DNA from: an uncultured Methylomirabilota bacterium
Lineage (GTDB): Bacteria > Methylomirabilota > Methylomirabilia > Methylomirabilales > 2-02-FULL-66-22
DNA: 64,000 bases
NCBI GenBank assembly: GCA_963705305.1
Contig: OY970067.1
Location: forward strand, 5,568,001 to 5,632,000
Reading direction: 5' to 3'
Position numbers and translations under genes: made by a program. Position 1 is the first letter of the stretch, and every line of letters begins with the position of its first letter. This document shows, piece by piece, positions 1 through 64,000 of the stretch. The notes beneath the pieces were generated by a model, which did not search any database, was not told the origin of the DNA, and worked only from the letters and a program-made list of their open reading frames with translations.

Positions 1-73
1 TCACGCTGGGGATGCGGACCAGATCGGAGAGCAGCGCTACGGCCTCTTGCCTGTCGATGCATTCGCCGGCCAT
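1..73 (-). CDS. M20/ArgE-family metallohydrolase, N-terminus only (runs off window edge)
   Basis: Hand translation from ATG at 73: MAGECIDRQEAVALLSDLVRIPSV; LVRIPS is typical of M20 N-termini. Confidence 0.55.
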   Translation of the reverse strand, partial: MAGECIDRQEAVALLSDLVRIPSV

Positions 74-140
74 GTGCACCCTCGTGCCGGGACGATGAGC
101 GGTGCCGTCCCCGGGGCCACTTCGCCTCCGGAATCGCCCC

Positions 141-872
141 TCAGGTCAGCCGCTGCCCCCCGTCCACGGTCAGAATCTCACCGGTGATGAAGTCGTTCTC
201 GACGAGATACACGACGGCCCGGGCGATATCCCCGGGGTCCCCCATGCGGCGCAGCGGGACGCGCCGGATGGCCTGCTCCTCCTCGGCGGATCCGCTCCCC
301 TCCGGCAGCAGGATCGTCCCCAGGGCCACCGCATTCACCTGGACCGCCGGCGCCAGCGCCTTGGCCAGCCCCCGCGTGAGCGCGATCAGGCCCGCCTTGG
401 AGACCGAGTACGGCAGGTAATCGGCCCAGATCTTCATCCCCGCAATGTCCGTCAGATTGACGATTTTTCCCCTTCCCTGCTGGCGCATGATCGCCCCGAC
501 GGCGCGGCACAAGAGGAAGGGCGCTTTCAAGTTGACGCCCAGAAACCGGTCCCAGTCCTCTTCCGCCAGGCTCTCGAAGGGAGTCCGGTAGAAGATGGCC
601 GCGTTGTTGACCAGGATCTCGATGCGGCCGAACGCCTGCATGGCCGTCTCGACCACGCGCTCCACCTCGCGGGCGGAGGAGAGGTCGGCGCACACCGCCA
701 CCGGCTTGCCTCCCAGCCGCTTGGCCTGGGCCAGGACCTCGTGGGCCTCGCGCTCGGAGCTCCGGTAGTGGATCGCCAGCTCGGCGCCCCGCTCGGCCAG
801 GGCCAGCGCGACGGCTCGCCCTACCCGCCGTGCCGCGCCCGTCACCAGCGCGACCTTGCCTTCGATCTCCAT
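141..872 (-). CDS. SDR oxidoreductase, pteridine reductase/FolM-like
   Basis: TGAARRVG Rossmann motif, NNA, YSVSK catalytic YxxxK, C-terminal ITGEILTVDGG. Confidence 0.85.
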   Translation of the reverse strand: MEIEGKVALVTGAARRVGRAVALALAERGAELAIHYRSSEREAHEVLAQAKRLGGKPVAVCADLSSAREVERVVETAMQAFGRIEILVNNAAIFYRTPFESLAEEDWDRFLGVNLKAPFLLCRAVGAIMRQQGRGKIVNLTDIAGMKIWADYLPYSVSKAGLIALTRGLAKALAPAVQVNAVALGTILLPEGSGSAEEEQAIRRVPLRRMGDPGDIARAVVYLVENDFITGEILTVDGGQRLT

Positions 873-935
873 GCCGCTCCTGCCCGTGGGGGGAAGGTCG
901 CCCGCAAGCCGTCCGCCCCGCCCGTGCTCTTCCGC

Positions 936-1817
936 TCAGGACGCGGCGACCCCCCGGACCCGGTCGAGGGCCAGGCGAAGCGTCCGCTCCGCCAGCATCC
1001 CGATGGTCGCGCGGCCAGCGCCCCCCTCCCCGCGACCACCCGCCGACGGGAGCACGGCGTGCTGCGCGACTAGGTCTCCGGCTTCCCGCAGCACGGCCTC
1101 GGTGAGGCGCTGCCCGCCCAGGAATCGTTCCGTCTCCAGCGCGCGCCAGAGCGCGCGGGCGGGGGTCCAGAGGCCCACCCGCGCCCCGCAGCAGGTGGCC
1201 AAGTCCTCCTCCATCACCAGAAAAACCCCCACCCCACAGGGGGCCGGCACGTCGGAGCCGGCGGCTCGAAGGTAGGCGCCGCCGGAGCGGGCCAGTGGCG
1301 CCGGCAGGTGGACATCCACCAGGAATTCCCCGTGCTGGAGGGAGGGGCCGCCGGGTCCGGCGCAGAGCGCCTCCACGCCCAGTTCCGACCAGCCGTGCGG
1401 CCCGAAGACGGCGGCGGATGCCCGCAGGCAGATCAGGGGAAGCAGCACGTCCGCGGCCGGCGGAGCGTTCCCCAGGGTCCCGCCCAGGGTGGCCGGCTCG
1501 GCCGAGCCCAGCCAGCCCGGAGCGCCGGGACCGTCCGCCAGGATGGGATACAGGCGCTGGACCGGAGGAAAGGCGAACACTCCCTCGAACGGCACCGCCG
1601 CGCCGATGCACAGGCCGTTCCGATCGTCGTACTCCAGGCGATTGAGGTCGGGGACCCGCGCTAGGTCGATCACGAGGGAGGTCGTCCCTCCCTCCTCCCG
1701 CACCTCGGCGATGAGATCCGTCCCCCGCACGCGGGGACGCGTGCGGCCGTCCGCCGCCAGCAGCAGCGCGGCCACCTCGTCCAGCGTCTCGGGGGCAAAC
1801 TGCTCGAGTCTCTCCAT
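936..1817 (-). CDS. FAD-binding medium subunit of xanthine/CO dehydrogenase family (CoxM/XdhB-like), divergent
   Basis: P-x-TL-x-E N-terminus, GTDL, IGAAV, ATLGGTLGNAPPAAD; start at 1817 chosen (1856 possible). Confidence 0.7.
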   Translation of the reverse strand: MERLEQFAPETLDEVAALLLAADGRTRPRVRGTDLIAEVREEGGTTSLVIDLARVPDLNRLEYDDRNGLCIGAAVPFEGVFAFPPVQRLYPILADGPGAPGWLGSAEPATLGGTLGNAPPAADVLLPLICLRASAAVFGPHGWSELGVEALCAGPGGPSLQHGEFLVDVHLPAPLARSGGAYLRAAGSDVPAPCGVGVFLVMEEDLATCCGARVGLWTPARALWRALETERFLGGQRLTEAVLREAGDLVAQHAVLPSAGGRGEGGAGRATIGMLAERTLRLALDRVRGVAAS

Positions 1818-1836
1818 ACCGGACCCGGTCCCTCTC

Positions 1837-3009
1837 TCAGAGGTGGAATCTCTCATACCACGTTTCGATGAAGAGCGCCAGAAGCGCCGCGCGCTCCCGG
1901 AGGCTGGGCAGCTCTAGCCACTCTTGCGGGCTGTGCATCTGGCTGCCGATCGGCCCCAGGCCGTCCAGTGTGGGAATCAGCTGCGCCGTGCGGTTGCCGT
2001 CGGAGCCTCCCCCGGTGGTGACCCCCTGAACGGTCAATCCCAAGGGAGCGGCGGCCGCCTGGAGGATCGCCAGCATCCGCCGCGTCCCCTCGGTGGTCGG
2101 CCACGGGGGGGTGCCGATGTCCCCGCTCAGGGTGCCGACGGCTCCCGGGACCGAGGACCGCGCGGCAATCCTCCGGAGGGCGCGGGTGATGCGATCCGCC
2201 TCCTCGGTGCTGCGCACCCTCACGTCCACATCGGCCGAGGCGCGGTCGGGGACGACGTTGGACCGCTCGCCTCCCTGGATCACCCCCACGTTCACCGTGG
2301 TGCCGCGGCTGGGGCGGCCCAGGGCCTGGACCGCGCACACCTTGTGGGCCAGCTCCCAGATAGCGTTCACGCCCAGCTCCGGCTGCGAGCCGGCGTGGGC
2401 CTGCTTTCCCTGAACCTCCAGGCGGAAGTGGCCCACGCCCTTCCGGCCGATCACGCACTCCCCGTTGGGGCGGGCCGGCTCCAGGACCACGGCCGCCTCG
2501 TGCCGCCGCGCCGCGTCGGTGATGAGCTGCCGGGACGAGGGAGAGCCTACCTCCTCGTCGGCATTGAGGAGGACGGTAAGACGCAGGCCGCGGAGCACCG
2601 GGGATTCGGTCTCCGCCAGAGCGCGCAGCCCGAAGAGGAGCACCGCCAGCCCGCCCTTCATGTCCACGACTCCCGGGCCGGTCGCCCGCGTTCCCTCGAC
2701 CTGGAAGGGCCGCGACGCCGCGGTCCCGGCCGGATAGACGGTATCCATGTGCCCGAGGCAGAGCAGGGCCCTGGCCGCGCCATCGGGGGCGCGGGTCGCC
2801 ACCAGGTGGTCGCCGTACTCCGGCTGCCGGACCCGCTCCACGCCGTATCCCAGCACCGCATAGGCCTGCGCCAGCCGGTCCGCCACCTGGTTCACACCGG
2901 CCCGGTCGTAAGTTCCGCTGTCCTGGTTGACCAGCTCTTCCAAAAAGGCGACGGCCTCGGTCTCGTGAGCCGAGAGCCATCCCGTGAGTGCCTCCGATCG
3001 CGCGGTCAT
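1837..3009 (-). CDS. M20 family metallopeptidase (glutamate carboxypeptidase-like)
   Basis: GHMDTV, GPGVVDMKGG, DEEVGS, HAG, GGGSDGN, MHSPQE motifs; start MTARSE. Confidence 0.85.
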   Translation of the reverse strand: MTARSEALTGWLSAHETEAVAFLEELVNQDSGTYDRAGVNQVADRLAQAYAVLGYGVERVRQPEYGDHLVATRAPDGAARALLCLGHMDTVYPAGTAASRPFQVEGTRATGPGVVDMKGGLAVLLFGLRALAETESPVLRGLRLTVLLNADEEVGSPSSRQLITDAARRHEAAVVLEPARPNGECVIGRKGVGHFRLEVQGKQAHAGSQPELGVNAIWELAHKVCAVQALGRPSRGTTVNVGVIQGGERSNVVPDRASADVDVRVRSTEEADRITRALRRIAARSSVPGAVGTLSGDIGTPPWPTTEGTRRMLAILQAAAAPLGLTVQGVTTGGGSDGNRTAQLIPTLDGLGPIGSQMHSPQEWLELPSLRERAALLALFIETWYERFHL

Positions 3010-3197
3010 GATCGATGTCCTCCGACCAGCGGGAGAGCGGCCGACTCGCCGGCGTACAGGTGACAGGCCACCTCCTGCCGCTCGCCGAACCGCAGCACGG
3101 CCGGGGCACGGACCAGCCCCCCCGAACCCGCTAGCCATCCGCTGGCCAGGTGGAAATGCTGGGTGAGGCCCTCGACCTCCAGAAGGGGCGCGCCCAT
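3006..3197 (-). pseudogene. Internally deleted oligopeptide ABC ATPase (OppF/DppF-like) remnant
   Basis: MGAPLLEVEGLTQHF...GLVRA (OppF N-terminus) joined directly to ...EVACHLY (OppF C-terminus); no Walker motifs. Confidence 0.65.
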
Positions 3198-3275
3198 TGG
3201 GGTGAATGTCTCCGGGTGTCCGGGCCGCCGCACCGGCCGCGGACGGGCGTACGCTAGCACGAGGCCCGCGGAGCG

Positions 3276-5558
3276 TCAACGCGGCGGCGATTCGCTGTCC
3301 CATTCGCCTCGCGGCGGGTCCCCGCCTTCCGCCGAGTGAAAGAAGGGGCGGAACTTCTCTGCCAGCTCGACCAGCTTGGCTTTGTAGTACTCCACGTTCT
3401 CGTCGGGCGCCTCGGGACTCCACTCGCTGGCCAGCCGGGCGGCCTCGTGCACCTTGACCCGCTTGGACGTCCCCGTGACATAGTAGGAGATCTGGTCGCC
3501 CGGCTGGTACGGGCGCTTGGCCCGGAGGGCCAGCTCGTACGCCGCCGCCGGGTTGCGCCGGCTGCCGCGGAGCTTGTCCCGATAGGTGTCCAGGGAGTCC
3601 TGGAGCGTCTCCGTCTTCATGAAGGTGCGGACGTTGAAGGCGTGCCGTTCGAAGGCCTCGGCGTAGCGCCGGGTGAGATCCGGAATCTTGTGCGGCTCGC
3701 CCGTCAGGAGAAGGCGGAACATCTCCTCCATCCACTCCCGCTGGAACAGCTCCAGTCCCCGGGACCGCAGGCCCGACCCCTTGATGGAGAGCCGGCCGTC
3801 GTAATCCAGCAGCGCGTAATTCTTCATCTTGTAGCTGAACATGGCCCGGTAGCGGCCGTCCAGCTCCAGGCTGATCCCTTCGGGCAGGATCGTCCCCAGC
3901 TCGCGGAGCAGCCGCTCCTCGTCCTCGGCTGTCTCCACGCCCGGCGGCGCCACGAAGTAGAGGCCGTCCGTATCCGCCTCGACCAGGCGCGCCCCGCGCT
4001 CCTGCAGCCAGGCCATGACGGCCTGGATCAGCTCCCGCCCCTTGGCCGTGACCAGGTTGGCCGCCGCATAGTCGTTGAAGTGTCCCAGCGGGAAGCCGAG
4101 ATAGCCGTAGAAGGAGTTGATGAGGATCTTGAAAGTGATCTGGAGGGCGTCATAGTGGGCGCGGGCCTCCTCCGTCTCCGCCGCCCGCAGGAGCTGCTTG
4201 GCCTCCACCCGGAACCGGCGCAGGTCCGCCAGCAGGCAGCGGAAGACGCCCAGGCTGTCCCGCCGGGGAAAATAGCCGAAGGCCAGCATCACCGAAGGGT
4301 ACAGGGACGTGACGTCGCAGTGGAGAATCCGCCGGGCCACCCCCTGGTAGGCGATCTCGGTGTGGCCGCCCAGCACCTCCTGCGGCGGCTCCGGCGCGGG
4401 AATGGCCCGCCGCTGACGCAGGTACTCCCGGATCGCCAGCGCGTCGATCTTGGTGGCGTTTCCCCGCAGCGCCACGTTCTGGTAGGAGAAGGGGAAGATC
4501 TGGGCCTGGACGAAGTAGCTCTGGCTCAGGATCGCACTGAGGGCCCGGGTTTCGCGCACGTCGTCCAGGGCGTACCGGAACAGCCGCTCCGGATCGTGAT
4601 CGAACGTCCAGGCGATCTTCTCCGGCGGAAGGTAGGTGCGGTCGGGCGCGGCCAGCCCGAAATGCCGGGCGATTTCCTTCAGGCCGAAGCTCTCCAGCTC
4701 CCGCGCGGTCACGTCGTAGTGCTGGGCCAGAATCCAGGTGTCGATGATGTGCCGCCCCTGGATCTCGTATTTCGTGTAGGTGATGGACCGCTCGGCGATC
4801 TGCATCCGCGAGGGGTGCCCCCTGAGCGCCGATCCGTCCCGGCCCAGGGTCAACGCCACCTTGTGCCTTCTGGCCCGCGCGGCGATGTAGTCCAAGTCGA
4901 AGCGGAACAGGTTGTGGCCCTCCAGGACGTCCGGATCCCGCTCCCGCACCAGGCGGACCATCTCCCGCAGCATGGCCGGCTCGTCCAGGACCGCCCCGGA
5001 GATGACGTGCTCCCACCCCGTGCTGTCGGCCAGCGCGATGGCGATGATGCGGTCCTCGGAGCGGGCCGCGTTGGAGAAGTCGTACCCGGCCGCGCAGTAG
5101 GTCTCGATGTCGAGCTGCATCCGGTGCAAGGCTGAGAAGGGCAGCTCGAGGAAATGCGTCTGCCCGGTGAGGAGCAAGTCTTGCTGGATGGGGTCGGAAA
5201 AGAACAGGTAGGGGGCATCGGGGGCCGACTGGGCCCTGCCGCTGGCCCCCTGGAGGTGGGCGCGGGCCTTCAGCGCATCTTCCCATCCCCGAAACAGCAC
5301 CAGGAAGCGATACCACCCCTCACCCGCCAGCTCCTCCACCTCGCAGCCGCCCGACCAGCCGGACAGGAGCTCCGTGCTGGCCAGGAGCAGGAACGGCCGA
5401 AAGGGGCGAACGGAGGAGGTGATGCCGCCGCCCGCGGGGGTCCGGGAGAACACCCGGATCCGATCGTTCCCCTCCAGCTCGAAGGCCAGCAGGCCGGGGG
5501 TCGGATCGTGGCCGAACAACGCGGCGTTGGTATGAAAGGCGGGCGCCTGAAGCGTCAT
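3276..5558 (-). CDS. Family B DNA polymerase with 3'-5' exonuclease domain
   Basis: Exo motifs LDIETY, GHNLFRFDLDY, YALDD; polymerase motifs DVTSLYPS, KILINSFYGY, DTDG; start may extend to 5654. Confidence 0.9.
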   Translation of the reverse strand: MTLQAPAFHTNAALFGHDPTPGLLAFELEGNDRIRVFSRTPAGGGITSSVRPFRPFLLLASTELLSGWSGGCEVEELAGEGWYRFLVLFRGWEDALKARAHLQGASGRAQSAPDAPYLFFSDPIQQDLLLTGQTHFLELPFSALHRMQLDIETYCAAGYDFSNAARSEDRIIAIALADSTGWEHVISGAVLDEPAMLREMVRLVRERDPDVLEGHNLFRFDLDYIAARARRHKVALTLGRDGSALRGHPSRMQIAERSITYTKYEIQGRHIIDTWILAQHYDVTARELESFGLKEIARHFGLAAPDRTYLPPEKIAWTFDHDPERLFRYALDDVRETRALSAILSQSYFVQAQIFPFSYQNVALRGNATKIDALAIREYLRQRRAIPAPEPPQEVLGGHTEIAYQGVARRILHCDVTSLYPSVMLAFGYFPRRDSLGVFRCLLADLRRFRVEAKQLLRAAETEEARAHYDALQITFKILINSFYGYLGFPLGHFNDYAAANLVTAKGRELIQAVMAWLQERGARLVEADTDGLYFVAPPGVETAEDEERLLRELGTILPEGISLELDGRYRAMFSYKMKNYALLDYDGRLSIKGSGLRSRGLELFQREWMEEMFRLLLTGEPHKIPDLTRRYAEAFERHAFNVRTFMKTETLQDSLDTYRDKLRGSRRNPAAAYELALRAKRPYQPGDQISYYVTGTSKRVKVHEAARLASEWSPEAPDENVEYYKAKLVELAEKFRPFFHSAEGGDPPRGEWDSESPPR

Positions 5559-5696
5559 GCTACACGGGATCCGTTGCCAGGAGATCTGCGACTCTTCCCC
5601 GGCGGGCGTCCGGGGGCCGACGATGGCGGGCACCCGCTCCGCCCCCGGGTCCATGCCGACCGGACCATCCAGCCTTGGAATTTCGCCCCGACCGGC

Positions 5697-6047
5697 TCAC
5701 GGCTGCGGCGGGGGCTCGGCATCCGGCGCGGCCCGCAGGAGGTCCCGCGCCTCCACCAGGTCGCTCTGGCGGACCAGGATGCGACGGCGGGCCAGCGGGC
5801 CGATGTTGTAGTTGGCATCCACGGCGTACTGGTTCTCCGCCTGCAGGATGCAGGGGATTCCCTCGGACTCCAGCAGTGAGCAGATGATCTCGGCCTCGAC
5901 CAGGCTATACACTTCGACCGCGGTGACAACCGGGTCGTCGGGAACCTCGTCTTCCAGCTCGAAGCTCTTCGCCCAATCCCGGGGGAGCGCCACCGCGCCG
6001 TCTCCTCCCGGCAGCATGCCGTCCACATCCTCACGCCCCATCTCCAC
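5697..6047 (-). CDS. DUF2007-like small signal-transducing protein
   Basis: EAEIICSLLESEGIPC...ILVRQSDLVEARDLL pattern. Confidence 0.65.
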   Translation of the reverse strand: MEMGREDVDGMLPGGDGAVALPRDWAKSFELEDEVPDDPVVTAVEVYSLVEAEIICSLLESEGIPCILQAENQYAVDANYNIGPLARRRILVRQSDLVEARDLLRAAPDAEPPPQP

Positions 6048-6081
6048 ACCCCCTATCGTTCGCCGTCCGGAAGGACCCGTC

Positions 6082-6672
6082 TCACCGGCCCAGAGCGTGC
6101 CGCTCCTCCGTCTGGTCCATCAGGCTCTGGCGCAAGGACCGGGCCACCACACGATAGCTGCCCAGGCTGCCGTCCCGAAGATCCCACTCCAGGGCCAGGT
6201 CCAGGAGGATCCGGGCCTGCTCGCGCTCGCCCCGGCGCAGATGGAACAGCGCCTGACTCAAGCGGCTGGGGCCCGGATACCGCCCCATCAATCCCTGGTA
6301 GATAGCCAGCTCTTTCTCGGATTGCCCGTCCAGGCCGTAGGCCAGACCCAGCCTGAGCGAGCTGCGCAGGTACAGCTGGCTTGCCGGGGGGGTGCGGTCG
6401 CGCGCGGTCCGGAATCCCAGAATGGCGGTCCCGAGTTCCCCATTTTCCTCATCCAGCCAAGCCTGGTAGAATGCGCGCGTGGCCGGATCGGATTCCACCG
6501 CGATCCGGTGCTCCAGTGCGCGAACGCTCTGCTGGTGGTCCCATCGCTCCTGGAGGTACACCCCCAGGCTATTCTGGGGCCAGGTGAGGTACACCACGAC
6601 GCCGACCCCGGCCAGCCCCACGGCTGCCGAGAGAATCAGAACGCTCACGAGTCGCAGGTTCTTGGCCGTCAT
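6082..6672 (-). CDS. Membrane-anchored TPR-like hypothetical protein
   Basis: N-terminal hydrophobic helix then helical repeat-like sequence; start MTAKNLR. Confidence 0.5.
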   Translation of the reverse strand: MTAKNLRLVSVLILSAAVGLAGVGVVVYLTWPQNSLGVYLQERWDHQQSVRALEHRIAVESDPATRAFYQAWLDEENGELGTAILGFRTARDRTPPASQLYLRSSLRLGLAYGLDGQSEKELAIYQGLMGRYPGPSRLSQALFHLRRGEREQARILLDLALEWDLRDGSLGSYRVVARSLRQSLMDQTEERHALGR

Positions 6673-6796
6673 GGCGCCCCCCTGCACTCTCGCGGACAGC
6701 GGGCCCGCTGTCAATATAACATGCCCGCAGGGGGCAGACACGGGAAAAGACGGGGGCGCACGGGCCGAGCAGCCCGGAGCGCCACGGGAGGGATGA

Positions 6797-7477
6797 ATGA
6801 ACGCGCGCTCGTCAGCACAGGATGGGCTCTCGCCGCGGGGGCGCGGCGGAGATATCGTGTTTCCCCACATCGAGCAGTACCTGGAGGGTCTGGACGGGAC
6901 GCGGGACGCAGTCTTGGAGGCCATGGAGCGGGAGGCGGCCGAGCGGGATTTTCCGATCGTGGGTCCCCTGGTGGGACGCTTCCTGTCCCTGTTGGCGCAG
7001 AGCATCGGCGCCCTGCGCATCCTCGAATTAGGCTCCGGCTTCGGATATTCCGCCTACTGGTTCGCGCGGGCGCTGCCGGCGCAGGCCGAGCTGATCCTCA
7101 CCGAGGTCTCCGCTCCCAACGCCGAGCAGGCGCGCGAATTCTTTCGCCGGGCGTCTGTCCGCTGCCGGACGGAGTTCCTGGTCGGCGACGCCCTGGAGAT
7201 CATCGACCGACTGCCCGGCGATTTCGACATCATCCTGAACGATGTGGACAAACAGCTGTATCCCGCCGTGTACCACAAGGCGGTGCCCCGCGTCCTGCCC
7301 GGCGGGTACTTCCTGAGTGACAATATGCTCTGGGGCGGCCGGGTTGTGAGCGGCGCAGAGCACCCCACCACCAGGGGCGTGCTGGAGCTGACCCGGCTCC
7401 TGTTTGCCGATCCGAATCTCTACACCATCATCCTCCCCATCCGCGATGGATTGTCCGTCAGTCTGAAGCTGGCCTGA
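6797..7477 (+). CDS. O-methyltransferase (caffeoyl-CoA/YrrM-like)
   Basis: ILELGSGFGYS SAM motif, GDALE, DVDK, DNMLWGG. Confidence 0.85.
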   Translation: MNARSSAQDGLSPRGRGGDIVFPHIEQYLEGLDGTRDAVLEAMEREAAERDFPIVGPLVGRFLSLLAQSIGALRILELGSGFGYSAYWFARALPAQAELILTEVSAPNAEQAREFFRRASVRCRTEFLVGDALEIIDRLPGDFDIILNDVDKQLYPAVYHKAVPRVLPGGYFLSDNMLWGGRVVSGAEHPTTRGVLELTRLLFADPNLYTIILPIRDGLSVSLKLA

Positions 7478-7509
7478 CGCAGCTCGAATCTTGGGGCGCT
7501 CCGCCCATT

Positions 7510-8364
7510 TCAACGCGGCGATTCTTGGTGCCTTGGCGGTGGGGGCTGAAGATCCGGGCGGCGGCTGGCGTCGCCGCGATCCGGTCCGAACACGCCGGTC
7601 CGGCCGGCCACCACCGCCATCGCCCGCTGCCAGCTGGAGCGCTCGTGCCCCCACGCTTCGCGGGCAAACCGATAGTCGAATTTCCGGATGAACTCATCCA
7701 GCTCCCCCACCAGCTCCCCCCATCTCGCATTATGCCACGCGCTGAGGCGGGGAAAGTTGGGATGGCTCTTCCCCAGCCAGACCGCGGCATCCATGTGAGG
7801 CAGGCAGAGGCCTTCGGAGTGCGAGAAGGCGTCGCGGAACTCGGGGTGATCGAGGAAGTCCAGGACCGTCCGCAGCGCCCGGCGCTCGCCCCGGACGGCG
7901 GACACGCACAAGGGACATCTGGTCTTCGCGCGCGGCAGGGAGGCCGACCTGGCGAGGCCGAGGCGGGCCGCCAGGCGGGAGGAGAGCTTCCGGCCGGGGC
8001 TTTGCCCCCGGACGGTCCGGTCGCATTCCCCCAGCCACGTGCGCGCCGCCTCCAGCACGCTCCGGTACAGGATCGCCGTTCCCAGGGCAGGGTGCTCGAT
8101 TCGGGCCAGGAGCCACGTGTGCCAGTTGCACAATCCGCCGGACGCCACCAGGCGGGCCCGCATCTCGGGGTCGTTGACCTCCTCCCCTATCAGCTCGTTC
8201 AGGGCTCGGAGCGCTCCGTCCTCCAGGACCGTGCAGACCGGACAGCCGGATTTTCCGCACGCCTCGAGCAGTTGGAAGTATCCGACGAACTTGGACGGGC
8301 GGCCGGGCCGCCGTCCACCCTCTGCCGCTGGCTCGTTTCCCGCCGGAGCGGACCCTCGACCCAT
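7510..8364 (-). CDS. DUF6062-like Cys/His-rich protein
   Basis: Two repeats of CPxC ... LCxxH (GCPVC/GLCNWH; CPLC/GLCLPH), FIRKFDYR; SD GGAGGAGG upstream. Confidence 0.7.
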   Translation of the reverse strand: MGRGSAPAGNEPAAEGGRRPGRPSKFVGYFQLLEACGKSGCPVCTVLEDGALRALNELIGEEVNDPEMRARLVASGGLCNWHTWLLARIEHPALGTAILYRSVLEAARTWLGECDRTVRGQSPGRKLSSRLAARLGLARSASLPRAKTRCPLCVSAVRGERRALRTVLDFLDHPEFRDAFSHSEGLCLPHMDAAVWLGKSHPNFPRLSAWHNARWGELVGELDEFIRKFDYRFAREAWGHERSSWQRAMAVVAGRTGVFGPDRGDASRRPDLQPPPPRHQESPR

Positions 8365-8752
8365 GTCCTCCTCCCCCGGAGATCGCTAAAACCCCTCCCG
8401 GACTTCCCGGGCGAGGTTGCCACCGCGGCCAACCACTGCCCTTAATTCCTATCCCATCTTTGGCATGCTGCGTCAAGCCGTTCCTCCCGCGCCCGGCTTC
8501 CGCGCGGATTACGGGACGGCCACCTTCCTGACCGGCACGGCTCGACCGCGGAGCACACGAAGTCCGCGATGCAAACCCCCTCGATCCAATGAGCCGTCGC
8601 CGGAAATTGCGGAGGGGACCGGAAGGTCTTGTCCGGGTGTTCCTCTGCGCGCGCGGGGCGTGGCGACCTCTTGCGATTTTTGCGGTTTAGGCGGCGGAGC
8701 GTCCGGAGTGATCTGGCAAGCTCCCCTGGAATGGAGGCGATCGGCGCCGCGG

Positions 8753-9475
8753 CTACTTCGCCTTCGCGCCCCCCAGGTAGGCGTCCCGCACCTGCGGATT
8801 GCGGAGGAGATCCTCCGCCGGCCCCTCCAGGACGATGCGTCCCGTCTCCATGACGTAGCCCCGCTGTGAGACGGAGAGGGCCATGCTGGCGTTCTGCTCT
8901 ACCAAGAGGACGGTGGTGCCTCGAGAGGCGTTGATCTCCTTGATCACGCGGAACATCTCCTGGACCAGGATGGGCGCCAGGCCGAGCGAGGGCTCGTCCA
9001 TCAGCAGCACGTGCGGCCGGGCCATGAGACCGCGCGCGATGGCCAGCATCTGCTGCTGCCCGCCGGAGAGGGTCCAGCCCAGGGCGTGCTTCAGCCGGCC
9101 CAGATCCGGGAAGATATGGAACATCTGACCCATGTCGTCTTCCAACTCCTGCCGGCGCATGGGCCGATTGGACGCGCCCAGGATCAGATTCTCCCGCACC
9201 GTCAGACCGGGAAAGATGCGCCGCCCCTCCGGCACGTGGGAGATGCCGCGCTTGGCAATGGCCTCGGCGGACAGGCGGTGAATGGGACGGCCCTGGAGCA
9301 GAATCTCGCCCCGCAGCGGATGGAGGAGGCCGGAGACCGTGCGGAGCGTCGTGGACTTGCCGGCCCCGTTCGCCCCCAGCAGGCAGACGATCTCTCGCTC
9401 CCGCACCTCCAGGGAGATGCCGCGAAGGGCCGTCACCGCCCCGTAGGCCACGTGGACGTCGTGGATTTCAAACAC
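8753..9475 (-). CDS. livF: Branched-chain amino acid ABC transporter ATP-binding protein
   Basis: GANGAGKST, VPEGRRIF, LSGGQQQM, MDEPSLGLAP, VEQNA. Confidence 0.9.
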   Translation of the reverse strand: MFEIHDVHVAYGAVTALRGISLEVREREIVCLLGANGAGKSTTLRTVSGLLHPLRGEILLQGRPIHRLSAEAIAKRGISHVPEGRRIFPGLTVRENLILGASNRPMRRQELEDDMGQMFHIFPDLGRLKHALGWTLSGGQQQMLAIARGLMARPHVLLMDEPSLGLAPILVQEMFRVIKEINASRGTTVLLVEQNASMALSVSQRGYVMETGRIVLEGPAEDLLRNPQVRDAYLGGAKAK

Positions 9476-11231
9476 CCAGGGCTACCTCCCGGTTGCCGAG
9501 ATAGGCCTCTACGACTGCCCGGTGCCGCAGTACCGCATCCGCGGTCCCCTCGGCGATCTTCTCCCCGAAATTGAGGACCGTGGCTAGCGTGGCGACCTGG
9601 GAGACCAGGGACATGTCGTGTTCCACCAGGACGATGGTGAGTCCCATGTCCTTCAGCCGCGTGAGGAGCTGGATCAGCTCCTGCTTCTCGGTCTGGTTCA
9701 GGCCGGCGCCCGGCTCGTCGAGCAGGAGAAGATCGGGCTCTCCGGCCAGGGCCCGCGCCAGCTCGACAAGCTTCTGGTGGCCGTAGGGCAGGTTCCGGCA
9801 GAGCTCGTTCACCTTGTCCGGCAGCCCCACGAACTCGATCGCCGCCATGGCGCGATCCCGGGTCTCGTGCTCCCGGCTTTTCTCCCGCTGCGCCCCGATC
9901 AGGACATTCTCCCAGACGGTCAGCTCGCGGAAGAGGCGCAAATTCTGAAAGGAGCGGGCCATGCCGTAATGGGCGATGCGGCTGGGACGCAGGCCGACGA
10001 CGTCCTGGCCCAGAAAGTGAATACGTCCGGCCGTGGGCACATACAGGCCGGAGAGCAGGTTGATGATGGTAGTCTTCCCGGAGCCGTTGGGGCCGATGAG
10101 GGCATGGATTTCGCCCTGCCGGACGGTGAAGTCTACCCCATCCACTGCCTTCACTCCGCCGAAGTGCTTGACGAGGTGCTCGACCCGCAGGATCTCCTCG
10201 CCCGCCTTCACGCGGCCGCCCACCTGGAGCGGGCGCCGGGCCGGCGGCAGGACCAGGGGCCGGGCGAAGCGGCGCCCAAATAGCTTCACGTAGCCCCAGA
10301 GGCCCTCGGGCATGAAGACGATCACCAGGATGATGGCGCAGCCGTAGACCACCAGGTAGACCCGCTGAAGGTCGCGCAGCCACTCGGGCAGGAAGGTGAG
10401 CAGGGTGGCGCCCAGGACGCCGCCCAGGGCGGAGTCGCTCCCCCCCACCAGCACCATGGCGAGAAAGGCGACCGCATGTTCAAAGTTGAAGCTGTCCGGG
10501 CTGACGTAGAGGTACCCCGAAGCGTAGATCGCGCCGCCCAGCGCCCCGATGACCGCACTCATGATGAAGGCGATAACCTTCACCCGGCGCGTGTCCACGC
10601 CCAGCGCCTCCGCCGCCAGCTCGTTCTCACGAATGGCCCGCATGGCGCGGCCGAGGGCGGTGTCACGGAGCCACCAGACCAGTCCGGCGACCAGCAGCAG
10701 GGCGGCCAGGGCGAACCAGGCGTACCGCTGCACAGTGTTCAGCGGGACGAGGAACAGCGGCCGCTTGATGTTGCTGATCCCGTCCGGGCCTCCCGTGACC
10801 TCGATCCAGTTGGTGTTGACTAGGGTGTAGATGATCTGGAAGCAGATCGTCACCATGGCCAGGTAGTGACCGCCCAGCTTGAGCGTCGTGCTGCCGAGCA
10901 CCGCCCCCGCCAGGAGAGCGGCCGCCAGGCCCACCAGCAGGGCGACCCACCAGTTCATTCCCCAGCGGGTGGTGCCCAGGGCCACCCCGTAGGCCCCCAG
11001 CCCGTAGAAGGCGGCCTGGGCCAAGGAGATCTGGCCGGCGTACCCCAGCACCACCACCAGGCCGAGCGTCGCGATGCCCCAGGCGGCGCCCAGGACGAGC
11101 AGGTTCGTGGTGTACCGGCTGGTGAAAAGGAGCGGTAGGATCACGACCACGACGGCACCCAGCGCCAGGGCCAGATAGCCCGGCCGGAACCAGGGACGGC
11201 TGCGGGCCTTCTTGCTGTCGGTACCGGTCAT
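9468..11231 (-). CDS. Branched-chain amino acid ABC permease fused to ATP-binding domain (LivM-LivG)
   Basis: GYAGQISLAQAAFYG permease region; C-terminal GPNGSGKTT, LPYGHQK, LLLDEP, VEHDM. Confidence 0.9.
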   Translation of the reverse strand: MTGTDSKKARSRPWFRPGYLALALGAVVVVILPLLFTSRYTTNLLVLGAAWGIATLGLVVVLGYAGQISLAQAAFYGLGAYGVALGTTRWGMNWWVALLVGLAAALLAGAVLGSTTLKLGGHYLAMVTICFQIIYTLVNTNWIEVTGGPDGISNIKRPLFLVPLNTVQRYAWFALAALLLVAGLVWWLRDTALGRAMRAIRENELAAEALGVDTRRVKVIAFIMSAVIGALGGAIYASGYLYVSPDSFNFEHAVAFLAMVLVGGSDSALGGVLGATLLTFLPEWLRDLQRVYLVVYGCAIILVIVFMPEGLWGYVKLFGRRFARPLVLPPARRPLQVGGRVKAGEEILRVEHLVKHFGGVKAVDGVDFTVRQGEIHALIGPNGSGKTTIINLLSGLYVPTAGRIHFLGQDVVGLRPSRIAHYGMARSFQNLRLFRELTVWENVLIGAQREKSREHETRDRAMAAIEFVGLPDKVNELCRNLPYGHQKLVELARALAGEPDLLLLDEPGAGLNQTEKQELIQLLTRLKDMGLTIVLVEHDMSLVSQVATLATVLNFGEKIAEGTADAVLRHRAVVEAYLGNREVALGV

Positions 11232-12127
11232 GCCTTCTCCGCGACCTTCTCGCCGAAGATGCCCTGCGGCCGCAGCAGGAGAAACAGCATCAGCACCAGG
11301 AAGCTATAGCCGTCCTTGTAGATGGCCGAGATATAGGCGGCGCCGAAGCTTTCGATCACGCCCAGTGCCAGGCCGCCCAGGATGGCCCCCCGCACATCAC
11401 CGAATCCGCCGCAGATGGTGGCCGCGAACGCCTTGAGGCCAAGCATCCCCCCCATTTTGTGCGTCACAAAGAAGATGGGGGCGACCAGGATGCCGCCGAT
11501 CCCGCCCAGGAGGCTGCTGTAGATGAAGGTGAGGGCGATCATCACGGTTGCCGGGATGCCGAGCAGCCTGGCCATATCCTTGTCCTGCGAGGTGGCCTGC
11601 ATCTTCTTGCCCAGGATGGTGTACTCGAAAAAGAGATACTGGAGGCCGACCAGCAACAGCGTGACTATGAGGGTGATCACGTACTGGTAATCGAAGAAGA
11701 TGCCGCCCAGCGTGATGCCGCCGATCCCGTTCACCGTCTCGATCACTGGGCGGACCTTCTCGGGGGTCGGTCCGAAGACGGCCAGCGCCCCGTTCTGCAT
11801 CATGATCTGGGCGCCGATAGTGGCGATGATGACGGGAAGGAAGCTCCGGTTGCGCAGCGGGTAGTACACGGTGAGCTCGAAGATCAGGCCCACCGCCGCC
11901 ATGATGAAGAGCGCCAGCAGGATGGCCGCGAAGTAATTCAGCTTGAGTCCATGCCACAGGGCGAACAGAAAGTAGGCACCCAGCATGGCGAACTCGCCCT
12001 GGGCGAAGTTCACGACGTTGGTCGCCCGGAAGATCATGACGAAGCCCAGGGCGACCAGCGCATAGACGCCCCCGATCGCGAGGCCTGCGAACATGAGCTG
12101 TCCGTTCATGGACAGGCTTTCGAACAT
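11228..12127 (-). CDS. livH: Branched-chain amino acid ABC permease
   Basis: YALVALGFVMIF, NFAQGE, GGFG, RPQGIFG. Confidence 0.9.
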   Translation of the reverse strand: MFESLSMNGQLMFAGLAIGGVYALVALGFVMIFRATNVVNFAQGEFAMLGAYFLFALWHGLKLNYFAAILLALFIMAAVGLIFELTVYYPLRNRSFLPVIIATIGAQIMMQNGALAVFGPTPEKVRPVIETVNGIGGITLGGIFFDYQYVITLIVTLLLVGLQYLFFEYTILGKKMQATSQDKDMARLLGIPATVMIALTFIYSSLLGGIGGILVAPIFFVTHKMGGMLGLKAFAATICGGFGDVRGAILGGLALGVIESFGAAYISAIYKDGYSFLVLMLFLLLRPQGIFGEKVAEKA

Positions 12128-12240
12128 ATCCTATCCTCCCCGGGTCCGGGGACTGTCACCTGACTTCATCCGACGCCAGTCCCCACCCATCCCTCCCAAG
12201 AGAGATGGGCGGGGCTGCGTCGCACGTGCTGCCGTCTGCC

Positions 12241-13383
12241 TTAGCGGGGGACGTGCAGGGTCTTGAAGTACTTGATGGCCCCGTTGACGTTCTGCACGAT
12301 GTTGTAGTGGTCCAGGCCGTCGCCATTCTGGTCGAAGTTGTACTCCCCTTCCGCCCCCGGGAACTTCCGGATGCTCAGGATGGCCTTGCGGAGGTTCTCG
12401 GGCTTCAGGTCCGGCGACTGCTTCATCGCCTCGGCGAACACCAGGACCGCGTCATAGCACCAGGCAGCGTACAGATCCGGCTCCTGGCCGTACTTGGCCT
12501 TGTAGGCCTTGGCGAAGGCCATGGAGGTGGGGCTGGCATCCACGCTGAAGTCGGTGACGCCGTAGGTGCCGTAGAGCGAATCCCCGGCCAGGTTCCGGCT
12601 ATCCACGCCGGTGATCGAGGGCGAGCCCACCCACGTCACTTTGACGCCGAGCTGCTTGATCTGGCGGGCGAGCACGCCCAGATCGGTGCCGAACGTCATG
12701 TACGTGGCGAGGCCCGTGGCCCCGGACTTCTTGAGCGCCTCGACCACGCCGGTGAAGTCCTTCTCCTGGTTGTTGTAGCCCTGGTCAAGCACCACCTCGC
12801 CCCCCAGCGCCTTCACGGCCGGCGCCAGCATATCCCGCCCGCCGTTGCCGAAGGCGTCGGAGGCGTGGATGATGGCGATCTTCTTCAGCTTCAGATCGTC
12901 CACCATGAACTTGGCGATGACCTTGGCGCTCATGCCGTCATTCGGGCGGAAGCGGAAGACCCACTGGCTGCCGCTGTGGGTCAGGCCATAGTTGGTCCCG
13001 CCGATCGCCACGGGGATCTTGGCCTCGTTGATCGTGGGCAGCATGGCCTGCACCTGGGTCGAGCGGATGGATCCCAGGATCGCCACGATGTCCTTGTCCT
13101 CCAGGAGCTTTTGCAGGGCCGCCACGGCGCCCGGGTTGGTTGTCTGGTCATCCTCTTCCACCAGGACGAGCTTCCTGCCCTTGACACCCCCCGCAGCATT
13201 GATCTGCTCGACGGCGAGCTCGGCCCCCTGCCTGTGGTACTTGCCGGACTCCGCCGCCTCGCCGGTCATGGGGATGATCTGGCCAATCTTGATCGTCTTC
13301 GCCTGGGCATGAACCAGCGTGAACGAGACAAGAACGAGAGCCACAGCCGCAACCCCCGCGAGCCACCCCCTGTACGTGCTCAT
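12241..13383 (-). CDS. Branched-chain amino acid ABC substrate-binding protein (LivJ/K-like)
   Basis: Signal peptide, IKIG, AVEQINAAGGVKGRKL, EDD; heads the liv operon. Confidence 0.85.
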   Translation of the reverse strand: MSTYRGWLAGVAAVALVLVSFTLVHAQAKTIKIGQIIPMTGEAAESGKYHRQGAELAVEQINAAGGVKGRKLVLVEEDDQTTNPGAVAALQKLLEDKDIVAILGSIRSTQVQAMLPTINEAKIPVAIGGTNYGLTHSGSQWVFRFRPNDGMSAKVIAKFMVDDLKLKKIAIIHASDAFGNGGRDMLAPAVKALGGEVVLDQGYNNQEKDFTGVVEALKKSGATGLATYMTFGTDLGVLARQIKQLGVKVTWVGSPSITGVDSRNLAGDSLYGTYGVTDFSVDASPTSMAFAKAYKAKYGQEPDLYAAWCYDAVLVFAEAMKQSPDLKPENLRKAILSIRKFPGAEGEYNFDQNGDGLDHYNIVQNVNGAIKYFKTLHVPR

Positions 13384-13717
13384 GGTCTCCTGTCCTCCAA
13401 TCCCCCTTCCGGGTCCACTGCGTTTGCCGCCGAGCCCCTGACTCGGCATCTAAAAAGGCAGGGCGGGTGTAGGATGAGGCCGGGAAAATGCTCCCCCTGG
13501 ACGGACTAGGCGTGGTGGAAGTTCCGTCATATCGTCTTCGGTGTCAAGGGGAAGATGGGGGACGGCAGGGAAATGTCTCCCTTATGGAACCACTGGCGCG
13601 GACGTCGCGCTCTGCAGGTCCGTCGCCGGTACGCCTGGACCGGCGCCGCCCGGCCTTGGGCGTGCGGTGCGCCCGGAGTATCCCCCCGGCCGAGGCCGGC
13701 GCTTCCTTCCGTGCAGG

Positions 13718-14059
13718 TTAGGGTTTGGTCGGAGACTCTTGGTCGCTTTCTTTCTTGTTCTCCGGTGCCTTTGGAGGTTTGTCCGCTTCCCCCCCCACGA
13801 AGCGATTCCAATCGTCTATCGCGCTCTGGGCGGCCTTCCGGTGAGCCTCGATTGCCTTCTCCTGCTCCTTGACAAATGATTCGAGGCAGGACCGGTACAG
13901 ATCTACGGAGGCCTTATAGCGGTCAAGTTGGGCCTGGGTCACGAAATCCCGCTGCTTCAGCGGAGCAATGCAGTTGTGGGACGGGATATCCGGGCCGCTG
14001 GAGGCGGCAGCGGGTGAAAGCAGGAGAGCAATCAGAATGATTCCACCGACTCCTCGCAT
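13718..14059 (-). CDS. Secreted hypothetical protein
   Basis: SD AAGGAGG, signal peptide MRGVGGIILIALLLSPAAA, helical region with two Cys. Confidence 0.6.
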   Translation of the reverse strand: MRGVGGIILIALLLSPAAASSGPDIPSHNCIAPLKQRDFVTQAQLDRYKASVDLYRSCLESFVKEQEKAIEAHRKAAQSAIDDWNRFVGGEADKPPKAPENKKESDQESPTKP

Positions 14060-14590
14060 GCGGCCTACCTCCTTCTCCTTCGGACTCTTTTCGTCCCATC
14101 GACTTCGGCTACTCCTCCATGCGGGGGCGTCTGGGCCGTTCCCTCCCGTGCAGCCCAGGTGCCCGATCCGCGAGCCGCAGGGCAGCAGCGTTCGCGATCG
14201 GGCATGCAAGGCGCGTCCGGCAGCCCGTATGCCGCCGGCAGTCGTGGACGCTGGCCGGGACCCCCGTGGCTGTGAGTCTCGACCGGGCCGCCCCTCTGCG
14301 GGAGATACCCCAGAGTGTAGCACACTCACCCCCTTAGGTCCGGAGGGCCCCACGTCCTCCGATGGCAGACTCTCGGAATTCACGGGGAGCCGGATCCGGC
14401 GCTCGGCAGGGGGCCGGGCCGGCTCTTGGCCGCGCACAAACGGGTGGCACCATCGGGCCGTCCGCTTTCGGTCATCGTGATTGACAGCCGGCGGTACCTC
14501 CGATAGGCTTCTATTGATCACTCCAAAGGTCGCGGGCCGGGAATCTTCGATCGTGCCAGAGGCACCCTTGCTATCCAGGGCGTTCCCATC

Positions 14591-15667
14591 ATGACAATCG
14601 ACCGCTTGGAAAACATCAACGTCGCCGCCTTCGATCTGATGCCCTCACCCGAGGAGATCCAGGCACGGCACCCGATCACGGAGGCCGCGGCGGCGGCGGT
14701 CCTTGGGGGGCGCGAGACCATTCGCCGCATCCTGGATCGAGCGGACCTTCGGCTCTTCATCATCGTCGGCCCCTGCTCGATCCACGATCTCGCCGCCGGC
14801 TACGACTATGCCCAACGGCTGCGGCACCTTGCCGAACAGGTTCGGGAGACGCTGGTCCTAGTCATGCGGGTCTACTTCGCCAAGCCCCGCACCGCCACCG
14901 GCTGGAAGGGGTTCATCAACGATCCCTACCTCGACGATTCCTTCCGCATCGACGAAGGGATGGAGAAGGCCAGGGCCTTCCTGCTGCAGGTGGCGGCGCT
15001 GGGCCTCCCGATAGCTACGGAGGCCCTCGACTCTATCACCCCGCAATACCTGGGCGATCTCATCGCCTGGACGGCCATCGGGGCCCGTACCGCGGAATCG
15101 CAGACCCACCGCGAGATCGCAAGCGGGCTGTCGACCCCGGTGGGGTTCAAGAACGGCACGGACGGCGACATCCAAGTGGCGATCAACGCGATCCGTGCGG
15201 CCGCCCGGCCCCATAGCTTCCTCGGCCTGAATGCCCACGGGCGATCGACGATCGTCCGGACCCGGGGGAATGCCTACGGCCACCTCGTGCTGCGGGGGGG
15301 CGGGGGGCGGTCAAATTACGATACGGTGAGCATTTCCCTGGTGGAGCGGGCGCTGGCAAGCGCGAGCCTCCCTCGGAACGTCGTCGTCGACTGCTCGCAT
15401 GAGAATTCCTCCAAAGATCCGGAATTGCAGCCGCTGGTGCTCTCCGACTGCGTACACCAAATCCGGGAGGGCAACCGATCCATCGTAGGTCTGATGGTCG
15501 AGAGCAATATCGAAGGGGGCAATCAGCCGATCCCGGCCGACCTGTCGACCCTCAAGTACGGCTGTTCCGTAACCGACCCGTGCGTCGATTGGCCCACCAC
15601 GGACCGCATGCTTCGCAAGGCCTGCCAGGCCCTGCGCAACGTCCTCCCCCATCGCGGAACCCCCTGA
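14591..15667 (+). CDS. aroG: 3-deoxy-7-phosphoheptulonate (DAHP) synthase, class I-alpha (AroF/G/H type)
   Basis: VGPCSIHD, RVYFAKPRT, GWKG, IGARTAESQTHRE, GFKNGTDG, VDCSH, YGCSVTDPC. Confidence 0.9.
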   Translation: MTIDRLENINVAAFDLMPSPEEIQARHPITEAAAAAVLGGRETIRRILDRADLRLFIIVGPCSIHDLAAGYDYAQRLRHLAEQVRETLVLVMRVYFAKPRTATGWKGFINDPYLDDSFRIDEGMEKARAFLLQVAALGLPIATEALDSITPQYLGDLIAWTAIGARTAESQTHREIASGLSTPVGFKNGTDGDIQVAINAIRAAARPHSFLGLNAHGRSTIVRTRGNAYGHLVLRGGGGRSNYDTVSISLVERALASASLPRNVVVDCSHENSSKDPELQPLVLSDCVHQIREGNRSIVGLMVESNIEGGNQPIPADLSTLKYGCSVTDPCVDWPTTDRMLRKACQALRNVLPHRGTP

Positions 15668-15986
15668 GCGTTGCCCCCTGCCTTCTGCGAAATCGTCCTG
15701 TTATTGATCATTGTATAAGTAATGGGCCACATGAAAGGGCAAGGGGGTCGGGCCGGGGTGCCCTGGAGCGCCGCGCCCGCGGGCGAGCCCGGCCCCGGCC
15801 CGGAGGGCGCCGTCCTGTGGCGGCCGACCCGGGGTAAGGGCGAGCCGGCATCGGGTACCCGCTTGAAGAGTGGGTGCAGGCGCCAGGCGTCGAGAGGGCG
15901 CCCCGGCCTGACCCCAATCGGTCCGCCACTTTACTTTCGCAAGAATCAGTAGTCAAAAACGTCCCCTATTTCGAGCGCCGGCGACT

Positions 15987-17222
15987 TCATCGGGGCTCCA
16001 GGGAACTGATCCGAGCCAGCTCGGGAAAGAGACGCAGCCAGGCGAGGCTCACGAGAATCGTCCCCACCCCCCCGAGGAGCACGGCGGGCACGGTGCCGAA
16101 CAGGGCGGCCGTCACGCCGGACTCGAACTCCCCGAGTTGGTTCGAGGTCCCGATGAACATCGAGTGCACCGCGCTCACCCGGCCCCGCATCGCGTCGGGG
16201 GTTTCGATCTGAACAAGCGAGTTGCGGATAACCACGCTGATGACGTCCGCAGCCCCGAGGACCGTCAGCGCGCCCAGGGAGAGGCCGAACGAGGTCGAGA
16301 CCGCAAACACGACCGTGGCGAGACCGAAGGTCGCCACGGCGCCGAACATGATTCGCCCAACCCGACGGCGGAGCGGACACCGTGCCAGAACCACCGACGT
16401 GGTCAGCGCCCCGACGGCGGGCGCCGAGCGCAGCAATCCCAAGCCCCAGGGGCCGGTGACCAGAATGTCCCGCGCGTAGATCGGGAGCAGCGCTGTGGCC
16501 CCGCCCAGCAACACGGCGAACAGGTCGAGAGAGATGGCCCCCAAGATCGCCGGCTGGCGGCGGATGAAGGCGATGCCGGCGAACAGCGACCGGACGCTCA
16601 CAGGCTCGTGTGTGGCCGGTGTCCGCTCCATGCGGATGCCAGCCACGAGGAGGCTGGCACCGAAAAACAGGATGCCGGCCGTCGAGTAGACGGTGGTGGA
16701 GCCGGCCGCATACAGCAAACCGCCGAGCGCCGGCCCGAGGATCGAGGCCGTCTGGCCTGCCGACGCCGCCCAGGCGACAGCGCGCGGGATGAGCGCGGGG
16801 GGCACCAGGCCGGGGACCAGCGCCTGCAGGCTCGGCCCCTCGAAGGCCCGGGCCGCGCCCACCACGAAGACAATCGCCAGGAGGCTCTCCCCGCTTAGCC
16901 GCCCGCTGGTGCTCCCGAGGGCCAGCGTGCCGGCCGCCGTCGCCTCCACGAGTTCGCACGCCCGCGCCACCAGGCGGCGGTCGTAGCGGTCGGCCACCTG
17001 GCCCACCACGAGGGTCAGGAGAAACATCGGCAGGAACTGCGCCAGCCCGATCAGCCCGAGGTAAAATGGGCTTCCGGTGAGGGCATACCCCTGCCAGCCG
17101 ACGGCGACCGCCTGCATCTGAAAGGCAATCGTGGTCGCCATGCGCCCGAACCAATAGAAGGCGAACGGCTTCTGGCGCAGGAGCGCGGGCGCTGGAAGCG
17201 GGCGTGGAGATGAGGAGTGCAT
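15987..17222 (-). CDS. MFS transporter (EntS/H+ antiporter-like)
   Basis: GQVADRYDRR motif A, LDLFAVLLGGATALLP, MRGRV, NQLGEFESG. Confidence 0.85.
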   Translation of the reverse strand: MHSSSPRPLPAPALLRQKPFAFYWFGRMATTIAFQMQAVAVGWQGYALTGSPFYLGLIGLAQFLPMFLLTLVVGQVADRYDRRLVARACELVEATAAGTLALGSTSGRLSGESLLAIVFVVGAARAFEGPSLQALVPGLVPPALIPRAVAWAASAGQTASILGPALGGLLYAAGSTTVYSTAGILFFGASLLVAGIRMERTPATHEPVSVRSLFAGIAFIRRQPAILGAISLDLFAVLLGGATALLPIYARDILVTGPWGLGLLRSAPAVGALTTSVVLARCPLRRRVGRIMFGAVATFGLATVVFAVSTSFGLSLGALTVLGAADVISVVIRNSLVQIETPDAMRGRVSAVHSMFIGTSNQLGEFESGVTAALFGTVPAVLLGGVGTILVSLAWLRLFPELARISSLEPR

Positions 17223-17433
17223 GGTGGATTGCGACGTGTCCACGGGGTTACCAGTCAATCGCATCCGTCGAGGGCGCTTCAAACGACGGGATGAGCGCCT
17301 GCCGCACCTCCGCCCGACGCTCCCGGGGCGCCGCTGGCATGCCGGCGGGACAGCTCGCGTGCGGCTCCGCAGGGCTTTCGGCTTCCGGAAAGTCAGCGCA
17401 GCAAACAACGCCCCCCGTCTTGTGGCGGGCAGA

Positions 17434-17643
17434 TTATCGCCGCCGGGAGGGCTGCCAGACGTACTCGCTCGCTTTCATGCGGAGGCTGCGCGGGGGGAGA
17501 CACCCGGGGTCGCTTCGCGTCACGATCACCTGGCACCACTCCCCCTCCAGCAAGGCGTGCAGGTAGGTGTGGGTCCCATTCCGCTCGCCACGCCAGCGGG
17601 TCACCCGTCCCACATTGTCGCGTGTGATGACGACGACGTTCAT
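17434..17643 (-). CDS. Small hypothetical protein
   Basis: ORF MNVVVITRDNVGRV... with GGGGA upstream; divergent from riboswitch promoter. Confidence 0.45.
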   Translation of the reverse strand: MNVVVITRDNVGRVTRWRGERNGTHTYLHALLEGEWCQVIVTRSDPGCLPPRSLRMKASEYVWQPSRRR

Positions 17644-17833
17644 GTCCCCTGCAGGTCCACGAAATAAGCCCTCGGCCATCGGAGTTCAGCCTGGGGCCTC
17701 ACCTTCTTGCACCAAGCCGAAGCCTTGGTCGAAGGATACAACAAGAAGGCCTGTGGGACGAGGCTGGAGTTCCACCTCTTCTTTTGTCGACTTGCCGAGG
17801 ACGCCCTGAGCCGAACGGCGCGAGAAGAAGCGC

Positions 17834-17862
17834 TTGACTCGGTTGGATTCATGAAGGAAAAT
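17834..17862 (+). promoter_or_regulatory. sigma70-type promoter for riboswitch 1
   Basis: TTGACT (17834)-17 nt-GAAAAT (17857), 13 nt before the aptamer; -10 element is weak. Confidence 0.5.
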
Positions 17863-17875
17863 ACACCAAAGAAAT

Positions 17876-17923
17876 GGCGATGGAGTTCGCGGGTCCCCGT
17901 CTGCGCGGGGTGATAACTCCTAC
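17876..17923 (+). ncRNA. Fluoride riboswitch (crcB motif) aptamer 1
   Basis: GGCGATGGAGTTCGC...CCCCG/CGGGG stem...TGATAACTCCTAC; pseudoknot GGAGTT (17882-87) pairs with AACTCC (17915-20). Confidence 0.8.
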
Positions 17924-17951
17924 TGGCAAAGCCAGTGGGGGTTTTTTATTT
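17915..17951 (+). terminator. Intrinsic terminator overlapping aptamer 1 (expression platform)
   Basis: AACTCCTACTGGC-AAA-GCCAGTGGGGGTT hairpin running into TTTTTTATTT. Confidence 0.8.
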
Positions 17952-18111
17952 CGGGGGTTTGACGGCAATTGCCATCGCCTCCCTCCAGACCGCAGGGCGC
18001 GAGGAGGACCGGTGGGCCGTGGCCGCCGGGGGTTCCGCCCCGCCGGACTACCGACCGCCGACTCCGGCCGAGAATCCGACGCCCGTGGACGCCTGAGCCG
18101 GGAGTCGCACT

Positions 18112-18525
18112 GTGCAGCGCAAGCAGCCGACGGTCCGCGATTTGAACAGTCTCGGCGTCCATTTCTACAGCGTCGAGGCCTATGACCTGGCCATCGTTCA
18201 GCTCGAGCAGGCGACCCGCCTGGCGCCGGACGTGGCCTCCATTCACTTCAACCTGGGGGGCGCCTACTACGGGAAGGGGCGTATCGAGGACGCGGAGCGC
18301 GAGTTCCAGGAGGCGCTTGATCTCGACCCCGGCCACGCGCGCGCCCACTGGTTCCACGGCCTCTGCCTGGAGCGGATGGCCCGTCTGGGCGAAGCCCTGG
18401 CGGAATTCCACTGGGTGCGGGAGCATTCGCCGGGGACTCGCGAGGCACGATCCGCTCTCGAGGAGATCCAGGCCATCGCCGCCCTTTCCGGACGGGAAGG
18501 CCGCGGGGCCTCCCTTACCGGATAG
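18112..18525 (+). CDS. TPR-repeat protein
   Basis: LNSLGVHFY, HFNLGGAYY, HWFHGLCL TPR consensus repeats; GTG start. Confidence 0.8.
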   Translation: MQRKQPTVRDLNSLGVHFYSVEAYDLAIVQLEQATRLAPDVASIHFNLGGAYYGKGRIEDAEREFQEALDLDPGHARAHWFHGLCLERMARLGEALAEFHWVREHSPGTREARSALEEIQAIAALSGREGRGASLTG

Positions 18526-18527
18526 CC

Positions 18528-19109
18528 ATGAAGACGGACACTCCTTCATCTCCGACGACTCTGGAACGGGCCGGGTCCGTCCATCCGGATGGATCCCGGT
18601 TGCCGGCGGGGTCTTCGAGCCCGACCCTGAATTCTGAGAGCGTTTCCGGCGCTCTCAACGCCGCCCAAGTCCGCGCGGTGGCGGCCGCGCTCCGAACGTT
18701 GGAGTACGCACTGGATGAGGTCGAGCGCCTGCTGGCCTCGACCACTTCAGGGGTCACGATCCGCTGGCGAGTCGACCTGACCGTCGAGGAGCACCGCCTC
18801 CTCCGGCAACTCACGGCCCAACTCCGGGGGCGGCTGGCCGTCGCCTGCCTCGACCTGGGAATCGGCGCCGACGAACGGTCTGTTCGAGGCGCGATCCGGG
18901 GAACCCTGGCGGTCCTATGGGCCACACTCGAGGACAGTCGGGCAGTGAGTCTCCGCAGCTACGGTCCGCTTCCGGCCGGGGCGGGCTTGGGCCTGGATGC
19001 GACGATGGCGGCGCTCGCGGCGGACGTTGGCCGGATCCTTCGGATAGTGGAAGGAACGGAAGCAGGAGCGCGGGGCCGAGACCGGGGTGCCGCCGGCGCG
19101 GAGGCCTGA
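18528..19109 (+). CDS. Hypothetical helical protein
   Basis: Tightly spaced ORF in operon, amphipathic helices; start uncertain. Confidence 0.55.
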   Translation: MKTDTPSSPTTLERAGSVHPDGSRLPAGSSSPTLNSESVSGALNAAQVRAVAAALRTLEYALDEVERLLASTTSGVTIRWRVDLTVEEHRLLRQLTAQLRGRLAVACLDLGIGADERSVRGAIRGTLAVLWATLEDSRAVSLRSYGPLPAGAGLGLDATMAALAADVGRILRIVEGTEAGARGRDRGAAGAEA

Positions 19110-19113
19110 GGAG

Positions 19114-19908
19114 ATGGACTTCGGAACCTTCGACGGCTTCTGGCATAGGCTCGCCCGGACGCGTCTGCACATGCCCGAGGTGTCGGACCTCGAGGCTGTC
19201 CTGGGACAGGCGATGGGCGCGTGGCGAAGCTGCGTGGTTTGCAACCTTCTCTGGGAGCGGGCCTTTGACCTGACCTCGCGCTGGCAGCAGCTCCTCGCTT
19301 CTGACGCCGCCGCCCAGGCGGACTTCCTGTGCGGGCAGACTTGGTGCAACCGGCATGCCTGGTTCTTCAGCCAGATGATGGCCCCGGTGTCCCAGGCGCG
19401 CTTGCAGCGCCGACTGCACGAGGAGGTGGCGGCCCGGATTCGGGAGCACCTCCAGTCCATCCCGGAGCGTCCGATGGGCGGGGACGCCCGCACGATTCTT
19501 GAATCGCTCATCGGCAGGCGTACCTGTCCCCTGTGCGACGACGAGTCCGCCTTGCTGACGCTGGTCCTGGCCGCGATAGTGCGCGGCCTGACCGCGGGAT
19601 CGCTCCGGCCGGCCTTCGCCGCATCCGCCGGCTGCTGTCTCCCCCATCTGGCCGCCCTGCTGTCCCGCGTCGCCCACAGCGACACCGCCCGTTTCCTGTT
19701 GGAGGCGACCCAGGATCGCCTGGCACGGCTGACGGCGGAGTTGGACTACTACCAGGCGGAGAGCGAAAGCCGGCGGCGGCGGTACGAATCGGCCGCCGAC
19801 GCCCCGGCCCGGGCCCTAGCCGCCTGGGCGGGCCTGCGGGACATGGTGCGGGATTGGGAGGGGACACCGACCGAGTCCCGCCCGCAGCCGGAAGGAGTTA
19901 CGCCGTGA
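19114..19908 (+). CDS. DUF6062-like Cys/His-rich protein (second copy)
   Basis: CVVC/WCNRH and CPLC/CCLPH repeats, same layout as 7510-8364; SD GAGGAG. Confidence 0.65.
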   Translation: MDFGTFDGFWHRLARTRLHMPEVSDLEAVLGQAMGAWRSCVVCNLLWERAFDLTSRWQQLLASDAAAQADFLCGQTWCNRHAWFFSQMMAPVSQARLQRRLHEEVAARIREHLQSIPERPMGGDARTILESLIGRRTCPLCDDESALLTLVLAAIVRGLTAGSLRPAFAASAGCCLPHLAALLSRVAHSDTARFLLEATQDRLARLTAELDYYQAESESRRRRYESAADAPARALAAWAGLRDMVRDWEGTPTESRPQPEGVTP

Positions 19909-19990
19909 CCGCTCCGCTCGAACCAAACAGGGGGCGGTGGGCAGCCGACGAAGCCCTCGCTTCCGCTGATGTCCCCCACGGGATGCGACG

Positions 19991-21247
19991 ATGAACGATC
20001 TCAACGGGAAGGCCGCTGTCGTCTCATCGGTTCCGGCCGATGACCGGTGGTTGAATCGCAATGTCGCGGGGATGGGGATCACCAGCCTGCTGAGCGATTG
20101 GGGACACGAGATGGCCACGGCAATCCTCCCCGGGTTTCTGGCCGCCATCGGCGCTCCGGCCGCGGCCCTGGGCGTCATCGAAGGGGTGGCCGACGCCGTG
20201 TCCAGCTTCGTGAAACTCGGCGCCGGATGGTACACGGATCGGATCGGCCACCGGAAGGTCATCTGCGTAGGCGGTTATTTCCTGACGGGGGTCTCGCAGG
20301 CCATCTTTGCGTTTGCATACAGCTGGCCGCTGGTGCTCGCCGGCCGGACCCTCGGCTGGCTCGGTCGGGGCGTCCGCAGCCCTCTGCGGGACGCCATCCT
20401 GGCGGAGTCCGCGTCCGAGGAGGCGCGTGGGAAGGCCTTCGGCTTTCACCGGGCGGGCGACACGCTGGGCGCTGTTATTGGACCTCTCTGCGCCGTGGGG
20501 CTTCTGGCCCTGCTCCAGGGGCACGCCACCGGCGATCCCTCGTCACCCTTTCGTCTGGTATTCCTCCTGACCATCATCCCGGGTGTCGGATCGGCCCTGG
20601 CCTTCGGCACGGCGGTCCGCGAGCGGCGGCGCGCCCCGAACCGCGGGGTCCGGCTCTGGGCTACGATCCGTAGCCTGCCCCGGGCCTATCGGCGCTGGCT
20701 GGCGGGGGTGGGGATCTTCGGCATCGGGGACTTCGCGCACACCCTGATGATCCTGGCGGCCACGGAACTCCTCACCCCGGCGTACGGCGTGGTGGCGGCG
20801 GCCCAGATGGCTGCCCTGTTCTATGTGGTGCGGAATGTCCTGTACGCCGCCGCCTCTTACCCGATCGGCGCCTTGAGCGACCGCCTGGGTCGCCTCGGGA
20901 TCCTGGTGCTCGGGTATGTCGTCGGCTCCCTGACGGCCGCCGGCCTCGTGGCCGCCTTCGCCTTCTCCTGGCGCCACCCCGTCTACCTTCTCGGGCTCTT
21001 CTGCCTGGGCGGAATCTACATCGCGGCCGAGGATGCCCTGGAGGGCGCCATGACCGCCGACTTCGTCCCTGCCGCGGAATGGCGGGGGATCGCGTACGGG
21101 GTGCTGGGGACGGTCAACGGCGTCGGGGACCTGGCGGCCAGCGTGATCGTCGGCGTCCTCTGGACGGCGGTCTCGCCGGTCCTCGCATTCGCCTATGCGG
21201 CGGCGGCAATGGGCGCGGGCGCCCTGGTTGTCGCCCGCCCGTGCTGA
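19991..21247 (+). CDS. MFS transporter
   Basis: SLLSDWGHEM, GWYTDRIGHRK, GRGVRSPLRDA, GKAFGFHRAGDTLGA, GALSDRLGR; multiple TM segments. Confidence 0.85.
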   Translation: MNDLNGKAAVVSSVPADDRWLNRNVAGMGITSLLSDWGHEMATAILPGFLAAIGAPAAALGVIEGVADAVSSFVKLGAGWYTDRIGHRKVICVGGYFLTGVSQAIFAFAYSWPLVLAGRTLGWLGRGVRSPLRDAILAESASEEARGKAFGFHRAGDTLGAVIGPLCAVGLLALLQGHATGDPSSPFRLVFLLTIIPGVGSALAFGTAVRERRRAPNRGVRLWATIRSLPRAYRRWLAGVGIFGIGDFAHTLMILAATELLTPAYGVVAAAQMAALFYVVRNVLYAAASYPIGALSDRLGRLGILVLGYVVGSLTAAGLVAAFAFSWRHPVYLLGLFCLGGIYIAAEDALEGAMTADFVPAAEWRGIAYGVLGTVNGVGDLAASVIVGVLWTAVSPVLAFAYAAAAMGAGALVVARPC

Positions 21248-21255
21248 GGACTGCG

Positions 21256-22269
21256 ATGCGCCTGGAAAATCTGGCGGCGGGATTGGACGATCTCTCGCGC
21301 AACCGGGAGGCGCTCGCCCTGTTGATCCTGCAGGGCGAACGGGCGGTCCCGGCCCTGGCGCGGATGCTCCTGGGGCCGCCCTCCTCTATCCCGGAGGCGC
21401 GCTGTCTCGCCGCGGAGGGCCTCGGATCGATCGGAGGGGAGGCGGCCGTCAGCGCCCTGATCCGGGTCCTCAGCCTGCACGATCCCCGACGGCTCGACCC
21501 GGTCCTCCGCCTGGCGGAGGAGGCGGTACAGAACCGGGCCGCAGAGCAGCTCGGCAGGATGGGAGACCGGCGGGCCGTCGAGCCGCTGCTGTACGGTCTG
21601 GCACAGGACGGGCTCCGCGAGGCGATGGGCGCGCTGGCCAGGCTCCGGGAGCCGCGGGCCATCCCCCACATCGTTCGGCGCCTGGAAGATCCGTGCGACC
21701 GCGCGGCAGCCGCGGACGCGCTGCTGGCATTCGGCAGCACGGCGGTTCCGGCCCTGACGGCGACACTGACCGAGCAGCACCCCTCTTCCGAGGATGAATC
21801 GCCCATGAGCGCGGAGCGACGCGCCGAGGCCGCACGCCTTCTCGGTACGCTGGGAGCTTCGCAGGCCCTGGAGGCGCTCCGGTCCCGCCTCGATGATCCG
21901 GCTGCGGCTGTCCGGCTCGAGGCCGGCCTCGCACTGGCGGCCCTCACCGGTGGCGACACACCCGATCGGGCGCTGGCGGTCATCGCACAGGGGCTGAACC
22001 ATCCTGGCCCACCGACGGCCCTGCGGTGCATGGACGCAGCTGTCGAGGCCGCCGACCGGAGTATTCCCCATCTCCTTTCTGTCGCTCCACCGAGACGGAC
22101 CGCGGCAGTCGGTCCGCGCCGTCCGGGGGATGATGCGCTCCAGGTGAGCGTGATCGAGACCTTGGAGCGGATCGGCTCGGAAGCAAGCACACGGGCTATC
22201 GAGGAATTCCTTCACGACCGGAGCCCCCTCGTGCGCGAGCGAGCACAGCGGGCGCTGCGGCATCCTTGA
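21256..22269 (+). CDS. HEAT/PBS-lyase repeat protein
   Basis: Repeated AAEQLGRMGDRRAVEPL, ALARLREPRAIPHI, DPAAAVRLEA, SPLVRERA. Confidence 0.8.
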   Translation: MRLENLAAGLDDLSRNREALALLILQGERAVPALARMLLGPPSSIPEARCLAAEGLGSIGGEAAVSALIRVLSLHDPRRLDPVLRLAEEAVQNRAAEQLGRMGDRRAVEPLLYGLAQDGLREAMGALARLREPRAIPHIVRRLEDPCDRAAAADALLAFGSTAVPALTATLTEQHPSSEDESPMSAERRAEAARLLGTLGASQALEALRSRLDDPAAAVRLEAGLALAALTGGDTPDRALAVIAQGLNHPGPPTALRCMDAAVEAADRSIPHLLSVAPPRRTAAVGPRRPGDDALQVSVIETLERIGSEASTRAIEEFLHDRSPLVRERAQRALRHP

Positions 22270-22287
22270 AGGAGAGATAGGCTCCCC

Positions 22288-23823
22288 ATGGCTTTCCACA
22301 GCATACTCTTCAAACGGGCCGAGGACACGCCAACGCAGGACACAATCCAGCCGCCGGTCTTCTGCGTTGACTTGAATCTTGATCAGATCATAAACGCCGT
22401 CACCGCCGGCAGGCAGGAATACAACCTGAAGCCGTATTTCTACACTCCCTTGAGGCAGAAGGACGCGATTGCCTACCGGCATGAAGTATTCCGGGATCTC
22501 GAAGATCCACACCTGCTCGAGAGCGTCGAGTCGTTCGCCCGGAGCATGCGGGTCATGCGCGACCATCTCGCCCAGGCGGAAAAGCTTTATTACACGTATC
22601 AGAAGGAACGCTGGTTCCTGGAGGCGGTGGAGATCTATTGTGACGCGGTGAACCGCCTGATGCAGGAGCTTGCGCTGGTCGACCTGAAATCGCGAGGTTT
22701 TCTGGGCTTCCGGGATTACCTGGCAACGTACGCCCGGTCCGAGGGTTTTACCGCCCTCCTGGCGGACACGAAACAGCTCCTGGCCGACCTGTCTTCCATC
22801 CGCTACTCTCTGATCATCAAGGGGACGTCCGTCACGGTCTGGAAATACGAATCGGAATCCGACTACAGCGTAGACGTTGAGCGGACCTTCGAAAAATTCA
22901 AGCAGGGGGCACCCAAGGACTACCGGGCGAAATTTTCCAGCTCGCCGCAGATGAATCATGTGGAGGCGGCGATTCTGGATCTGCTCGCCAAGCTGTATCC
23001 CGACATCTTCCGACATCTTGACGTGTACTGCGCGAAGAACGCCGAGTATCTGGACGCAACGCTCGCCACCTTCGACCGTGAAGTGGAGTTCTACCTGGCC
23101 TACCTGGCGCATCGCGGCATCTTCACCCGAGCGGGATTGCCGTTTTGCTACCCGGAAGTCTCCGACTCCTCCAAGGACGTCTATGAGCACGAGGGGTTCG
23201 ATCTGGCGCTGGCCGACAAGCTCGTCAAGGAAAAGGCCTCCGTTGTCTGCAACGACTTCTACCTGAAAGACAAGGAGCGCATCCTCGTCGTCACGGGTCC
23301 GAACCAGGGCGGGAAGACCACTTTCGCCCGCGCCTTCGGCCAGCTGCATTTCCTGGCCAGCATCGGCTGCCCGGTGCCGGGCAGGGAGGCGCAGCTCTTT
23401 TTGTTCGACAGGCTCTTTACCCATTTCGAAAAAGAAGAGGACATCCGAAATCTCCGGGGCAAGATGGAAGATGACCTGATCAGGATTTCCGAGATTCTGG
23501 CCCAGGCAACCTCGAACAGCATCGTCATCCTGAACGAGAGCTTCACGGCGACGACGTTGAGCGATGCGATCTTCTTGAGCACTCGAATCCTGGAACGAAT
23601 CCTCCAGCTCGACCTGCTGTGCGTCTGCGTGACCTTCATCGATGAATTGGCGTCGTTGAGCGAGAAGACCGTCAGCGTGGTCGCGGGGGTCGCGCCCGAC
23701 AATCCGGCAGTGCGGACGTACCGAATCATGCGACGGCCCGCGGACGGCGTGGCGTACGCACTGTCTATCGCCGAGAAGTACCGGCTCACGTACGAGTCCG
23801 TCAAGGAGCGCATCCGGCCATGA
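22288..23823 (+). CDS. MutS-domain-V ATPase lacking mismatch-binding domain (copy A)
   Basis: VVCNDF, VVTGPNQGGKTTFAR, LFTHF, ILNESF, VTFIDEL. Confidence 0.85.
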   Translation: MAFHSILFKRAEDTPTQDTIQPPVFCVDLNLDQIINAVTAGRQEYNLKPYFYTPLRQKDAIAYRHEVFRDLEDPHLLESVESFARSMRVMRDHLAQAEKLYYTYQKERWFLEAVEIYCDAVNRLMQELALVDLKSRGFLGFRDYLATYARSEGFTALLADTKQLLADLSSIRYSLIIKGTSVTVWKYESESDYSVDVERTFEKFKQGAPKDYRAKFSSSPQMNHVEAAILDLLAKLYPDIFRHLDVYCAKNAEYLDATLATFDREVEFYLAYLAHRGIFTRAGLPFCYPEVSDSSKDVYEHEGFDLALADKLVKEKASVVCNDFYLKDKERILVVTGPNQGGKTTFARAFGQLHFLASIGCPVPGREAQLFLFDRLFTHFEKEEDIRNLRGKMEDDLIRISEILAQATSNSIVILNESFTATTLSDAIFLSTRILERILQLDLLCVCVTFIDELASLSEKTVSVVAGVAPDNPAVRTYRIMRRPADGVAYALSIAEKYRLTYESVKERIRP

Positions 23824-25322
23824 AGGCGTTTCTCATGTTTCGGGATCGCGATTTCGACCTCCAGGAGGCATTGCCTTGGAACGAGCAGGCCTTGACCCAG
23901 GATCTCGAGCTGGGGACGCTGTTCGATGCCATAGCCTGCCAGGACAAGCTGATCTGGGAGGTGGTCCGAAGGGCCATGCTACGGGGCGTGGAGGACGTGG
24001 ATACCATCCTGTACCGTCAGGATATCCTCAAGGACTGCCTGAACGATCCTTCCGTGGTCCGGACGATGTATGCGATCGCCGGGGAGGCGATTGACGCCGA
24101 GCGGAAGGTGTGGTGGAGCTTTTTCCGAAATTCCCCGTCCGCGCTCCTGCACCGGTCGATCGAGGTCCTGACGCTGCTCGTCCGCGCGCTGAAGCAGCTG
24201 AGAAGTATCGCCGATGCGCACGCCCACACCTGTACTTCCGCCGGCCTGACGCGGTTGTTCAGGATGCTCGCCGCCGAGCTGGAGGACGAGTACTTCGCCC
24301 GCGTGGAGAGCCATCTGGGGGAGCTGAGCTTTCGGGACGGGGCGCTCATCAGCGCGGAATTGGGGCAGGGGAACAAAGGGACCGATTACCGGCTGCGGAA
24401 GCAGCCGGAAAAGAAGAAGCAGACCTGGATGGGGCGACTCTTCGGACCAAAACCGCTCGCCTACACCTATCACATCCCCGAGCGCGACGACAGCGGCCCG
24501 AGGTATCTCTCCGAGCTGCAGGACCGGGGCATCAACCTCGCCGCGAACGCGGTGGGCCAGTCGGCGGATCACATTCTCAGCTTCTTCGCCATGCTGCGCA
24601 CCGAGCTGGCCTTCTACGTCGGCTGTGTGAACTTGCACGAGCACCTGGTCCGATTGGGCCAGCCAACCTGCTTTCCCGTGCCCGTGCCCTCCGGCAAGCG
24701 GAGCCACTCGTACACGGAATTGTACGACGTGTGTCTCGCGCTCAGCATGGGGCGGAGCGTGGTGGGGAATGACGGGACCGCCGACGACAGAGAGCTCGTG
24801 ATGATCACGGGCGCGAACCAGGGCGGAAAATCGACATTTTTGCGGAGCATCGGAATCGCCCAGCTGATGATGCAGTGCGGGCTGTTTGCGCCGGCGGATG
24901 CCTTCTGTGCGAACATCTGCACGGGCCTGTTCACGCACTACAAGCGGGAAGAGGACACGACCATGCAGAGCGGAAAATTCGATGAAGAGCTCAGCCGGAT
25001 GAGCGAGATCGTAGAGCATCTGAGGCCCGACGCCATGCTGTTGTTCAACGAATCGTTCGCGGCGACAAACGAGCGGGAAGGCTCGGAGATCGCCCGGCAG
25101 ATCGTGAGCGCCTTGCTGGAGCGGCGCATCAAGGTCTTCTTCGTGACCCACCTGTACGACCTTGCCCACCGGTTTTTCGCCAAGAGCATGGAGAGCGCCC
25201 TCTTTCTGCGCGCGGAGCGGCAGGCCGACGGAACGCGAACCTTCAAGTTGACCGAGGGCGAGCCGCTCGAGACCAGCCATGGCGAGGACCTGTATGTGCG
25301 CATATTCGGAGGCGCCAATTGA
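23820..25322 (+). CDS. MutS-domain-V ATPase lacking mismatch-binding domain (copy B)
   Basis: ITGANQGGKSTFLR, LFTHY, SGKFDEEL, LFNESFAATN, VTHL; ATGA overlap with copy A. Confidence 0.85.
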   Translation: MKAFLMFRDRDFDLQEALPWNEQALTQDLELGTLFDAIACQDKLIWEVVRRAMLRGVEDVDTILYRQDILKDCLNDPSVVRTMYAIAGEAIDAERKVWWSFFRNSPSALLHRSIEVLTLLVRALKQLRSIADAHAHTCTSAGLTRLFRMLAAELEDEYFARVESHLGELSFRDGALISAELGQGNKGTDYRLRKQPEKKKQTWMGRLFGPKPLAYTYHIPERDDSGPRYLSELQDRGINLAANAVGQSADHILSFFAMLRTELAFYVGCVNLHEHLVRLGQPTCFPVPVPSGKRSHSYTELYDVCLALSMGRSVVGNDGTADDRELVMITGANQGGKSTFLRSIGIAQLMMQCGLFAPADAFCANICTGLFTHYKREEDTTMQSGKFDEELSRMSEIVEHLRPDAMLLFNESFAATNEREGSEIARQIVSALLERRIKVFFVTHLYDLAHRFFAKSMESALFLRAERQADGTRTFKLTEGEPLETSHGEDLYVRIFGGAN

Positions 25323-25427
25323 GCTCGGAAGGGCGCGTATGCGGCCACATGGCTGCGGAATGGTCCACAGGCCGCAGAGGAGCTACGTTGTAGGTCGACG
25401 CGCCGATCGGCACAAGGTGCGACGCGA

Positions 25428-26384
25428 ATGCCCCACATCGGGACGATCACCATGCGGAAAGGAGCCGGTAAGTGTCCGGCGCTCGGCTGGGTCGCCGTCG
25501 CAGCGGGGGGGCTGCTCTTGGCCCTCGTGGCCGCGCAGGGTTCGGGTGGGCAGGCGAGCGGCCGACCCGCAGTGCGCCTGGTGGTGTCTATCCCAACGCC
25601 ACTCGAGGCGGCGATCTTCGGGCTCTTTGGCTTGGCCGCCCTCTTCGTCCTGTGGCTGCTGATGCCCCGACATCTCCGACATGGAAAGAAAGACCCGGAT
25701 GCCATCGAGATGGTCTACGAGAACCCGAAGATCTCGCCCTGGTTCACCGTCGGCATGCTGGTCCTGAGCGCCGCGCCCTTGGCGCTGGTGGGGTATCTCC
25801 TCTGGCGCGGGTGGCCGCCCTTTGAGAAGGGGGTCGCTCGCGTCTCCCTTGCGGCCGGATTTTCCGCTCCCGGGGCTCCCCTCCACCAAGGGAGCGTCGT
25901 GCCATATGCGTCGGAGCCATGGTTCAGCGGCGTGGTCACGGTTCTGGCACTGGTGGTGGGAGCGGGGTGTCTGGCGGCGACCCTCTGGATCCTCTTCGGC
26001 GATCGCCTGATCGGGACGTGGAAAGGCCTGACGCCCCGGACCTCCGAGCCGCTGCTGGAGGCGATCGACGACAGCCTGGAGACCCTCCGACAAGAGTCGG
26101 ATGCCCGCCGGGCGATCATCCGGTGCTATCGGCACTTCGAGCATGCCCTGACCCGACGGGGACTGCCGCGCGATCCCTGGGAAACCCCGACAGAGTTCAT
26201 GCGGAAAGCCTTGGGCCGCCTCCCGCTCCCGCCGGAGATCGTGAAGGGTCTCATCGACCTGTTTCACCTGGCGCGCTTCAGCGATCACCCATTGGGGCCG
26301 AGGGAGCGCAACGTCGCAGTGGACTCGCTGGTGGAAATCCGCACTGCACTGGAAGGGGAGACGGCCCATGCTTCCGCCGTCTGA
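25428..26384 (+). CDS. DUF4129-domain membrane protein
   Basis: N-terminal TM helices; C-terminal AIIRCY...WETPTEF...LFHLARFS. Confidence 0.75.
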   Translation: MPHIGTITMRKGAGKCPALGWVAVAAGGLLLALVAAQGSGGQASGRPAVRLVVSIPTPLEAAIFGLFGLAALFVLWLLMPRHLRHGKKDPDAIEMVYENPKISPWFTVGMLVLSAAPLALVGYLLWRGWPPFEKGVARVSLAAGFSAPGAPLHQGSVVPYASEPWFSGVVTVLALVVGAGCLAATLWILFGDRLIGTWKGLTPRTSEPLLEAIDDSLETLRQESDARRAIIRCYRHFEHALTRRGLPRDPWETPTEFMRKALGRLPLPPEIVKGLIDLFHLARFSDHPLGPRERNVAVDSLVEIRTALEGETAHASAV

Positions 26385-26850
26385 TCCGCGCTGGTGGAGA
26401 TTCTTTCTGGGGTACCTCCTCTTCGCTGGGCTGCTAGCCCTGGCCCTGACGCCCCTCTATTTCTTGGCGGAGCCTACGCACCGACCGCTGGTCGTCCGCC
26501 TTGGCGCCACCCTGCTTGCCGTGAGCGTCTTGGTCCACCTCCGACGGTTCGTCCGGGCGGCGATCACGTCGCAACCCGCCTCGGCCTTCGACCGGGCGCT
26601 CCGGCCGCTGCCGCCCGAGCGCCACATCGCACCTCTCTTCCTGAAGCTCCGGAACGAGCTGCGGTTCAGCAGAGCCGATTTCGGGTACTTCCAGCGAAAC
26701 CTCTGGCCTCGGATCCTCCGTTTGTCGCGGAGGCGGGTCGGGGGCTCCCTGTCAAAGGCGCCTGAGATGCCGCGGGGAGGATTCTTCCGGCGGGGGCCGT
26801 CGCTGGCTGCCTTTCGCCAGCTTATCTCGCAGATCGAGGAGCGTCCATGA
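26368..26850 (+). CDS. Small membrane protein of MoxR operon
   Basis: Two TM helices; overlaps both neighbours. Confidence 0.6.
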   Translation: MLPPSDPRWWRFFLGYLLFAGLLALALTPLYFLAEPTHRPLVVRLGATLLAVSVLVHLRRFVRAAITSQPASAFDRALRPLPPERHIAPLFLKLRNELRFSRADFGYFQRNLWPRILRLSRRRVGGSLSKAPEMPRGGFFRRGPSLAAFRQLISQIEERP

Positions 26851-27803
26851 AGCTGGAAATGGTGGCCGATCGCTGCCGGGAGATCCTGGCAACTCTCTCC
26901 CGGGTGATCGTCGGCAAGGAGGCGGTACTCCAGCGGATCCTGGCGGGAATCCTGTGCAACGGGCACGTCCTGATCGAGGACTACCCCGGCCTGGCCAAGA
27001 CCCTCATCGCGCAGCTCTTCGCCCAGACGTTGGATCTCGGCTTCAAGCGCATCCAGTTCACCCCGGACCTCTTACCGAGCGACATCACCGGCAGCTTCCT
27101 CTACGACCAGCGTCAGGGGCAATTCGAGTTCCGGCGAGGGCCTATCTTCACGAATCTGCTCCTGGCGGATGAGATTAACCGGGCCACCCCCAAGACGCAG
27201 GCCGCCATGCTGGAGGCGATGCAAGAGGCCCAGGTGACTGTGGAGGGGGAACTCTTCGCTCTGGAGCCGCCATTCCTGGTGATCGCCACCCAGAATCCGA
27301 TCGAGCTGGAGGGGACCTATCCCCTCCCCGAGGCGCAGGTGGACCGGTTCCTCCTGCGACTGGCCGTGGGGTATCCGACCCCTGAGGAGGAGCGGGAGAT
27401 CCTCGTGCGGCGCCGCGAGCGGCGGACGGATGCTGCGTCCGTCCCCCGTGTGATCTCCCGAGCGGAGATCCTGGCCATGCAGGCCGCGCTGGAGGAGGTC
27501 TTCGTGAGTGAGGCCATCGAGCGCTACATCGTGGACCTAGTCCAGGCCACACGGGGCGACGCCCGGGTGGCGCTCGGCGCCTCGCCGCGGGGGGCACTGG
27601 CGCTCCTCAAGCTGGCCCGGGCCGAGGCGGTTCTGGCGCGGCGGAACTTCGTGATCCCGGATGATGTGAAGGGGATGGCGGTCCCAGCTCTGGCCCACCG
27701 GCTCATCCTCAAGCCCGAGCTATGGGTGCGCAAGATCTCGGCGGAGCAAGTCCTCACCGATCTACTGGCAGAGGTACCGGCTCCTGCCACGGAGAGCCGA
27801 TGA
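26847..27803 (+). CDS. moxR: MoxR-family AAA+ ATPase
   Basis: GHVLIEDYPGLAKT, RIQFTPDLLPSDITG, LADEINRA, ATQNPIE, GTYPLPEAQVDRF, GASPRG. Confidence 0.92.
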   Translation: MKLEMVADRCREILATLSRVIVGKEAVLQRILAGILCNGHVLIEDYPGLAKTLIAQLFAQTLDLGFKRIQFTPDLLPSDITGSFLYDQRQGQFEFRRGPIFTNLLLADEINRATPKTQAAMLEAMQEAQVTVEGELFALEPPFLVIATQNPIELEGTYPLPEAQVDRFLLRLAVGYPTPEEEREILVRRRERRTDAASVPRVISRAEILAMQAALEEVFVSEAIERYIVDLVQATRGDARVALGASPRGALALLKLARAEAVLARRNFVIPDDVKGMAVPALAHRLILKPELWVRKISAEQVLTDLLAEVPAPATESR

Positions 27804-29077
27804 TTAGGCGGATTCCCCCCCTGGCGCTTTCCCTACTCACGCTCTGCGGGGTGACCCTGATCCTTGGCCTTCTTTCCGGCCGGTCAGAGCTGTTCCTGGT
27901 GGCCCTCCCCCTGGTGGCATCCCTCTGCCGAGCAGCCATGGCGACCGAGGTCCCTGAGTACGGCGTGACGCACGAAATCTCGCAGGAGCGGCTCTTCGAG
28001 GGCGATACGCTTCGCGTGACGGTGACCCTCACGGCCCGTTCCCAGACCCCCCTCCTGGAGCTGTGTGAGTCGATTCCCCCCGGGACCGCCCTCGCCGCGG
28101 GGAGCAACCGGGCTCTGTTCAGCCTGCGCCCCGGCCAGCAGGTCCGGTGGAGCTACGGCCTCCGGTGTCTGCGGAGGGGTCGGTTCCAGGTCGGACCCCT
28201 GTATGCGCGGGCCTGGGGATGCTCGGGGCTGGAAACGGCCGAGGGAGAACACGCGGACGCGACCCCGGTGCGAGTTTACCCGCACTCCCTTCCCCTCCGC
28301 GCCCTGCCCCAGCCTCGCCGCACGCAGACCTCGGTGGGAAACTACGTGTCGCCGGTCTTAGGGGAGGGGCTGGAGCCAGGGGAGGTCCGGCCCTTCGCCC
28401 CCGGCGACCGGGTGAAGCACGTGAACTGGCGAGCCTCACTTCGGCTCGGCCGGCTCTACGTCACCCAGTGTCACCAGGAGCGGAACGCCGATGTCGTCCT
28501 GATGCTGGATACGCTCGGGCATGCGGGCCTTTCGCCCAGGAGCAGCCTCGACCTGTGCGCGCGGGCGGCGGCCTCGCTGGCCGGGGCCTACCTGTCGCGG
28601 AAAGACCGGGTGGGCCTCATCGAGTACGGCGGGGTGCTCCGCTGGGTGCGCCCGGGATCGGGGCGGGTCCAGCTCGAGCGGATCCTAGAGGCATTGCTGG
28701 CCGCGGAGGTGATCTTCACTTACGTGGCCAAGGATCTCACCCTGGTGCCGCCGCGGATCCTGCCGCCCCAGGCGCTCGTCCTGGCGCTGAGTCCGCTCCT
28801 GGACGACCGGTTCGTCACGGCGGTGCGGGATCTCGCCGCCCGCGGGTTCGATGTGGTGGTGGTGTGGGTCTCGCCGGTGGCCCTGTCCCGCGAGCTGCTC
28901 TCCGGATCGCTTCTGGACGATCTGGCCTGTCGCCTGTGGACCCTGGAAAGTGAGGAGCAGCTTGCCGCGCTACGCCAAGAGGGCCTCACGATCATCGAGT
29001 GGCACCCCGATCAGCCGCTGGAGCTGGCGCTCAGCCCCTTCGCACGCCATCGTCGGCCGAGGGCGCTGGTAGGATGA
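27800..29077 (+). CDS. DUF58 / VWA-like protein
   Basis: RRGRFQVGP, VRPFAPGDRVKHVNWRAS, DRVGL; follows moxR. Confidence 0.85.
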   Translation: MIRRIPPLALSLLTLCGVTLILGLLSGRSELFLVALPLVASLCRAAMATEVPEYGVTHEISQERLFEGDTLRVTVTLTARSQTPLLELCESIPPGTALAAGSNRALFSLRPGQQVRWSYGLRCLRRGRFQVGPLYARAWGCSGLETAEGEHADATPVRVYPHSLPLRALPQPRRTQTSVGNYVSPVLGEGLEPGEVRPFAPGDRVKHVNWRASLRLGRLYVTQCHQERNADVVLMLDTLGHAGLSPRSSLDLCARAAASLAGAYLSRKDRVGLIEYGGVLRWVRPGSGRVQLERILEALLAAEVIFTYVAKDLTLVPPRILPPQALVLALSPLLDDRFVTAVRDLAARGFDVVVVWVSPVALSRELLSGSLLDDLACRLWTLESEEQLAALRQEGLTIIEWHPDQPLELALSPFARHRRPRALVG

Positions 29078-29610
29078 TTCGATACCTGGGCGGCATCTTG
29101 GTGATGGCCCTTCTAGGGGTCCCGCTTCTGCGGGCGCCCTCCGGGCTGGTCGGCGCCGTGGGAGCGCTGGCGGGTCTATTCTGTATCGGCGGCGTTGTGA
29201 TGCTCTCGATTCCGCTCCTGACGTTCGGTGCGTCGCTGGCACTGACAGAGTACACTCTGGCCCTGTGGCTGGCCGGATCCCCGCCGGATCTCCTCGGCGC
29301 GATTGGCCTCGGTGTGACGCTCTGGCTCCTCTTCGAGGTCACCGGGTTCGCCCAGCGCATCCAGGGTGTCGCCGTGGCTCCGGGGGTGCTCCGCAGGCAG
29401 GCGCGTTCTTGGATCGGGACCGGGATTGCTTTGATTGTCCTCGGCGGCATGGTCGCAATCGCCACAAGTGCCGTGAGGCTTCGGCTTCCCCCATCGGCGT
29501 GTCCGGTCGTGGTTGCGCTCGGCGCCGTGAGCGCTTTTCTCGGTGTGGCGCGCGCCCTGCTGTGCGGCGCAACCCGGTCGGCTCCCGTCCCCTTTGACGA
29601 AGAGCGATGA
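29074..29610 (+). CDS. Membrane protein
   Basis: Several hydrophobic segments; ATGA overlap with DUF58 gene. Confidence 0.6.
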   Translation: MIRYLGGILVMALLGVPLLRAPSGLVGAVGALAGLFCIGGVVMLSIPLLTFGASLALTEYTLALWLAGSPPDLLGAIGLGVTLWLLFEVTGFAQRIQGVAVAPGVLRRQARSWIGTGIALIVLGGMVAIATSAVRLRLPPSACPVVVALGAVSAFLGVARALLCGATRSAPVPFDEER

Positions 29611-29721
29611 CTCGATGTGACATGATTGGATGGGGTTGCATGGGGACGGGGAAGTCGATGCCGGCGGCGTTGAAACGTGTGCAGCAGTGGGTAAATTGGA
29701 TCGCGACCTTCTATCGCGCCA

Positions 29722-29910
29722 ATGGTGCCGGCCGGCCAGCGGGCCTCCCCCTTCGGCGTGTTCACCGCGGATTACGGGCTATCTTGGTTTCTGGAGAGCG
29801 CAGCGATCGGAGTCCTCTACGACATCTCGATACCGGCCACGATTGCATTCTGTGTGACGCTCCAGTGGGCCGCCATTCCGATCTTTGCGTCGGTGCGTCG
29901 TCAGGATAAC
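29722..29910 (+). pseudogene. C-terminal fragment of an MFS transporter
   Basis: RASPFGVFTADYGLSWFLESAAIGVLYDISIPATIAFCVTLQWAAIPIF resembles the last two TM helices of an MFS; no N-terminal part; boundaries approximate. Confidence 0.55.
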
Positions 29911-30013
29911 CGACCGAAAGCCGAGTTATGCTTCAACCTGAGAGACGACGACCGAGACGGCAGGATCGACCGGCACGGTCGCTTCACGCTTCCCAGGACT
30001 CTCCTTCGGAAGT

Positions 30014-30043
30014 TGCGTGGAATGGGTGTGCGTGGAATGGGTG
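30014..30043 (+). repeat. Perfect 15-bp tandem duplication (TGCGTGGAATGGGTG x2)
   Basis: 30014-30028 and 30029-30043, abutting the -35 box. Confidence 0.85.
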
Positions 30044-30072
30044 TTGACGGGCTGGCGACATAGTGCTAGATT
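30044..30072 (+). promoter_or_regulatory. sigma70-type promoter for riboswitch 2
   Basis: TTGACG-17 nt-TAGATT with extended TG. Confidence 0.7.
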
Positions 30073-30078
30073 TATTTT

Positions 30079-30125
30079 GGCGACGGAGTCTGCCTAGGCG
30101 CTGATCCGGCGATGATGACTCCTAC
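30079..30125 (+). ncRNA. Fluoride riboswitch (crcB motif) aptamer 2
   Basis: GGCGACGGAGTCTGCC...TGATGACTCCTAC; GGAGTC/GACTCC pseudoknot; P2 stem less clear. Confidence 0.75.
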
Positions 30126-30356
30126 CGGAGTGTAGCCAGCTTCGGGAGGGGTTCTCGGATGTTCACGACGCGACTAGCGGCGATCGACCACCCCCCAGAA
30201 CCTCTGTCTTATGTCTTATAGCCCCCCTATCACGATCCCGGGTCTAGAACTATCTTCCGACAAGTTCGGGAGAAGGAGGACCACTCCCTTCTGGCGAGGC
30301 CGCCCCAGCCGCGCTTTCCCTCGTTTGGCACCGTGAGACGGGCGCTCTTTGGACTT

Positions 30357-30904
30357 ATGAAGGGCGGCACAGTTATCGTTGATTGCCTGGCCGAGCGTTG
30401 GCTTAAGGGGAGGGGGGGCCAGCGCTGGGGAAGCCGAGGGGGAGGCTGGATTGAGTCCGGAGATGATCGTGCTCCGCACCTTCAAATGCTGAAGATCGAC
30501 GCGGCCATCTTTTCGCCCGGCTGGAGGAACATCCGGGCGTCCAACTGGAGGTCCTGCGGTCGGCGTTGGTCGAGGCCTGCGCCGGATGGCGGGGCGCGCT
30601 GTTTCTTGGGCGAGGGGTGGAGGAACTCCTTCGCGGCCGGGTTGCCTCTGGGCGCGTGCACGTCATCGCCCCTTTCGAACTGCGGGTCGGACGGATCGAG
30701 CGGCAGGTGAATGTCTCGCGGTCGCGAGCCGAGGAGCGCGTGCGCCGGAGTGACGAGGAGAACGCCTGGTTCTACCGGACATTCTTCGGAATCGATTGGG
30801 GTGACCTACGGCGGCCGGACATCGTGATCGACACGGGGACGGTCTCCGTCGCGGAGGGGACGAGCCTGCTCATGGATGGGCCCATGCTTCGCCAGCCCCG
30901 ATGA
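30357..30904 (+). pseudogene. Cytidylate-kinase-like family protein, N-terminally degraded
   Basis: C-terminal LGRG...HVIAPFELRV.RI...RRSDEE..FYR.FFGIDWGD..DIVIDTG; no in-frame P-loop; 5' boundary uncertain. Confidence 0.55.
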
Positions 30905-31002
30905 TGTGCCGAGTCGGCCGAGCGACGGACCTCATTTCCCCAGGCGTCTTCCTTTGCGGCGGGCAGAAATCCTCCAGCCCGCAGTACACGAGGTAGAGTG
31001 GA

Positions 31003-32499
31003 ATGACAGCACAATCCCTAGAGGGCCGTCTGCGCGATCTCCTGGCCGCGAAGACACCCGTTTTGCTGGTCGTTTCAGACGATGAGGAGCGAGTTGACGA
31101 GGCGATCCGGACAAGCCTCGCCACCTTGCCTGCGGGAATCGAGGCCTGGTCGTGGACGGTTACCGAGGGCCTGCGGACGAGTCAAACCATCATTCAGGGC
31201 ACCGCGGGTGTCGCAGACGCGCTGAATGCTGCCACCCGGTTGGATCGGTCCGCCGTCTTCTTTTTCAAGGACCTTCATCTCCTGCTGGACAAGCACGACC
31301 CCTGGCTGATCCGCCGGCTAAAGGATCTGGCCGCCTCCTTCCGTGTCCAAGGAAAGGCCCTTGTTTTCCGGTCGCCGAGCATCGTCCTCCCCGACGATCT
31401 GGTCCCCACGGTGGTGGTGGTGGAGGATGCACCCCCGACGCGGACCGAGCTGATGGCTTTGCTCCGGGAATGGAAGGGATCGGCGAAGCAAGATCAGGGG
31501 CCCCCGGCCCCGGATCTTGCCGAGGGCTTCCTTCGAGCTGCCGCGGGCCTCCGACTGTACGAGGTTCGCCGCATCCTGAATCGAGCCCAGCCACAATCAC
31601 CCGGCGCGGAGGATTGGCTTCTCGCCGGACTCGTGGAGGAAAAGGCCCGGTTCGTCAATCGGAGCGGCCTCCTCGAATATGTCCCCTCCGATCTCACCCT
31701 CGAGCGGGTGGGGGGGCTGCAGAACTTCAAGGGGTGGTTGCAGCAGGAGAACACGTCTTCACTGAGGCGGCTCAGCGAGTGGGGCTGAGTCCCCCCCGGG
31801 GCGTTCTCCTAATGGGCATCACGGGCTATGGGAAGAGTGTCGCCATCAAGGCCGCGGCCAGCTTTTGGAAGCTGCCGCTTCTCAGGTTGGACATGACGCG
31901 GCTCTATGGGGGAGAATTTGGCGCGCCGGAAGAGGCTGTCCGCCAGGCCATGCAGCGCGCCGAATCCCTGGCACCGTGCGTCCTGGATGGACGAGATGGA
32001 AACAGGGATCAGCCTGGCCGGCCACAAGGCCGATGGGGGGGCCGCTTCTCGCATCCTGGGATACTTCCTCACCTGGATGCAGGAACGGCGCGCCCCGGTC
32101 TTCGTCGGCGCGACCGCCAACGCCATTGACCTTCTTCCAGCCGAGGTCTTCCGCAAGGGCCGCTTTGATGAGATCTTCTACGTCAGCCTGCCAGGTAAGG
32201 CAGAACGGCAAGAGATCTTCCAGACCCACCTGGCAAGGCGCGGAATCAATCCGGGGGGGATGGATCTGGACCTTGTCGTCTACGGGTCCAAAGGCTACAG
32301 TGGGTCTGAGATCGAGCAGATCGTGGCCGCCGCCCTGATCGCTGCCCAGTCTGAGGGCCGCGCCCCCACCGATTCGGACTTGGCGACCTCGCTTTCGCGG
32401 ACCGTCCCGATGTCCGTCACCATGGCCGAGCAGATCAAGCGCATAGAGGCATGGGCCTTCCATCGCGCCGTGCGGGCCTCGCCCGAAGACCGGAGCTGA
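31003..32499 (+). pseudogene. Ycf46-like AAA+ ATPase, split by two frameshifts
   Basis: VGGLQNFKGWL (frame 1), [15 protein letters not shown] (frame 2), [24 protein letters not shown] (back to frame 1); shifts near 31747 and 31984. Confidence 0.8.
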
Positions 32500-32560
32500 C
32501 CGATGCGCTGCCATTGCGGTCAACAGCTGGTCGCTGTGAGTGAACTGTTCGGAATGAGTA

Positions 32561-32589
32561 TTGACGAGGTGGGGACAGGATGCTAAATT
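32561..32589 (+). promoter_or_regulatory. sigma70-type promoter for riboswitch 3
   Basis: TTGACG-17 nt-TAAATT with extended TG. Confidence 0.7.
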
Positions 32590-32595
32590 TCATTT

Positions 32596-32643
32596 GGCAA
32601 TGGAGTCTGCCTGAGTGCGTTCCCCGACGCTGATGACTCCTAC
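32596..32643 (+). ncRNA. Fluoride riboswitch (crcB motif) aptamer 3
   Basis: GGCAATGGAGTCTGCC...GCGT/ACGC stem...TGATGACTCCTAC; upstream of enolase. Confidence 0.85.
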
Positions 32644-33075
32644 CGAACTCGACCGGGTTACGGCAGGAGGAGTCGGATAGTTGCAGCGCAATCGGGGAAA
32701 GCGCGTTTCTGTGTTTACCTCTTCCCTCCCTGCTTTCCCGTTGGAAGCGTAATCCGTCTGCCCGGCCGCATGGGTTGTCCTGCGCATGATCCGAAGGAGG
32801 ATCGGCGAACCCCTGTGCGCTGGCAGTCTTGCCGGAGCTGATCACGGACCGGGCGATGATTGCGAAATGGCTCGGGGCTGTCGAAGCGCTTCTGTCCGAC
32901 TGCAATGAGGTGCTCGCGCCCACCGGGGGGAGGCACATCCTTTTTCGTAGCCAGCCGAGGCGCGGCCTTTCAGATTCCACCCGAGCCATGATTCCTCTGC
33001 CAATGATGCCGGCAAACTGGCGGCCGCCGGATGGCGCCGCTCGCTCACTCGGGGCTGTATAGAAAGGAGACGCAG

Positions 33076-34344
33076 ATGGGAGACAAGATCAAATCTGTCC
33101 GCGCACTGGAGATTCTCGATTCGCGCGGGAACCCCACGCTTCGCGTGCAGGTGGGGCTGGAGAGCGGCATCCTCGCCTCGGCCTCGGTGCCCTCCGGCGC
33201 CTCGACCGGAGAGAACGAGGCACTGGAGCTCCGCGACGGCGACAAGAAGCGCTACGGCGGGAAGGGCGTCCTCAAGGCGGTCTCGCACGTCACCGAAAGG
33301 ATTGCCCCGGCGCTGCGTGGCATGGATCCCACCCGCCAGGCGGAGATCGATGCCCGGATGATCGAGTTGGACGGGACCCCCAACAAGGGCGCACTGGGGG
33401 CCAATGCCATCCTGGGGGTCTCGATGGCCGTGGCCCGCGCGGCCGCCCTGAGCGCCGGCCTGCCGCTCTACGCCTACCTGGGAGGGCCCGGCGCCGTCCG
33501 GCTTCCGGCCCCGATGATGAACATCCTCAACGGGGGAAAGCACGCGGACAACAGCGTGGACTTCCAGGAGTTCATGGCGATGCCCGTCGGCGCGCCGACC
33601 TTCGCCGAGGCCCTGCGGTACGGCGCGGAGACCTTCCACGCGCTCAAGGCCATCCTGCATCGGAAGGGGTACGCTACCAGCGTCGGGGACGAAGGGGGGT
33701 TCGCCCCCAACCTCAAGAGCAACGAGGAGGCCTGTGAGGTCATCCTGGAGGCCATCCAGGCGGCAGGCTACACGCCTGGGAAGGACGTTGCCATCGCCCT
33801 GGATCCGGCGGCCAGCTCCTTCTTTGAGGGAGGCGCCTACAACCTGGTCAAGTCGGGCCAGGGAAAGAAGACCAGCACGGAGATGACGGCGCTGTATCGC
33901 TCGTGGCTGGACAAGTACCCCATCGTCTCCATCGAGGATGGCCTGGCGGAAACCGACTGGCACGGATTCCGCGAGCACACTGCCGCGCTGGGTGGCCGCG
34001 TCCAGATCGTGGGCGATGACATCTACGTCACCAACACCCGGTTCATCGCGCGGGGCATCCAGGAGCGCACGACGAACGCCGTGCTCATCAAGCTGAACCA
34101 GATCGGGACGGTCACCGAGACGATTCGGGCGATCGAGATGTGCCGGAAGGCCGGGTGGGGCTACGTGGTCTCCCACCGGTCCGGCGAGACCGAGGATGCC
34201 TTCCTGGCGGATTTCGCCGTGGCCATGGGCGGGGGCCAGATCAAGACCGGCTCGGCCTGCCGGAGCGAGCGGATCGCCAAGTACAACCGCCTCCTGGAGA
34301 TCGAGGCGGAGCTGGGAAAGACTGCGGTGTATGGAAAGGCATGA
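33076..34344 (+). CDS. eno: Enolase (phosphopyruvate hydratase)
   Basis: [65 protein letters not shown]. Confidence 0.97.
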
Positions 34345-34567
34345 GCGGGCGGTCTCCGCTGGGGATACCGTGGACCCGACACCCCTGGAGGATCACGCAG
34401 CCCTGATCAAGGTGGTCGACAGGCGCAGCGGCTGAGATCATCCACGGCGCGGCCAAGTCGGATAGATTCGTGCGACAGCTCTGGCGGCGCGACGGACGTG
34501 AACGGGTGTCTGCCGGCCGCCGCGCGGCCGGACGATTCCGGGCACCTGAACGGAGGCAGACATCCTG

Positions 34568-34864
34568 ATGGCGATCTCGATCGAGTGGGTCCAGACCCAG
34601 GTCAAGGCATGGGTCGTGGGCGAGGATCCCGAGGTGGAGGTGCAGACGCTGCCGCCTCGCGACGATTCTCGGCAGACTGGCCAAATCGTCCCTGTCCGCC
34701 TCCAGCGCCATGGTTATCGGATGACCGTGGCTTTTCCCGAGGATACCTTCTCGGGATCGCCGCTTCCGGAAGCCACGCGCCGGACACTCGGACAGATCAT
34801 CCGACTCCTCCGATACATGGAAAAACGGCATCTGCCTCGCCCCGGGACAACCGACCACGAATGA
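34568..34864 (+). CDS. Small hypothetical protein
   Basis: ORF with GGAGG upstream, between eno and the hyf-like operon. Confidence 0.5.
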   Translation: MAISIEWVQTQVKAWVVGEDPEVEVQTLPPRDDSRQTGQIVPVRLQRHGYRMTVAFPEDTFSGSPLPEATRRTLGQIIRLLRYMEKRHLPRPGTTDHE

Positions 34865-34979
34865 CGAAACCGGGCACCATACCGCCTACGGGGTCGGCCA
34901 ACGCCCTTTAGTACAATACAGCCACAGACCGTCCGCCAGGCCGGGGTGACCCCACGCCGCGGCCAGGGGAGAACAGCGT

Positions 34980-35930
34980 ATGACAAACCGGATCCTTTTC
35001 AACCTCTTGCAACTCCTCGTCGTCGGGGGTTTTGCGCCGCTGGTCGCCGGCGTCCTCAGTCGCGGGAAGGAGATCGTCCAGTCCAAGCGCGGTCCCAGCA
35101 TCTTCCAGCCGTACCGGGACCTGTGGAAGCTGTTTCACAAGGACGAGGTGGTCTCCGAGCATAGCTCGTGGATCTTTCGCTTCACGCCGTATCTGGTCTT
35201 CGTGACGCCGCTCTTCGTCACGCTGCTGATCCCCGTGCTGACCAGCTATCCGCTCTTCTTCGCCTTCATGGGGGATATGCTGGGCGGCGGGTTCGTCCTG
35301 GCCTTGGGCGGCTTCTTTGCCGCGTTGGCCGCCGTGGACACGGCCAATTCGTACGGCCCCGTCGGCGCCAGCCGCACGCGCATGGTCGGCTTCCTGGCCG
35401 AGCCGGTGTTCATGATCGTCTTCTTCACCGTCTCGTTCGTCGCGAATTCCACCATTCCCTACATCGTCCAGCAGCGGTGGGTCACGCCCCTGGCCAATTT
35501 CTTCGCCCCGTCACACGTGCTGCTCCTGCTGGCGTTTCTCATGCTGATCCTCGCCGAAGGCGGGCGCATCCCTGTGGACAACCCGACCGGCCATTTCGAG
35601 CTGGCCATGATCGACGAATCGAAAGGGCTCGAGTACTCGGGGCGCGGCGCGGCGCTGATGAAGTGGGGAGGCCAGATGAAGTTCTTCGTGCTGCTCTGCA
35701 TCTTTCTCAATGTGCTCGTGACCCCCTGGGGCCTGGCCGCCGGACAGGCATGGGGCGAGGTGCTGCTGGCGATTCCCCTGGTGCTGTTCAAGCTCCTCCT
35801 CCTGGCGGGGGTGCTGATCGTCATCGAATCCTCGCTGGCCAAGCTCCGGCTGTTTCGCATCGCCGAGTTCCTGGGCGCGGCCTTCATCACGTCGGTGCTG
35901 GCGATGACCGCCAGCATCTTTGCCTTCTGA
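34980..35930 (+). CDS. hyfC: Hydrogenase-4/Ehr membrane subunit (HyfC/HycD, NuoH-like)
   Basis: RGPSIFQPYRDLWKL, GASR, EGGRIPVDNP, ELAMI, EYSG, AKLRLFR. Confidence 0.85.
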   Translation: MTNRILFNLLQLLVVGGFAPLVAGVLSRGKEIVQSKRGPSIFQPYRDLWKLFHKDEVVSEHSSWIFRFTPYLVFVTPLFVTLLIPVLTSYPLFFAFMGDMLGGGFVLALGGFFAALAAVDTANSYGPVGASRTRMVGFLAEPVFMIVFFTVSFVANSTIPYIVQQRWVTPLANFFAPSHVLLLLAFLMLILAEGGRIPVDNPTGHFELAMIDESKGLEYSGRGAALMKWGGQMKFFVLLCIFLNVLVTPWGLAAGQAWGEVLLAIPLVLFKLLLLAGVLIVIESSLAKLRLFRIAEFLGAAFITSVLAMTASIFAF

Positions 35931-35942
35931 CGAGGAGACCCC

Positions 35943-36635
35943 ATGTTCAGCGATCCCGCATCTGCGGCATGGCTCAGCCACCTCAACGCCCTTGCCGGCG
36001 GGCTGTTCCTACTGGCCACCTTCGGCATGGTGGCCACGCGTCAGGTGCAGGCCTGCCTGCGCATTTTCATCGCCCAATCGCTCTGTCTCGCCGCGTCCGC
36101 GTTCCTCCTGAGCCTTGGACTCCAGTCGTGGCATGTCTTCGCCGTAGGGATGATCGACGTCATCAGCAAGCCGCTGGCAATCCCCTGGCTGCTCCGACGG
36201 ACGGTGCGGGGAGAGGTGTACAGCCGGCGCGAGATCGACCAGCTGGTGAACATCCCCACGTCGCTGCTGATCGCCCTGGCGCTGGCCATCGCCGCGTATT
36301 TCTTGGCGCTGCCCCTCCTCACCGTGGCGGACGGGGCATACGTGCGCGTCAACCTGCCCATCGCCATCGCGGGCCTGCTGGTGGGCGCATACACCGCCTC
36401 CGTGCGGCGTGAGGCCGTCCCGCTGCTGCTGGGCTTGCTGGCGATGGAGAACTCGGCCTTCTTTGCGGGGATCGCCATCGCCCCGGGGCTGCCCCTGATC
36501 GCCGAGCTGGCCTTCACCTTCGACGTGCTGATCCTGTCGTTCATCGCGGGCGTATTGACCCGCACCATTCACCAGCACATCGGCACCACGGAGGTCGGCA
36601 CGCTCGCCGCCCTCAGAGAGGGACCCAAACCATGA
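35943..36635 (+). CDS. hyfE: Hydrogenase-4/Ehr membrane subunit E
   Basis: Hydrophobic; LLAMEN, PLIAEL..FDV; position in operon. Confidence 0.8.
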   Translation: MFSDPASAAWLSHLNALAGGLFLLATFGMVATRQVQACLRIFIAQSLCLAASAFLLSLGLQSWHVFAVGMIDVISKPLAIPWLLRRTVRGEVYSRREIDQLVNIPTSLLIALALAIAAYFLALPLLTVADGAYVRVNLPIAIAGLLVGAYTASVRREAVPLLLGLLAMENSAFFAGIAIAPGLPLIAELAFTFDVLILSFIAGVLTRTIHQHIGTTEVGTLAALREGPKP

Positions 36636-38065
36636 GTCTGCCCATCATCTTGGGCTTGCCGCTCTTGGCGGCGGCGGTGTCCTGGCTGCCGTTCGGCTGG
36701 CGCGTGGTGGCATCCGCCACACTCGCATCCGCCGTCGCGGTCCTGGTCCTGGCCGTCCGCGCGGCGCTGACCGTCGCCGGCGGCACGCCGCTCGTCGCCG
36801 TTCCGGACTGGATCGCGCTGGATGGCTTCGGCGCCCTCCTGCTGGTCCTGGTTGCCGTGGTCGGGGCGACCGCGGCACTGTTTTCGTGGGGATACATGGG
36901 CCGGCACGATCACACGGCTGGTCGGTTACGCTCGTACTACCTCCATTTCAACCTGTTCCTGTTCGCCCTCGTCGCCGCGCCGGTCGTGGCCGAGCCGAAC
37001 CTGGCGTGGATCGCCGTCGAGCTGACCGCGCTCTTCTCGGTGCTGCTGGTGGCCTTCGAGAACACGCACGAGGCGCTGGAGGCGGGCTGGAAGTACATCG
37101 CATTGATGTTCATGGGGGCCGCGATCGCGCTGCTGGGCTTCCTCATTCTCTTCTGGGCCTTTCAGCAGGGTGGGGGCGGGCCGTATTCCTGGGCGACGCT
37201 GCGCGCCGCCGCCCCCCGGTTGCCGCCCACGCTGGTCGAGGCCGCCTTCCTGTTGATTCTCGTCGGCTTCGGCACCGAGGTGGGGTTCGTGCCGCTTCAT
37301 ACCTGGCTGCCCGACGCCCACAGCCAGGCCCCGTCCCCCGTCTGCGCCCTGCTCTCGGGGGTCAAGACCACGGTCTCCCTCTACGTGATCCTGCGCCTGG
37401 TGCCTTTGCTGCCGGAACGCCAGGCGCAGCCATGGCTCCTGGCCGTGGGGCTCATCTCCGTGGGTGCCGCGGCCTTTCTCCTGCTCCAGGTGGACGATTA
37501 CAAGCGCCTGTTCGCCTTTTCCACCGTGGAGCACATGGGAATCATCGCCGCCGCCGCCGGGCTAGGCACGGCCGGCGGCTACTACGGGGCCATGTTCCAA
37601 ATGCTCACCCATTCCCTGGCCAAGTCCTTCTGCTTCCTCGCCTCCGGGGCGGCCTTGCTGGCGGTGCGGACTCGGCGGATCGGCGCCGTCCGCGGATTGG
37701 CCCGGACGTCGCCGCCGGCCGCTGTGGCCATGCTGTTTGGGGGGCTCGTGGTGGCCGGGGCGCCGCCGTTCGCCGTCTTCCTGAGCGAGCTCACGATCTT
37801 CAGGGCCGGCCTGGCGGCCGGGCGCTACGTCGTGACGGGGCTCCTGGCCCTCTTCATTGCCATCGCCTTCTTCGCCACGCTTTTGCACCTGAACCGCATG
37901 GTGTTCGGTCCTCCCGCGGCCAGTTCGACGGCGCCGCCGCGCCTACCCGGAAGCTGCTTCCTGGCGCTCATCCTGGCTGCGATGCCCCTGGCGCTGCTGG
38001 GCGTCTACCTCCCGGCGCCCATTCATCAACTCTTGCAGGCGGCCGCGGCCGCCCTGACGAGGTGA
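36632..38065 (+). CDS. hyfF: Hydrogenase-4/Ehr antiporter-like subunit F
   Basis: WIAVELT, EAGWKY, PLHTWLPDAHSQAP, KRLFAFSTVEHMG. Confidence 0.85.
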   Translation: MSLPIILGLPLLAAAVSWLPFGWRVVASATLASAVAVLVLAVRAALTVAGGTPLVAVPDWIALDGFGALLLVLVAVVGATAALFSWGYMGRHDHTAGRLRSYYLHFNLFLFALVAAPVVAEPNLAWIAVELTALFSVLLVAFENTHEALEAGWKYIALMFMGAAIALLGFLILFWAFQQGGGGPYSWATLRAAAPRLPPTLVEAAFLLILVGFGTEVGFVPLHTWLPDAHSQAPSPVCALLSGVKTTVSLYVILRLVPLLPERQAQPWLLAVGLISVGAAAFLLLQVDDYKRLFAFSTVEHMGIIAAAAGLGTAGGYYGAMFQMLTHSLAKSFCFLASGAALLAVRTRRIGAVRGLARTSPPAAVAMLFGGLVVAGAPPFAVFLSELTIFRAGLAAGRYVVTGLLALFIAIAFFATLLHLNRMVFGPPAASSTAPPRLPGSCFLALILAAMPLALLGVYLPAPIHQLLQAAAAALTR

Positions 38066-38072
38066 GCCGCCG

Positions 38073-39650
38073 ATGAACCTGACCGAGGTACAGACGCACA
38101 TCGCCCGGCGCTGGTCGGGGCTGGCCGAGAGTCGGCTGGAGGGCTGCCCGCCCCTTTTGGAGGTGACCTCCGCGCCCCGGGCTCTCCCCGACATCTGCGG
38201 ATGGCTCTTCAGCGACTTGGGGTACAGCTTCGCCGGCTTGATCGTCGAGGAGGGGCCGTCCCAGTGGGAGCTGCGCTACCCGTTCTACGGCGAGGGGGAG
38301 GCCGCCTGGGTCCACGTGCTCGTCCGCCGGCCGCTGGACGAGGCCAGGCTTCCCAGCATCAGCGAACCCGTCCACGCAGCGGACTGGCATGAGCGCGAGG
38401 CGGAGGACCTGTTCGGTCTGGTCTTCGAAGGCCATCCCCGGCTGGGGGACTTCGTGCTGCACGATGACCGGTGGCAGGAGGGCGTGGAGCCCATGCGCCG
38501 CTCCTTTTCCGCGCACCGACCCCTGGCGGAGCGCCACCCCAACGTCAAAAGGCGGCCGCGCCGGATTGTGCGGGCCCCGGGCGCGTTTGCGATGCCGATT
38601 GGGCCGGTGTTCGCCGGCCAGGCCGAGGCTGTCCACTTCCTGCTGGAAACGGTGGGGGAGGATGTGATCCGCGCCATCCCTCGCCTCTTCTACAAGTATC
38701 GCGGCATCGAGAAGCTTGCCGAGGGGCGTTCGCTGGAGGAGACCCTGCTGCTGGCGGAGCGGTTCTGCGCCACCTCCGCCTTCGCCCACGCCCTGGGGTT
38801 CTGCCTGGCCGTCGAGGCGATCGCCGGCGCGGCGGCGCCGGCGCGCGCCCAAGCCCTGCGTGTCATGCTGGCAGAGCTGGAGCGCTTCCGCCATCATGTG
38901 GCGGCGATCCAGGCGATCTGCGAATCCACGGCGCTCGCCGTCGCCGCCAGCCAGGCGGCCATGCTCGAAGAGGATCTGCTGCGGCTCAGCGGGGCGCTCT
39001 CCGGCCATCGATACCTGTTCGGTCTGCTGACGCCCGGCGGGCTCACGCGCGACTTCGAAGACGCCGCCTGCCGGACGGCGGTCGGTGGCGTCCGGGTGGT
39101 CCTGAGCCGCCTGGTGGAGATTCAGCAGATGCTCCAGTTCTCCAGCAGCTTTCTCGACCGGATCGAGCAGGTCGGCATCACCCCGGAGAAGGAGGTGCGC
39201 CTGCACGGCCTCGTGGGTCCGGTGGCGCGCGCCGCCGGCGTGGCCCGCGATCTCCGACGGGCCCAGCCCTACTGCGGCTACGATGCGCTCCCCTTCGAGG
39301 TGCCCTGCGAGTCCGAGGGAGATGGCTACGCGCGACTTCGGGTGCTGTTCGCCGAGGCCGCCCAGTCGGTGCGGCTGATGGAGCAGGCGGCGGCCTTGCC
39401 GGGAGGGCCGGTGCTGGCCCCTGTACAGATGCGGCCAGGGGCCGCCATGGGCTGGACGGAGGCGCCTCGGGGCGCAGCGCTTCACTGGGTACGTATCGGG
39501 GAGGACGGCCAGGTGGCTCGCTACCGGATCATGCCGCCCTCGTTCGCGAACTGGCACGGATTTCACGTGGCCGCCGAGAACTTCGCCTTCCAGGACTTCC
39601 CCATCATCCTGGCCACCTTCGATCTGTCGGTGGCGGAAAACGACCGGTGA
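38073..39650 (+). CDS. hyfG: HyfG/HycE-like large subunit (NuoC+D fusion) lacking NiFe-binding cysteines (Ehr type)
   Basis: WHEREAEDLFGL, YKYRGIEK, ELER, EAPRG, PSFANW; no RxCGxC or DPCxxC. Confidence 0.85.
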   Translation: MNLTEVQTHIARRWSGLAESRLEGCPPLLEVTSAPRALPDICGWLFSDLGYSFAGLIVEEGPSQWELRYPFYGEGEAAWVHVLVRRPLDEARLPSISEPVHAADWHEREAEDLFGLVFEGHPRLGDFVLHDDRWQEGVEPMRRSFSAHRPLAERHPNVKRRPRRIVRAPGAFAMPIGPVFAGQAEAVHFLLETVGEDVIRAIPRLFYKYRGIEKLAEGRSLEETLLLAERFCATSAFAHALGFCLAVEAIAGAAAPARAQALRVMLAELERFRHHVAAIQAICESTALAVAASQAAMLEEDLLRLSGALSGHRYLFGLLTPGGLTRDFEDAACRTAVGGVRVVLSRLVEIQQMLQFSSSFLDRIEQVGITPEKEVRLHGLVGPVARAAGVARDLRRAQPYCGYDALPFEVPCESEGDGYARLRVLFAEAAQSVRLMEQAAALPGGPVLAPVQMRPGAAMGWTEAPRGAALHWVRIGEDGQVARYRIMPPSFANWHGFHVAAENFAFQDFPIILATFDLSVAENDR

Positions 39651-39669
39651 TTGTGAGAGAGGACGGGAC

Positions 39670-40440
39670 ATGACTCAATGGGTTCGCAAGGGGATCTCCA
39701 GCGGGGTGAAGACCACGCGCTATCCTGATGCCGCAGATACGACGCCGGGCCTGTCCCCGGGACTGCCGCTGGGCGGCGGATATCCGGCGGCCGAGATTTC
39801 CTCGCTCGTCGATCGCTGTCCGACCAAGGCGATCAGCGCGAGGGACGCTGGCGGCGTCGCCGTGGATTACCGTCGCTGCATTCACTGCTTCCGGTGCGCC
39901 CGCGGACCGGGCGCGCCGTTGGCCTGGACTCCGGGCTACGAGTGGGGTGCGCGGGGAGGCGAGGTCTCGCCCGATCCTCTGGGCGCCGCCTTCGAGCGGT
40001 CGCTGTACATTCTGGTCGTGGACGCCGGCGACTGCGGGGCCTGCCTGAGCGAGGTCAGACAGCTCAACAATCCCTACTACAACATGCACCGCCTCGGTTT
40101 CTTCATCACCCCGACCCCCCGGCTGGCGGATGTGCTCCTGGTGGTGGGTCCCGTGACCGACCACATGCGGCGCCCCCTGCAGAAGACGTATGAGGCGATG
40201 CCGACGCCGAAGCGGGTGATGGCCGTGGGGGCCTGCGCCCTCTCGGGCGGCGTCTTCGGACCGAGCTTCGTCTCGGGCGCGGGGGTGGCGGAAGTGCTGT
40301 CCGTCGACGTGGCGGTGCCAGGCTCGCCGCCCCCCCCACTGGCCATCCTGCATGGTCTGCTGGTCCTGGCCGGCCGGAGACCCCCCGCCTCGCTTCTGTC
40401 CCCGGCGCAGACAGCGGGTACGGACGGAGGAGGCCGATGA
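39670..40440 (+). CDS. hyfI: HyfI/NuoB-like small subunit with N-terminal ferredoxin-like segment
   Basis: CPT...CIHCFRC, then DAGDCGAC, PRLADVLLVVGPVT, AVGAC, VPGSPP. Confidence 0.85.
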   Translation: MTQWVRKGISSGVKTTRYPDAADTTPGLSPGLPLGGGYPAAEISSLVDRCPTKAISARDAGGVAVDYRRCIHCFRCARGPGAPLAWTPGYEWGARGGEVSPDPLGAAFERSLYILVVDAGDCGACLSEVRQLNNPYYNMHRLGFFITPTPRLADVLLVVGPVTDHMRRPLQKTYEAMPTPKRVMAVGACALSGGVFGPSFVSGAGVAEVLSVDVAVPGSPPPPLAILHGLLVLAGRRPPASLLSPAQTAGTDGGGR

Positions 40441-42599
40441 ACACCCCTGCCGCCGCCTCGATCGGCCTGTTCCTCGCGCTGTGTGCCGCCGGCATTGGGC
40501 TGACGGCCGCGGTCCCGTCGCAGCGCGTCCCGCGGCTCCTGGCCTGGATCGGCGCGATCGCCTCGCTGCCGGTTCTCTGGGCCGGGGGTGCGGTGCTGGC
40601 AACCGGGCAGGTGCTCAGCATGCGCCTGTGGACGATCCCCGCGTGGGGACCGCTGATGTTACAGATGGACCGGCTGGGAGCCGTTTTCGTCATGGTAGCC
40701 GGGATGGTCTTTCTGCCCGTCTCGATCTTCTGTGCGGGCTATCTGCCTCGCTACCTGGGGCGATACAGCCTTCGGATGTTCGGCGGGATGTATCTGGCCC
40801 TGTATGCGTCCATCGTGTTGATTTTCATCGCCGGCGACGTCCTCCTGTTCCTGTTCGCTTGGGAGGCGATGTCGATCCTTACGTATCTCCTCGTGAATTA
40901 TGAGCACGAGGAGGAAGGACACTCCCAAGCCGGTTATGCCATGCTGGCCATCGGCGAGGCGGGAACGGTTGCCATAGCGCTGGGGCTCCTGCTGCTGGCG
41001 GTCGCGGCGGGCTCGTCGGAATTCGCCGCGATGAAGGCGGGCGCGGCTGTACTCGGTCCTGGTGCTCGATGGGGGGTGTTCCTGCTCACGTTCTTCGGAT
41101 TCGGCGTCAAGGCCGGCCTGGTGCCCACGAACTCCTGGCTGCCACGCGCTCATCCCGTGGCGCCGGGAAATGTCTCGGCGCTCCTCTCAGGTGTGGTCTT
41201 GAACCTGGGGATCTATGGAATTGTGCGCGTCAACCTCGACCTCTTGCCCACCAGCGCAATAGGAATGGGGCTCATTGCGCTGACCATCGGAACGATCTCT
41301 GCCGTTTTGGGTATTCTCTACGCCACCACAGAAAACGATCTCAAAGTGATGCTGGCGCACAGCTCGATCGAGAACATCGGCATCGTGACTGCCGGGCTGG
41401 GGGCAGGCTTTGTATTTACCGCCACCGGGCATTCGAGCTTGGCCGTCATCGCCCTTGTCGCTGCGCTCTACCACATGGTGAACCATTCGATCTACAAGTC
41501 GCTCCTCTTCCTCGGGACGGTAACTGTCGATTCGCAGACCGGAACGCGCGACCTGGACTTGCTCGGAGGGCTCATTCGTCGTATGCCATGGACGGCTCTG
41601 CTTTTCCTGGTCGGGGCACTCTCGATTGCGGCCATGCCGCCGTTCAACGGGTTTGTGAGCGAATGGCTGATGTTGCAGACGGTGCTGCGCAGCGTGGAGC
41701 TGTCATCCGTCGGCGCGAAGCTGGTGTTTGCCGTGTGCGGCGCGGGCCTGGCATTGACCGCCGCACTGGCAGTGACCTGTTTTGTGAAGGCGTTTGCCAT
41801 GGGGTTCCTGGGCATGTCCCGCTCTCCTCAGGCTCGGCGGGCCACGGAAGCACGTGTGTCCGCTCTGGCGCCGATGGCGCTGCTGGCAGCGCTCTGCCTT
41901 GGATTGGGCGTGTTGCCGACCTACGTCATCCCGGTCCTCAGCGAGGCACTGGCGCCTCTGGCGCAAGCCAGCGCAGCGGACGCGCTGGTGCCTCCGTTCT
42001 TCGCCGGCAGTCCGGGACATGCGAGCCTCCCGCGAGGGTTTGCGGTGGAATTCCATGACCTGGGCGCCCAGGTGGGGCAGCACCTCCTGCCGGGCCGCGG
42101 GCTGGTGGTGCTTCATCGGGGCGGACCCGAAAATCCCGTGGTATTCGCCATGTCCACCTCGTACTCCCTGGTGGTCCTGGCACTGCTGCTGGGGCTGGTG
42201 TATGGCCTGGTGGGAGTCTGGGCGGCGCGACGCCGCCGGCTGGTCCGACGGGCGTGCTGGGACGGCGGCGTCGACCGCTTGCTGCCGGAAATGACGTACA
42301 CCGCCACGGGCTTCTCGAATCCGGTGCGAGTCATTTTCGACGCCGTATTCCGCCCCACGATGGCCAGGGAGGGACCAGAGACCGTAGCCAGCCACTTCCG
42401 GATGGCCATCCAGAAGGGGCGCCAGGAGACCTATATCGTCGACCGGCTCTTCCTTCATCCGGTCCGGCGCGGGGCCATGGCGGTCGCCCGCCAGTTGGCG
42501 AGGATGCACAACGGCCGAGTCAACGCGTATATCGGGTACGTCCTCGCCGCCCTGCTGCTGGTCTTGCTGGCGGCCTGGCTCGGAGGGGCCGCGGGCTGA
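40437..42599 (+). CDS. hyfB: Hydrogenase-4/Ehr antiporter-like subunit B
   Basis: FAWEAMS, GFGVKAGLVP..WLPRAHPVAP, LAHSSIENIG, PPFNGFVSEW, YTATGFS. Confidence 0.85.
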   Translation: MNTPAAASIGLFLALCAAGIGLTAAVPSQRVPRLLAWIGAIASLPVLWAGGAVLATGQVLSMRLWTIPAWGPLMLQMDRLGAVFVMVAGMVFLPVSIFCAGYLPRYLGRYSLRMFGGMYLALYASIVLIFIAGDVLLFLFAWEAMSILTYLLVNYEHEEEGHSQAGYAMLAIGEAGTVAIALGLLLLAVAAGSSEFAAMKAGAAVLGPGARWGVFLLTFFGFGVKAGLVPTNSWLPRAHPVAPGNVSALLSGVVLNLGIYGIVRVNLDLLPTSAIGMGLIALTIGTISAVLGILYATTENDLKVMLAHSSIENIGIVTAGLGAGFVFTATGHSSLAVIALVAALYHMVNHSIYKSLLFLGTVTVDSQTGTRDLDLLGGLIRRMPWTALLFLVGALSIAAMPPFNGFVSEWLMLQTVLRSVELSSVGAKLVFAVCGAGLALTAALAVTCFVKAFAMGFLGMSRSPQARRATEARVSALAPMALLAALCLGLGVLPTYVIPVLSEALAPLAQASAADALVPPFFAGSPGHASLPRGFAVEFHDLGAQVGQHLLPGRGLVVLHRGGPENPVVFAMSTSYSLVVLALLLGLVYGLVGVWAARRRRLVRRACWDGGVDRLLPEMTYTATGFSNPVRVIFDAVFRPTMAREGPETVASHFRMAIQKGRQETYIVDRLFLHPVRRGAMAVARQLARMHNGRVNAYIGYVLAALLLVLLAAWLGGAAG

Positions 42600-42675
42600 G
42601 CCCGCGAGGCTTTGCGGGGCAGGGCGGCCGGTCGCGAAGTGCGCCCACGATCGCGGCCGGACAATCCGCGAAGGG

Positions 42676-42704
42676 TTGACATGCCCCAGACCGGCGCCTA
42701 AACT
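42676..42704 (+). promoter_or_regulatory. sigma70-type promoter for riboswitch 4
   Basis: TTGACA-17 nt-TAAACT. Confidence 0.75.
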
Positions 42705-42714
42705 CTTGATGGGT

Positions 42715-42760
42715 GGGGATGGAGTCCCCCGTAACCGCCTCACCGGCTGATGACTCCTAC
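42715..42760 (+). ncRNA. Fluoride riboswitch (crcB motif) aptamer 4, canonical
   Basis: GGGGATGGAGTCCCCCGTAACCGCC-TCACC-GGCTGATGACTCCTAC: P1, AACC linker, P2 and pseudoknot all present. Confidence 0.92.
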
Positions 42761-42836
42761 CGAGGCCTTTGTCGGCCGGAGTTTCGACCTGTGAGGAAGA
42801 GCAGCTCCTGCAGGCGACGGCCTGGAGGAGTTTTTT

Positions 42837-44531
42837 ATGGACGCGATCAGGTCCGCACCGCCTGCATCCCTGGGAGGCCCGCTCCACCCCTCACCGCCAT
42901 CGGCGCTGGAGGAGGTCGGGGCGATCTGCCGCCGGTTTCGCCTCGACGCCCTGCGGCCACAGCTCGACGCCTGCACCGCGCTCCTGCAGGATGGGGAGGT
43001 GGTCGACGTCGCCGTGGTGGGACGCTTCAAGGCCGGGAAGAGCTCCTTCCTGAACAGCGTCGTAGGCGGGGACTTGTTGCCGGTGGCCGCCCTGCCTCTC
43101 ACGGCCGTGATCACCCGCCTGCGCTATGGTGCGAGCGACCGCTCGGTGGTCAAACATTTGGATGGCACCGAGCGGGAGATCCCCGTGGACGACCTCCGCG
43201 AGTACGTCACGGAACAGCGGAACCCCGCCAACACCAAGGCCGTCGCCATGGTCGAGGTGGAGCTATCCTCCCTACGGCCCTACCAGGGGATCCGCTTCGT
43301 GGACACGCCGGGCCTGGGCAGCGTCTTCACCCACAACACCCGCGCCTCGATGGATTGGCTGCCGCGGATCGGGGCGGCGCTCCTTGCGATCAGCGCCGAC
43401 CAGCCCCTGTCGGAGCATGATATGACCTTGCTGGCCGAGCTGGCCAAGCACACGCCGGAGATCTCGATCCTTCTCACCAAGGCGGATCTGGTGAGCTCCG
43501 GCGAGCTCGCGGACATCATCCGCTTCATCAGGGATCAGGTCGGCTCGACAATCCCCGGTGCGGTGCGCGTACTGCCTTTCTCCGTACGGCCCGGGTTCGA
43601 GCCCCAGCGTGCCGGGGTCCGGGAGTACCTGCTTGGGCGAGTTGCCGAGCACCACGAAGAGACCTCCAGGAGCATCCTCCGGTACAAACTCCAGCGGCTG
43701 ACGGCTGACTGCCGGCAGTACCTGGAGGTGGCGCTGGCAGCGGCCTCGGCGGCGGCGGAGGCGCGGACGCGGCTGCAGGAAGCGCTCCGGCGGGAACGGA
43801 CCCAGCTGGAGGCCGTGGGGAATGAGATCCGGATCGTGGCGCAGGACCTCAAGGGTCGGCTGATGGCAGACGCGCTGGAGCGATACGTCGCCCACACCCG
43901 CGAGCTCGTGGCGAGTTTGACGGCCGGGCTGCGGGCCGCCATGCCCGGGTGGAGAGGCGACCTGCGTAAGACGGCCGAACAGTTCGCCCAGTGGACCTAT
44001 GAGGCCATCGAAGAACAGCTTGGCCCGCATTCCCACCAACACGGAGAGGAGCTGATCGCGCGGCACCTGACGTCCGCCCAGGCCAGCCTTTCCCGTGTGG
44101 TGCAGGCCTTCCAGGACCGATTGGCACAGGCGGTCGCGGAGGCGCTCCATACGCCATTCGCGGGGGCCCGCTTCGATGCCGCGGTCCGGTCCCCCGAGCG
44201 GCCGGACGTCCGGGTGAGCCGGGTCTTCGACATTCCGTTCGAGATCCTCTGGTTCCTGATCCCCATGACCGTCTTCCGCCCCCTGGTGAACCGGCACTTC
44301 GTCCGCAGGCTCCCCTGGGAGGTTGAGAAGAATCTCCACCGATTGGCGATGCAGTGGGCGCAAGCCATCGGAGCCTCCATCGACGATCTGGCCCGCCAGG
44401 CGCGGGAGTTCATGTGGGAGGAGCTGGCCACCATCGACCGGTTGGTGTCCGAGAGCCAGGACCAGCGACCGGCCCTGGAGGGCGCCCTGGCGACGCTGGA
44501 GGCCGTCGGGCGAGCGGGTGAGGAGCAATAG
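42837..44531 (+). CDS. Dynamin-like (BDLP/Dynamin_N) GTPase
   Basis: G1 GRFKAGKSS, G2 PLT, G3 DTPG, G4 TKAD; long helical C-terminus with hydrophobic paddle FEILWFLIPM. Confidence 0.85.
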   Translation: MDAIRSAPPASLGGPLHPSPPSALEEVGAICRRFRLDALRPQLDACTALLQDGEVVDVAVVGRFKAGKSSFLNSVVGGDLLPVAALPLTAVITRLRYGASDRSVVKHLDGTEREIPVDDLREYVTEQRNPANTKAVAMVEVELSSLRPYQGIRFVDTPGLGSVFTHNTRASMDWLPRIGAALLAISADQPLSEHDMTLLAELAKHTPEISILLTKADLVSSGELADIIRFIRDQVGSTIPGAVRVLPFSVRPGFEPQRAGVREYLLGRVAEHHEETSRSILRYKLQRLTADCRQYLEVALAAASAAAEARTRLQEALRRERTQLEAVGNEIRIVAQDLKGRLMADALERYVAHTRELVASLTAGLRAAMPGWRGDLRKTAEQFAQWTYEAIEEQLGPHSHQHGEELIARHLTSAQASLSRVVQAFQDRLAQAVAEALHTPFAGARFDAAVRSPERPDVRVSRVFDIPFEILWFLIPMTVFRPLVNRHFVRRLPWEVEKNLHRLAMQWAQAIGASIDDLARQAREFMWEELATIDRLVSESQDQRPALEGALATLEAVGRAGEEQ

Positions 44532-44778
44532 GCGTGAGGCGCGGCCGGCCTGTACGTCCGCGCTTCGGTGCCCGCCGAGGAATGCGCGCAGACCGCATGG
44601 ATGGCCACGCCGGAGAAGTCCCGCGTCCGAAATGAACTACCCCGCGGCAAGTCGCGGGGGATGAACCCTCATGGATTCACCCGGTCCCGCAAGTCCCAGA
44701 ATTCTTCACCATAGGCCCCGTCCGGCGATTCTCCCCCGTGCCCCTCTGATCGGATTCACGATGTGATATGATCCCCGC

Positions 44779-46392
44779 ATGACCAACCAGATGCTCTTCA
44801 CGCTCTTCGGCGGGACGGCCCTCCTGCTCTACGGGATGCAGCTCGTCCGCGAGGGCCTCCAGACCGTGGCCGGCGGGCGGATGCGCCAGATCCTCGGATC
44901 CATGACCGGGAACCGCGTGAAGGGGGTGCTGGCAGGCGCCTTCGTCACGGCCGTCGTGCAATCCTCCGGTGCGACGACCCTCATGCTGGTGGGATTCGCC
45001 AATTCCGGCCTGATCAGTCTTGCCCAGAGCATCGGCGTGATCCTGGGCGCGGACATCGGCACCACCTTCACCGTCCAACTGATCTCGTTCCAGATCTTCG
45101 AGTATGCCCTCCTCCTGACGGGCGTGGGCTTCCTCCTGATCTTCGTCTGCAAGCGCAGGATCCTGAAGTCCACCGGTCAGGCGATCCTGGGGTTCAGCCT
45201 GATCTTCCTGTCTATCGAGTACATGGCCAAGGCCATGGCGCCGCTCCGCGACAGCGAGGTGGTCCGCATCCTCCTCGCTTCGCTTGGGCAGCAGCCGATC
45301 CTTGGCGTGTGCGTGGGGGCGGCCCTCGCCGCGCTGGTCCTCAGCTCCGCCGCCACCATCGGCCTCGTCCTCACCCTGGCCCTACAGGGGATCCTGAGTC
45401 TCCAGTCGGCCATCCCGATCGTCCTCGGAGCCAACATCGGCACCTGCGCCACGGCGCTGGCCGGCTCCATCGGAACGACGACCGTGGCGCGGCGGGTGGC
45501 CCTCGCCCACATCCTGTTCAAGGTGGCGGGGACCCTGGTGTTCCTGCCGTTCCTCGGCCCGTTTGCCCGTGCGGTGCAATGGACCGCGGCCGATACGGCG
45601 CGGCAGATCGCCAACGCCCACACGCTCTTCAACCTCGTGATCACTGTCGCCTTCCTCCCCTTCACCCCGCTCTTCGCCACCCTGCTCGCGCATCTGGTGC
45701 CCGAGGCGCAGGCGAGGGACGGCGTTTTCGGCGCAAGATACCTCGAGGAGCGGATGCTGGACACGCCGGCGCTGGCCCTCGGGCAGGCAACGCGCGAGGC
45801 GCTCCGTGTGGGGGATATCGTCTCGGAGATGCTCGCCCAGAGCCTACCGGCCCTGTCCCGGAACGATCCCGATCTCGTGGAATTCATCAAGGAGAAAGAC
45901 AATCAGGTGGATGCCCTCTACCGGGATATCAAGCACTACCTCACCCGGCTCTCCGGAGAGCGGCTCACCGACACCCAGGCGCGGCGCAAGATGACCATCC
46001 TCGCCTTCGCCGACAACATGGAGAGCATCGGCGACATCGTGGACCGTAACCTCATGGAGCTGGCCAAGAAGCGACTGCGGAGGGGCGTGCGCTTCTCCGA
46101 CCCCGGGATCCAGGAGATCGGGGCGCTGCACAAGCAGGTGCTCGAGAGCGCGGAGCTGGCGATCGCCGCCTTCGGAAGCAGCGATATGATCCTGGCTCGG
46201 CGCGTCCTGGATCAGAAGCAGGAAATCGGGCGGAACGGACGGATGCTCCGTCAGGCGCACATCCAGCGGCTGCACGACGGGCTGCGGGAGTCGATGGAGA
46301 CCAGCGAGATCCACCTGGACATCCTCACCAACCTCCAGCGGATCAGCTCGCACCTCGGCGCGATCGCCGTCCCAATCCTGGAAAGCGCCTAG
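44779..46392 (+). CDS. Na/Pi cotransporter family protein with C-terminal PhoU domains
   Basis: VQSSGAT, GADIGTT, GANIGT, IANAHTLFN, NMESIGD, HIQRL. Confidence 0.88.
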   Translation: MTNQMLFTLFGGTALLLYGMQLVREGLQTVAGGRMRQILGSMTGNRVKGVLAGAFVTAVVQSSGATTLMLVGFANSGLISLAQSIGVILGADIGTTFTVQLISFQIFEYALLLTGVGFLLIFVCKRRILKSTGQAILGFSLIFLSIEYMAKAMAPLRDSEVVRILLASLGQQPILGVCVGAALAALVLSSAATIGLVLTLALQGILSLQSAIPIVLGANIGTCATALAGSIGTTTVARRVALAHILFKVAGTLVFLPFLGPFARAVQWTAADTARQIANAHTLFNLVITVAFLPFTPLFATLLAHLVPEAQARDGVFGARYLEERMLDTPALALGQATREALRVGDIVSEMLAQSLPALSRNDPDLVEFIKEKDNQVDALYRDIKHYLTRLSGERLTDTQARRKMTILAFADNMESIGDIVDRNLMELAKKRLRRGVRFSDPGIQEIGALHKQVLESAELAIAAFGSSDMILARRVLDQKQEIGRNGRMLRQAHIQRLHDGLRESMETSEIHLDILTNLQRISSHLGAIAVPILESA

Positions 46393-46489
46393 CATCCTGC
46401 GAGGCGACGCCGCGGCAACCTATCCGCGAGGGACGCGCCCCTGTGCCCGCCGGGGCGCGGGGGATTAATTCACCTCAATCCGAGATTCT

Positions 46490-46578
46490 TCAACCGCCAG
46501 GGCGTCATGGGAAAAATTCAAATTCCGAAGTTCGAATTTCGAAATTGAAAGGCGTGATCCTGGCGTCATGGCGGTCAA
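46490..46578. repeat. REP-like imperfect palindrome with AT-rich heptad-like core
   Basis: ACCGCCAGGGCGTCATGG ... CCTGGCGTCATGGCGGT arms around AAATTCAAATTCCGAAGTTCGAATTTCGAAATTGAAA; between convergent genes. Confidence 0.5.
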
Positions 46579-46598
46579 CGTCTTTCCCGGATCAGGGC

Positions 46599-47336
46599 TC
46601 ACAGAACCCATTTTCGCTTCACATTCGTCAGAGTAATCAAGAACAACGCGGCGCAGAAGGCGGCCACCACGAGGAAGTCGAGAGAGAGGGAGAGCGCATT
46701 GGCCCGGCGAACCGCCCCGTGCAGGATGTCCGTCCCATAGGTGAGGGGCAGGGCATATGCCAGTGGTCGGAGCCACGTCGGAAGCTGGGCGACGGGAAAG
46801 AACAGGCCGCACAGGAAGATCATCGGAAAGCGAAAGAAGTTGGAGAGCGTCTGCGCCTCGAACACTTCCTTGACCGCCACAGCCACGAACAGGCCCAGGA
46901 AAGCGGAGACCACGGCGATCAGGACGATGCCGGGAACCATGACCACCCACGCGACACCCAGGAGTCTCCCCAGGCAGGCGGCCATCAGGATGGGGACGAA
47001 CGCATTGGCCACGCCGAAGAGGATCGCCCCCGCCGTCTTGGCCAGCATGAGCAGCTCCAGCGGGATCGGCGCCAAGAGCAGGCGCTCGAAGGACCGGCCC
47101 CGCTTTTCGAATGTGACCGTGACGGCCAGCAGGGAGGTCGTGCCGAAAAGGATGGAGATCGCCACCACTCCGGGCAGAAGGGCCGGGATCCCCTCCAGGC
47201 CCGTGCCCGACTTGATGAAGAACATCCCGGTCCACGCCAGGGGGAACAGCAATCCCCAGCTCACGTTCGGCGGTTTGAGATAGTAGGTGCGCGCATCTTT
47301 CCAGAGGATCTGCCAGAAGGCGATCCATATCCTCAT
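46599..47336 (-). CDS. ABC-2 type exporter permease
   Basis: FERLLLAPI, PMIFLCGLFFPV, LPLTY. Confidence 0.85.
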   Translation of the reverse strand: MRIWIAFWQILWKDARTYYLKPPNVSWGLLFPLAWTGMFFIKSGTGLEGIPALLPGVVAISILFGTTSLLAVTVTFEKRGRSFERLLLAPIPLELLMLAKTAGAILFGVANAFVPILMAACLGRLLGVAWVVMVPGIVLIAVVSAFLGLFVAVAVKEVFEAQTLSNFFRFPMIFLCGLFFPVAQLPTWLRPLAYALPLTYGTDILHGAVRRANALSLSLDFLVVAAFCAALFLITLTNVKRKWVL

Positions 47337-48319
47337 GCCGCGGCCCCCTGCTTCTCCCGCTCCTTCCGCATCTCCTCGGCGGCAATCCCGGTGACCCTGA
47401 TGAAGACTTCCTCCAGGGACTGTCGCACGACCCGTGCCTCGAAGACTTCCACGCCGCGCTCGTCGAGGAAGCGCAGCAGCGGGAAGAGGTTGACCGGTTC
47501 AGAAGAGGTGAGCCGGAGGCGAATGCCCGCCGCCTGGCAGCTCACGCCGGGAAAGGCGTCACGGATGTCCCCGCAGACCTCCGGATGCTCAACGCCGAGG
47601 AGCAGCTCGACGGCATGCCGGCCCTTGGCCTCCTGCAGCAGGCTCTCCACCCTGTCCAGAGTGACGACCCGCCCGGAGACGATGAAGGCAATCCGCTGGC
47701 AGAGGCGCTCCGCCTCTTCGATGTAGTGCGTGGTGAGGAAGATCGTCGTCCCGTTCCGATTCAATCCTGCCAGGAGCTGCCGGATCTGGCGGGCGCTGGC
47801 CACGTCGATGCCCGTGGTCGGCTCGTCCAGAAAGAGGACGGGCGGCCGGTGCATGAGTCCGGCCGCAATGGCGAGCTTCCGCTTCATGCCCTTCGAGTAC
47901 TGTCCGAAGCGCCGCGGACCGACCTCGGCCAGGCCGAAGGTCTCGAGCAGCTCCCGCGCCCGCGTCTCGCGGTTGGCGCGGCGCATGCCGTACAGGGCCC
48001 CGCAGAAGCACAAATTCGCGAAGCCGTCCAGTTCCGGATAGAGGTTGCTCTCGTCCGGGACCACCCCCATGAGATGCTGGGCAGCCTTCACGCGGCGCGT
48101 GTAATCCCGGCCGAAGTACCGGATCGTGCCTGCCGAGGGCCGGGCCAGGCCCGTCAGCATGTTGATGGTCGTGGTCTTCCCGGCCCCGTTGGGTCCCAGG
48201 AAGCCGAAGACCTCCCCCGGGGGGACGGCGAAGGAGATCCCGTCCACCGCCGTGACGTCCCCGAAGCGCTTGGCCAGGCCCTCTGCTTCGATGGCGGAGG
48301 GCTCATCCATAGAGGTCAT
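47333..48319 (-). CDS. ABC-2 type exporter ATP-binding protein
   Basis: GPNGAGKTT, YSKGMKRK, LFLDEPT, TTHYIEEAE. Confidence 0.9.
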   Translation of the reverse strand: MTSMDEPSAIEAEGLAKRFGDVTAVDGISFAVPPGEVFGFLGPNGAGKTTTINMLTGLARPSAGTIRYFGRDYTRRVKAAQHLMGVVPDESNLYPELDGFANLCFCGALYGMRRANRETRARELLETFGLAEVGPRRFGQYSKGMKRKLAIAAGLMHRPPVLFLDEPTTGIDVASARQIRQLLAGLNRNGTTIFLTTHYIEEAERLCQRIAFIVSGRVVTLDRVESLLQEAKGRHAVELLLGVEHPEVCGDIRDAFPGVSCQAAGIRLRLTSSEPVNLFPLLRFLDERGVEVFEARVVRQSLEEVFIRVTGIAAEEMRKEREKQGAAA

Positions 48320-48453
48320 TCTTTCTTTCCGCTGGGTGCGCACGGGTGATCCTTCCCCGTGCCATGCCATTTCTGGATTTGCTCCGGTGTGCATTTCTGC
48401 GCGATTCCCTTGAGCTGGTCGGGTTTCTGACACGTCGTCTTGCGCTGGGACAT
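48316..48453 (-). CDS. Small Cys/His-containing protein (45 aa), not in ORF track
   Basis: MSQRKTTCQKPDQLKGIAQKCTPEQIQKWHGTGKDHPCAPSGKKE; SD GGAGGAG; stop overlaps next ATG (ATGA). Confidence 0.7.
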   Translation of the reverse strand: MSQRKTTCQKPDQLKGIAQKCTPEQIQKWHGTGKDHPCAPSGKKE

Positions 48454-48464
48454 GACGCTCCTCC

Positions 48465-48752
48465 TCAGGATGGGCGCAGCAGGCGGTCCGCCAATTCCCG
48501 CCAGCGCGCCAGGGTCGCCTCGTTGACCACGTAGTGGACGAAATAGCCCCGCTTGTCGGCCGTCACCAGATCGCAGTCCCGCAGCACCCGAAGGTGCTGA
48601 GAGACAGCCGCAGGAGTGATCCGCAGCTCCCGCGCGAGCGCGTTAACGCAGAGGGCGCGGGCCTTCAGCAGCTCCAGCATCCGCACTCGCGTATTCACCG
48701 AGAGCGCCTTGAACACCCGCGCCAGTTCCGCGGGCTGGCTCGCTTGTGACAT
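48465..48752 (-). CDS. ArsR/SmtB family transcriptional regulator
   Basis: FKALSVNTRVRML, LCVNALA, AVSQHLRVL, KRGYFVHY. Confidence 0.9.
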   Translation of the reverse strand: MSQASQPAELARVFKALSVNTRVRMLELLKARALCVNALARELRITPAAVSQHLRVLRDCDLVTADKRGYFVHYVVNEATLARWRELADRLLRPS

Positions 48753-49008
48753 GCCTGCCCCCAGCCATGAACTGATTAAGTATGTACGCGGATACTTTAT
48801 ACCCTCCGTCTCTCTTGTCAAGCCGTTCGATATGGCGGTCTGCAAGGACGCGCGAGGGATGGGGAAACCGCAGGTGTGGCGGGAACGGGGTTCTCCTTGT
48901 AATATAGCTGCGCGGACGGTCCCGCCGGCGATCGACAGCTTGCCCGCCCCGCGTCGGGGCGGATGGATGAGCGCCTGCCTGGGCCACGCACGTCTCGGGG
49001 GAGGGGTG

Positions 49009-50355
49009 ATGATCAGCATCAGCAAGCTATTTTGCGGCGGTGCGGCGGAGAGCGACGGCCTGCGCTACGGCCACAGTGGCCAGGGCCCGGTGGTGACCGC
49101 CGCTGCTCCGCCCGCCTCCGGCACCGCTGCGGAGCGGCGGCCGGTGACGGTCTGGAACGTTACACGGACATGCAACCTGCGCTGCATCCACTGCTACACC
49201 GATTCCGAGGCCAGGAAGTACAGCGGCGAGCTGACGACCGATGAGGGCCGGGCCCTCATCCGGGATCTGGCCAACTTCCGGATTCCCGCCCTGCTCTTCT
49301 CCGGCGGCGAGCCCCTGGCCCGGCCCGATCTCTTCGAGCTGGTTGCCTTCGCCCGCTCCCTCGGGGTTCGTCCCACCCTGTCCACAAACGGCACGCTGAT
49401 CGCCGACGAGACGGCCCGGCAGATCAAGGAAGCGGGGTTCACCTACGTCGGGATCAGCCTGGATGGAATCGGGGAGGTCAACGACCGCTTCCGCGGAGTG
49501 GGTGGCGCCTTCGACCGGGCCGTGCGCGGTTTCAAAGCCTGCGTCCGGGCCGGTCAGCGCGTCGGCCTTCGCCTGACTCTCACCCGGCACAACTTCGCCA
49601 ACCTTCACGGGATCTTCGATTTTATCGAGCGCGAGCAGATCGACCGGGCCTGTTTCTATCACCTGGTGTACTCGGGACGCGGCGGGCAGATCTCGGCCGA
49701 CGACCTCTCGCGGGAGGAGACCCGGCGGGCCGTGGACATCATCCTCGAGCGCACGGCGGATTTCCACCGCCGGGGCCTCAACAAGGAGATCCTGACCGTC
49801 GACAACCACGTGGATGGGATCTACCTGTACCTGAAGCTCCGGGAGCGTTACCCCGAACGCGCAGAGCAGGTGCTGAAGCTCCTGACGTGGAACGGGGGCG
49901 GGATGTACAGCTCCGGGGTCGGGATCGCGGACATCGACTTCCAGGGGAATGTCCACGCCGACCAGTTCTGGATGCACCACTCCTTCGGCAATGTGCGACA
50001 GCGCCCGTTCAGCCAGATCTGGAACGATACCAGCGACCCCCTCATGGCCGGACTCAAGAACCGGCGGGCCATGATCAAGGGCCGCTGTGCGCCCGGGATC
50101 TGCAAGTGGTTCGACGCCTGCGGGGGGGCCATGCGGGTGCGGGCCGACCTTGTCTACCACGATCCCTGGGCGCCCGAGCCGGCCTGTTACCTCACCGACG
50201 AGGAGATCGGCCTTACCCCAGAAAAGCAGGCCGTTGTGAAGGCCAGAGTGGAGGACTTTGCTCTGCCGGAGTTCGCGCGGCCCTCTTCCGCCGCCAACCC
50301 CCAGGCCCCTCCGGACCCGCCGGTGATTCCATGCACCGGCGGAACGGAGGCGTGA
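49009..50355 (+). CDS. ahbC: Radical SAM/SPASM protein, AhbC/NirJ1-like (alternative heme biosynthesis)
   Basis: MISISKLFCG..LRYG, WNVTRTCNLRCIHCY, FSGGEP, CFYHLVYSGRG, LTVDNH, EPACYL. Confidence 0.8.
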   Translation: MISISKLFCGGAAESDGLRYGHSGQGPVVTAAAPPASGTAAERRPVTVWNVTRTCNLRCIHCYTDSEARKYSGELTTDEGRALIRDLANFRIPALLFSGGEPLARPDLFELVAFARSLGVRPTLSTNGTLIADETARQIKEAGFTYVGISLDGIGEVNDRFRGVGGAFDRAVRGFKACVRAGQRVGLRLTLTRHNFANLHGIFDFIEREQIDRACFYHLVYSGRGGQISADDLSREETRRAVDIILERTADFHRRGLNKEILTVDNHVDGIYLYLKLRERYPERAEQVLKLLTWNGGGMYSSGVGIADIDFQGNVHADQFWMHHSFGNVRQRPFSQIWNDTSDPLMAGLKNRRAMIKGRCAPGICKWFDACGGAMRVRADLVYHDPWAPEPACYLTDEEIGLTPEKQAVVKARVEDFALPEFARPSSAANPQAPPDPPVIPCTGGTEA

Positions 50356-50449
50356 TCGGACGTTCGGCGATCGTCCCCGCTCCATCCGTCTTCCGAGCCG
50401 CCCGGAAACGGCGGCGCCGCCACTTCCCGAAACATGTCTCCCGCCGCGT

Positions 50450-50609
50450 CTAGCCGGCTGCTGAAAAACTCATTTTCGCTGAGGCTGCTCAAAAAGGTCC
50501 ACATGCAAGGCGGCCCGCAAAGGGCCGAGTGAGGCGTACTTCCGGTACGCCGCAGCGAGTGTCCGAGCGGGCCAACGCCGCAGATGGGCCTTTTTCAGCA
50601 GCCTGCTAG
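50450..50609. mobile_element. MITE-like non-autonomous element with terminal inverted repeats
   Basis: CTAGCCGGCTGCTGAAAAA ... TTTTTCAGCAGCCTGCTAG (18/19 match); CTAG at both ends; no coding capacity. Confidence 0.75.
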
Positions 50610-51628
50610 CCGGGGGGCTGTTCGGTCGTTACCGCCGGGTAGGGAATCTTCCCCTTCAAGAGTCCCACCTTCTCCAACACTGCCTCGGTCGCCTCGACCG
50701 CCTCTTCGGTGACGCGCCCCTGGTGGCTGAGCGCCGGCTGGAGGGCCTCCACCCCTTGCAGCAACTGCTGCGGGCCCATCCCTCCCAGGAAAGGCTGGAG
50801 AGCGTCTGCCACCTTCTGCGGAGGATTCGTCAGGGCCCAGCGAGTGGCGCGGTCCATGACTTGCACCATCTTGGCGACCGTGTCGGGGTGTGCGCGCAGG
50901 TAGTCCCGGCGCACGACCAGGGTCCCCATGAGGAATCCCCTCAGGGAAGGATCCTCACCCCCGGCGTTGTTGAGGAAGACCATGGCGTTGCCCTGCCGCG
51001 CGGCCGTCTCCGCCAGCGGCACCACGCCGAGGGCCGCATCCACCGTTCGACCCTCCACGGCGCGGAGCCACGAGACGCTGGCGGACCCGATGGGCACGAT
51101 TCTCATACCTTCCTCAGCCTTCAGCCCGGCCTGGCGCAGGGCAAACTCGGCCAGATGATGGGCGGTGTTGCCAAGGTGTGGGACGCCGAGCCTCAGGTTC
51201 CCAAGGGCCTTAAGCTTCTGGGCCAGCGGACTCCCCGCGACGAGCCCCCGCGCTTCTGCCGTTTCCAGGTTCATGGCCCAGTTGATGATCGGCCGTGTGA
51301 ACCCGGAATAGACCATGACGATCTCGGGATCGCGCTGGAAGGCCAAGAGAACGGCGTCCCCAGGACTGAACGCAAAATCCACCTGGCGGGACAGGAGCGC
51401 CTTCAGGGCCAGCCCGCTCCCCTCGGTGACAACCAGGTTCACGTCCAGCCCCCGGCCCGCAAAGAGGTTGAGAGACCGAGCCAGGAACACCGGCGCCATG
51501 CTCAGATCGGTTGCCGGTATGGCCAGGCGGATCTCGCTGGCGCCGGCCGGCCCGGAGGCAAGAACCAGCAGGATCGCCCCCCAGAGCATCACGCGTGCGG
51601 CATGCCTGACCGTCACTGTCCCCTCCAT
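50606..51628 (-). CDS. NitT/TauT-family ABC substrate-binding protein
   Basis: Signal peptide, APVFLA...GLDV, ALLSRQVDF, HPDTVAK; no partner permease nearby. Confidence 0.75.
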   Translation of the reverse strand: MEGTVTVRHAARVMLWGAILLVLASGPAGASEIRLAIPATDLSMAPVFLARSLNLFAGRGLDVNLVVTEGSGLALKALLSRQVDFAFSPGDAVLLAFQRDPEIVMVYSGFTRPIINWAMNLETAEARGLVAGSPLAQKLKALGNLRLGVPHLGNTAHHLAEFALRQAGLKAEEGMRIVPIGSASVSWLRAVEGRTVDAALGVVPLAETAARQGNAMVFLNNAGGEDPSLRGFLMGTLVVRRDYLRAHPDTVAKMVQVMDRATRWALTNPPQKVADALQPFLGGMGPQQLLQGVEALQPALSHQGRVTEEAVEATEAVLEKVGLLKGKIPYPAVTTEQPPG

Positions 51629-51791
51629 CCTCTTTCAGAGCGTCATCACAGGAGTTCGAACGACCCGACCGGACTGGGAGGATTCTAGCAGGCTCAAGAC
51701 CAGGCCGACAACCGGTCGTTGCTGGGGGGCTTCCCGTCAGGGAGGCAAGAGATGTCGCGCGGGCTGAAGCGCCGATGGAGCGGCCTCTGGA

Positions 51792-54410
51792 TCACGAGAA
51801 GTAGGCCCGAAGCGCGGCCGCCTCGCGCCGGCCCAGGGCCACCGCGATCTGCAGCTGCTCCAGGTACTGCTCGAGCGTCTTGCCGCCCAAAGAGATGGGG
51901 TTGGACGCGAAGAACTGCCGCACCTCCGCTTCCAGCGCGGGGGTGGCCAGGCCGATGACCCCTTCCCACATCCGACGGAATCCTCCCTGCGGGAACTGCC
52001 GCTCCATCGCCTGCCAGTGGTCGGTGACGAATCGCCAGACCTGCTGTCGGGCCTCCACGCTCATCAGGAGTCCCCGCACGAGGAAGGGCGCGTCCTGGCT
52101 GCGCACCTCGCCGCTCAGGCAGAGCGCGAGCGTCCGGCGCAGCAGGCCCGGATCGCGGAACCCCGCCAGGGAGTGGAGATACCGCTGCTCTTCCTGGGGG
52201 GTCCTAGCGGCCTTGAAACGCCCAAAGAACGCCTCGTAGTCCGCGGGGCCGCCCACGTGGGCCAGGATGGCCACCAGCGCCGGAAGGAGATTGGGATCAA
52301 CCGCGGAGGGGTCGGCCAGAGTCGCCTCATACAGCTTCCGCGCCTCGGCCTGAATCGTGCCGTCGTTTCCCAGGGTGCCGGCCGCCCGCAGCAGGTCCCC
52401 GCGGAGCTGCCGCTGCAGCTCTCCCTCGCCCGACCCCGGCATCCAGCCGAGACGCACGACCGCGGGGCCCAGCCGATCCCGCACCAAAGCCTCGAGTTCC
52501 GGCCGGAGCGCGGAGTCGATCACCCGGTTCAGAGAGGCGAAGGATGCCAGCAGCACGGTCCAGACGTTCCGGTCGGTTTCCTCGCGGAACCTGGCGGTGA
52601 GATCCAGGTAGGCCGTGATGGGCGCGACTCCCGCCAGGCAGGCCGCCCAGACATCGTTCACGAGATTGAACCGCTCGATGGGCGCCAGGATCTCGAGCGG
52701 GGCGGCCAGCAGCCGCTCCAGCAGCTTTGCCCCGTAGCGCACGCGGTAGAATCCATGGCCGCCGGCGTTGACGACGACCCAGTCGGGCCTGTCCGGCAGT
52801 TCCACCGAGGCCTCATCCGTTGAAAGTAGGAGGCGCATATCCTGGGCTCCACCCCGCACCCCCACGCGAAACGTCACCGGAACCGGCCAGCGGGCCGTCC
52901 CATCCCCCGCCCCCTGCGTGTAGCTGAATCGTTGCTGGGAGAAGCGCAGCCTCCGGCCTCCGTCTTCGGCGTCCACGCTGACCAGGGGATACCCGGGGCG
53001 GAAGATCCAGCCGTGCATCACGGAGGGAATCGGCTGCCCCGAGGCCTCGCCCAGCGATGCCCACAGATCCGAGGTCTCGGCGTTCCCGTACTGGTGGGCG
53101 CGCAGATACCTCCGGACGCCGTCGCGGAAGACGGCGGGGCCGAGGTACGTCTCGAACATGCGCAGCACCGCCCCGCCCTTCTCGTAGGTGAGCACGTCGA
53201 ACATGGCGTCGGCGTCCTTGGGAGCCACCACCGGAAACTCCACCGGACGGCTGGACTGTAGCCCGTCTACCACCAGGGCGGCGGCACGGGACACGCCAAA
53301 GGTGGTCCAGCGTTGCCAGGCCGGCCGCCAGGCGTCCACGGCCTGCACCTCCATGAAGGTGGCGAAGGCTTCGTTCAGCCAGAGGCCGTTCCACCACGCC
53401 ATGGTCACGAGGTCGCCGAACCACATGTGGGCGATCTCGTGGGCGACCACGTCGGCCACCCGCTCCATCTCCGCATGGGTGGCGGCCGTTTCGTCCACCA
53501 GGAGGGCTGTCTCGCGGAACGTGATGGCTCCCAGATTCTCCATGGCCCCGAAGGCGAAATCGGGGATGGCGATGAAGTCCAGCTTGTCCCCGGGATACGG
53601 GAGCCCGTAGTACTCTTCGAAGAACCGGAGCGAGAAAGCGGCAATCTTCTGGGCAAATCGGGCCAGGTGCCGTTTCCCAGGCACGCACCAGATCCGGATC
53701 GGCGTCTTGCCGACCATGGTCGGATCCGTCGCCTCCAGCTCTCCCACCACAAAGGCGACCAGGTAGGTGGACATGCGGATGGTCGGGGAGAAGACAACCG
53801 CCTTCTTGCCGCCCGGAAGCGGCCGCTCTTCGGCGACGCGGGTGTTGGAGACGGCCGACAACCCATTATCTACGACCAGCGTGATCTGAAAGACCGCCTT
53901 GAACGCCGGCTCGTCCCAGCAGGGAAACGCTCGTCGGGCCTCCGTGGCCTCGAACTGCGTCACCGCCAGGACTTTCCTTTCGGGCACGGCGGACGGACCG
54001 GACTCGCCGGCCCCCGAGGTGGGGCCGCTCGGGACCATGAAGGTACTGCGGTAGAATCCGCGCAGCTTGTCGTTCAGGCTCCCCGTGAAGCGGAGGGACA
54101 GCTTCCACGGCCCGGGCCGGAGGGCCTCCGGGAACCCAAGCCGGGCCCGCTCCGTCGCCTCCTCCATAACTACGGAACCCGGGAGCCGCTTTCCCTCGTC
54201 GCCCGCGATCGCCACCTCCTGGATCGCCAGCTCTGCGGCGTTCAGGACGATCTCGCGCACCGGCTCGCGCAGCACGACCTCGACCGTTTCGGCGCCGCTG
54301 AAGGTGCCGGCCGCCAGGTCGATTTCCAGCCGGATCTCGTACCGCTCCGGCGCCGCGGTCTGCGGAAGTCGATACGCATCCTGCCCTGTGTCGGCCATCA
54401 CCGTTCTCAT
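51792..54410 (-). CDS. pepN: M1 family aminopeptidase (aminopeptidase N) with ERAP1-like C-terminus
   Basis: TQFE, GAMEN, HEIAHMWFG, WLNEAFA, YEKG. Confidence 0.92.
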   Translation of the reverse strand: MRTVMADTGQDAYRLPQTAAPERYEIRLEIDLAAGTFSGAETVEVVLREPVREIVLNAAELAIQEVAIAGDEGKRLPGSVVMEEATERARLGFPEALRPGPWKLSLRFTGSLNDKLRGFYRSTFMVPSGPTSGAGESGPSAVPERKVLAVTQFEATEARRAFPCWDEPAFKAVFQITLVVDNGLSAVSNTRVAEERPLPGGKKAVVFSPTIRMSTYLVAFVVGELEATDPTMVGKTPIRIWCVPGKRHLARFAQKIAAFSLRFFEEYYGLPYPGDKLDFIAIPDFAFGAMENLGAITFRETALLVDETAATHAEMERVADVVAHEIAHMWFGDLVTMAWWNGLWLNEAFATFMEVQAVDAWRPAWQRWTTFGVSRAAALVVDGLQSSRPVEFPVVAPKDADAMFDVLTYEKGGAVLRMFETYLGPAVFRDGVRRYLRAHQYGNAETSDLWASLGEASGQPIPSVMHGWIFRPGYPLVSVDAEDGGRRLRFSQQRFSYTQGAGDGTARWPVPVTFRVGVRGGAQDMRLLLSTDEASVELPDRPDWVVVNAGGHGFYRVRYGAKLLERLLAAPLEILAPIERFNLVNDVWAACLAGVAPITAYLDLTARFREETDRNVWTVLLASFASLNRVIDSALRPELEALVRDRLGPAVVRLGWMPGSGEGELQRQLRGDLLRAAGTLGNDGTIQAEARKLYEATLADPSAVDPNLLPALVAILAHVGGPADYEAFFGRFKAARTPQEEQRYLHSLAGFRDPGLLRRTLALCLSGEVRSQDAPFLVRGLLMSVEARQQVWRFVTDHWQAMERQFPQGGFRRMWEGVIGLATPALEAEVRQFFASNPISLGGKTLEQYLEQLQIAVALGRREAAALRAYFS

Positions 54411-54755
54411 CCTCCTGTCCGTCAGTCGCGTCCGGCGCCCCGGCCCGGCAGTCGGTCACGCCCCCGGCCTGCCTCTTCGCGCTCACGCCATTCTATGCGA
54501 CCACCGCTCCTCTCACAAGTCGCCCCCGAGGTCATGTCGCCTCCGGGATCAGCACCATGTATGTAGGACGATTCGAGTCCGACCCTCGGGGATGTTTGAC
54601 ACAGCGGGGATGGAGTGGAAGAAACCGTGGGATTCGCCTGACGCGCATTCTGCGCGGCCACACGCCTCAAGAGCGGATCCCGGAGGGGCCTGGTGAAGTT
54701 GCCCGGTCCGATGAACTTCCCAGGCTCCCCCGGGACCCGGTTGGTGCGGCGCGTG

Positions 54756-56072
54756 CTACGACTTCGCGTAGATCTCCTTCATCTCCGCCTCGGCCTGCTT
54801 GATCGTCTCGGCGGTGGACATCCCCTTGCAGGCCCGGGCGAACATGTTCACGATGACGTACTTGACCATCGCCTCGGCCGCGTGGCGGGTCGGCGGCCCG
54901 GGGTAGCCGGGCATCCGCACGTACTTCGGGATCTCCCGGATGACCTCCAGCTTGGGGTCTTTCTTCCAGACGGGGTCGTTTTCGTAGAAGTTAGCCAGGC
55001 CGGCGATCTGCCCCTCCCCCACGCCGATCCAGGCGGAGTATTGCTTGGGCTGGATCAGCCAGGTGATGAACGCTTTGGCCTCCTTGGGGAACTTGGAGAA
55101 CTTGAAGATCCCCAAGCCCATGGCCGTGGAGTAGCCGAAGCGTCCCGCCGGACCCTTCGGCCAGAGGGCGTGGTTCGTCACCTCGCGCAGCTGCGGGGCG
55201 TTTTTCGTCTCGGCCCAGTAGATGCTCGCGGCGTTCCCGGTGACTGCCAGCTCCCCGGCCAGGAAGGCGCGGTTGTTGCTGGAGTCGTCCCAGGAGAACA
55301 CGTCCGGGGTCTCGCCGTCCTTGAACAGGTTGCGAACATAGTCAACGGCCTTGGCCGTCCCCGGGGAATTGATGGCCACCGTCTTCCCGTCGGCCTTGCA
55401 CTCGGCTCCCCCGTGCGCCCAAAACATGGGATAGTGGGACTGGTTCGCGTCGCCGATGGCCCGACCGAGGGCGAACCCGGAGTAATGACCCTTGTCCTTG
55501 ATCTTTCGGCAGAGGACCAGCATCTCGTCGTACGTGTCGGGGAACTTGTCGAATCCCACCTCTCTCGCCCAATCGGAGCGATACACGACGGCGATCGGGA
55601 TGATCCCCCAGGGCACCGATTTCCACACCTTGTTGACGATGCCGATATCCTTGGCGATGTTGGTCCAGCCATTGAGTTGTTTGCCCAGAGGTTCTGCAAC
55701 GTCGCCCACGTTGATGAGGGACTTGTCGAACAGGTGGGCGCCGTCACTCCAGGTGGTGATGATGTCGGGACCGGCCCCGCTTTCCACCGCGGCGGCGGTC
55801 TTGCTCGGCAGATCGCTCTGGTTCACGAATTCGAAGGCGATTTCGACTCCCTTTTCCTTGGTGTACTGCTGGGCCTGCTCCCGCAGGGTGTCATCCATGG
55901 CGTTCAGAGTGTTGGACCAGGTCAGGATGCTGAGCCTGGCCGCCCCCAGACCGCTGCGGATGAAGGTCCCGAAGGAGAGGGCTGCGGTGGCGCCGGCGGT
56001 CACGCCGATGAACCGGCGGCGGCTGATTCCGTTCCCCCTTCCGGAGTGCGTCGATTTCTTCTTGTGTTGCAT
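54756..56072 (-). CDS. Carbohydrate-type ABC substrate-binding protein with Tat signal
   Basis: SRRRFI Tat motif, GPDI, VYRSDW, WDDSSNNRAF, PKGPAG. Confidence 0.8.
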   Translation of the reverse strand: MQHKKKSTHSGRGNGISRRRFIGVTAGATAALSFGTFIRSGLGAARLSILTWSNTLNAMDDTLREQAQQYTKEKGVEIAFEFVNQSDLPSKTAAAVESGAGPDIITTWSDGAHLFDKSLINVGDVAEPLGKQLNGWTNIAKDIGIVNKVWKSVPWGIIPIAVVYRSDWAREVGFDKFPDTYDEMLVLCRKIKDKGHYSGFALGRAIGDANQSHYPMFWAHGGAECKADGKTVAINSPGTAKAVDYVRNLFKDGETPDVFSWDDSSNNRAFLAGELAVTGNAASIYWAETKNAPQLREVTNHALWPKGPAGRFGYSTAMGLGIFKFSKFPKEAKAFITWLIQPKQYSAWIGVGEGQIAGLANFYENDPVWKKDPKLEVIREIPKYVRMPGYPGPPTRHAAEAMVKYVIVNMFARACKGMSTAETIKQAEAEMKEIYAKS

Positions 56073-56371
56073 GATTCATCACCTCCGAGAACATCGGGTT
56101 GAAGCGAAGGGGAGCACCGCGCAGCACGGAGGCAGGGGTGGAGGCCGAGCATCGAGATGAGCGCTCGACGCCTCGTGAAGCGTTCTGGTCGGCGGGCAGG
56201 CCTTTCGTCGCACCAGAGGTCGCCACCGCCCCGCTTAGGGACAGGCTGAGGCCGATAACAGCGCACTGAAACACGGCCAACGGGACCGGCTGCCATATAC
56301 CACGGCAGCCCCGCATTGTCCACAAGAAGGGCTGAGAGTCTGCTGGCGGCCCCGCGGAAGCGCCCCAGGGA

Positions 56372-57295
56372 TCAGCGTCTGAGGCCCCGCAGGAAAGCTT
56401 CTACCTGCGAGCGGGTTGGAAACGAGGTCTGGGCCCCTTGCCGGGTGCAGGTCAGGGCCGCTGCGGCGTTGGCCAGAGGGAGTGCCTCCTCCCAGGTGCC
56501 TCCCGCCGCCAGCCCCACCGCCAGGGCGCCATTGAAGGCATCCCCCGCCCCCGTGGTGTCCACCGCATCCACCGGAAATGCCGGGAAGTGGAATGCGGAC
56601 TCCCCATCGCAAGAGAGGACGCCCTGCTCCCCGAGGGTGACGATGACGCGCTTGACGCCCCGCGCCAACAGCCGCTGGGCGGCTTGCGTCGCGTTCTCCG
56701 GTCCCCTGACGGGGAGACCGGAGAGCACCTCCGCCTCGCCGGCATTGGGGGTCAGGCAATCCACCAGGGGCAGGAGATCGTCGGGCAGCTCCTGGGCCGG
56801 CGCCGGGTTGAGGATGGTGAGGGCACCGTGCTCGCGAGCGGCGGCCAGGGTCCAGCGGACCGTCGCCAGCGGGATCTCCAGCTGGCACAGCACCACCCGG
56901 GCCCACATCAGGTCCACCTCGTGCTGCCGGACCAGATCCGGGAGGAGCCGGAGATTGGCCCCCGAGGCGACGGCGATCTGGTTCCGGCCGGCGCCGTCCA
57001 CCACGATCAACGCCACACCGGTCGCGGCATCCTTGGACTGGATCAGGCCGTCGGCGGAGATCCCCTCGGCGGCAAGCTGCTCGGCGATCTGATCACCCTG
57101 AGGGTCCCGCCCGACGCACCCGATGAAGCGGACGTCCCCGCGCAGCCGCCGCGCCGCCACCGCCTGGTTGGCGCCCTTGCCGCCGTGGCTCACGTAAAAC
57201 TGGCCGCCGGTGACGGTCTCCCCGGCCGCGGGAAGCCGGTCCACCGCCACGGTGAAATCCATGTTCGCGGAGCCGACCACTAGCACCCTCGGCAT
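56372..57295 (-). CDS. rbsK: Ribokinase (PfkB family)
   Basis: VVGSANMD, GGKGANQAVAA, QLEIP, LNPAPA, DTTGAGDAFNG. Confidence 0.92.
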   Translation of the reverse strand: MPRVLVVGSANMDFTVAVDRLPAAGETVTGGQFYVSHGGKGANQAVAARRLRGDVRFIGCVGRDPQGDQIAEQLAAEGISADGLIQSKDAATGVALIVVDGAGRNQIAVASGANLRLLPDLVRQHEVDLMWARVVLCQLEIPLATVRWTLAAAREHGALTILNPAPAQELPDDLLPLVDCLTPNAGEAEVLSGLPVRGPENATQAAQRLLARGVKRVIVTLGEQGVLSCDGESAFHFPAFPVDAVDTTGAGDAFNGALAVGLAAGGTWEEALPLANAAAALTCTRQGAQTSFPTRSQVEAFLRGLRR

Positions 57296-57395
57296 GACCC
57301 ACCTCGATCTGGAATTGAAAAGGCTCACTCGTTCCGCCGCCAAGCGCCTGCCGTCCAGCCGGGGCCGCCGTCGTTGGAGCGGCTATGCCTTCCTG

Positions 57396-57641
57396 CTATC
57401 CTGCCGGGTAGAGGTGGCAGCTGACCGTATGGCCGGGCGCCATGGCGATCGGGGTCGGCTTGATCTCCCGGCAAACGTCCGTGGCTCTGGGGCAGCGCGG
57501 ATGGAAGCGACACCCCGCGGGCGGGGTGATGAGGTTGGGGATGGTGCCAGCAATCCCCTCCAGCGCCTCCTGCCGCCGCGCGTTGTGAGGAATGGAGCGC
57601 AGCAGGCCCTGGGTGTAAGGGTGCAGGGGAATGCGGAAGAG
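57396..57641 (-). pseudogene. C-terminal oligo_HPY fragment of oligopeptide ABC ATPase (OppD-like)
   Basis: Hand translation LFRIPLHPYTQGLLRSIP...PPAGCRFHPRC...C...VSCHLYPAG*; preceded by in-frame TAG, no start codon. Confidence 0.75.
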
Positions 57642-57668
57642 CTAACCTCCGCGCAGGGGAAGGTGAAA

Positions 57669-57697
57669 CTTATAATACAGGCTGTGGGAAAGGTCAA
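57669..57697 (-). promoter_or_regulatory. sigma70-type promoter pointing toward rbsK
   Basis: Minus strand TTGACC-17 nt-TATAAG. Confidence 0.55.
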
Positions 57698-57719
57698 CCG
57701 TGCGGGATGGCCATCGGCG

Positions 57720-58076
57720 CTATTTCGGCGGAGTCTTCTGGCTCTGCTCCATCAGTTCGCGCCGGACCTTGTCGGTCATCTGCTGGGTGATTCCCTGATA
57801 CGTCTCGGCCGGATTGGAGGAGCCCGTCGAAGGTTGCTGGGAAGGATACGGGTGGACGGACAGGATATCGGATCCGGGGATCTCCACCGTGTTGCCGGCC
57901 GGAAGTGTCACGCGGACGCGGTCGCCGATGATCTGCGTGCCCTCCGCCTGGACGGTCTCCCCGCTATGCAGGAAGATGATCTCCGTCGCCACGGCGGACG
58001 GCACCGGCCAGCAACACAGCAGCACCAGGAGCGCCCGCGCGGCACGGCGGAGGCGCCCTGTCGCCGCGGCATCCAC
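57720..58076 (-). CDS. Secreted hypothetical protein
   Basis: Signal-like LLVLLCCWPVPSAVA then IIFLHSGETV small beta domain; GTG start overlapping upstream stop. Confidence 0.5.
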   Translation of the reverse strand: MDAAATGRLRRAARALLVLLCCWPVPSAVATEIIFLHSGETVQAEGTQIIGDRVRVTLPAGNTVEIPGSDILSVHPYPSQQPSTGSSNPAETYQGITQQMTDKVRRELMEQSQKTPPK

Positions 58077-58393
58077 TAGCTGCCTCCTGAGGAAGCAGAG
58101 GCAGCCGCGGCCTCCGAGAGCAGCAGCTTCGCATCCCGCCAGGCCGCCTCCATGGCGGTCAGCGCCTCCTCGAAGGCCTGCACGTCCGCTGACTCCGGGC
58201 CATAGACGCCGCGGATCTGCTCCCAGCGGGACTTGATGACTTCCTTCCGGCGGTACAGCGCTGCAAAATCCGCGGATCGGGCCTGATGCAGCGCCTCGGG
58301 GGCACTGGCCAGGGCCAGGCGCACTTGCTCCAGGTCCCGCTCCCATCCTTTGATCCGCTCGTCGATTGCTTCGCGTCCTTCGTCCGTGGCCAT
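58076..58393 (-). CDS. Hypothetical helical protein
   Basis: SD GGAGGAG; coiled-coil-like 105-aa ORF. Confidence 0.6.
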   Translation of the reverse strand: MATDEGREAIDERIKGWERDLEQVRLALASAPEALHQARSADFAALYRRKEVIKSRWEQIRGVYGPESADVQAFEEALTAMEAAWRDAKLLLSEAAAASASSGGS

Positions 58394-58643
58394 GCGTCTC
58401 CTCCGCCTCGGAGAATGCCGGACACCACCTCCACCCCGTTTGCGTGCCCCACCTATACCACGCCTAGGCGGGTTCGTCGAGCCGGGGGTCCCCAGGCCCG
58501 GTGGAGGAACTGCTTGCGGCGGGCTTGCGTCTCATCTACTCTTGCACCGGATAGGGTGCCTGCCTGGCCCCTCACATCCGGGGGAGGGAGCGCCGCGGGC
58601 GCTGCTCCCGCCGACCGGCGAAACGACCATTGAGGAGAAGACC

Positions 58644-59321
58644 ATGTCCTCGCCCTACCAGATCAATCAGCTCGAAAAGGAAGACTCGTGGCGGATGTTC
58701 CGGATCATCGGGGAATTCGTCGAGGGCTTCGACGCCCTCTCCCAGATCACCCCGGCGGTCACCGTCTTCGGCAGTGCCCGGGCGCGACCGGGGGATTTCG
58801 CCTACGACACGGCCGAGGCCATCGGCCGCGAAATCGCCCGAGCCGGCTTCACCCTGGTGACCGGCGGCGGCCCGGGGGTCATGGAAGCGGCCTGCAAGGG
58901 GGCCGCCGAGGCGGGAGGCAGGACGGTCGGCCTGAACATCGATCTGCCCATGGAGCAGAAGGCCAATCCATATGCCGGCCTGTCGATGCACTTCCACTAC
59001 TTCTTCGTTCGCAAGGTGATGTTGGTGAAGTACGCCACAGCCTTCGTCCTGCTGCCGGGGGGCTTCGGCACGCTGGACGAGCTGTTCGAGACCGTCACGC
59101 TCATCCAGACCCACAAGATCCGGCCCTTCCCCGTGATCCTGGTGGGCTGGGACTACTGGCGGGGGCTGGTGGACTGGCTGCACGAACAGGCGATCGCGCG
59201 GGGGTACCTGGGGGCGACCGAGCTGGACTTCCTGACGGTCACAGACGAGCCGGCGGAGGTCGCGCAGCGGATCACCCGCTTTTACAATGGCGAGGTGGGG
59301 GATCTCAGCGTCTCGGCCTGA
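58644..59321 (+). CDS. LOG family protein (TIGR00730-like nucleotide phosphoribohydrolase)
   Basis: VFGSAR, TGGGPGVMEA, FFVRKVM, PGGFGTLDELFE. Confidence 0.9.
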   Translation: MSSPYQINQLEKEDSWRMFRIIGEFVEGFDALSQITPAVTVFGSARARPGDFAYDTAEAIGREIARAGFTLVTGGGPGVMEAACKGAAEAGGRTVGLNIDLPMEQKANPYAGLSMHFHYFFVRKVMLVKYATAFVLLPGGFGTLDELFETVTLIQTHKIRPFPVILVGWDYWRGLVDWLHEQAIARGYLGATELDFLTVTDEPAEVAQRITRFYNGEVGDLSVSA

Positions 59322-59410
59322 TGCCGCGGCCGGCCGTCCCCCCGAGCCGTTCGGCCGCAGCACCGCAGGGAGCCCGGCAGGGCCGCGGCTCTGATCGGGC
59401 CGGCAGCCAG

Positions 59411-60145
59411 TTACTCGACCCGGACGACGGCCGCGGCCGGCAGCCGCGACAGGAGGGATTGCAGGCCGCGCTCGACCTCTTCCGCCCGGCGGGACTCAAG
59501 CGTGAGCATGACAGTGTGGTCGGACGCATGCAGGACGGGGTACGAGCCGAGCCGCAGCCCCGGAACGTCCCGCAGGACCACCCGGAGATCCTCCGCAATC
59601 TCTCCTTCGTCGCACCGCAGGAACACGCGGCGCAGCACGTAGGGGACTCCCCGGAACCGCTCCCGGATCCACTCGAACTTCCGGCGCAGCGCCTCCGGGA
59701 TGCCGGGAAAGAGATACACGTTTCCACACACGACCACCGGAAAGCTGAGCCCTTCGCCCCCCACGAGCTCGCTCCCTTCCGGAACTTCCGCCATCCTGAG
59801 CTGCGCCGGCGTGATTCCGGCCCCATAGTGCCGGCGCAGGACCGCCTCCAGAACGGGGTGGCGCACCACGGATCGTCCAAAGGCCTGCGCCACGGCCCCG
59901 ATCGTGACGTCATCGTGCGTCGGGCCGATCCCGCCCGTCGAAAAGACCAGGTCGTACGCGGCGGCCAGAGACCGGACCTCCGCGGCGATGGCCTCGGCCT
60001 CGTCCGGGACGGTGACGATCCGCCGGGTATCCACACCCAGGCGCCGCAACTCGTGAACCAGATACGGGGAATTCTGGTCGGCCACCTTGCCGCTGAGGAT
60101 TTCATCCCCGATGATCAGGATCGCCGCGGTCTGTGCCACGCCCAT
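59411..60145 (-). CDS. CinA-like molybdopterin-binding domain protein
   Basis: IGDEILSGKVADQNS, VPDE, TGGIGPTHDDVT, PGIP. Confidence 0.85.
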   Translation of the reverse strand: MGVAQTAAILIIGDEILSGKVADQNSPYLVHELRRLGVDTRRIVTVPDEAEAIAAEVRSLAAAYDLVFSTGGIGPTHDDVTIGAVAQAFGRSVVRHPVLEAVLRRHYGAGITPAQLRMAEVPEGSELVGGEGLSFPVVVCGNVYLFPGIPEALRRKFEWIRERFRGVPYVLRRVFLRCDEGEIAEDLRVVLRDVPGLRLGSYPVLHASDHTVMLTLESRRAEEVERGLQSLLSRLPAAAVVRVE

Positions 60146-60180
60146 CTCCCGTTGCCCGGCCTCCCGCCCTTTCTCCTCCG

Positions 60181-60625
60181 TCAGAAATAGCTCGCCATCA
60201 CCCGCGAGACCCACTCGGGCGTCCGAGGGGATTGCACCGTGTCGTACTCTGGGACGTAGGGCTTGAACGTCCACCACGGGGGTGCCGTTGATGGCATCCA
60301 GACCCTGGACGAACAGACGGTTCCCCTCGCGCCGGAGCAGCTTCACCGCCGTCACGCCGATGGGGTTTGGCCGGTGACGGGCTCGCTGGGCGAAGATGCC
60401 GACCTCCGGCAGATCCTGGCGCCCCCGGGGACGCCGGCGCATCCGCACCGGCTCGGCCTCGGCGGCCCGGTGCATCCAGTAGAGGATCAGGACGTGCGAG
60501 AACTCCTCGATGCCGTCCAGGCCATCTGCCAGTGTCTCGTCAAGCACCACTTCGGAAACCACGGCCCCCCAGCCTTCGTCCGTCGGCTCCTTGACCTGAT
60601 TGTAGACCACGCCGATCCATTCCAC
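60181..60625 (-). pseudogene. tsaA: tRNA m6t6A37 methyltransferase TsaA/TrmO-like, frameshifted by one extra base near 60266
   Basis: GLDGIEEFSH, GIFAQRARHRPNPIG, GLDAINGTPVVDV; continuation KPYVPEYD...PEW* lies in another frame. Confidence 0.75.
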
Positions 60626-60768
60626 GGAAGCTGCTCCTTTCTTCCCCCGGTCCCCTCCCGAGGGGGGCATCCGGAGCGGATCCGAAGGCGAACCATCAAC
60701 GGCCGGGAGGCCTCCACTCCGGAGGAGATCCGATGGACCCGTCGGCGCTGCCCGGCAGAGTGGCGCCC

Positions 60769-61992
60769 CTACAAGCAGCAGCGCGCGAAGGCCGCCACGG
60801 CCTGCCGTGCCTGCTCCGTATCGGAAGGGAGGCCGGTGACGTTGAGCCGGCAGCGGCCCTCTGTAAAAACGGGGTAGAGGTGGGCGCCGTACAGCTCCCG
60901 GGCGGCGTCGGGTTTCGCTTTCGGGTTTCGGAACAACCCCGCATAGCGCTCCGAGAACAGTTCTGCGATCGGCGTGCCCCCGGCCAGCGCGCTCCACTGG
61001 GTCTCGGCCCCCGCACACCGGCGCAGTGCCGCCGCATGCTCCGCCTCGAGCCGGCCGCGGTCCTTGATCAGGGCCTTCACGAAGGCCCGCGTGACGGGAT
61101 GCTCGAAAGAGCTTCCCCGCGCTCGGACGAGGGTCGTCAGCTTCTGCCCGACCGCCGCCCGGCTGGACGGGTCGGCCTGGAAGACGAGCAGCAGCCCGCA
61201 GGGGCGGAGCGCGAAGGCGACGAAAGCCTTGGTCGGGCTGATGGCCAAGGCGAACGGCACGCCCGCTTCGGCGAATGGCAGGACTTGCGCCCGGAAACTG
61301 TCCGCCATCAGCGCCGGATACGGCGTGCTGGCCACGCGCCGGGCGTACTCAAAGCCGGAATAGGCCCGATCCAGCACGACGAACGCGCCGGATGCGGCGG
61401 CGGCCTTTGCTCGGGCCTTCACCAGCTCGGCGGACGGCACCCGACCCGTCGTATTCATGGGACCCGCCTGGTAGACGGGCAGGACCCCTTCACCCGCGGC
61501 GAGGGCGTCGGCGGCAAACGTCTGAAACCGGAGCCGCGCGGACACCGCCACTGCGCGGTAGGCAGGCCAGCCCAGCTCCTCCACGGCCAGAGCGGAAAGG
61601 CCTTCCTTCAACAGGGCCGCCGCCTGGACGGCCATCTGAACGGCGCCCGTCCCGGCGTCGGACGGCAGCAGCAGCTCGAAATGGGGCCAGAGGGATTCGG
61701 GCACTCCCTGCCAGCGCAGCACGGCTTCGGTCAGCTCTTGCTTGGCCGCATCCGAGTTCAAATAGGAGCCACTCCCGCTCTCCTGGAGCTCGCGCTGGAC
61801 GTATTCCAGCAGCGTCGGCGAGGTGGGCAGCGGCTTTCCGTCGCCCCCCAGCAGGATGCCGATGCCGTAGTTCTTCCCCTGGGGGTCCCGCTTGCAGAGG
61901 ATGCCGGCAATCTGATTGGCGTCAAGCCCCGTCTCGCGCAGTCGCGCCGCTTCCGCGATCACCGCGTCACCGAAACTTTCCTGGGTCACCAT
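60769..61992 (-). CDS. PLP-dependent aminotransferase class I/II-like
   Basis: NYGIG, GTGA, GWPAY, NTTG, LDRAYSGF, SPTK, RLN. Confidence 0.7.
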   Translation of the reverse strand: MVTQESFGDAVIAEAARLRETGLDANQIAGILCKRDPQGKNYGIGILLGGDGKPLPTSPTLLEYVQRELQESGSGSYLNSDAAKQELTEAVLRWQGVPESLWPHFELLLPSDAGTGAVQMAVQAAALLKEGLSALAVEELGWPAYRAVAVSARLRFQTFAADALAAGEGVLPVYQAGPMNTTGRVPSAELVKARAKAAAASGAFVVLDRAYSGFEYARRVASTPYPALMADSFRAQVLPFAEAGVPFALAISPTKAFVAFALRPCGLLLVFQADPSSRAAVGQKLTTLVRARGSSFEHPVTRAFVKALIKDRGRLEAEHAAALRRCAGAETQWSALAGGTPIAELFSERYAGLFRNPKAKPDAARELYGAHLYPVFTEGRCRLNVTGLPSDTEQARQAVAAFARCCL

Positions 61993-62238
61993 TGTGCGAT
62001 ACCTCCCTTCGCGCCGGGGCGTTACCACGGAGCTGTGTTCGACGGCCATGCCTTCCCCCAAAATGTTCGGGCTACCCACACTCAAGCCGGAAGGAGCCGG
62101 AAACCTGCTGAGCAGGGTGGGTTCAGGCTCGACGCTCGCACGGGTAGGCCGGTTAGCCGCCGGAGCATACAACGAAATTCCGTTTCGGGACATGCGAAAG
62201 GCGCATCGGGGCCAGGCCAGGCCGCGAGGGCGCCGGCC

Positions 62239-62787
62239 TTACTCCAGCAGGCCGATCCGCCCCAACGGCCAGTAGCGCGCGAAAGCCTTGGCTACCAGCG
62301 CACTTCGCGGGACGAACCCCCAGATGTGGGAATCGGAGCTCAGGTTCCGATTGTCGCCCAGGACGAACAGCATCCCGGGCGGCACGGGCGTGGGAGGCAG
62401 AGAGTACTGCGGGCGGTCCTTCAGGTACGGCTCGCCGAGCGGCACTCCGTTCACGATCACGCGGCCGTCACGGACCTCCACCACATCTCCCTCCATGCCA
62501 ATGACGCGCTTGATCAGGTCGCCTGGCACCTGCGCGTTGGGGGGGGCCGAGAAGATCACGATGTCTTTGCGGTGGGGCTCGGCAAACCAGAACCAGAACT
62601 TGTTTCCCAGGACACGGTCCCCGATCTCGAGCGTCGGCTCCATCGATCCCGATGGGATCACGAAGGCTTCCACCACCGCCGTCCGGATGCCAAGCGCCAG
62701 GAGCACGGCGATGGCGAGGCTCTTTGCCCACTCCCAGGCCATCGCCCGTCCGCTCCGAGGACGAGAGCCTTTCGGCTGTCCCATCAC
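62239..62787 (-). CDS. lepB: Signal peptidase I
   Basis: IPSGSMEPTL, LIKRVIG, GDNRNLSSDSH. Confidence 0.92.
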   Translation of the reverse strand: MMGQPKGSRPRSGRAMAWEWAKSLAIAVLLALGIRTAVVEAFVIPSGSMEPTLEIGDRVLGNKFWFWFAEPHRKDIVIFSAPPNAQVPGDLIKRVIGMEGDVVEVRDGRVIVNGVPLGEPYLKDRPQYSLPPTPVPPGMLFVLGDNRNLSSDSHIWGFVPRSALVAKAFARYWPLGRIGLLE

Positions 62788-63185
62788 ATGCTCCTCTTCG
62801 CCGGCAGGGGGATCCCGGCCCGCTCCAGGACCACCTCGCCGATCTTCTCATGAACCCCCAGGGGGGCGGTCACGCAGTACTCGACCCCCGGAAAGCCCTG
62901 CGCCGCCTCGGCCACCATCCGCGGAATGTCCGTGGTTGAATGGCGACCCGGCGAGAGGAAGTAGGGATGGACGACCACCGCCGTCGCCCCCTCTCGGACG
63001 CAGGCGGCGAAACCTTGTTCAATCGTCGGCTCGACCAGCTCCATGTGGGCGTACTGGACGCACTCCAGCCCCCCCTGTGCCTTCACCATGCCCGCCACGC
63101 AGGCCAGCATGTCGTTGGCCTCCTGGAATCGGCTCCCGTGGTCCACCAGCAGAAGGGCGATCTTCCTCTTTTCCTGGGCAGGCAT
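62784..63185 (-). CDS. Short CbiX/SirB chelatase
   Basis: LVDHGSR, HMELVEP, HPYFLSPGRHSTTDIP, PLG. Confidence 0.85.
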   Translation of the reverse strand: MPAQEKRKIALLLVDHGSRFQEANDMLACVAGMVKAQGGLECVQYAHMELVEPTIEQGFAACVREGATAVVVHPYFLSPGRHSTTDIPRMVAEAAQGFPGVEYCVTAPLGVHEKIGEVVLERAGIPLPAKRSM

Positions 63186-63235
63186 CGGGCGCACCTCTCG
63201 GCGAATCTGACGGTCGCGGCGAGCCTCCCGCCGGA

Positions 63236-63808
63236 TCATGACAGCCGGGCCCGGAGGTCGGCCAGGCGGGCCGCGAATTCCGCCTCGCCGAGGACGGGCG
63301 CGCACCCGGCCGTGTCGAGCGGCTCATCCAGCTCCACCCAGGAGACGCACCCGTCGTACCATGGGCTGGCTTTCAGGCAGAAGGCTTCCGGCCGGCGGCG
63401 AACCCGGAGGGCCAGTACGTGCACCCCCGGCTTGTTGCGGTAGTGGAACCGAGAAGTCACGCAATCCCAGGAAAGGATGTGCAGGCCGTCCAGGGCGCGC
63501 AGGCGATCGAGGTCGGTCACCCGCACCACCTCTTCCACGGTTGCGTACAGCTGTACCTCCAGTGAGCCGGCCGGCGGCTGGGCCGACTGTACGGCCTCGA
63601 ACTCCGCCTGAACGGCGGATACGAGATCTCCCGCGCGTTGGTGGACATAGGTCGGGAACAGCCAGAAGTCCCGGTGCACCACCTCAAAGCCGTTCTTGAT
63701 CTCCTCGATGCCGCCCTTTCGGAGCAACAGGATCTGCCGCCCGTCGGCCAGGGCACGGCACACGATGGCCCATTCTTTCAGGGCTGCCTTGGTCTGTGCC
63801 ACAGCCAT
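63236..63808 (-). CDS. DUF1802 family protein
   Basis: ALKEWA, QILLLRKGGIEE, FWLFPTYVHQ, YDGCVSWV. Confidence 0.85.
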   Translation of the reverse strand: MAVAQTKAALKEWAIVCRALADGRQILLLRKGGIEEIKNGFEVVHRDFWLFPTYVHQRAGDLVSAVQAEFEAVQSAQPPAGSLEVQLYATVEEVVRVTDLDRLRALDGLHILSWDCVTSRFHYRNKPGVHVLALRVRRRPEAFCLKASPWYDGCVSWVELDEPLDTAGCAPVLGEAEFAARLADLRARLS

Positions 63809-64000
63809 GGTTTCTCTCATGGAGGCCAGCTGCATGGGAACGCCCCCGGCCGGCCGGGGGAACATCGCGCGCCTGGGGCCGGCGCAGCCCGTATTATAGG
63901 GGACGAACCGCCGATCGCAAAGCGCGTCCCGCCCCTCCAGACGGAGTGCCGCGGCCGGATCACCGCGGCCCCCCGCCGGCTTCGGTCGCTTTCCGTATCT

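What the first reader, a model, noticed from the sequence alone, without database searches (positions are those of the whole stretch)
17834..46392. ~28-kb island with four fluoride riboswitches: a large, multi-operon fluoride regulon
Seen: four copies of GGnnAyGGAGTy...TGATrACTCCTAC (17876, 30079, 32596, 42715), each just after a TTGACn-17-(-10) promoter, with all downstream genes on the + strand. The copies covary. The pseudoknot is GGAGTT/AACTCC in copy 1 and GGAGTC/GACTCC in the others, and P1 is GCGA/TCGC, GGCG/TGCC, GGCA/TGCC and GGGG/CCCC. Established: this is the crcB/fluoride riboswitch fold, and enolase, formate-hydrogenlyase-like, MutS-like and MFS genes are reported associates. Inference: four switches in one block, also heading TPR, HEAT, DUF6062-like, MoxR/DUF58, AAA and dynamin genes, point to a fluoride-stress programme much broader than export. 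Many of the products are Mg-dependent NTPases or phospho-enzymes, the class inhibited by metal-fluoride phosphate mimics.
Basis: partly seen in the sequence, partly recalled or inferred. Interest (0 to 1): 0.92.

Follow-up and report, generated by a model that had tools for sequence, protein, structure and literature searches.

The report
Four-switch fluoride response gene island
Four fluoride-sensing RNA switches sit in one 28-kb row of genes in an uncultured soil or sediment bacterium that has no known fluoride channel, and the same little-known gene families follow such switches in many other bacteria, pointing to a fluoride response wider than export.

Summary
Four crcB-motif (RF01734) aptamers lie where stated, each just after a TTGACn-17-(-10) promoter, and they are the only four in the 5.6-Mb genome. 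Two pass Rfam's gathering score (57.4 and 38.6 bits). Two do not (26.1 and 24.0 bits). Copy 1 belongs to a genus-wide variant class with a long P3, and all 14 members carry a terminator that overlaps the pseudoknot strand. Copy 2 heads decayed genes.

The regulon reading is supported by comparison, not by expression data. In relatives and in other phyla the same families recur behind fluoride switches, often several switches per locus. These are DUF6062, a dynamin-like GTPase, a second enolase, a MutS-like pair, MFS, MoxR/DUF58 and a Hyf-like membrane complex.

Additions from this follow-up:
- The genome has no CrcB.
- The "formate hydrogenlyase" large subunit lacks the NiFe cysteines.
- That six-gene cluster has no orthologue in 250 other genomes of the phylum, so it was probably acquired.
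- Base composition shows no island.

This scan has reported fluoride-switched dynamin/DUF6062 clusters before on other DNA. I found no paper describing them. Verdict: a real, extended variant of a known kind. Interest 0.6.

The parts
17834..17862 (+). Promoter-like site 1 (TTGACT-17-GAAAAT)
17867..17929 (+). Aptamer copy 1: genus-specific variant of the fluoride riboswitch (short P1, long G+C-rich P3)
   Evidence: RF01734 26.1 bits, below the gathering score of 34. Genus-tuned model 68.3 bits. Fourteen class members in the genus.
17915..17950 (+). Intrinsic terminator whose 5' arm is the 3' pseudoknot strand (expression platform of copy 1)
   Evidence: 13-bp stem plus U run. Fold z = -4.21. 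Kept in 14 of 14 class members.
18112..29909 (+). Operon 1, 13 genes: TPR 18112-18525; unknown 18528-19109; DUF6062-like 19114-19908; MFS 19991-21247; HEAT 21256-22269; MutS-domain-V ATPase pair 22288-23823 and 23820-25322; DUF4129 membrane protein 25428-26384; unknown membrane protein 26368-26850; MoxR AAA+ 26847-27803; DUF58 27800-29077; six-TM protein 29074-29610; unknown 29607-29909
   Evidence: Pfam, NCBIfam, GC3 frames. Gaps are at most 105 nt, with five 4-nt start/stop overlaps and one 17-nt overlap.
30044..30072 (+). Promoter-like site 2 (TTGACG-17-TAGATT)
30070..30131 (+). Aptamer copy 2: core kept, P3 atypical; a paralogue of the copy 3 module
   Evidence: RF01734 24.0 bits, below gathering. 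Genus-tuned model 50.1 bits. Promoter, aptamer and platform align with copy 3.
30566..32499 (+). Decayed cargo of switch 2: C-terminal half of a cytidylate-kinase-like gene (30566-30904) and an AAA ATPase gene (31003-32499) split over two frames
   Evidence: Pfam, frames. One 1-nt gap and one 2-nt gap against the intact 503-aa orthologue of a relative.
32561..32589 (+). Promoter-like site 3 (TTGACG-17-TAAATT)
32587..32649 (+). Aptamer copy 3 (canonical)
   Evidence: RF01734 38.6 bits
33076..34344 (+). Second enolase (eno2), behind a 427-nt leader
   Evidence: TIGR01060 646 bits. 61.5% identical to the other enolase of the genome; orthologues in relatives are 85-86% identical.
34980..42599 (+). 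Six-gene Hyf-like membrane complex without NiFe ligands: HyfC-like 34980-35930, HyfE-like 35943-36635, HyfF-like 36632-38065, fused NuoC/D-HycE-like 38073-39650, NuoB/HycG-like 39670-40440, HyfB-like 40437-42599. Separated from eno2 by a 635-nt non-coding spacer.
   Evidence: No orthologue in 250 other genomes of the phylum.
42676..42704 (+). Promoter-like site 4 (TTGACA-17-TAAACT)
42706..42766 (+). Aptamer copy 4 (canonical, best score)
   Evidence: RF01734 57.4 bits
42767..42836 (+). Expression platform of copy 4: a GGAGUU segment can pair with the aptamer's 3' strand. A second hairpin then holds the GGAGGAG ribosome site and ends in a U run directly before the ATG.
   Evidence: fold z = -3.33, sequence. 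The relay itself is inferred.
42837..44531 (+). Dynamin-like GTPase
   Evidence: Dynamin_N 77.8 bits
44779..46392 (+). Na/Pi cotransporter-PhoU fusion, 247 nt after the dynamin gene; control by switch 4 is uncertain

Best explanation
This is a multi-unit fluoride stress regulon in a bacterium of the phylum Methylomirabilota. Four transcription units lie head to tail, each with its own sigma-70-type promoter and a fluoride riboswitch aptamer starting within about ten bases of the -10 element. When fluoride (as a Mg-F complex) is bound, the pseudoknot GGAGUY:RACUCC holds the 3' strand of the aptamer. Without fluoride that strand is free to form a competing helix. In unit 1 the competing helix is a 13-bp intrinsic terminator. 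In unit 4 the strand is first caught by a GGAGUU segment, which leaves a hairpin that sequesters the ribosome-binding site and ends in a U run. In unit 3 it pairs with an AGGAGUC segment. All four should therefore be ON switches.

The cargo is a tolerance kit rather than a channel:
- a spare enolase;
- a Hyf-like ion-translocating membrane complex that is not a hydrogenase;
- an MFS transporter and a Na/Pi-PhoU transporter;
- a MutS-like ATPase pair;
- a MoxR-DUF58-DUF4129 chaperone-like set;
- a two-site Cys3His protein (DUF6062-like), with TPR and HEAT partners;
- a dynamin-like membrane GTPase.

Unit 2 is a duplicate of the unit 3 control module placed in front of genes that are now broken. 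The Hyf-like cluster together with the switch that follows it was probably acquired from another phylum.

Shown: aptamers, promoters, terminator, gene content and cross-genome linkage. Inferred: fluoride binding, induction, the relay in unit 4, the extent of each transcript, and every protein function in fluoride stress.
For: Aptamers are supported, and the structure is supported by covariation. For the unit 1 platform (terminator kept in 14 of 14 class members). Tight gene packing is shown.

Same-genus genomes place the same genes behind fluoride switches in other orders:
- One relative runs switch, unknown, DUF6062-like, HEAT, MFS, enolase, DUF4129, MoxR, DUF58, with a second switch before the MutS pair.
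- Another runs switch, dynamin, DUF6062, enolase, DUF4129..DUF58, dynamin, Na/Pi.

DUF6062 loci from other phyla:
- 27 model hits fall in 22 of 80 loci, all on the gene's strand.
- Rfam at gathering score finds a switch upstream in 15 of 17 preselected loci and 2 of 17 unselected loci.
- These operons also hold CrcB, DUF190, Na/H exchangers, Usp, pyrophosphatase and enolase.
- Neighbours of DUF6062 in the 80 loci: enolase 8, dynamin 6, MFS 5, MoxR 5, DUF58 2, MutS pair 2.

Orthologues of the Hyf-like cluster in metagenome contigs:
- 71 model hits fall in 42 of 80 loci.
- A switch lies less than 450 nt before the first gene in 31 of 43 testable loci.
- Rfam at gathering score finds 23 switches in 10 of 10 loci checked, up to 4 per locus.
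- One contig reads switch, switch, Hyf x6, switch, DUF6062 x3, enolase.

No CrcB is found in this genome or in 17 of 18 same-genus genomes searched. None of the four CLC loci has a switch.
Against: There are no RNA data. No RNA run holds the locus, so induction is unshown. Copies 1 and 2 score below Rfam's gathering cut-off. The platforms of copies 2 and 3 lack a clear terminator, and the fold of copy 2 is no better than shuffles (z = -0.20). Unit 2 carries broken genes. A 635-nt spacer precedes the Hyf-like genes and holds no switch remnant. A 247-nt spacer precedes the Na/Pi gene.

The window's own bona fide DUF6062 gene (7510-8364, minus strand) has no switch. Twelve of 43 Hyf-like loci and most Chloroflexota DUF6062 loci show no switch. 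I did not see linkage of Na/Pi-PhoU outside the genus. MoxR/DUF58 linkage outside the genus is thin: 5 and 2 of 80 DUF6062 loci and none of the 80 Hyf-like loci. Related genomes and near-duplicate metagenome contigs are not independent counts.
Confidence: 0.8

Rival explanations
1. Only the promoter-proximal genes are fluoride-controlled. The long rows are several transcription units that merely lie side by side, so the MoxR/DUF58 block, the Hyf-like complex and the Na/Pi transporter are neighbours, not regulon members.
For: Spacers of 105 nt (25323-25427), 635 nt (34345-34979) and 247 nt (44532-44778) could hold promoters. In other genomes the Hyf-like cluster has its own switch directly upstream (31 of 43 loci), and that switch is missing here. 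Na/Pi-PhoU was seen beside this gene set only within the genus.
Against: No terminator-like site with a convincing U run lies in those spacers. Within the blocks the genes overlap by 4 nt. The same families sit behind switches elsewhere, so their link to fluoride does not depend on this one transcript.
Confidence: 0.3
2. Copies 1 and 2 are not working fluoride sensors. Copy 1's class has drifted to another ligand or to constitutive behaviour, and copy 2 is a decaying duplicate.
For: Both score below the Rfam gathering cut-off, with the loss in the linker and P3 region. Copy 2 heads pseudogene-like cargo and its platform folds no better than shuffled sequence.
Against: Both keep the invariant core and a fully paired pseudoknot. 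Copy 1's class is conserved in 14 loci of the genus with an intact overlapping terminator. It also heads the same families (DUF6062, dynamin) that canonical, above-threshold switches head in other phyla.
Confidence: 0.2
3. The four motifs are chance matches and the block is an ordinary run of unrelated genes.
For: None beyond the two sub-threshold scores.
Against: E-values reach 2.8e-13. The four are the only hits in 5.6 Mb and lie within 25 kb. All four sit at the same distance from a promoter-like site. Covariation supports the fold. Linkage recurs across genomes.
Confidence: 0.01

Closest known systems
Classical fluoride riboswitch units (crcB motif, RF01734) before crcB/Fluc or eriC-F/CLC-F genes
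   Same: Same aptamer fold (P1, P3, six-base-pair pseudoknot and conserved core). Same ON logic, with a terminator overlapping the 3' pseudoknot strand as described for the motif (Weinberg 2010, passages).
   Different: No fluoride channel gene follows any of the four, and none was found in the genome. Four units are chained in one block. Two aptamers are sub-threshold variants with a changed linker and P3.
The fluoride 'super-regulon' inferred from riboswitch neighbours (Weinberg 2010; Baker 2012, not held and recalled only; review PMC11139923)
   Same: Enolase, mutS-like genes and 'formate hydrogen lyase' genes are named associates. Phosphate transport is functionally linked to fluoride tolerance.
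   Different: In the passages read I did not find DUF6062, dynamin-like GTPase, MoxR-DUF58-DUF4129, TPR or HEAT proteins or Na/Pi-PhoU. Full-text searches gave 0 papers for 'DUF6062' and 0 for 'fluoride riboswitch' with 'dynamin'. 'Fluoride riboswitch' with 'MoxR' gave 1 paper, an oral Megasphaera genome paper judged unrelated from its listing and not read. Baker 2012 and its supplement could not be read and may list some of these.
E. coli formate hydrogenlyase / hydrogenase-4 (Hyc/Hyf) and hydrogenase-related complexes without a NiFe site
   Same: Same subunit families (HyfB/C/E/F, HycE, HycG). The best solved match is FHL subunit 5, 7z0s_E, E 8.1e-60.
   Different: Where HycE has Cys in the two CxxC motifs, this protein has Ser and Glu, keeping one Cys of four. 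All 120 of 120 family members have no Cys in the last 15 residues. The small subunit has PGSPP where, from recall, NuoB/HycG homologues carry a cluster-ligand Cys in PGCPP; I made no alignment to a homologue here. No formate dehydrogenase or ferredoxin subunit is in the cluster. That these Cys are the NiFe ligands is recalled knowledge.
Earlier findings of this scan on other genomes (e1-1479335, e1-4546452, e1-3536113, e1-5219970, e1-7659946)
   Same: Fluoride switches heading dynamin-like GTPases, DUF6062 zinc-type proteins, HEAT/TPR partners and Pup, sometimes with several switches per cluster and no channel gene.
   Different: New here: four switches; a sub-threshold genus variant with a conserved terminator; the Hyf-like complex without NiFe ligands and its switch-flanked synteny in metagenomes; MoxR-DUF58-DUF4129; a decayed duplicate unit.

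Membership tests
Fluoride riboswitch (crcB motif, RF01734) | Covariance-model score at or above Rfam's gathering score (operational cut-off, 34 bits): copies 3 and 4 | tested here: met
   38.6 and 57.4 bits
Fluoride riboswitch (crcB motif, RF01734) | Covariance-model score at or above Rfam's gathering score: copies 1 and 2 | tested here: not met
   26.1 and 24.0 bits. Per-genome E-values are 9.5e-5 and 4.7e-4. I therefore call them variants of the family, not plain members.
Fluoride riboswitch (crcB motif, RF01734) | P1 helix enclosing the GAUGGnGUY loop, with covariation | tested here: met
   93.8% of cells are paired and 3 of 4 pairs show double changes on 40 distinct sequences. All four window copies pair, but copy 1 has a G-G mismatch at the outer pair.
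Fluoride riboswitch (crcB motif, RF01734) | Six-base-pair pseudoknot between the P1 loop and the 3' tail | tested here: met
   100% of cells are paired and 3 of 6 pairs show compensatory changes. Copy 1 has U-A where copies 2-4 have C-G.
Fluoride riboswitch (crcB motif, RF01734) | P3 hairpin directly before UGAUrACUCCUAC, joined to P1 by the conserved A-rich linker | tested here: inconclusive
   Copies 3 and 4 fit the model. Copy 1 has a 5-7-bp G+C-rich P3 and a G-rich linker. Copy 2 has an atypical P3.
Fluoride riboswitch (crcB motif, RF01734) | Expression platform that competes with the 3' pseudoknot strand | tested here: met
   Copy 1 has a terminator. Copy 4 has a two-hairpin relay (inferred). 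Copies 2 and 3 have only a competing helix and no clear terminator.
Fluoride riboswitch (crcB motif, RF01734) | Selective binding of fluoride with Mg2+ | not testable with these tools
   Needs in-line probing or ITC.
[NiFe] hydrogenase group 4 / formate hydrogenlyase | Four Cys ligands of the NiFe site in the large subunit (two CxxC motifs) | tested here: not met
   Aligned to E. coli FHL subunit 5, the second Cys of the first motif is Ser and the first Cys of the last motif is Ser. The C-terminus has no Cys, and the same holds in 120 of 120 homologues. I therefore do not file it as a hydrogenase.
DUF6062 (PF19538) | Pfam score over the cut-off (27 bits) | tested here: not met
   The gene at 19087-19908 scores 23 bits. 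The gene at 7510-8364 (minus strand) scores 75.3 bits.
DUF6062 (PF19538) | Two CxxC...CxxH sites invariant in the family | tested here: met
   C49, C52, C87, H90, C147, C150, C184 and H187 of the 19087-19908 protein are invariant in 52 sequences. I call it a divergent member.
Fluc/CrcB fluoride channel (PF02537) | A CrcB gene in the locus or genome | tested here: not met
   0 matches in the genome, which is 98.9% complete.
CLC-F fluoride/proton antiporter | CLC gene with the F-type selectivity motifs, or a CLC gene behind a fluoride switch | tested here: inconclusive
   Four CLC genes all lie outside the window. None has a switch within 1.5 kb. None shows the F-type motifs as I recall them, but the motifs are recalled and not taken from a model.

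The most novel reading that the evidence does not exclude
In lineages that have lost the Fluc channel, fluoride defence rests on a riboswitch-controlled tolerance module that is conserved across phyla and travels as a multi-switch island. Its parts would be DUF6062 zinc proteins working with a dynamin-like GTPase, a Hyf-like complex that has given up hydrogen chemistry and acts as an ion or proton pump, a MoxR-DUF58 remodelling set, a spare enolase, and an MFS transporter that is the missing fluoride (or HF-linked) exporter.
Probability: 0.3. Interest if true: 0.8.

Novelty: new variant of a known kind. Interest (0 to 1): 0.6.

Why it matters
Fluoride riboswitches are among the best natural markers of a stress regulon, because whatever follows them is very likely part of the cell's answer to fluoride. 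This block, read together with the related loci, puts several uncharacterised families on that list with cross-phylum support: DUF6062, a dynamin-like GTPase, a Hyf-like complex without a NiFe site, and MutS-like ATPase pairs. MoxR-DUF58 joins them on thinner evidence. It also shows a lineage that keeps four switches while lacking the known channel.

That gives testable candidates for two open questions. First, what bacteria do about fluoride besides exporting it. Second, what the long-noted 'formate hydrogenlyase' and 'mutS' neighbours of this riboswitch really are. It also bears on engineering fluoride tolerance for organofluorine degradation, the application discussed in review PMC11139923.

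Tried and rejected
- Extra switch copies. I searched with a genus-tuned covariance model over the window and 17 relatives' loci, in the 390-nt gap before the window's other DUF6062 gene, and with filters off in the 635-nt spacer before the Hyf-like genes. None was found.
- Conserved elements or gene remnants in the leaders and spacers. Nothing was found.
- Structure of the DUF6062-like protein. The AlphaFold2 model has mean pLDDT 87.8 and is all-helical. Foldseek against the PDB gave no match at E <= 0.001. VIA-align against 48,161 chains gave a best Z of 6.0 over 70 residues, within the noise for helical models. No fold assignment follows.
- Expression. No RNA holder is listed for the locus.
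- Checking the two frameshifts of the AAA gene with reads. The only DNA holder is kept as short contigs. It has no cover over 31336-31919, and among the 8 of 63 pieces listed none spans 31985. Pseudogene versus assembly error therefore stays open.
- CLC-F identification by motif. It rests on recalled motifs and is only a lead.
- Baker et al. 2012 is not held, so its list of associated genes could not be checked.
- A complex prediction for dynamin with DUF6062 was considered and not run. This report does not claim that they bind.
- ORFs 18182-18637, 34498-34911 and 46443-47726 were first treated as genes and then dropped on third-position GC and Pfam evidence.

Full report
**1. The observation**

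Rfam's covariance models, run over the whole window, report the fluoride riboswitch family RF01734 at 42706-42766 (57.4 bits) and 32587-32649 (38.6 bits). Both are above the gathering score of 34. Scans of the two other places with permissive filters give RF01734 as the top hit at 17867-17929 (26.1 bits, E 2.8e-05 for 401 nt) and 30070-30131 (24.0 bits, E 1.4e-04). Both are below gathering. The loss of score lies in the linker and P3, while the loop and tail motifs are kept.

A search of the whole 5,645,311-base genome, in which the window is 5568001-5632000 of a single contig, finds these four and nothing else at E <= 1. Each aptamer begins a few bases after a promoter-like site with a 17-nt spacer.

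**2. Are the weak copies real?**

RF01734 matches occur at E <= 0.01 in 14 of 20 same-genus genomes, with 0-3 matches each. Aligning them with the window's four shows that copy 1 belongs to a conserved class. It has a four-base-pair P1, a G-rich linker, and a 5-7-bp G+C-rich P3 directly before the conserved 3' tail.

A model built from 23 of these sequences scores the four window copies at 50-68 bits. It finds no fifth copy in the window or in 17 downstream loci of relatives. Training sequences match by construction.

On 40 distinct aptamers aligned to that model:
- P1 is 93.8% paired, and 3 of 4 pairs change on both sides.
- The pseudoknot is 100% paired, and 3 of 6 pairs change on both sides (for example A-U to G-C, U-A to C-G).
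- All five measures exceed 500 of 500 shuffles, and all slid registers score lower.
- P3 counts are poor (57-62% paired) because the two P3 types do not align. The alignment also leans toward the model.

All 14 members of the copy 1 class carry a 13-bp hairpin followed by five to seven U. Its 5' arm is the pseudoknot's 3' strand. This hairpin shows only one-sided changes, as expected for close kin.

**3. Expression platforms**

- Copy 1: terminator at 17915-17943 plus U run, with fold z = -4.21. This is the classical ON design.
- Copy 4: the minimum-energy fold pairs GACUCC with a GGAGUU segment at about 42779. A second hairpin then sequesters GGAGGAG and ends in six U directly before the ATG at 42837 (z = -3.33). 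GGAGUU can also pair with the 5' arm of that second hairpin, which suggests a three-part relay. The relay is my inference.
- Copy 3: the 3' strand pairs with an AGGAGUC segment (z = -2.36), but the enolase start is 427 nt further on.
- Copy 2: a similar helix, no better than shuffles (z = -0.20).

Copies 2 and 3 align over promoter, aptamer and platform. They are duplicates of one module.

**4. The genes**

Frames were chosen by third-position GC and annotated with Pfam and NCBIfam.

Unit 1 (18112-29909) holds 13 genes:
- TPR protein
- an unknown protein
- a DUF6062-like protein
- MFS transporter
- HEAT-repeat protein
- two tandem proteins with only MutS domain V
- DUF4129
- a small membrane protein
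- MoxR
- DUF58
- a six-TM protein
- a 100-aa protein

Gaps in unit 1 are at most 105 nt, with five 4-nt overlaps and one 17-nt overlap.

Unit 2 holds only the C-terminal half of a cytidylate-kinase-like gene and an AAA ATPase gene read in two frames. Against the intact 503-aa orthologue of a relative (78% DNA identity) it has one 1-nt and one 2-nt gap about 240 nt apart. I could not decide between decay and assembly error.

Unit 3 holds a second enolase, 61.5% identical to the enolase at genome position 581552-582406. Its own orthologues in relatives are 85-86% identical. After a 635-nt spacer come six Hyf-like genes.

Unit 4 holds a dynamin-like GTPase and, 247 nt later, a Na/Pi-PhoU transporter. 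The + strand block ends at 46392, and minus-strand ABC genes follow.

GC is 0.60-0.72 along the whole window, so there is no compositional island.

**5. The 'formate hydrogenlyase'**

The large subunit's best solved relative is E. coli FHL subunit 5 (7z0s_E, E 8.1e-60). In the alignment, the second Cys of the first CxxC motif and the first Cys of the last motif are both Ser here. The C-terminus ends without any Cys.

Among the 120 proteins on hand (the query and the 119 best homologues, 63-71% identical), none has a Cys in the last 15 residues. Ninety of them carry the two commonest N-terminal motif variants, which hold no Cys. The small subunit has Ser (PGSPP) at the site where, from recall, homologues carry a cluster-ligand Cys in PGCPP; no alignment to a homologue was made here.

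That these Cys are the NiFe ligands is established knowledge that I recall. On that basis the complex is not a hydrogenase. I read it as an ion-translocating, complex-I-like module.

**6. Comparative test within the genus**

Downstream of switches in relatives the same proteins recur in other orders (tblastn; Pfam):
- One genome has switch, unknown, DUF6062-like, HEAT, MFS, enolase, DUF4129, small protein, MoxR, DUF58, six-TM protein. A second switch precedes the MutS pair.
- Another has switch, dynamin, DUF6062, enolase, the DUF4129-to-DUF58 block, a second dynamin and Na/Pi.
- Others have a switch directly before DUF6062, once fused to a Na/H exchanger.

Five of the 17 fetched downstream stretches had no match to the window's proteins. 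Pfam later showed a DUF6062 gene directly after the switch in one of them (L051). The other four hold other genes, such as ABC transport, Usp and ZIP.

**7. Beyond the genus**

A scan of one genome per species for DUF6062 returned 80 loci (151 relatives found, best 80 kept). They come from Methylomirabilota and Rokubacteria, Chloroflexota, Thermotogota, Syntrophaceae, Chthonomonas and others. The nearest are titled Candidatus Methylomirabilis or Methylomirabilales, which fixes the taxon.

- My model finds 27 matches in 22 of the 80 loci, all on the strand of the gene.
- Rfam at its gathering score confirms 18 switches in 15 of 17 loci chosen from those hits.
- Rfam finds 2 of 17 in a set not chosen that way.
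- One Rokubacteria locus has three switches within 3.4 kb.
- The operons combine DUF6062 (often in tandem pairs) with CrcB, DUF190, Na/H exchangers, Usp, pyrophosphatase, enolase, MFS, dynamin and Pup.

The DUF6062 family has eight invariant Cys/His residues in two CxxC...CxxH sites. It gives a confident all-helical model with no recognisable solved relative.

**8. Origin of the Hyf-like cluster**

The large subunit has no close orthologue in 20 genus genomes (best 30-34% identity). It also has none at E <= 1e-90 in 250 other genomes of the phylum. Many 63-71% identical proteins exist in MAGs labelled Verrucomicrobiae, Acidobacteriota and Burkholderiales.

In 80 metagenome loci with orthologues:
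- My model finds 71 matches in 42 loci.
- In 31 of 43 loci with enough upstream sequence, a match lies less than 450 nt before the first gene of the cluster on its strand.
- Eighteen loci have two or more matches.
- Rfam at gathering score confirms 23 switches in all 10 loci tested, up to four per locus.
- The layout 'last Hyf gene, switch, next unit' seen at 42599/42706 recurs there. Nearby lie DUF6062 genes, enolase, MutS pairs, dynamin and MFS.
- Several of these contigs are near-duplicates, so the counts are upper bounds on independent cases.

I conclude that the cluster, probably with its trailing switch, came in by transfer. Multi-switch fluoride islands are a recurrent architecture.

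**9. How unusual are four switches?**

In a sample of 151 genomes of the phylum, 42 have a match at E <= 0.001. Only this genome and one other reach four, and the other has all four within 4.3 kb. That tally includes one unpublished genome, G216, on which nothing else rests.

**10. No known exporter**

CrcB is not found in this genome, which is 98.9% complete. It is also not found in 17 of 18 same-genus genomes searched. The one exception lies right after a canonical switch and appears split over two frames. Another genus of the order has CrcB in 8 of 17 genomes.

Four CLC genes lie elsewhere in the genome. None has a switch, and none shows the F-type motifs as I recall them. The MFS gene, whose relatives follow switches in other phyla, is the best candidate for an exporter. 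This is inference only.

**11. Literature**

- Weinberg et al. 2010 (passages read) name mutS, K+ or Cl- transport and formate hydrogen lyase genes, and describe overlapping terminators.
- The review PMC11139923 (passages read) lists exporters, Na/H antiporters, pyrophosphatase, HAD enzymes, enolase, formate hydrogen lyase, chorismate mutase and phosphate import.
- Sherlock and Breaker 2020 (passages read) speak of a large super-regulon.
- Full-text searches returned the following:
  - 0 papers for 'DUF6062'.
  - 0 for 'fluoride riboswitch' with 'dynamin'.
  - 1 for 'fluoride riboswitch' with 'MoxR'. By its listing it is a genome paper on an oral Megasphaera strain, and I judged it unrelated without reading it.
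  - 0 for 'fluoride riboswitches' with hydrogenase, genome and multiple.
  - None of the 15 papers listed (of 776 holding at least two terms) linked the switch to Methylomirabilis, Rokubacteria or Acidobacteria.
- Baker et al. 2012 is not held, and its supplement may list some of these families.
- Earlier notes of this scan describe fluoride-switched dynamin/DUF6062 clusters on other genomes. I reached the same linkage from this window's relatives before reading them.

**12. Verdict**

The block is a real, extended variant of a known kind of system.

What it adds:
- a sub-threshold aptamer variant with a conserved terminator;
- a channel-less lineage with four switches;
- a non-hydrogenase Hyf-like complex as a mobile, switch-flanked member;
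- further support for DUF6062, dynamin-like and MutS-like proteins as fluoride-response families, and thinner support for MoxR/DUF58.

Noticed in passing
window 7510-8364 (-): A bona fide DUF6062 gene (75.3 bits) lies 10 kb upstream of the block, in a minus-strand row, with a 390-nt upstream gap and no detectable fluoride switch. In a same-genus relative its 47%-identical homologue sits directly after a switch-controlled dynamin gene, so here the pair seems to have been separated.
   Followed up: partly
window 30997-32499 (+): An AAA ATPase gene is read in two frames. Against an intact orthologue it has a 1-nt gap near 31746 and a 2-nt gap near 31985. It could be a pseudogene or indel errors of a long-read assembly. 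The reads on hand did not cover the place.
   Followed up: partly
window 30030-30170 and 32547-32690 (+): Promoter, aptamer and platform of copies 2 and 3 are duplicates of one module, alignable throughout. This points to a local duplication of a whole control element.
   Followed up: partly
window 34345-34979: A 635-nt stretch between the enolase and the Hyf-like genes has no coding signal, no switch remnant and no conserved match, except a 98-nt, 69%-identical stretch in one relative's locus.
   Followed up: partly
window 44640-44659: A perfect 7-bp G+C hairpin sits in the 247-nt spacer between the dynamin and Na/Pi genes. On the minus strand it scans as terminator-like. A TATGAT box lies 5 nt before the Na/Pi ATG, which may mean a leaderless transcript.
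   Followed up: no
window 42743: One contig of the only public DNA run holding the locus has an extra A behind 42743, inside the P3 loop of aptamer 4 (depth 2 of 7.5). This is probably strain variation in a tolerant loop.
   Followed up: no
G010:C7:2236-2659: The only CrcB gene found in 18 same-genus genomes lies right after a canonical switch and matches the profile in two pieces in different frames. It may be a broken gene.
   Followed up: no
L080:1230-4849: In a Syntrophaceae MAG a group II intron (RF02005, 186 bits, 2965-3189) lies between a fluoride switch with DUF4129-type genes and the DUF6062 gene.
   Followed up: no
L071:2234-5474 and L074:4828-5235: A Pup-like protein directly follows a fluoride switch and precedes DUF6062, a Na/H exchanger and Usp. 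A Pup-ligase fragment follows DUF6062 in another locus.
   Followed up: no
window 3276-5654 (-): A family B DNA polymerase gene lies next to a DUF2007 gene in the same minus-strand row as the unswitched DUF6062 gene.
   Followed up: no
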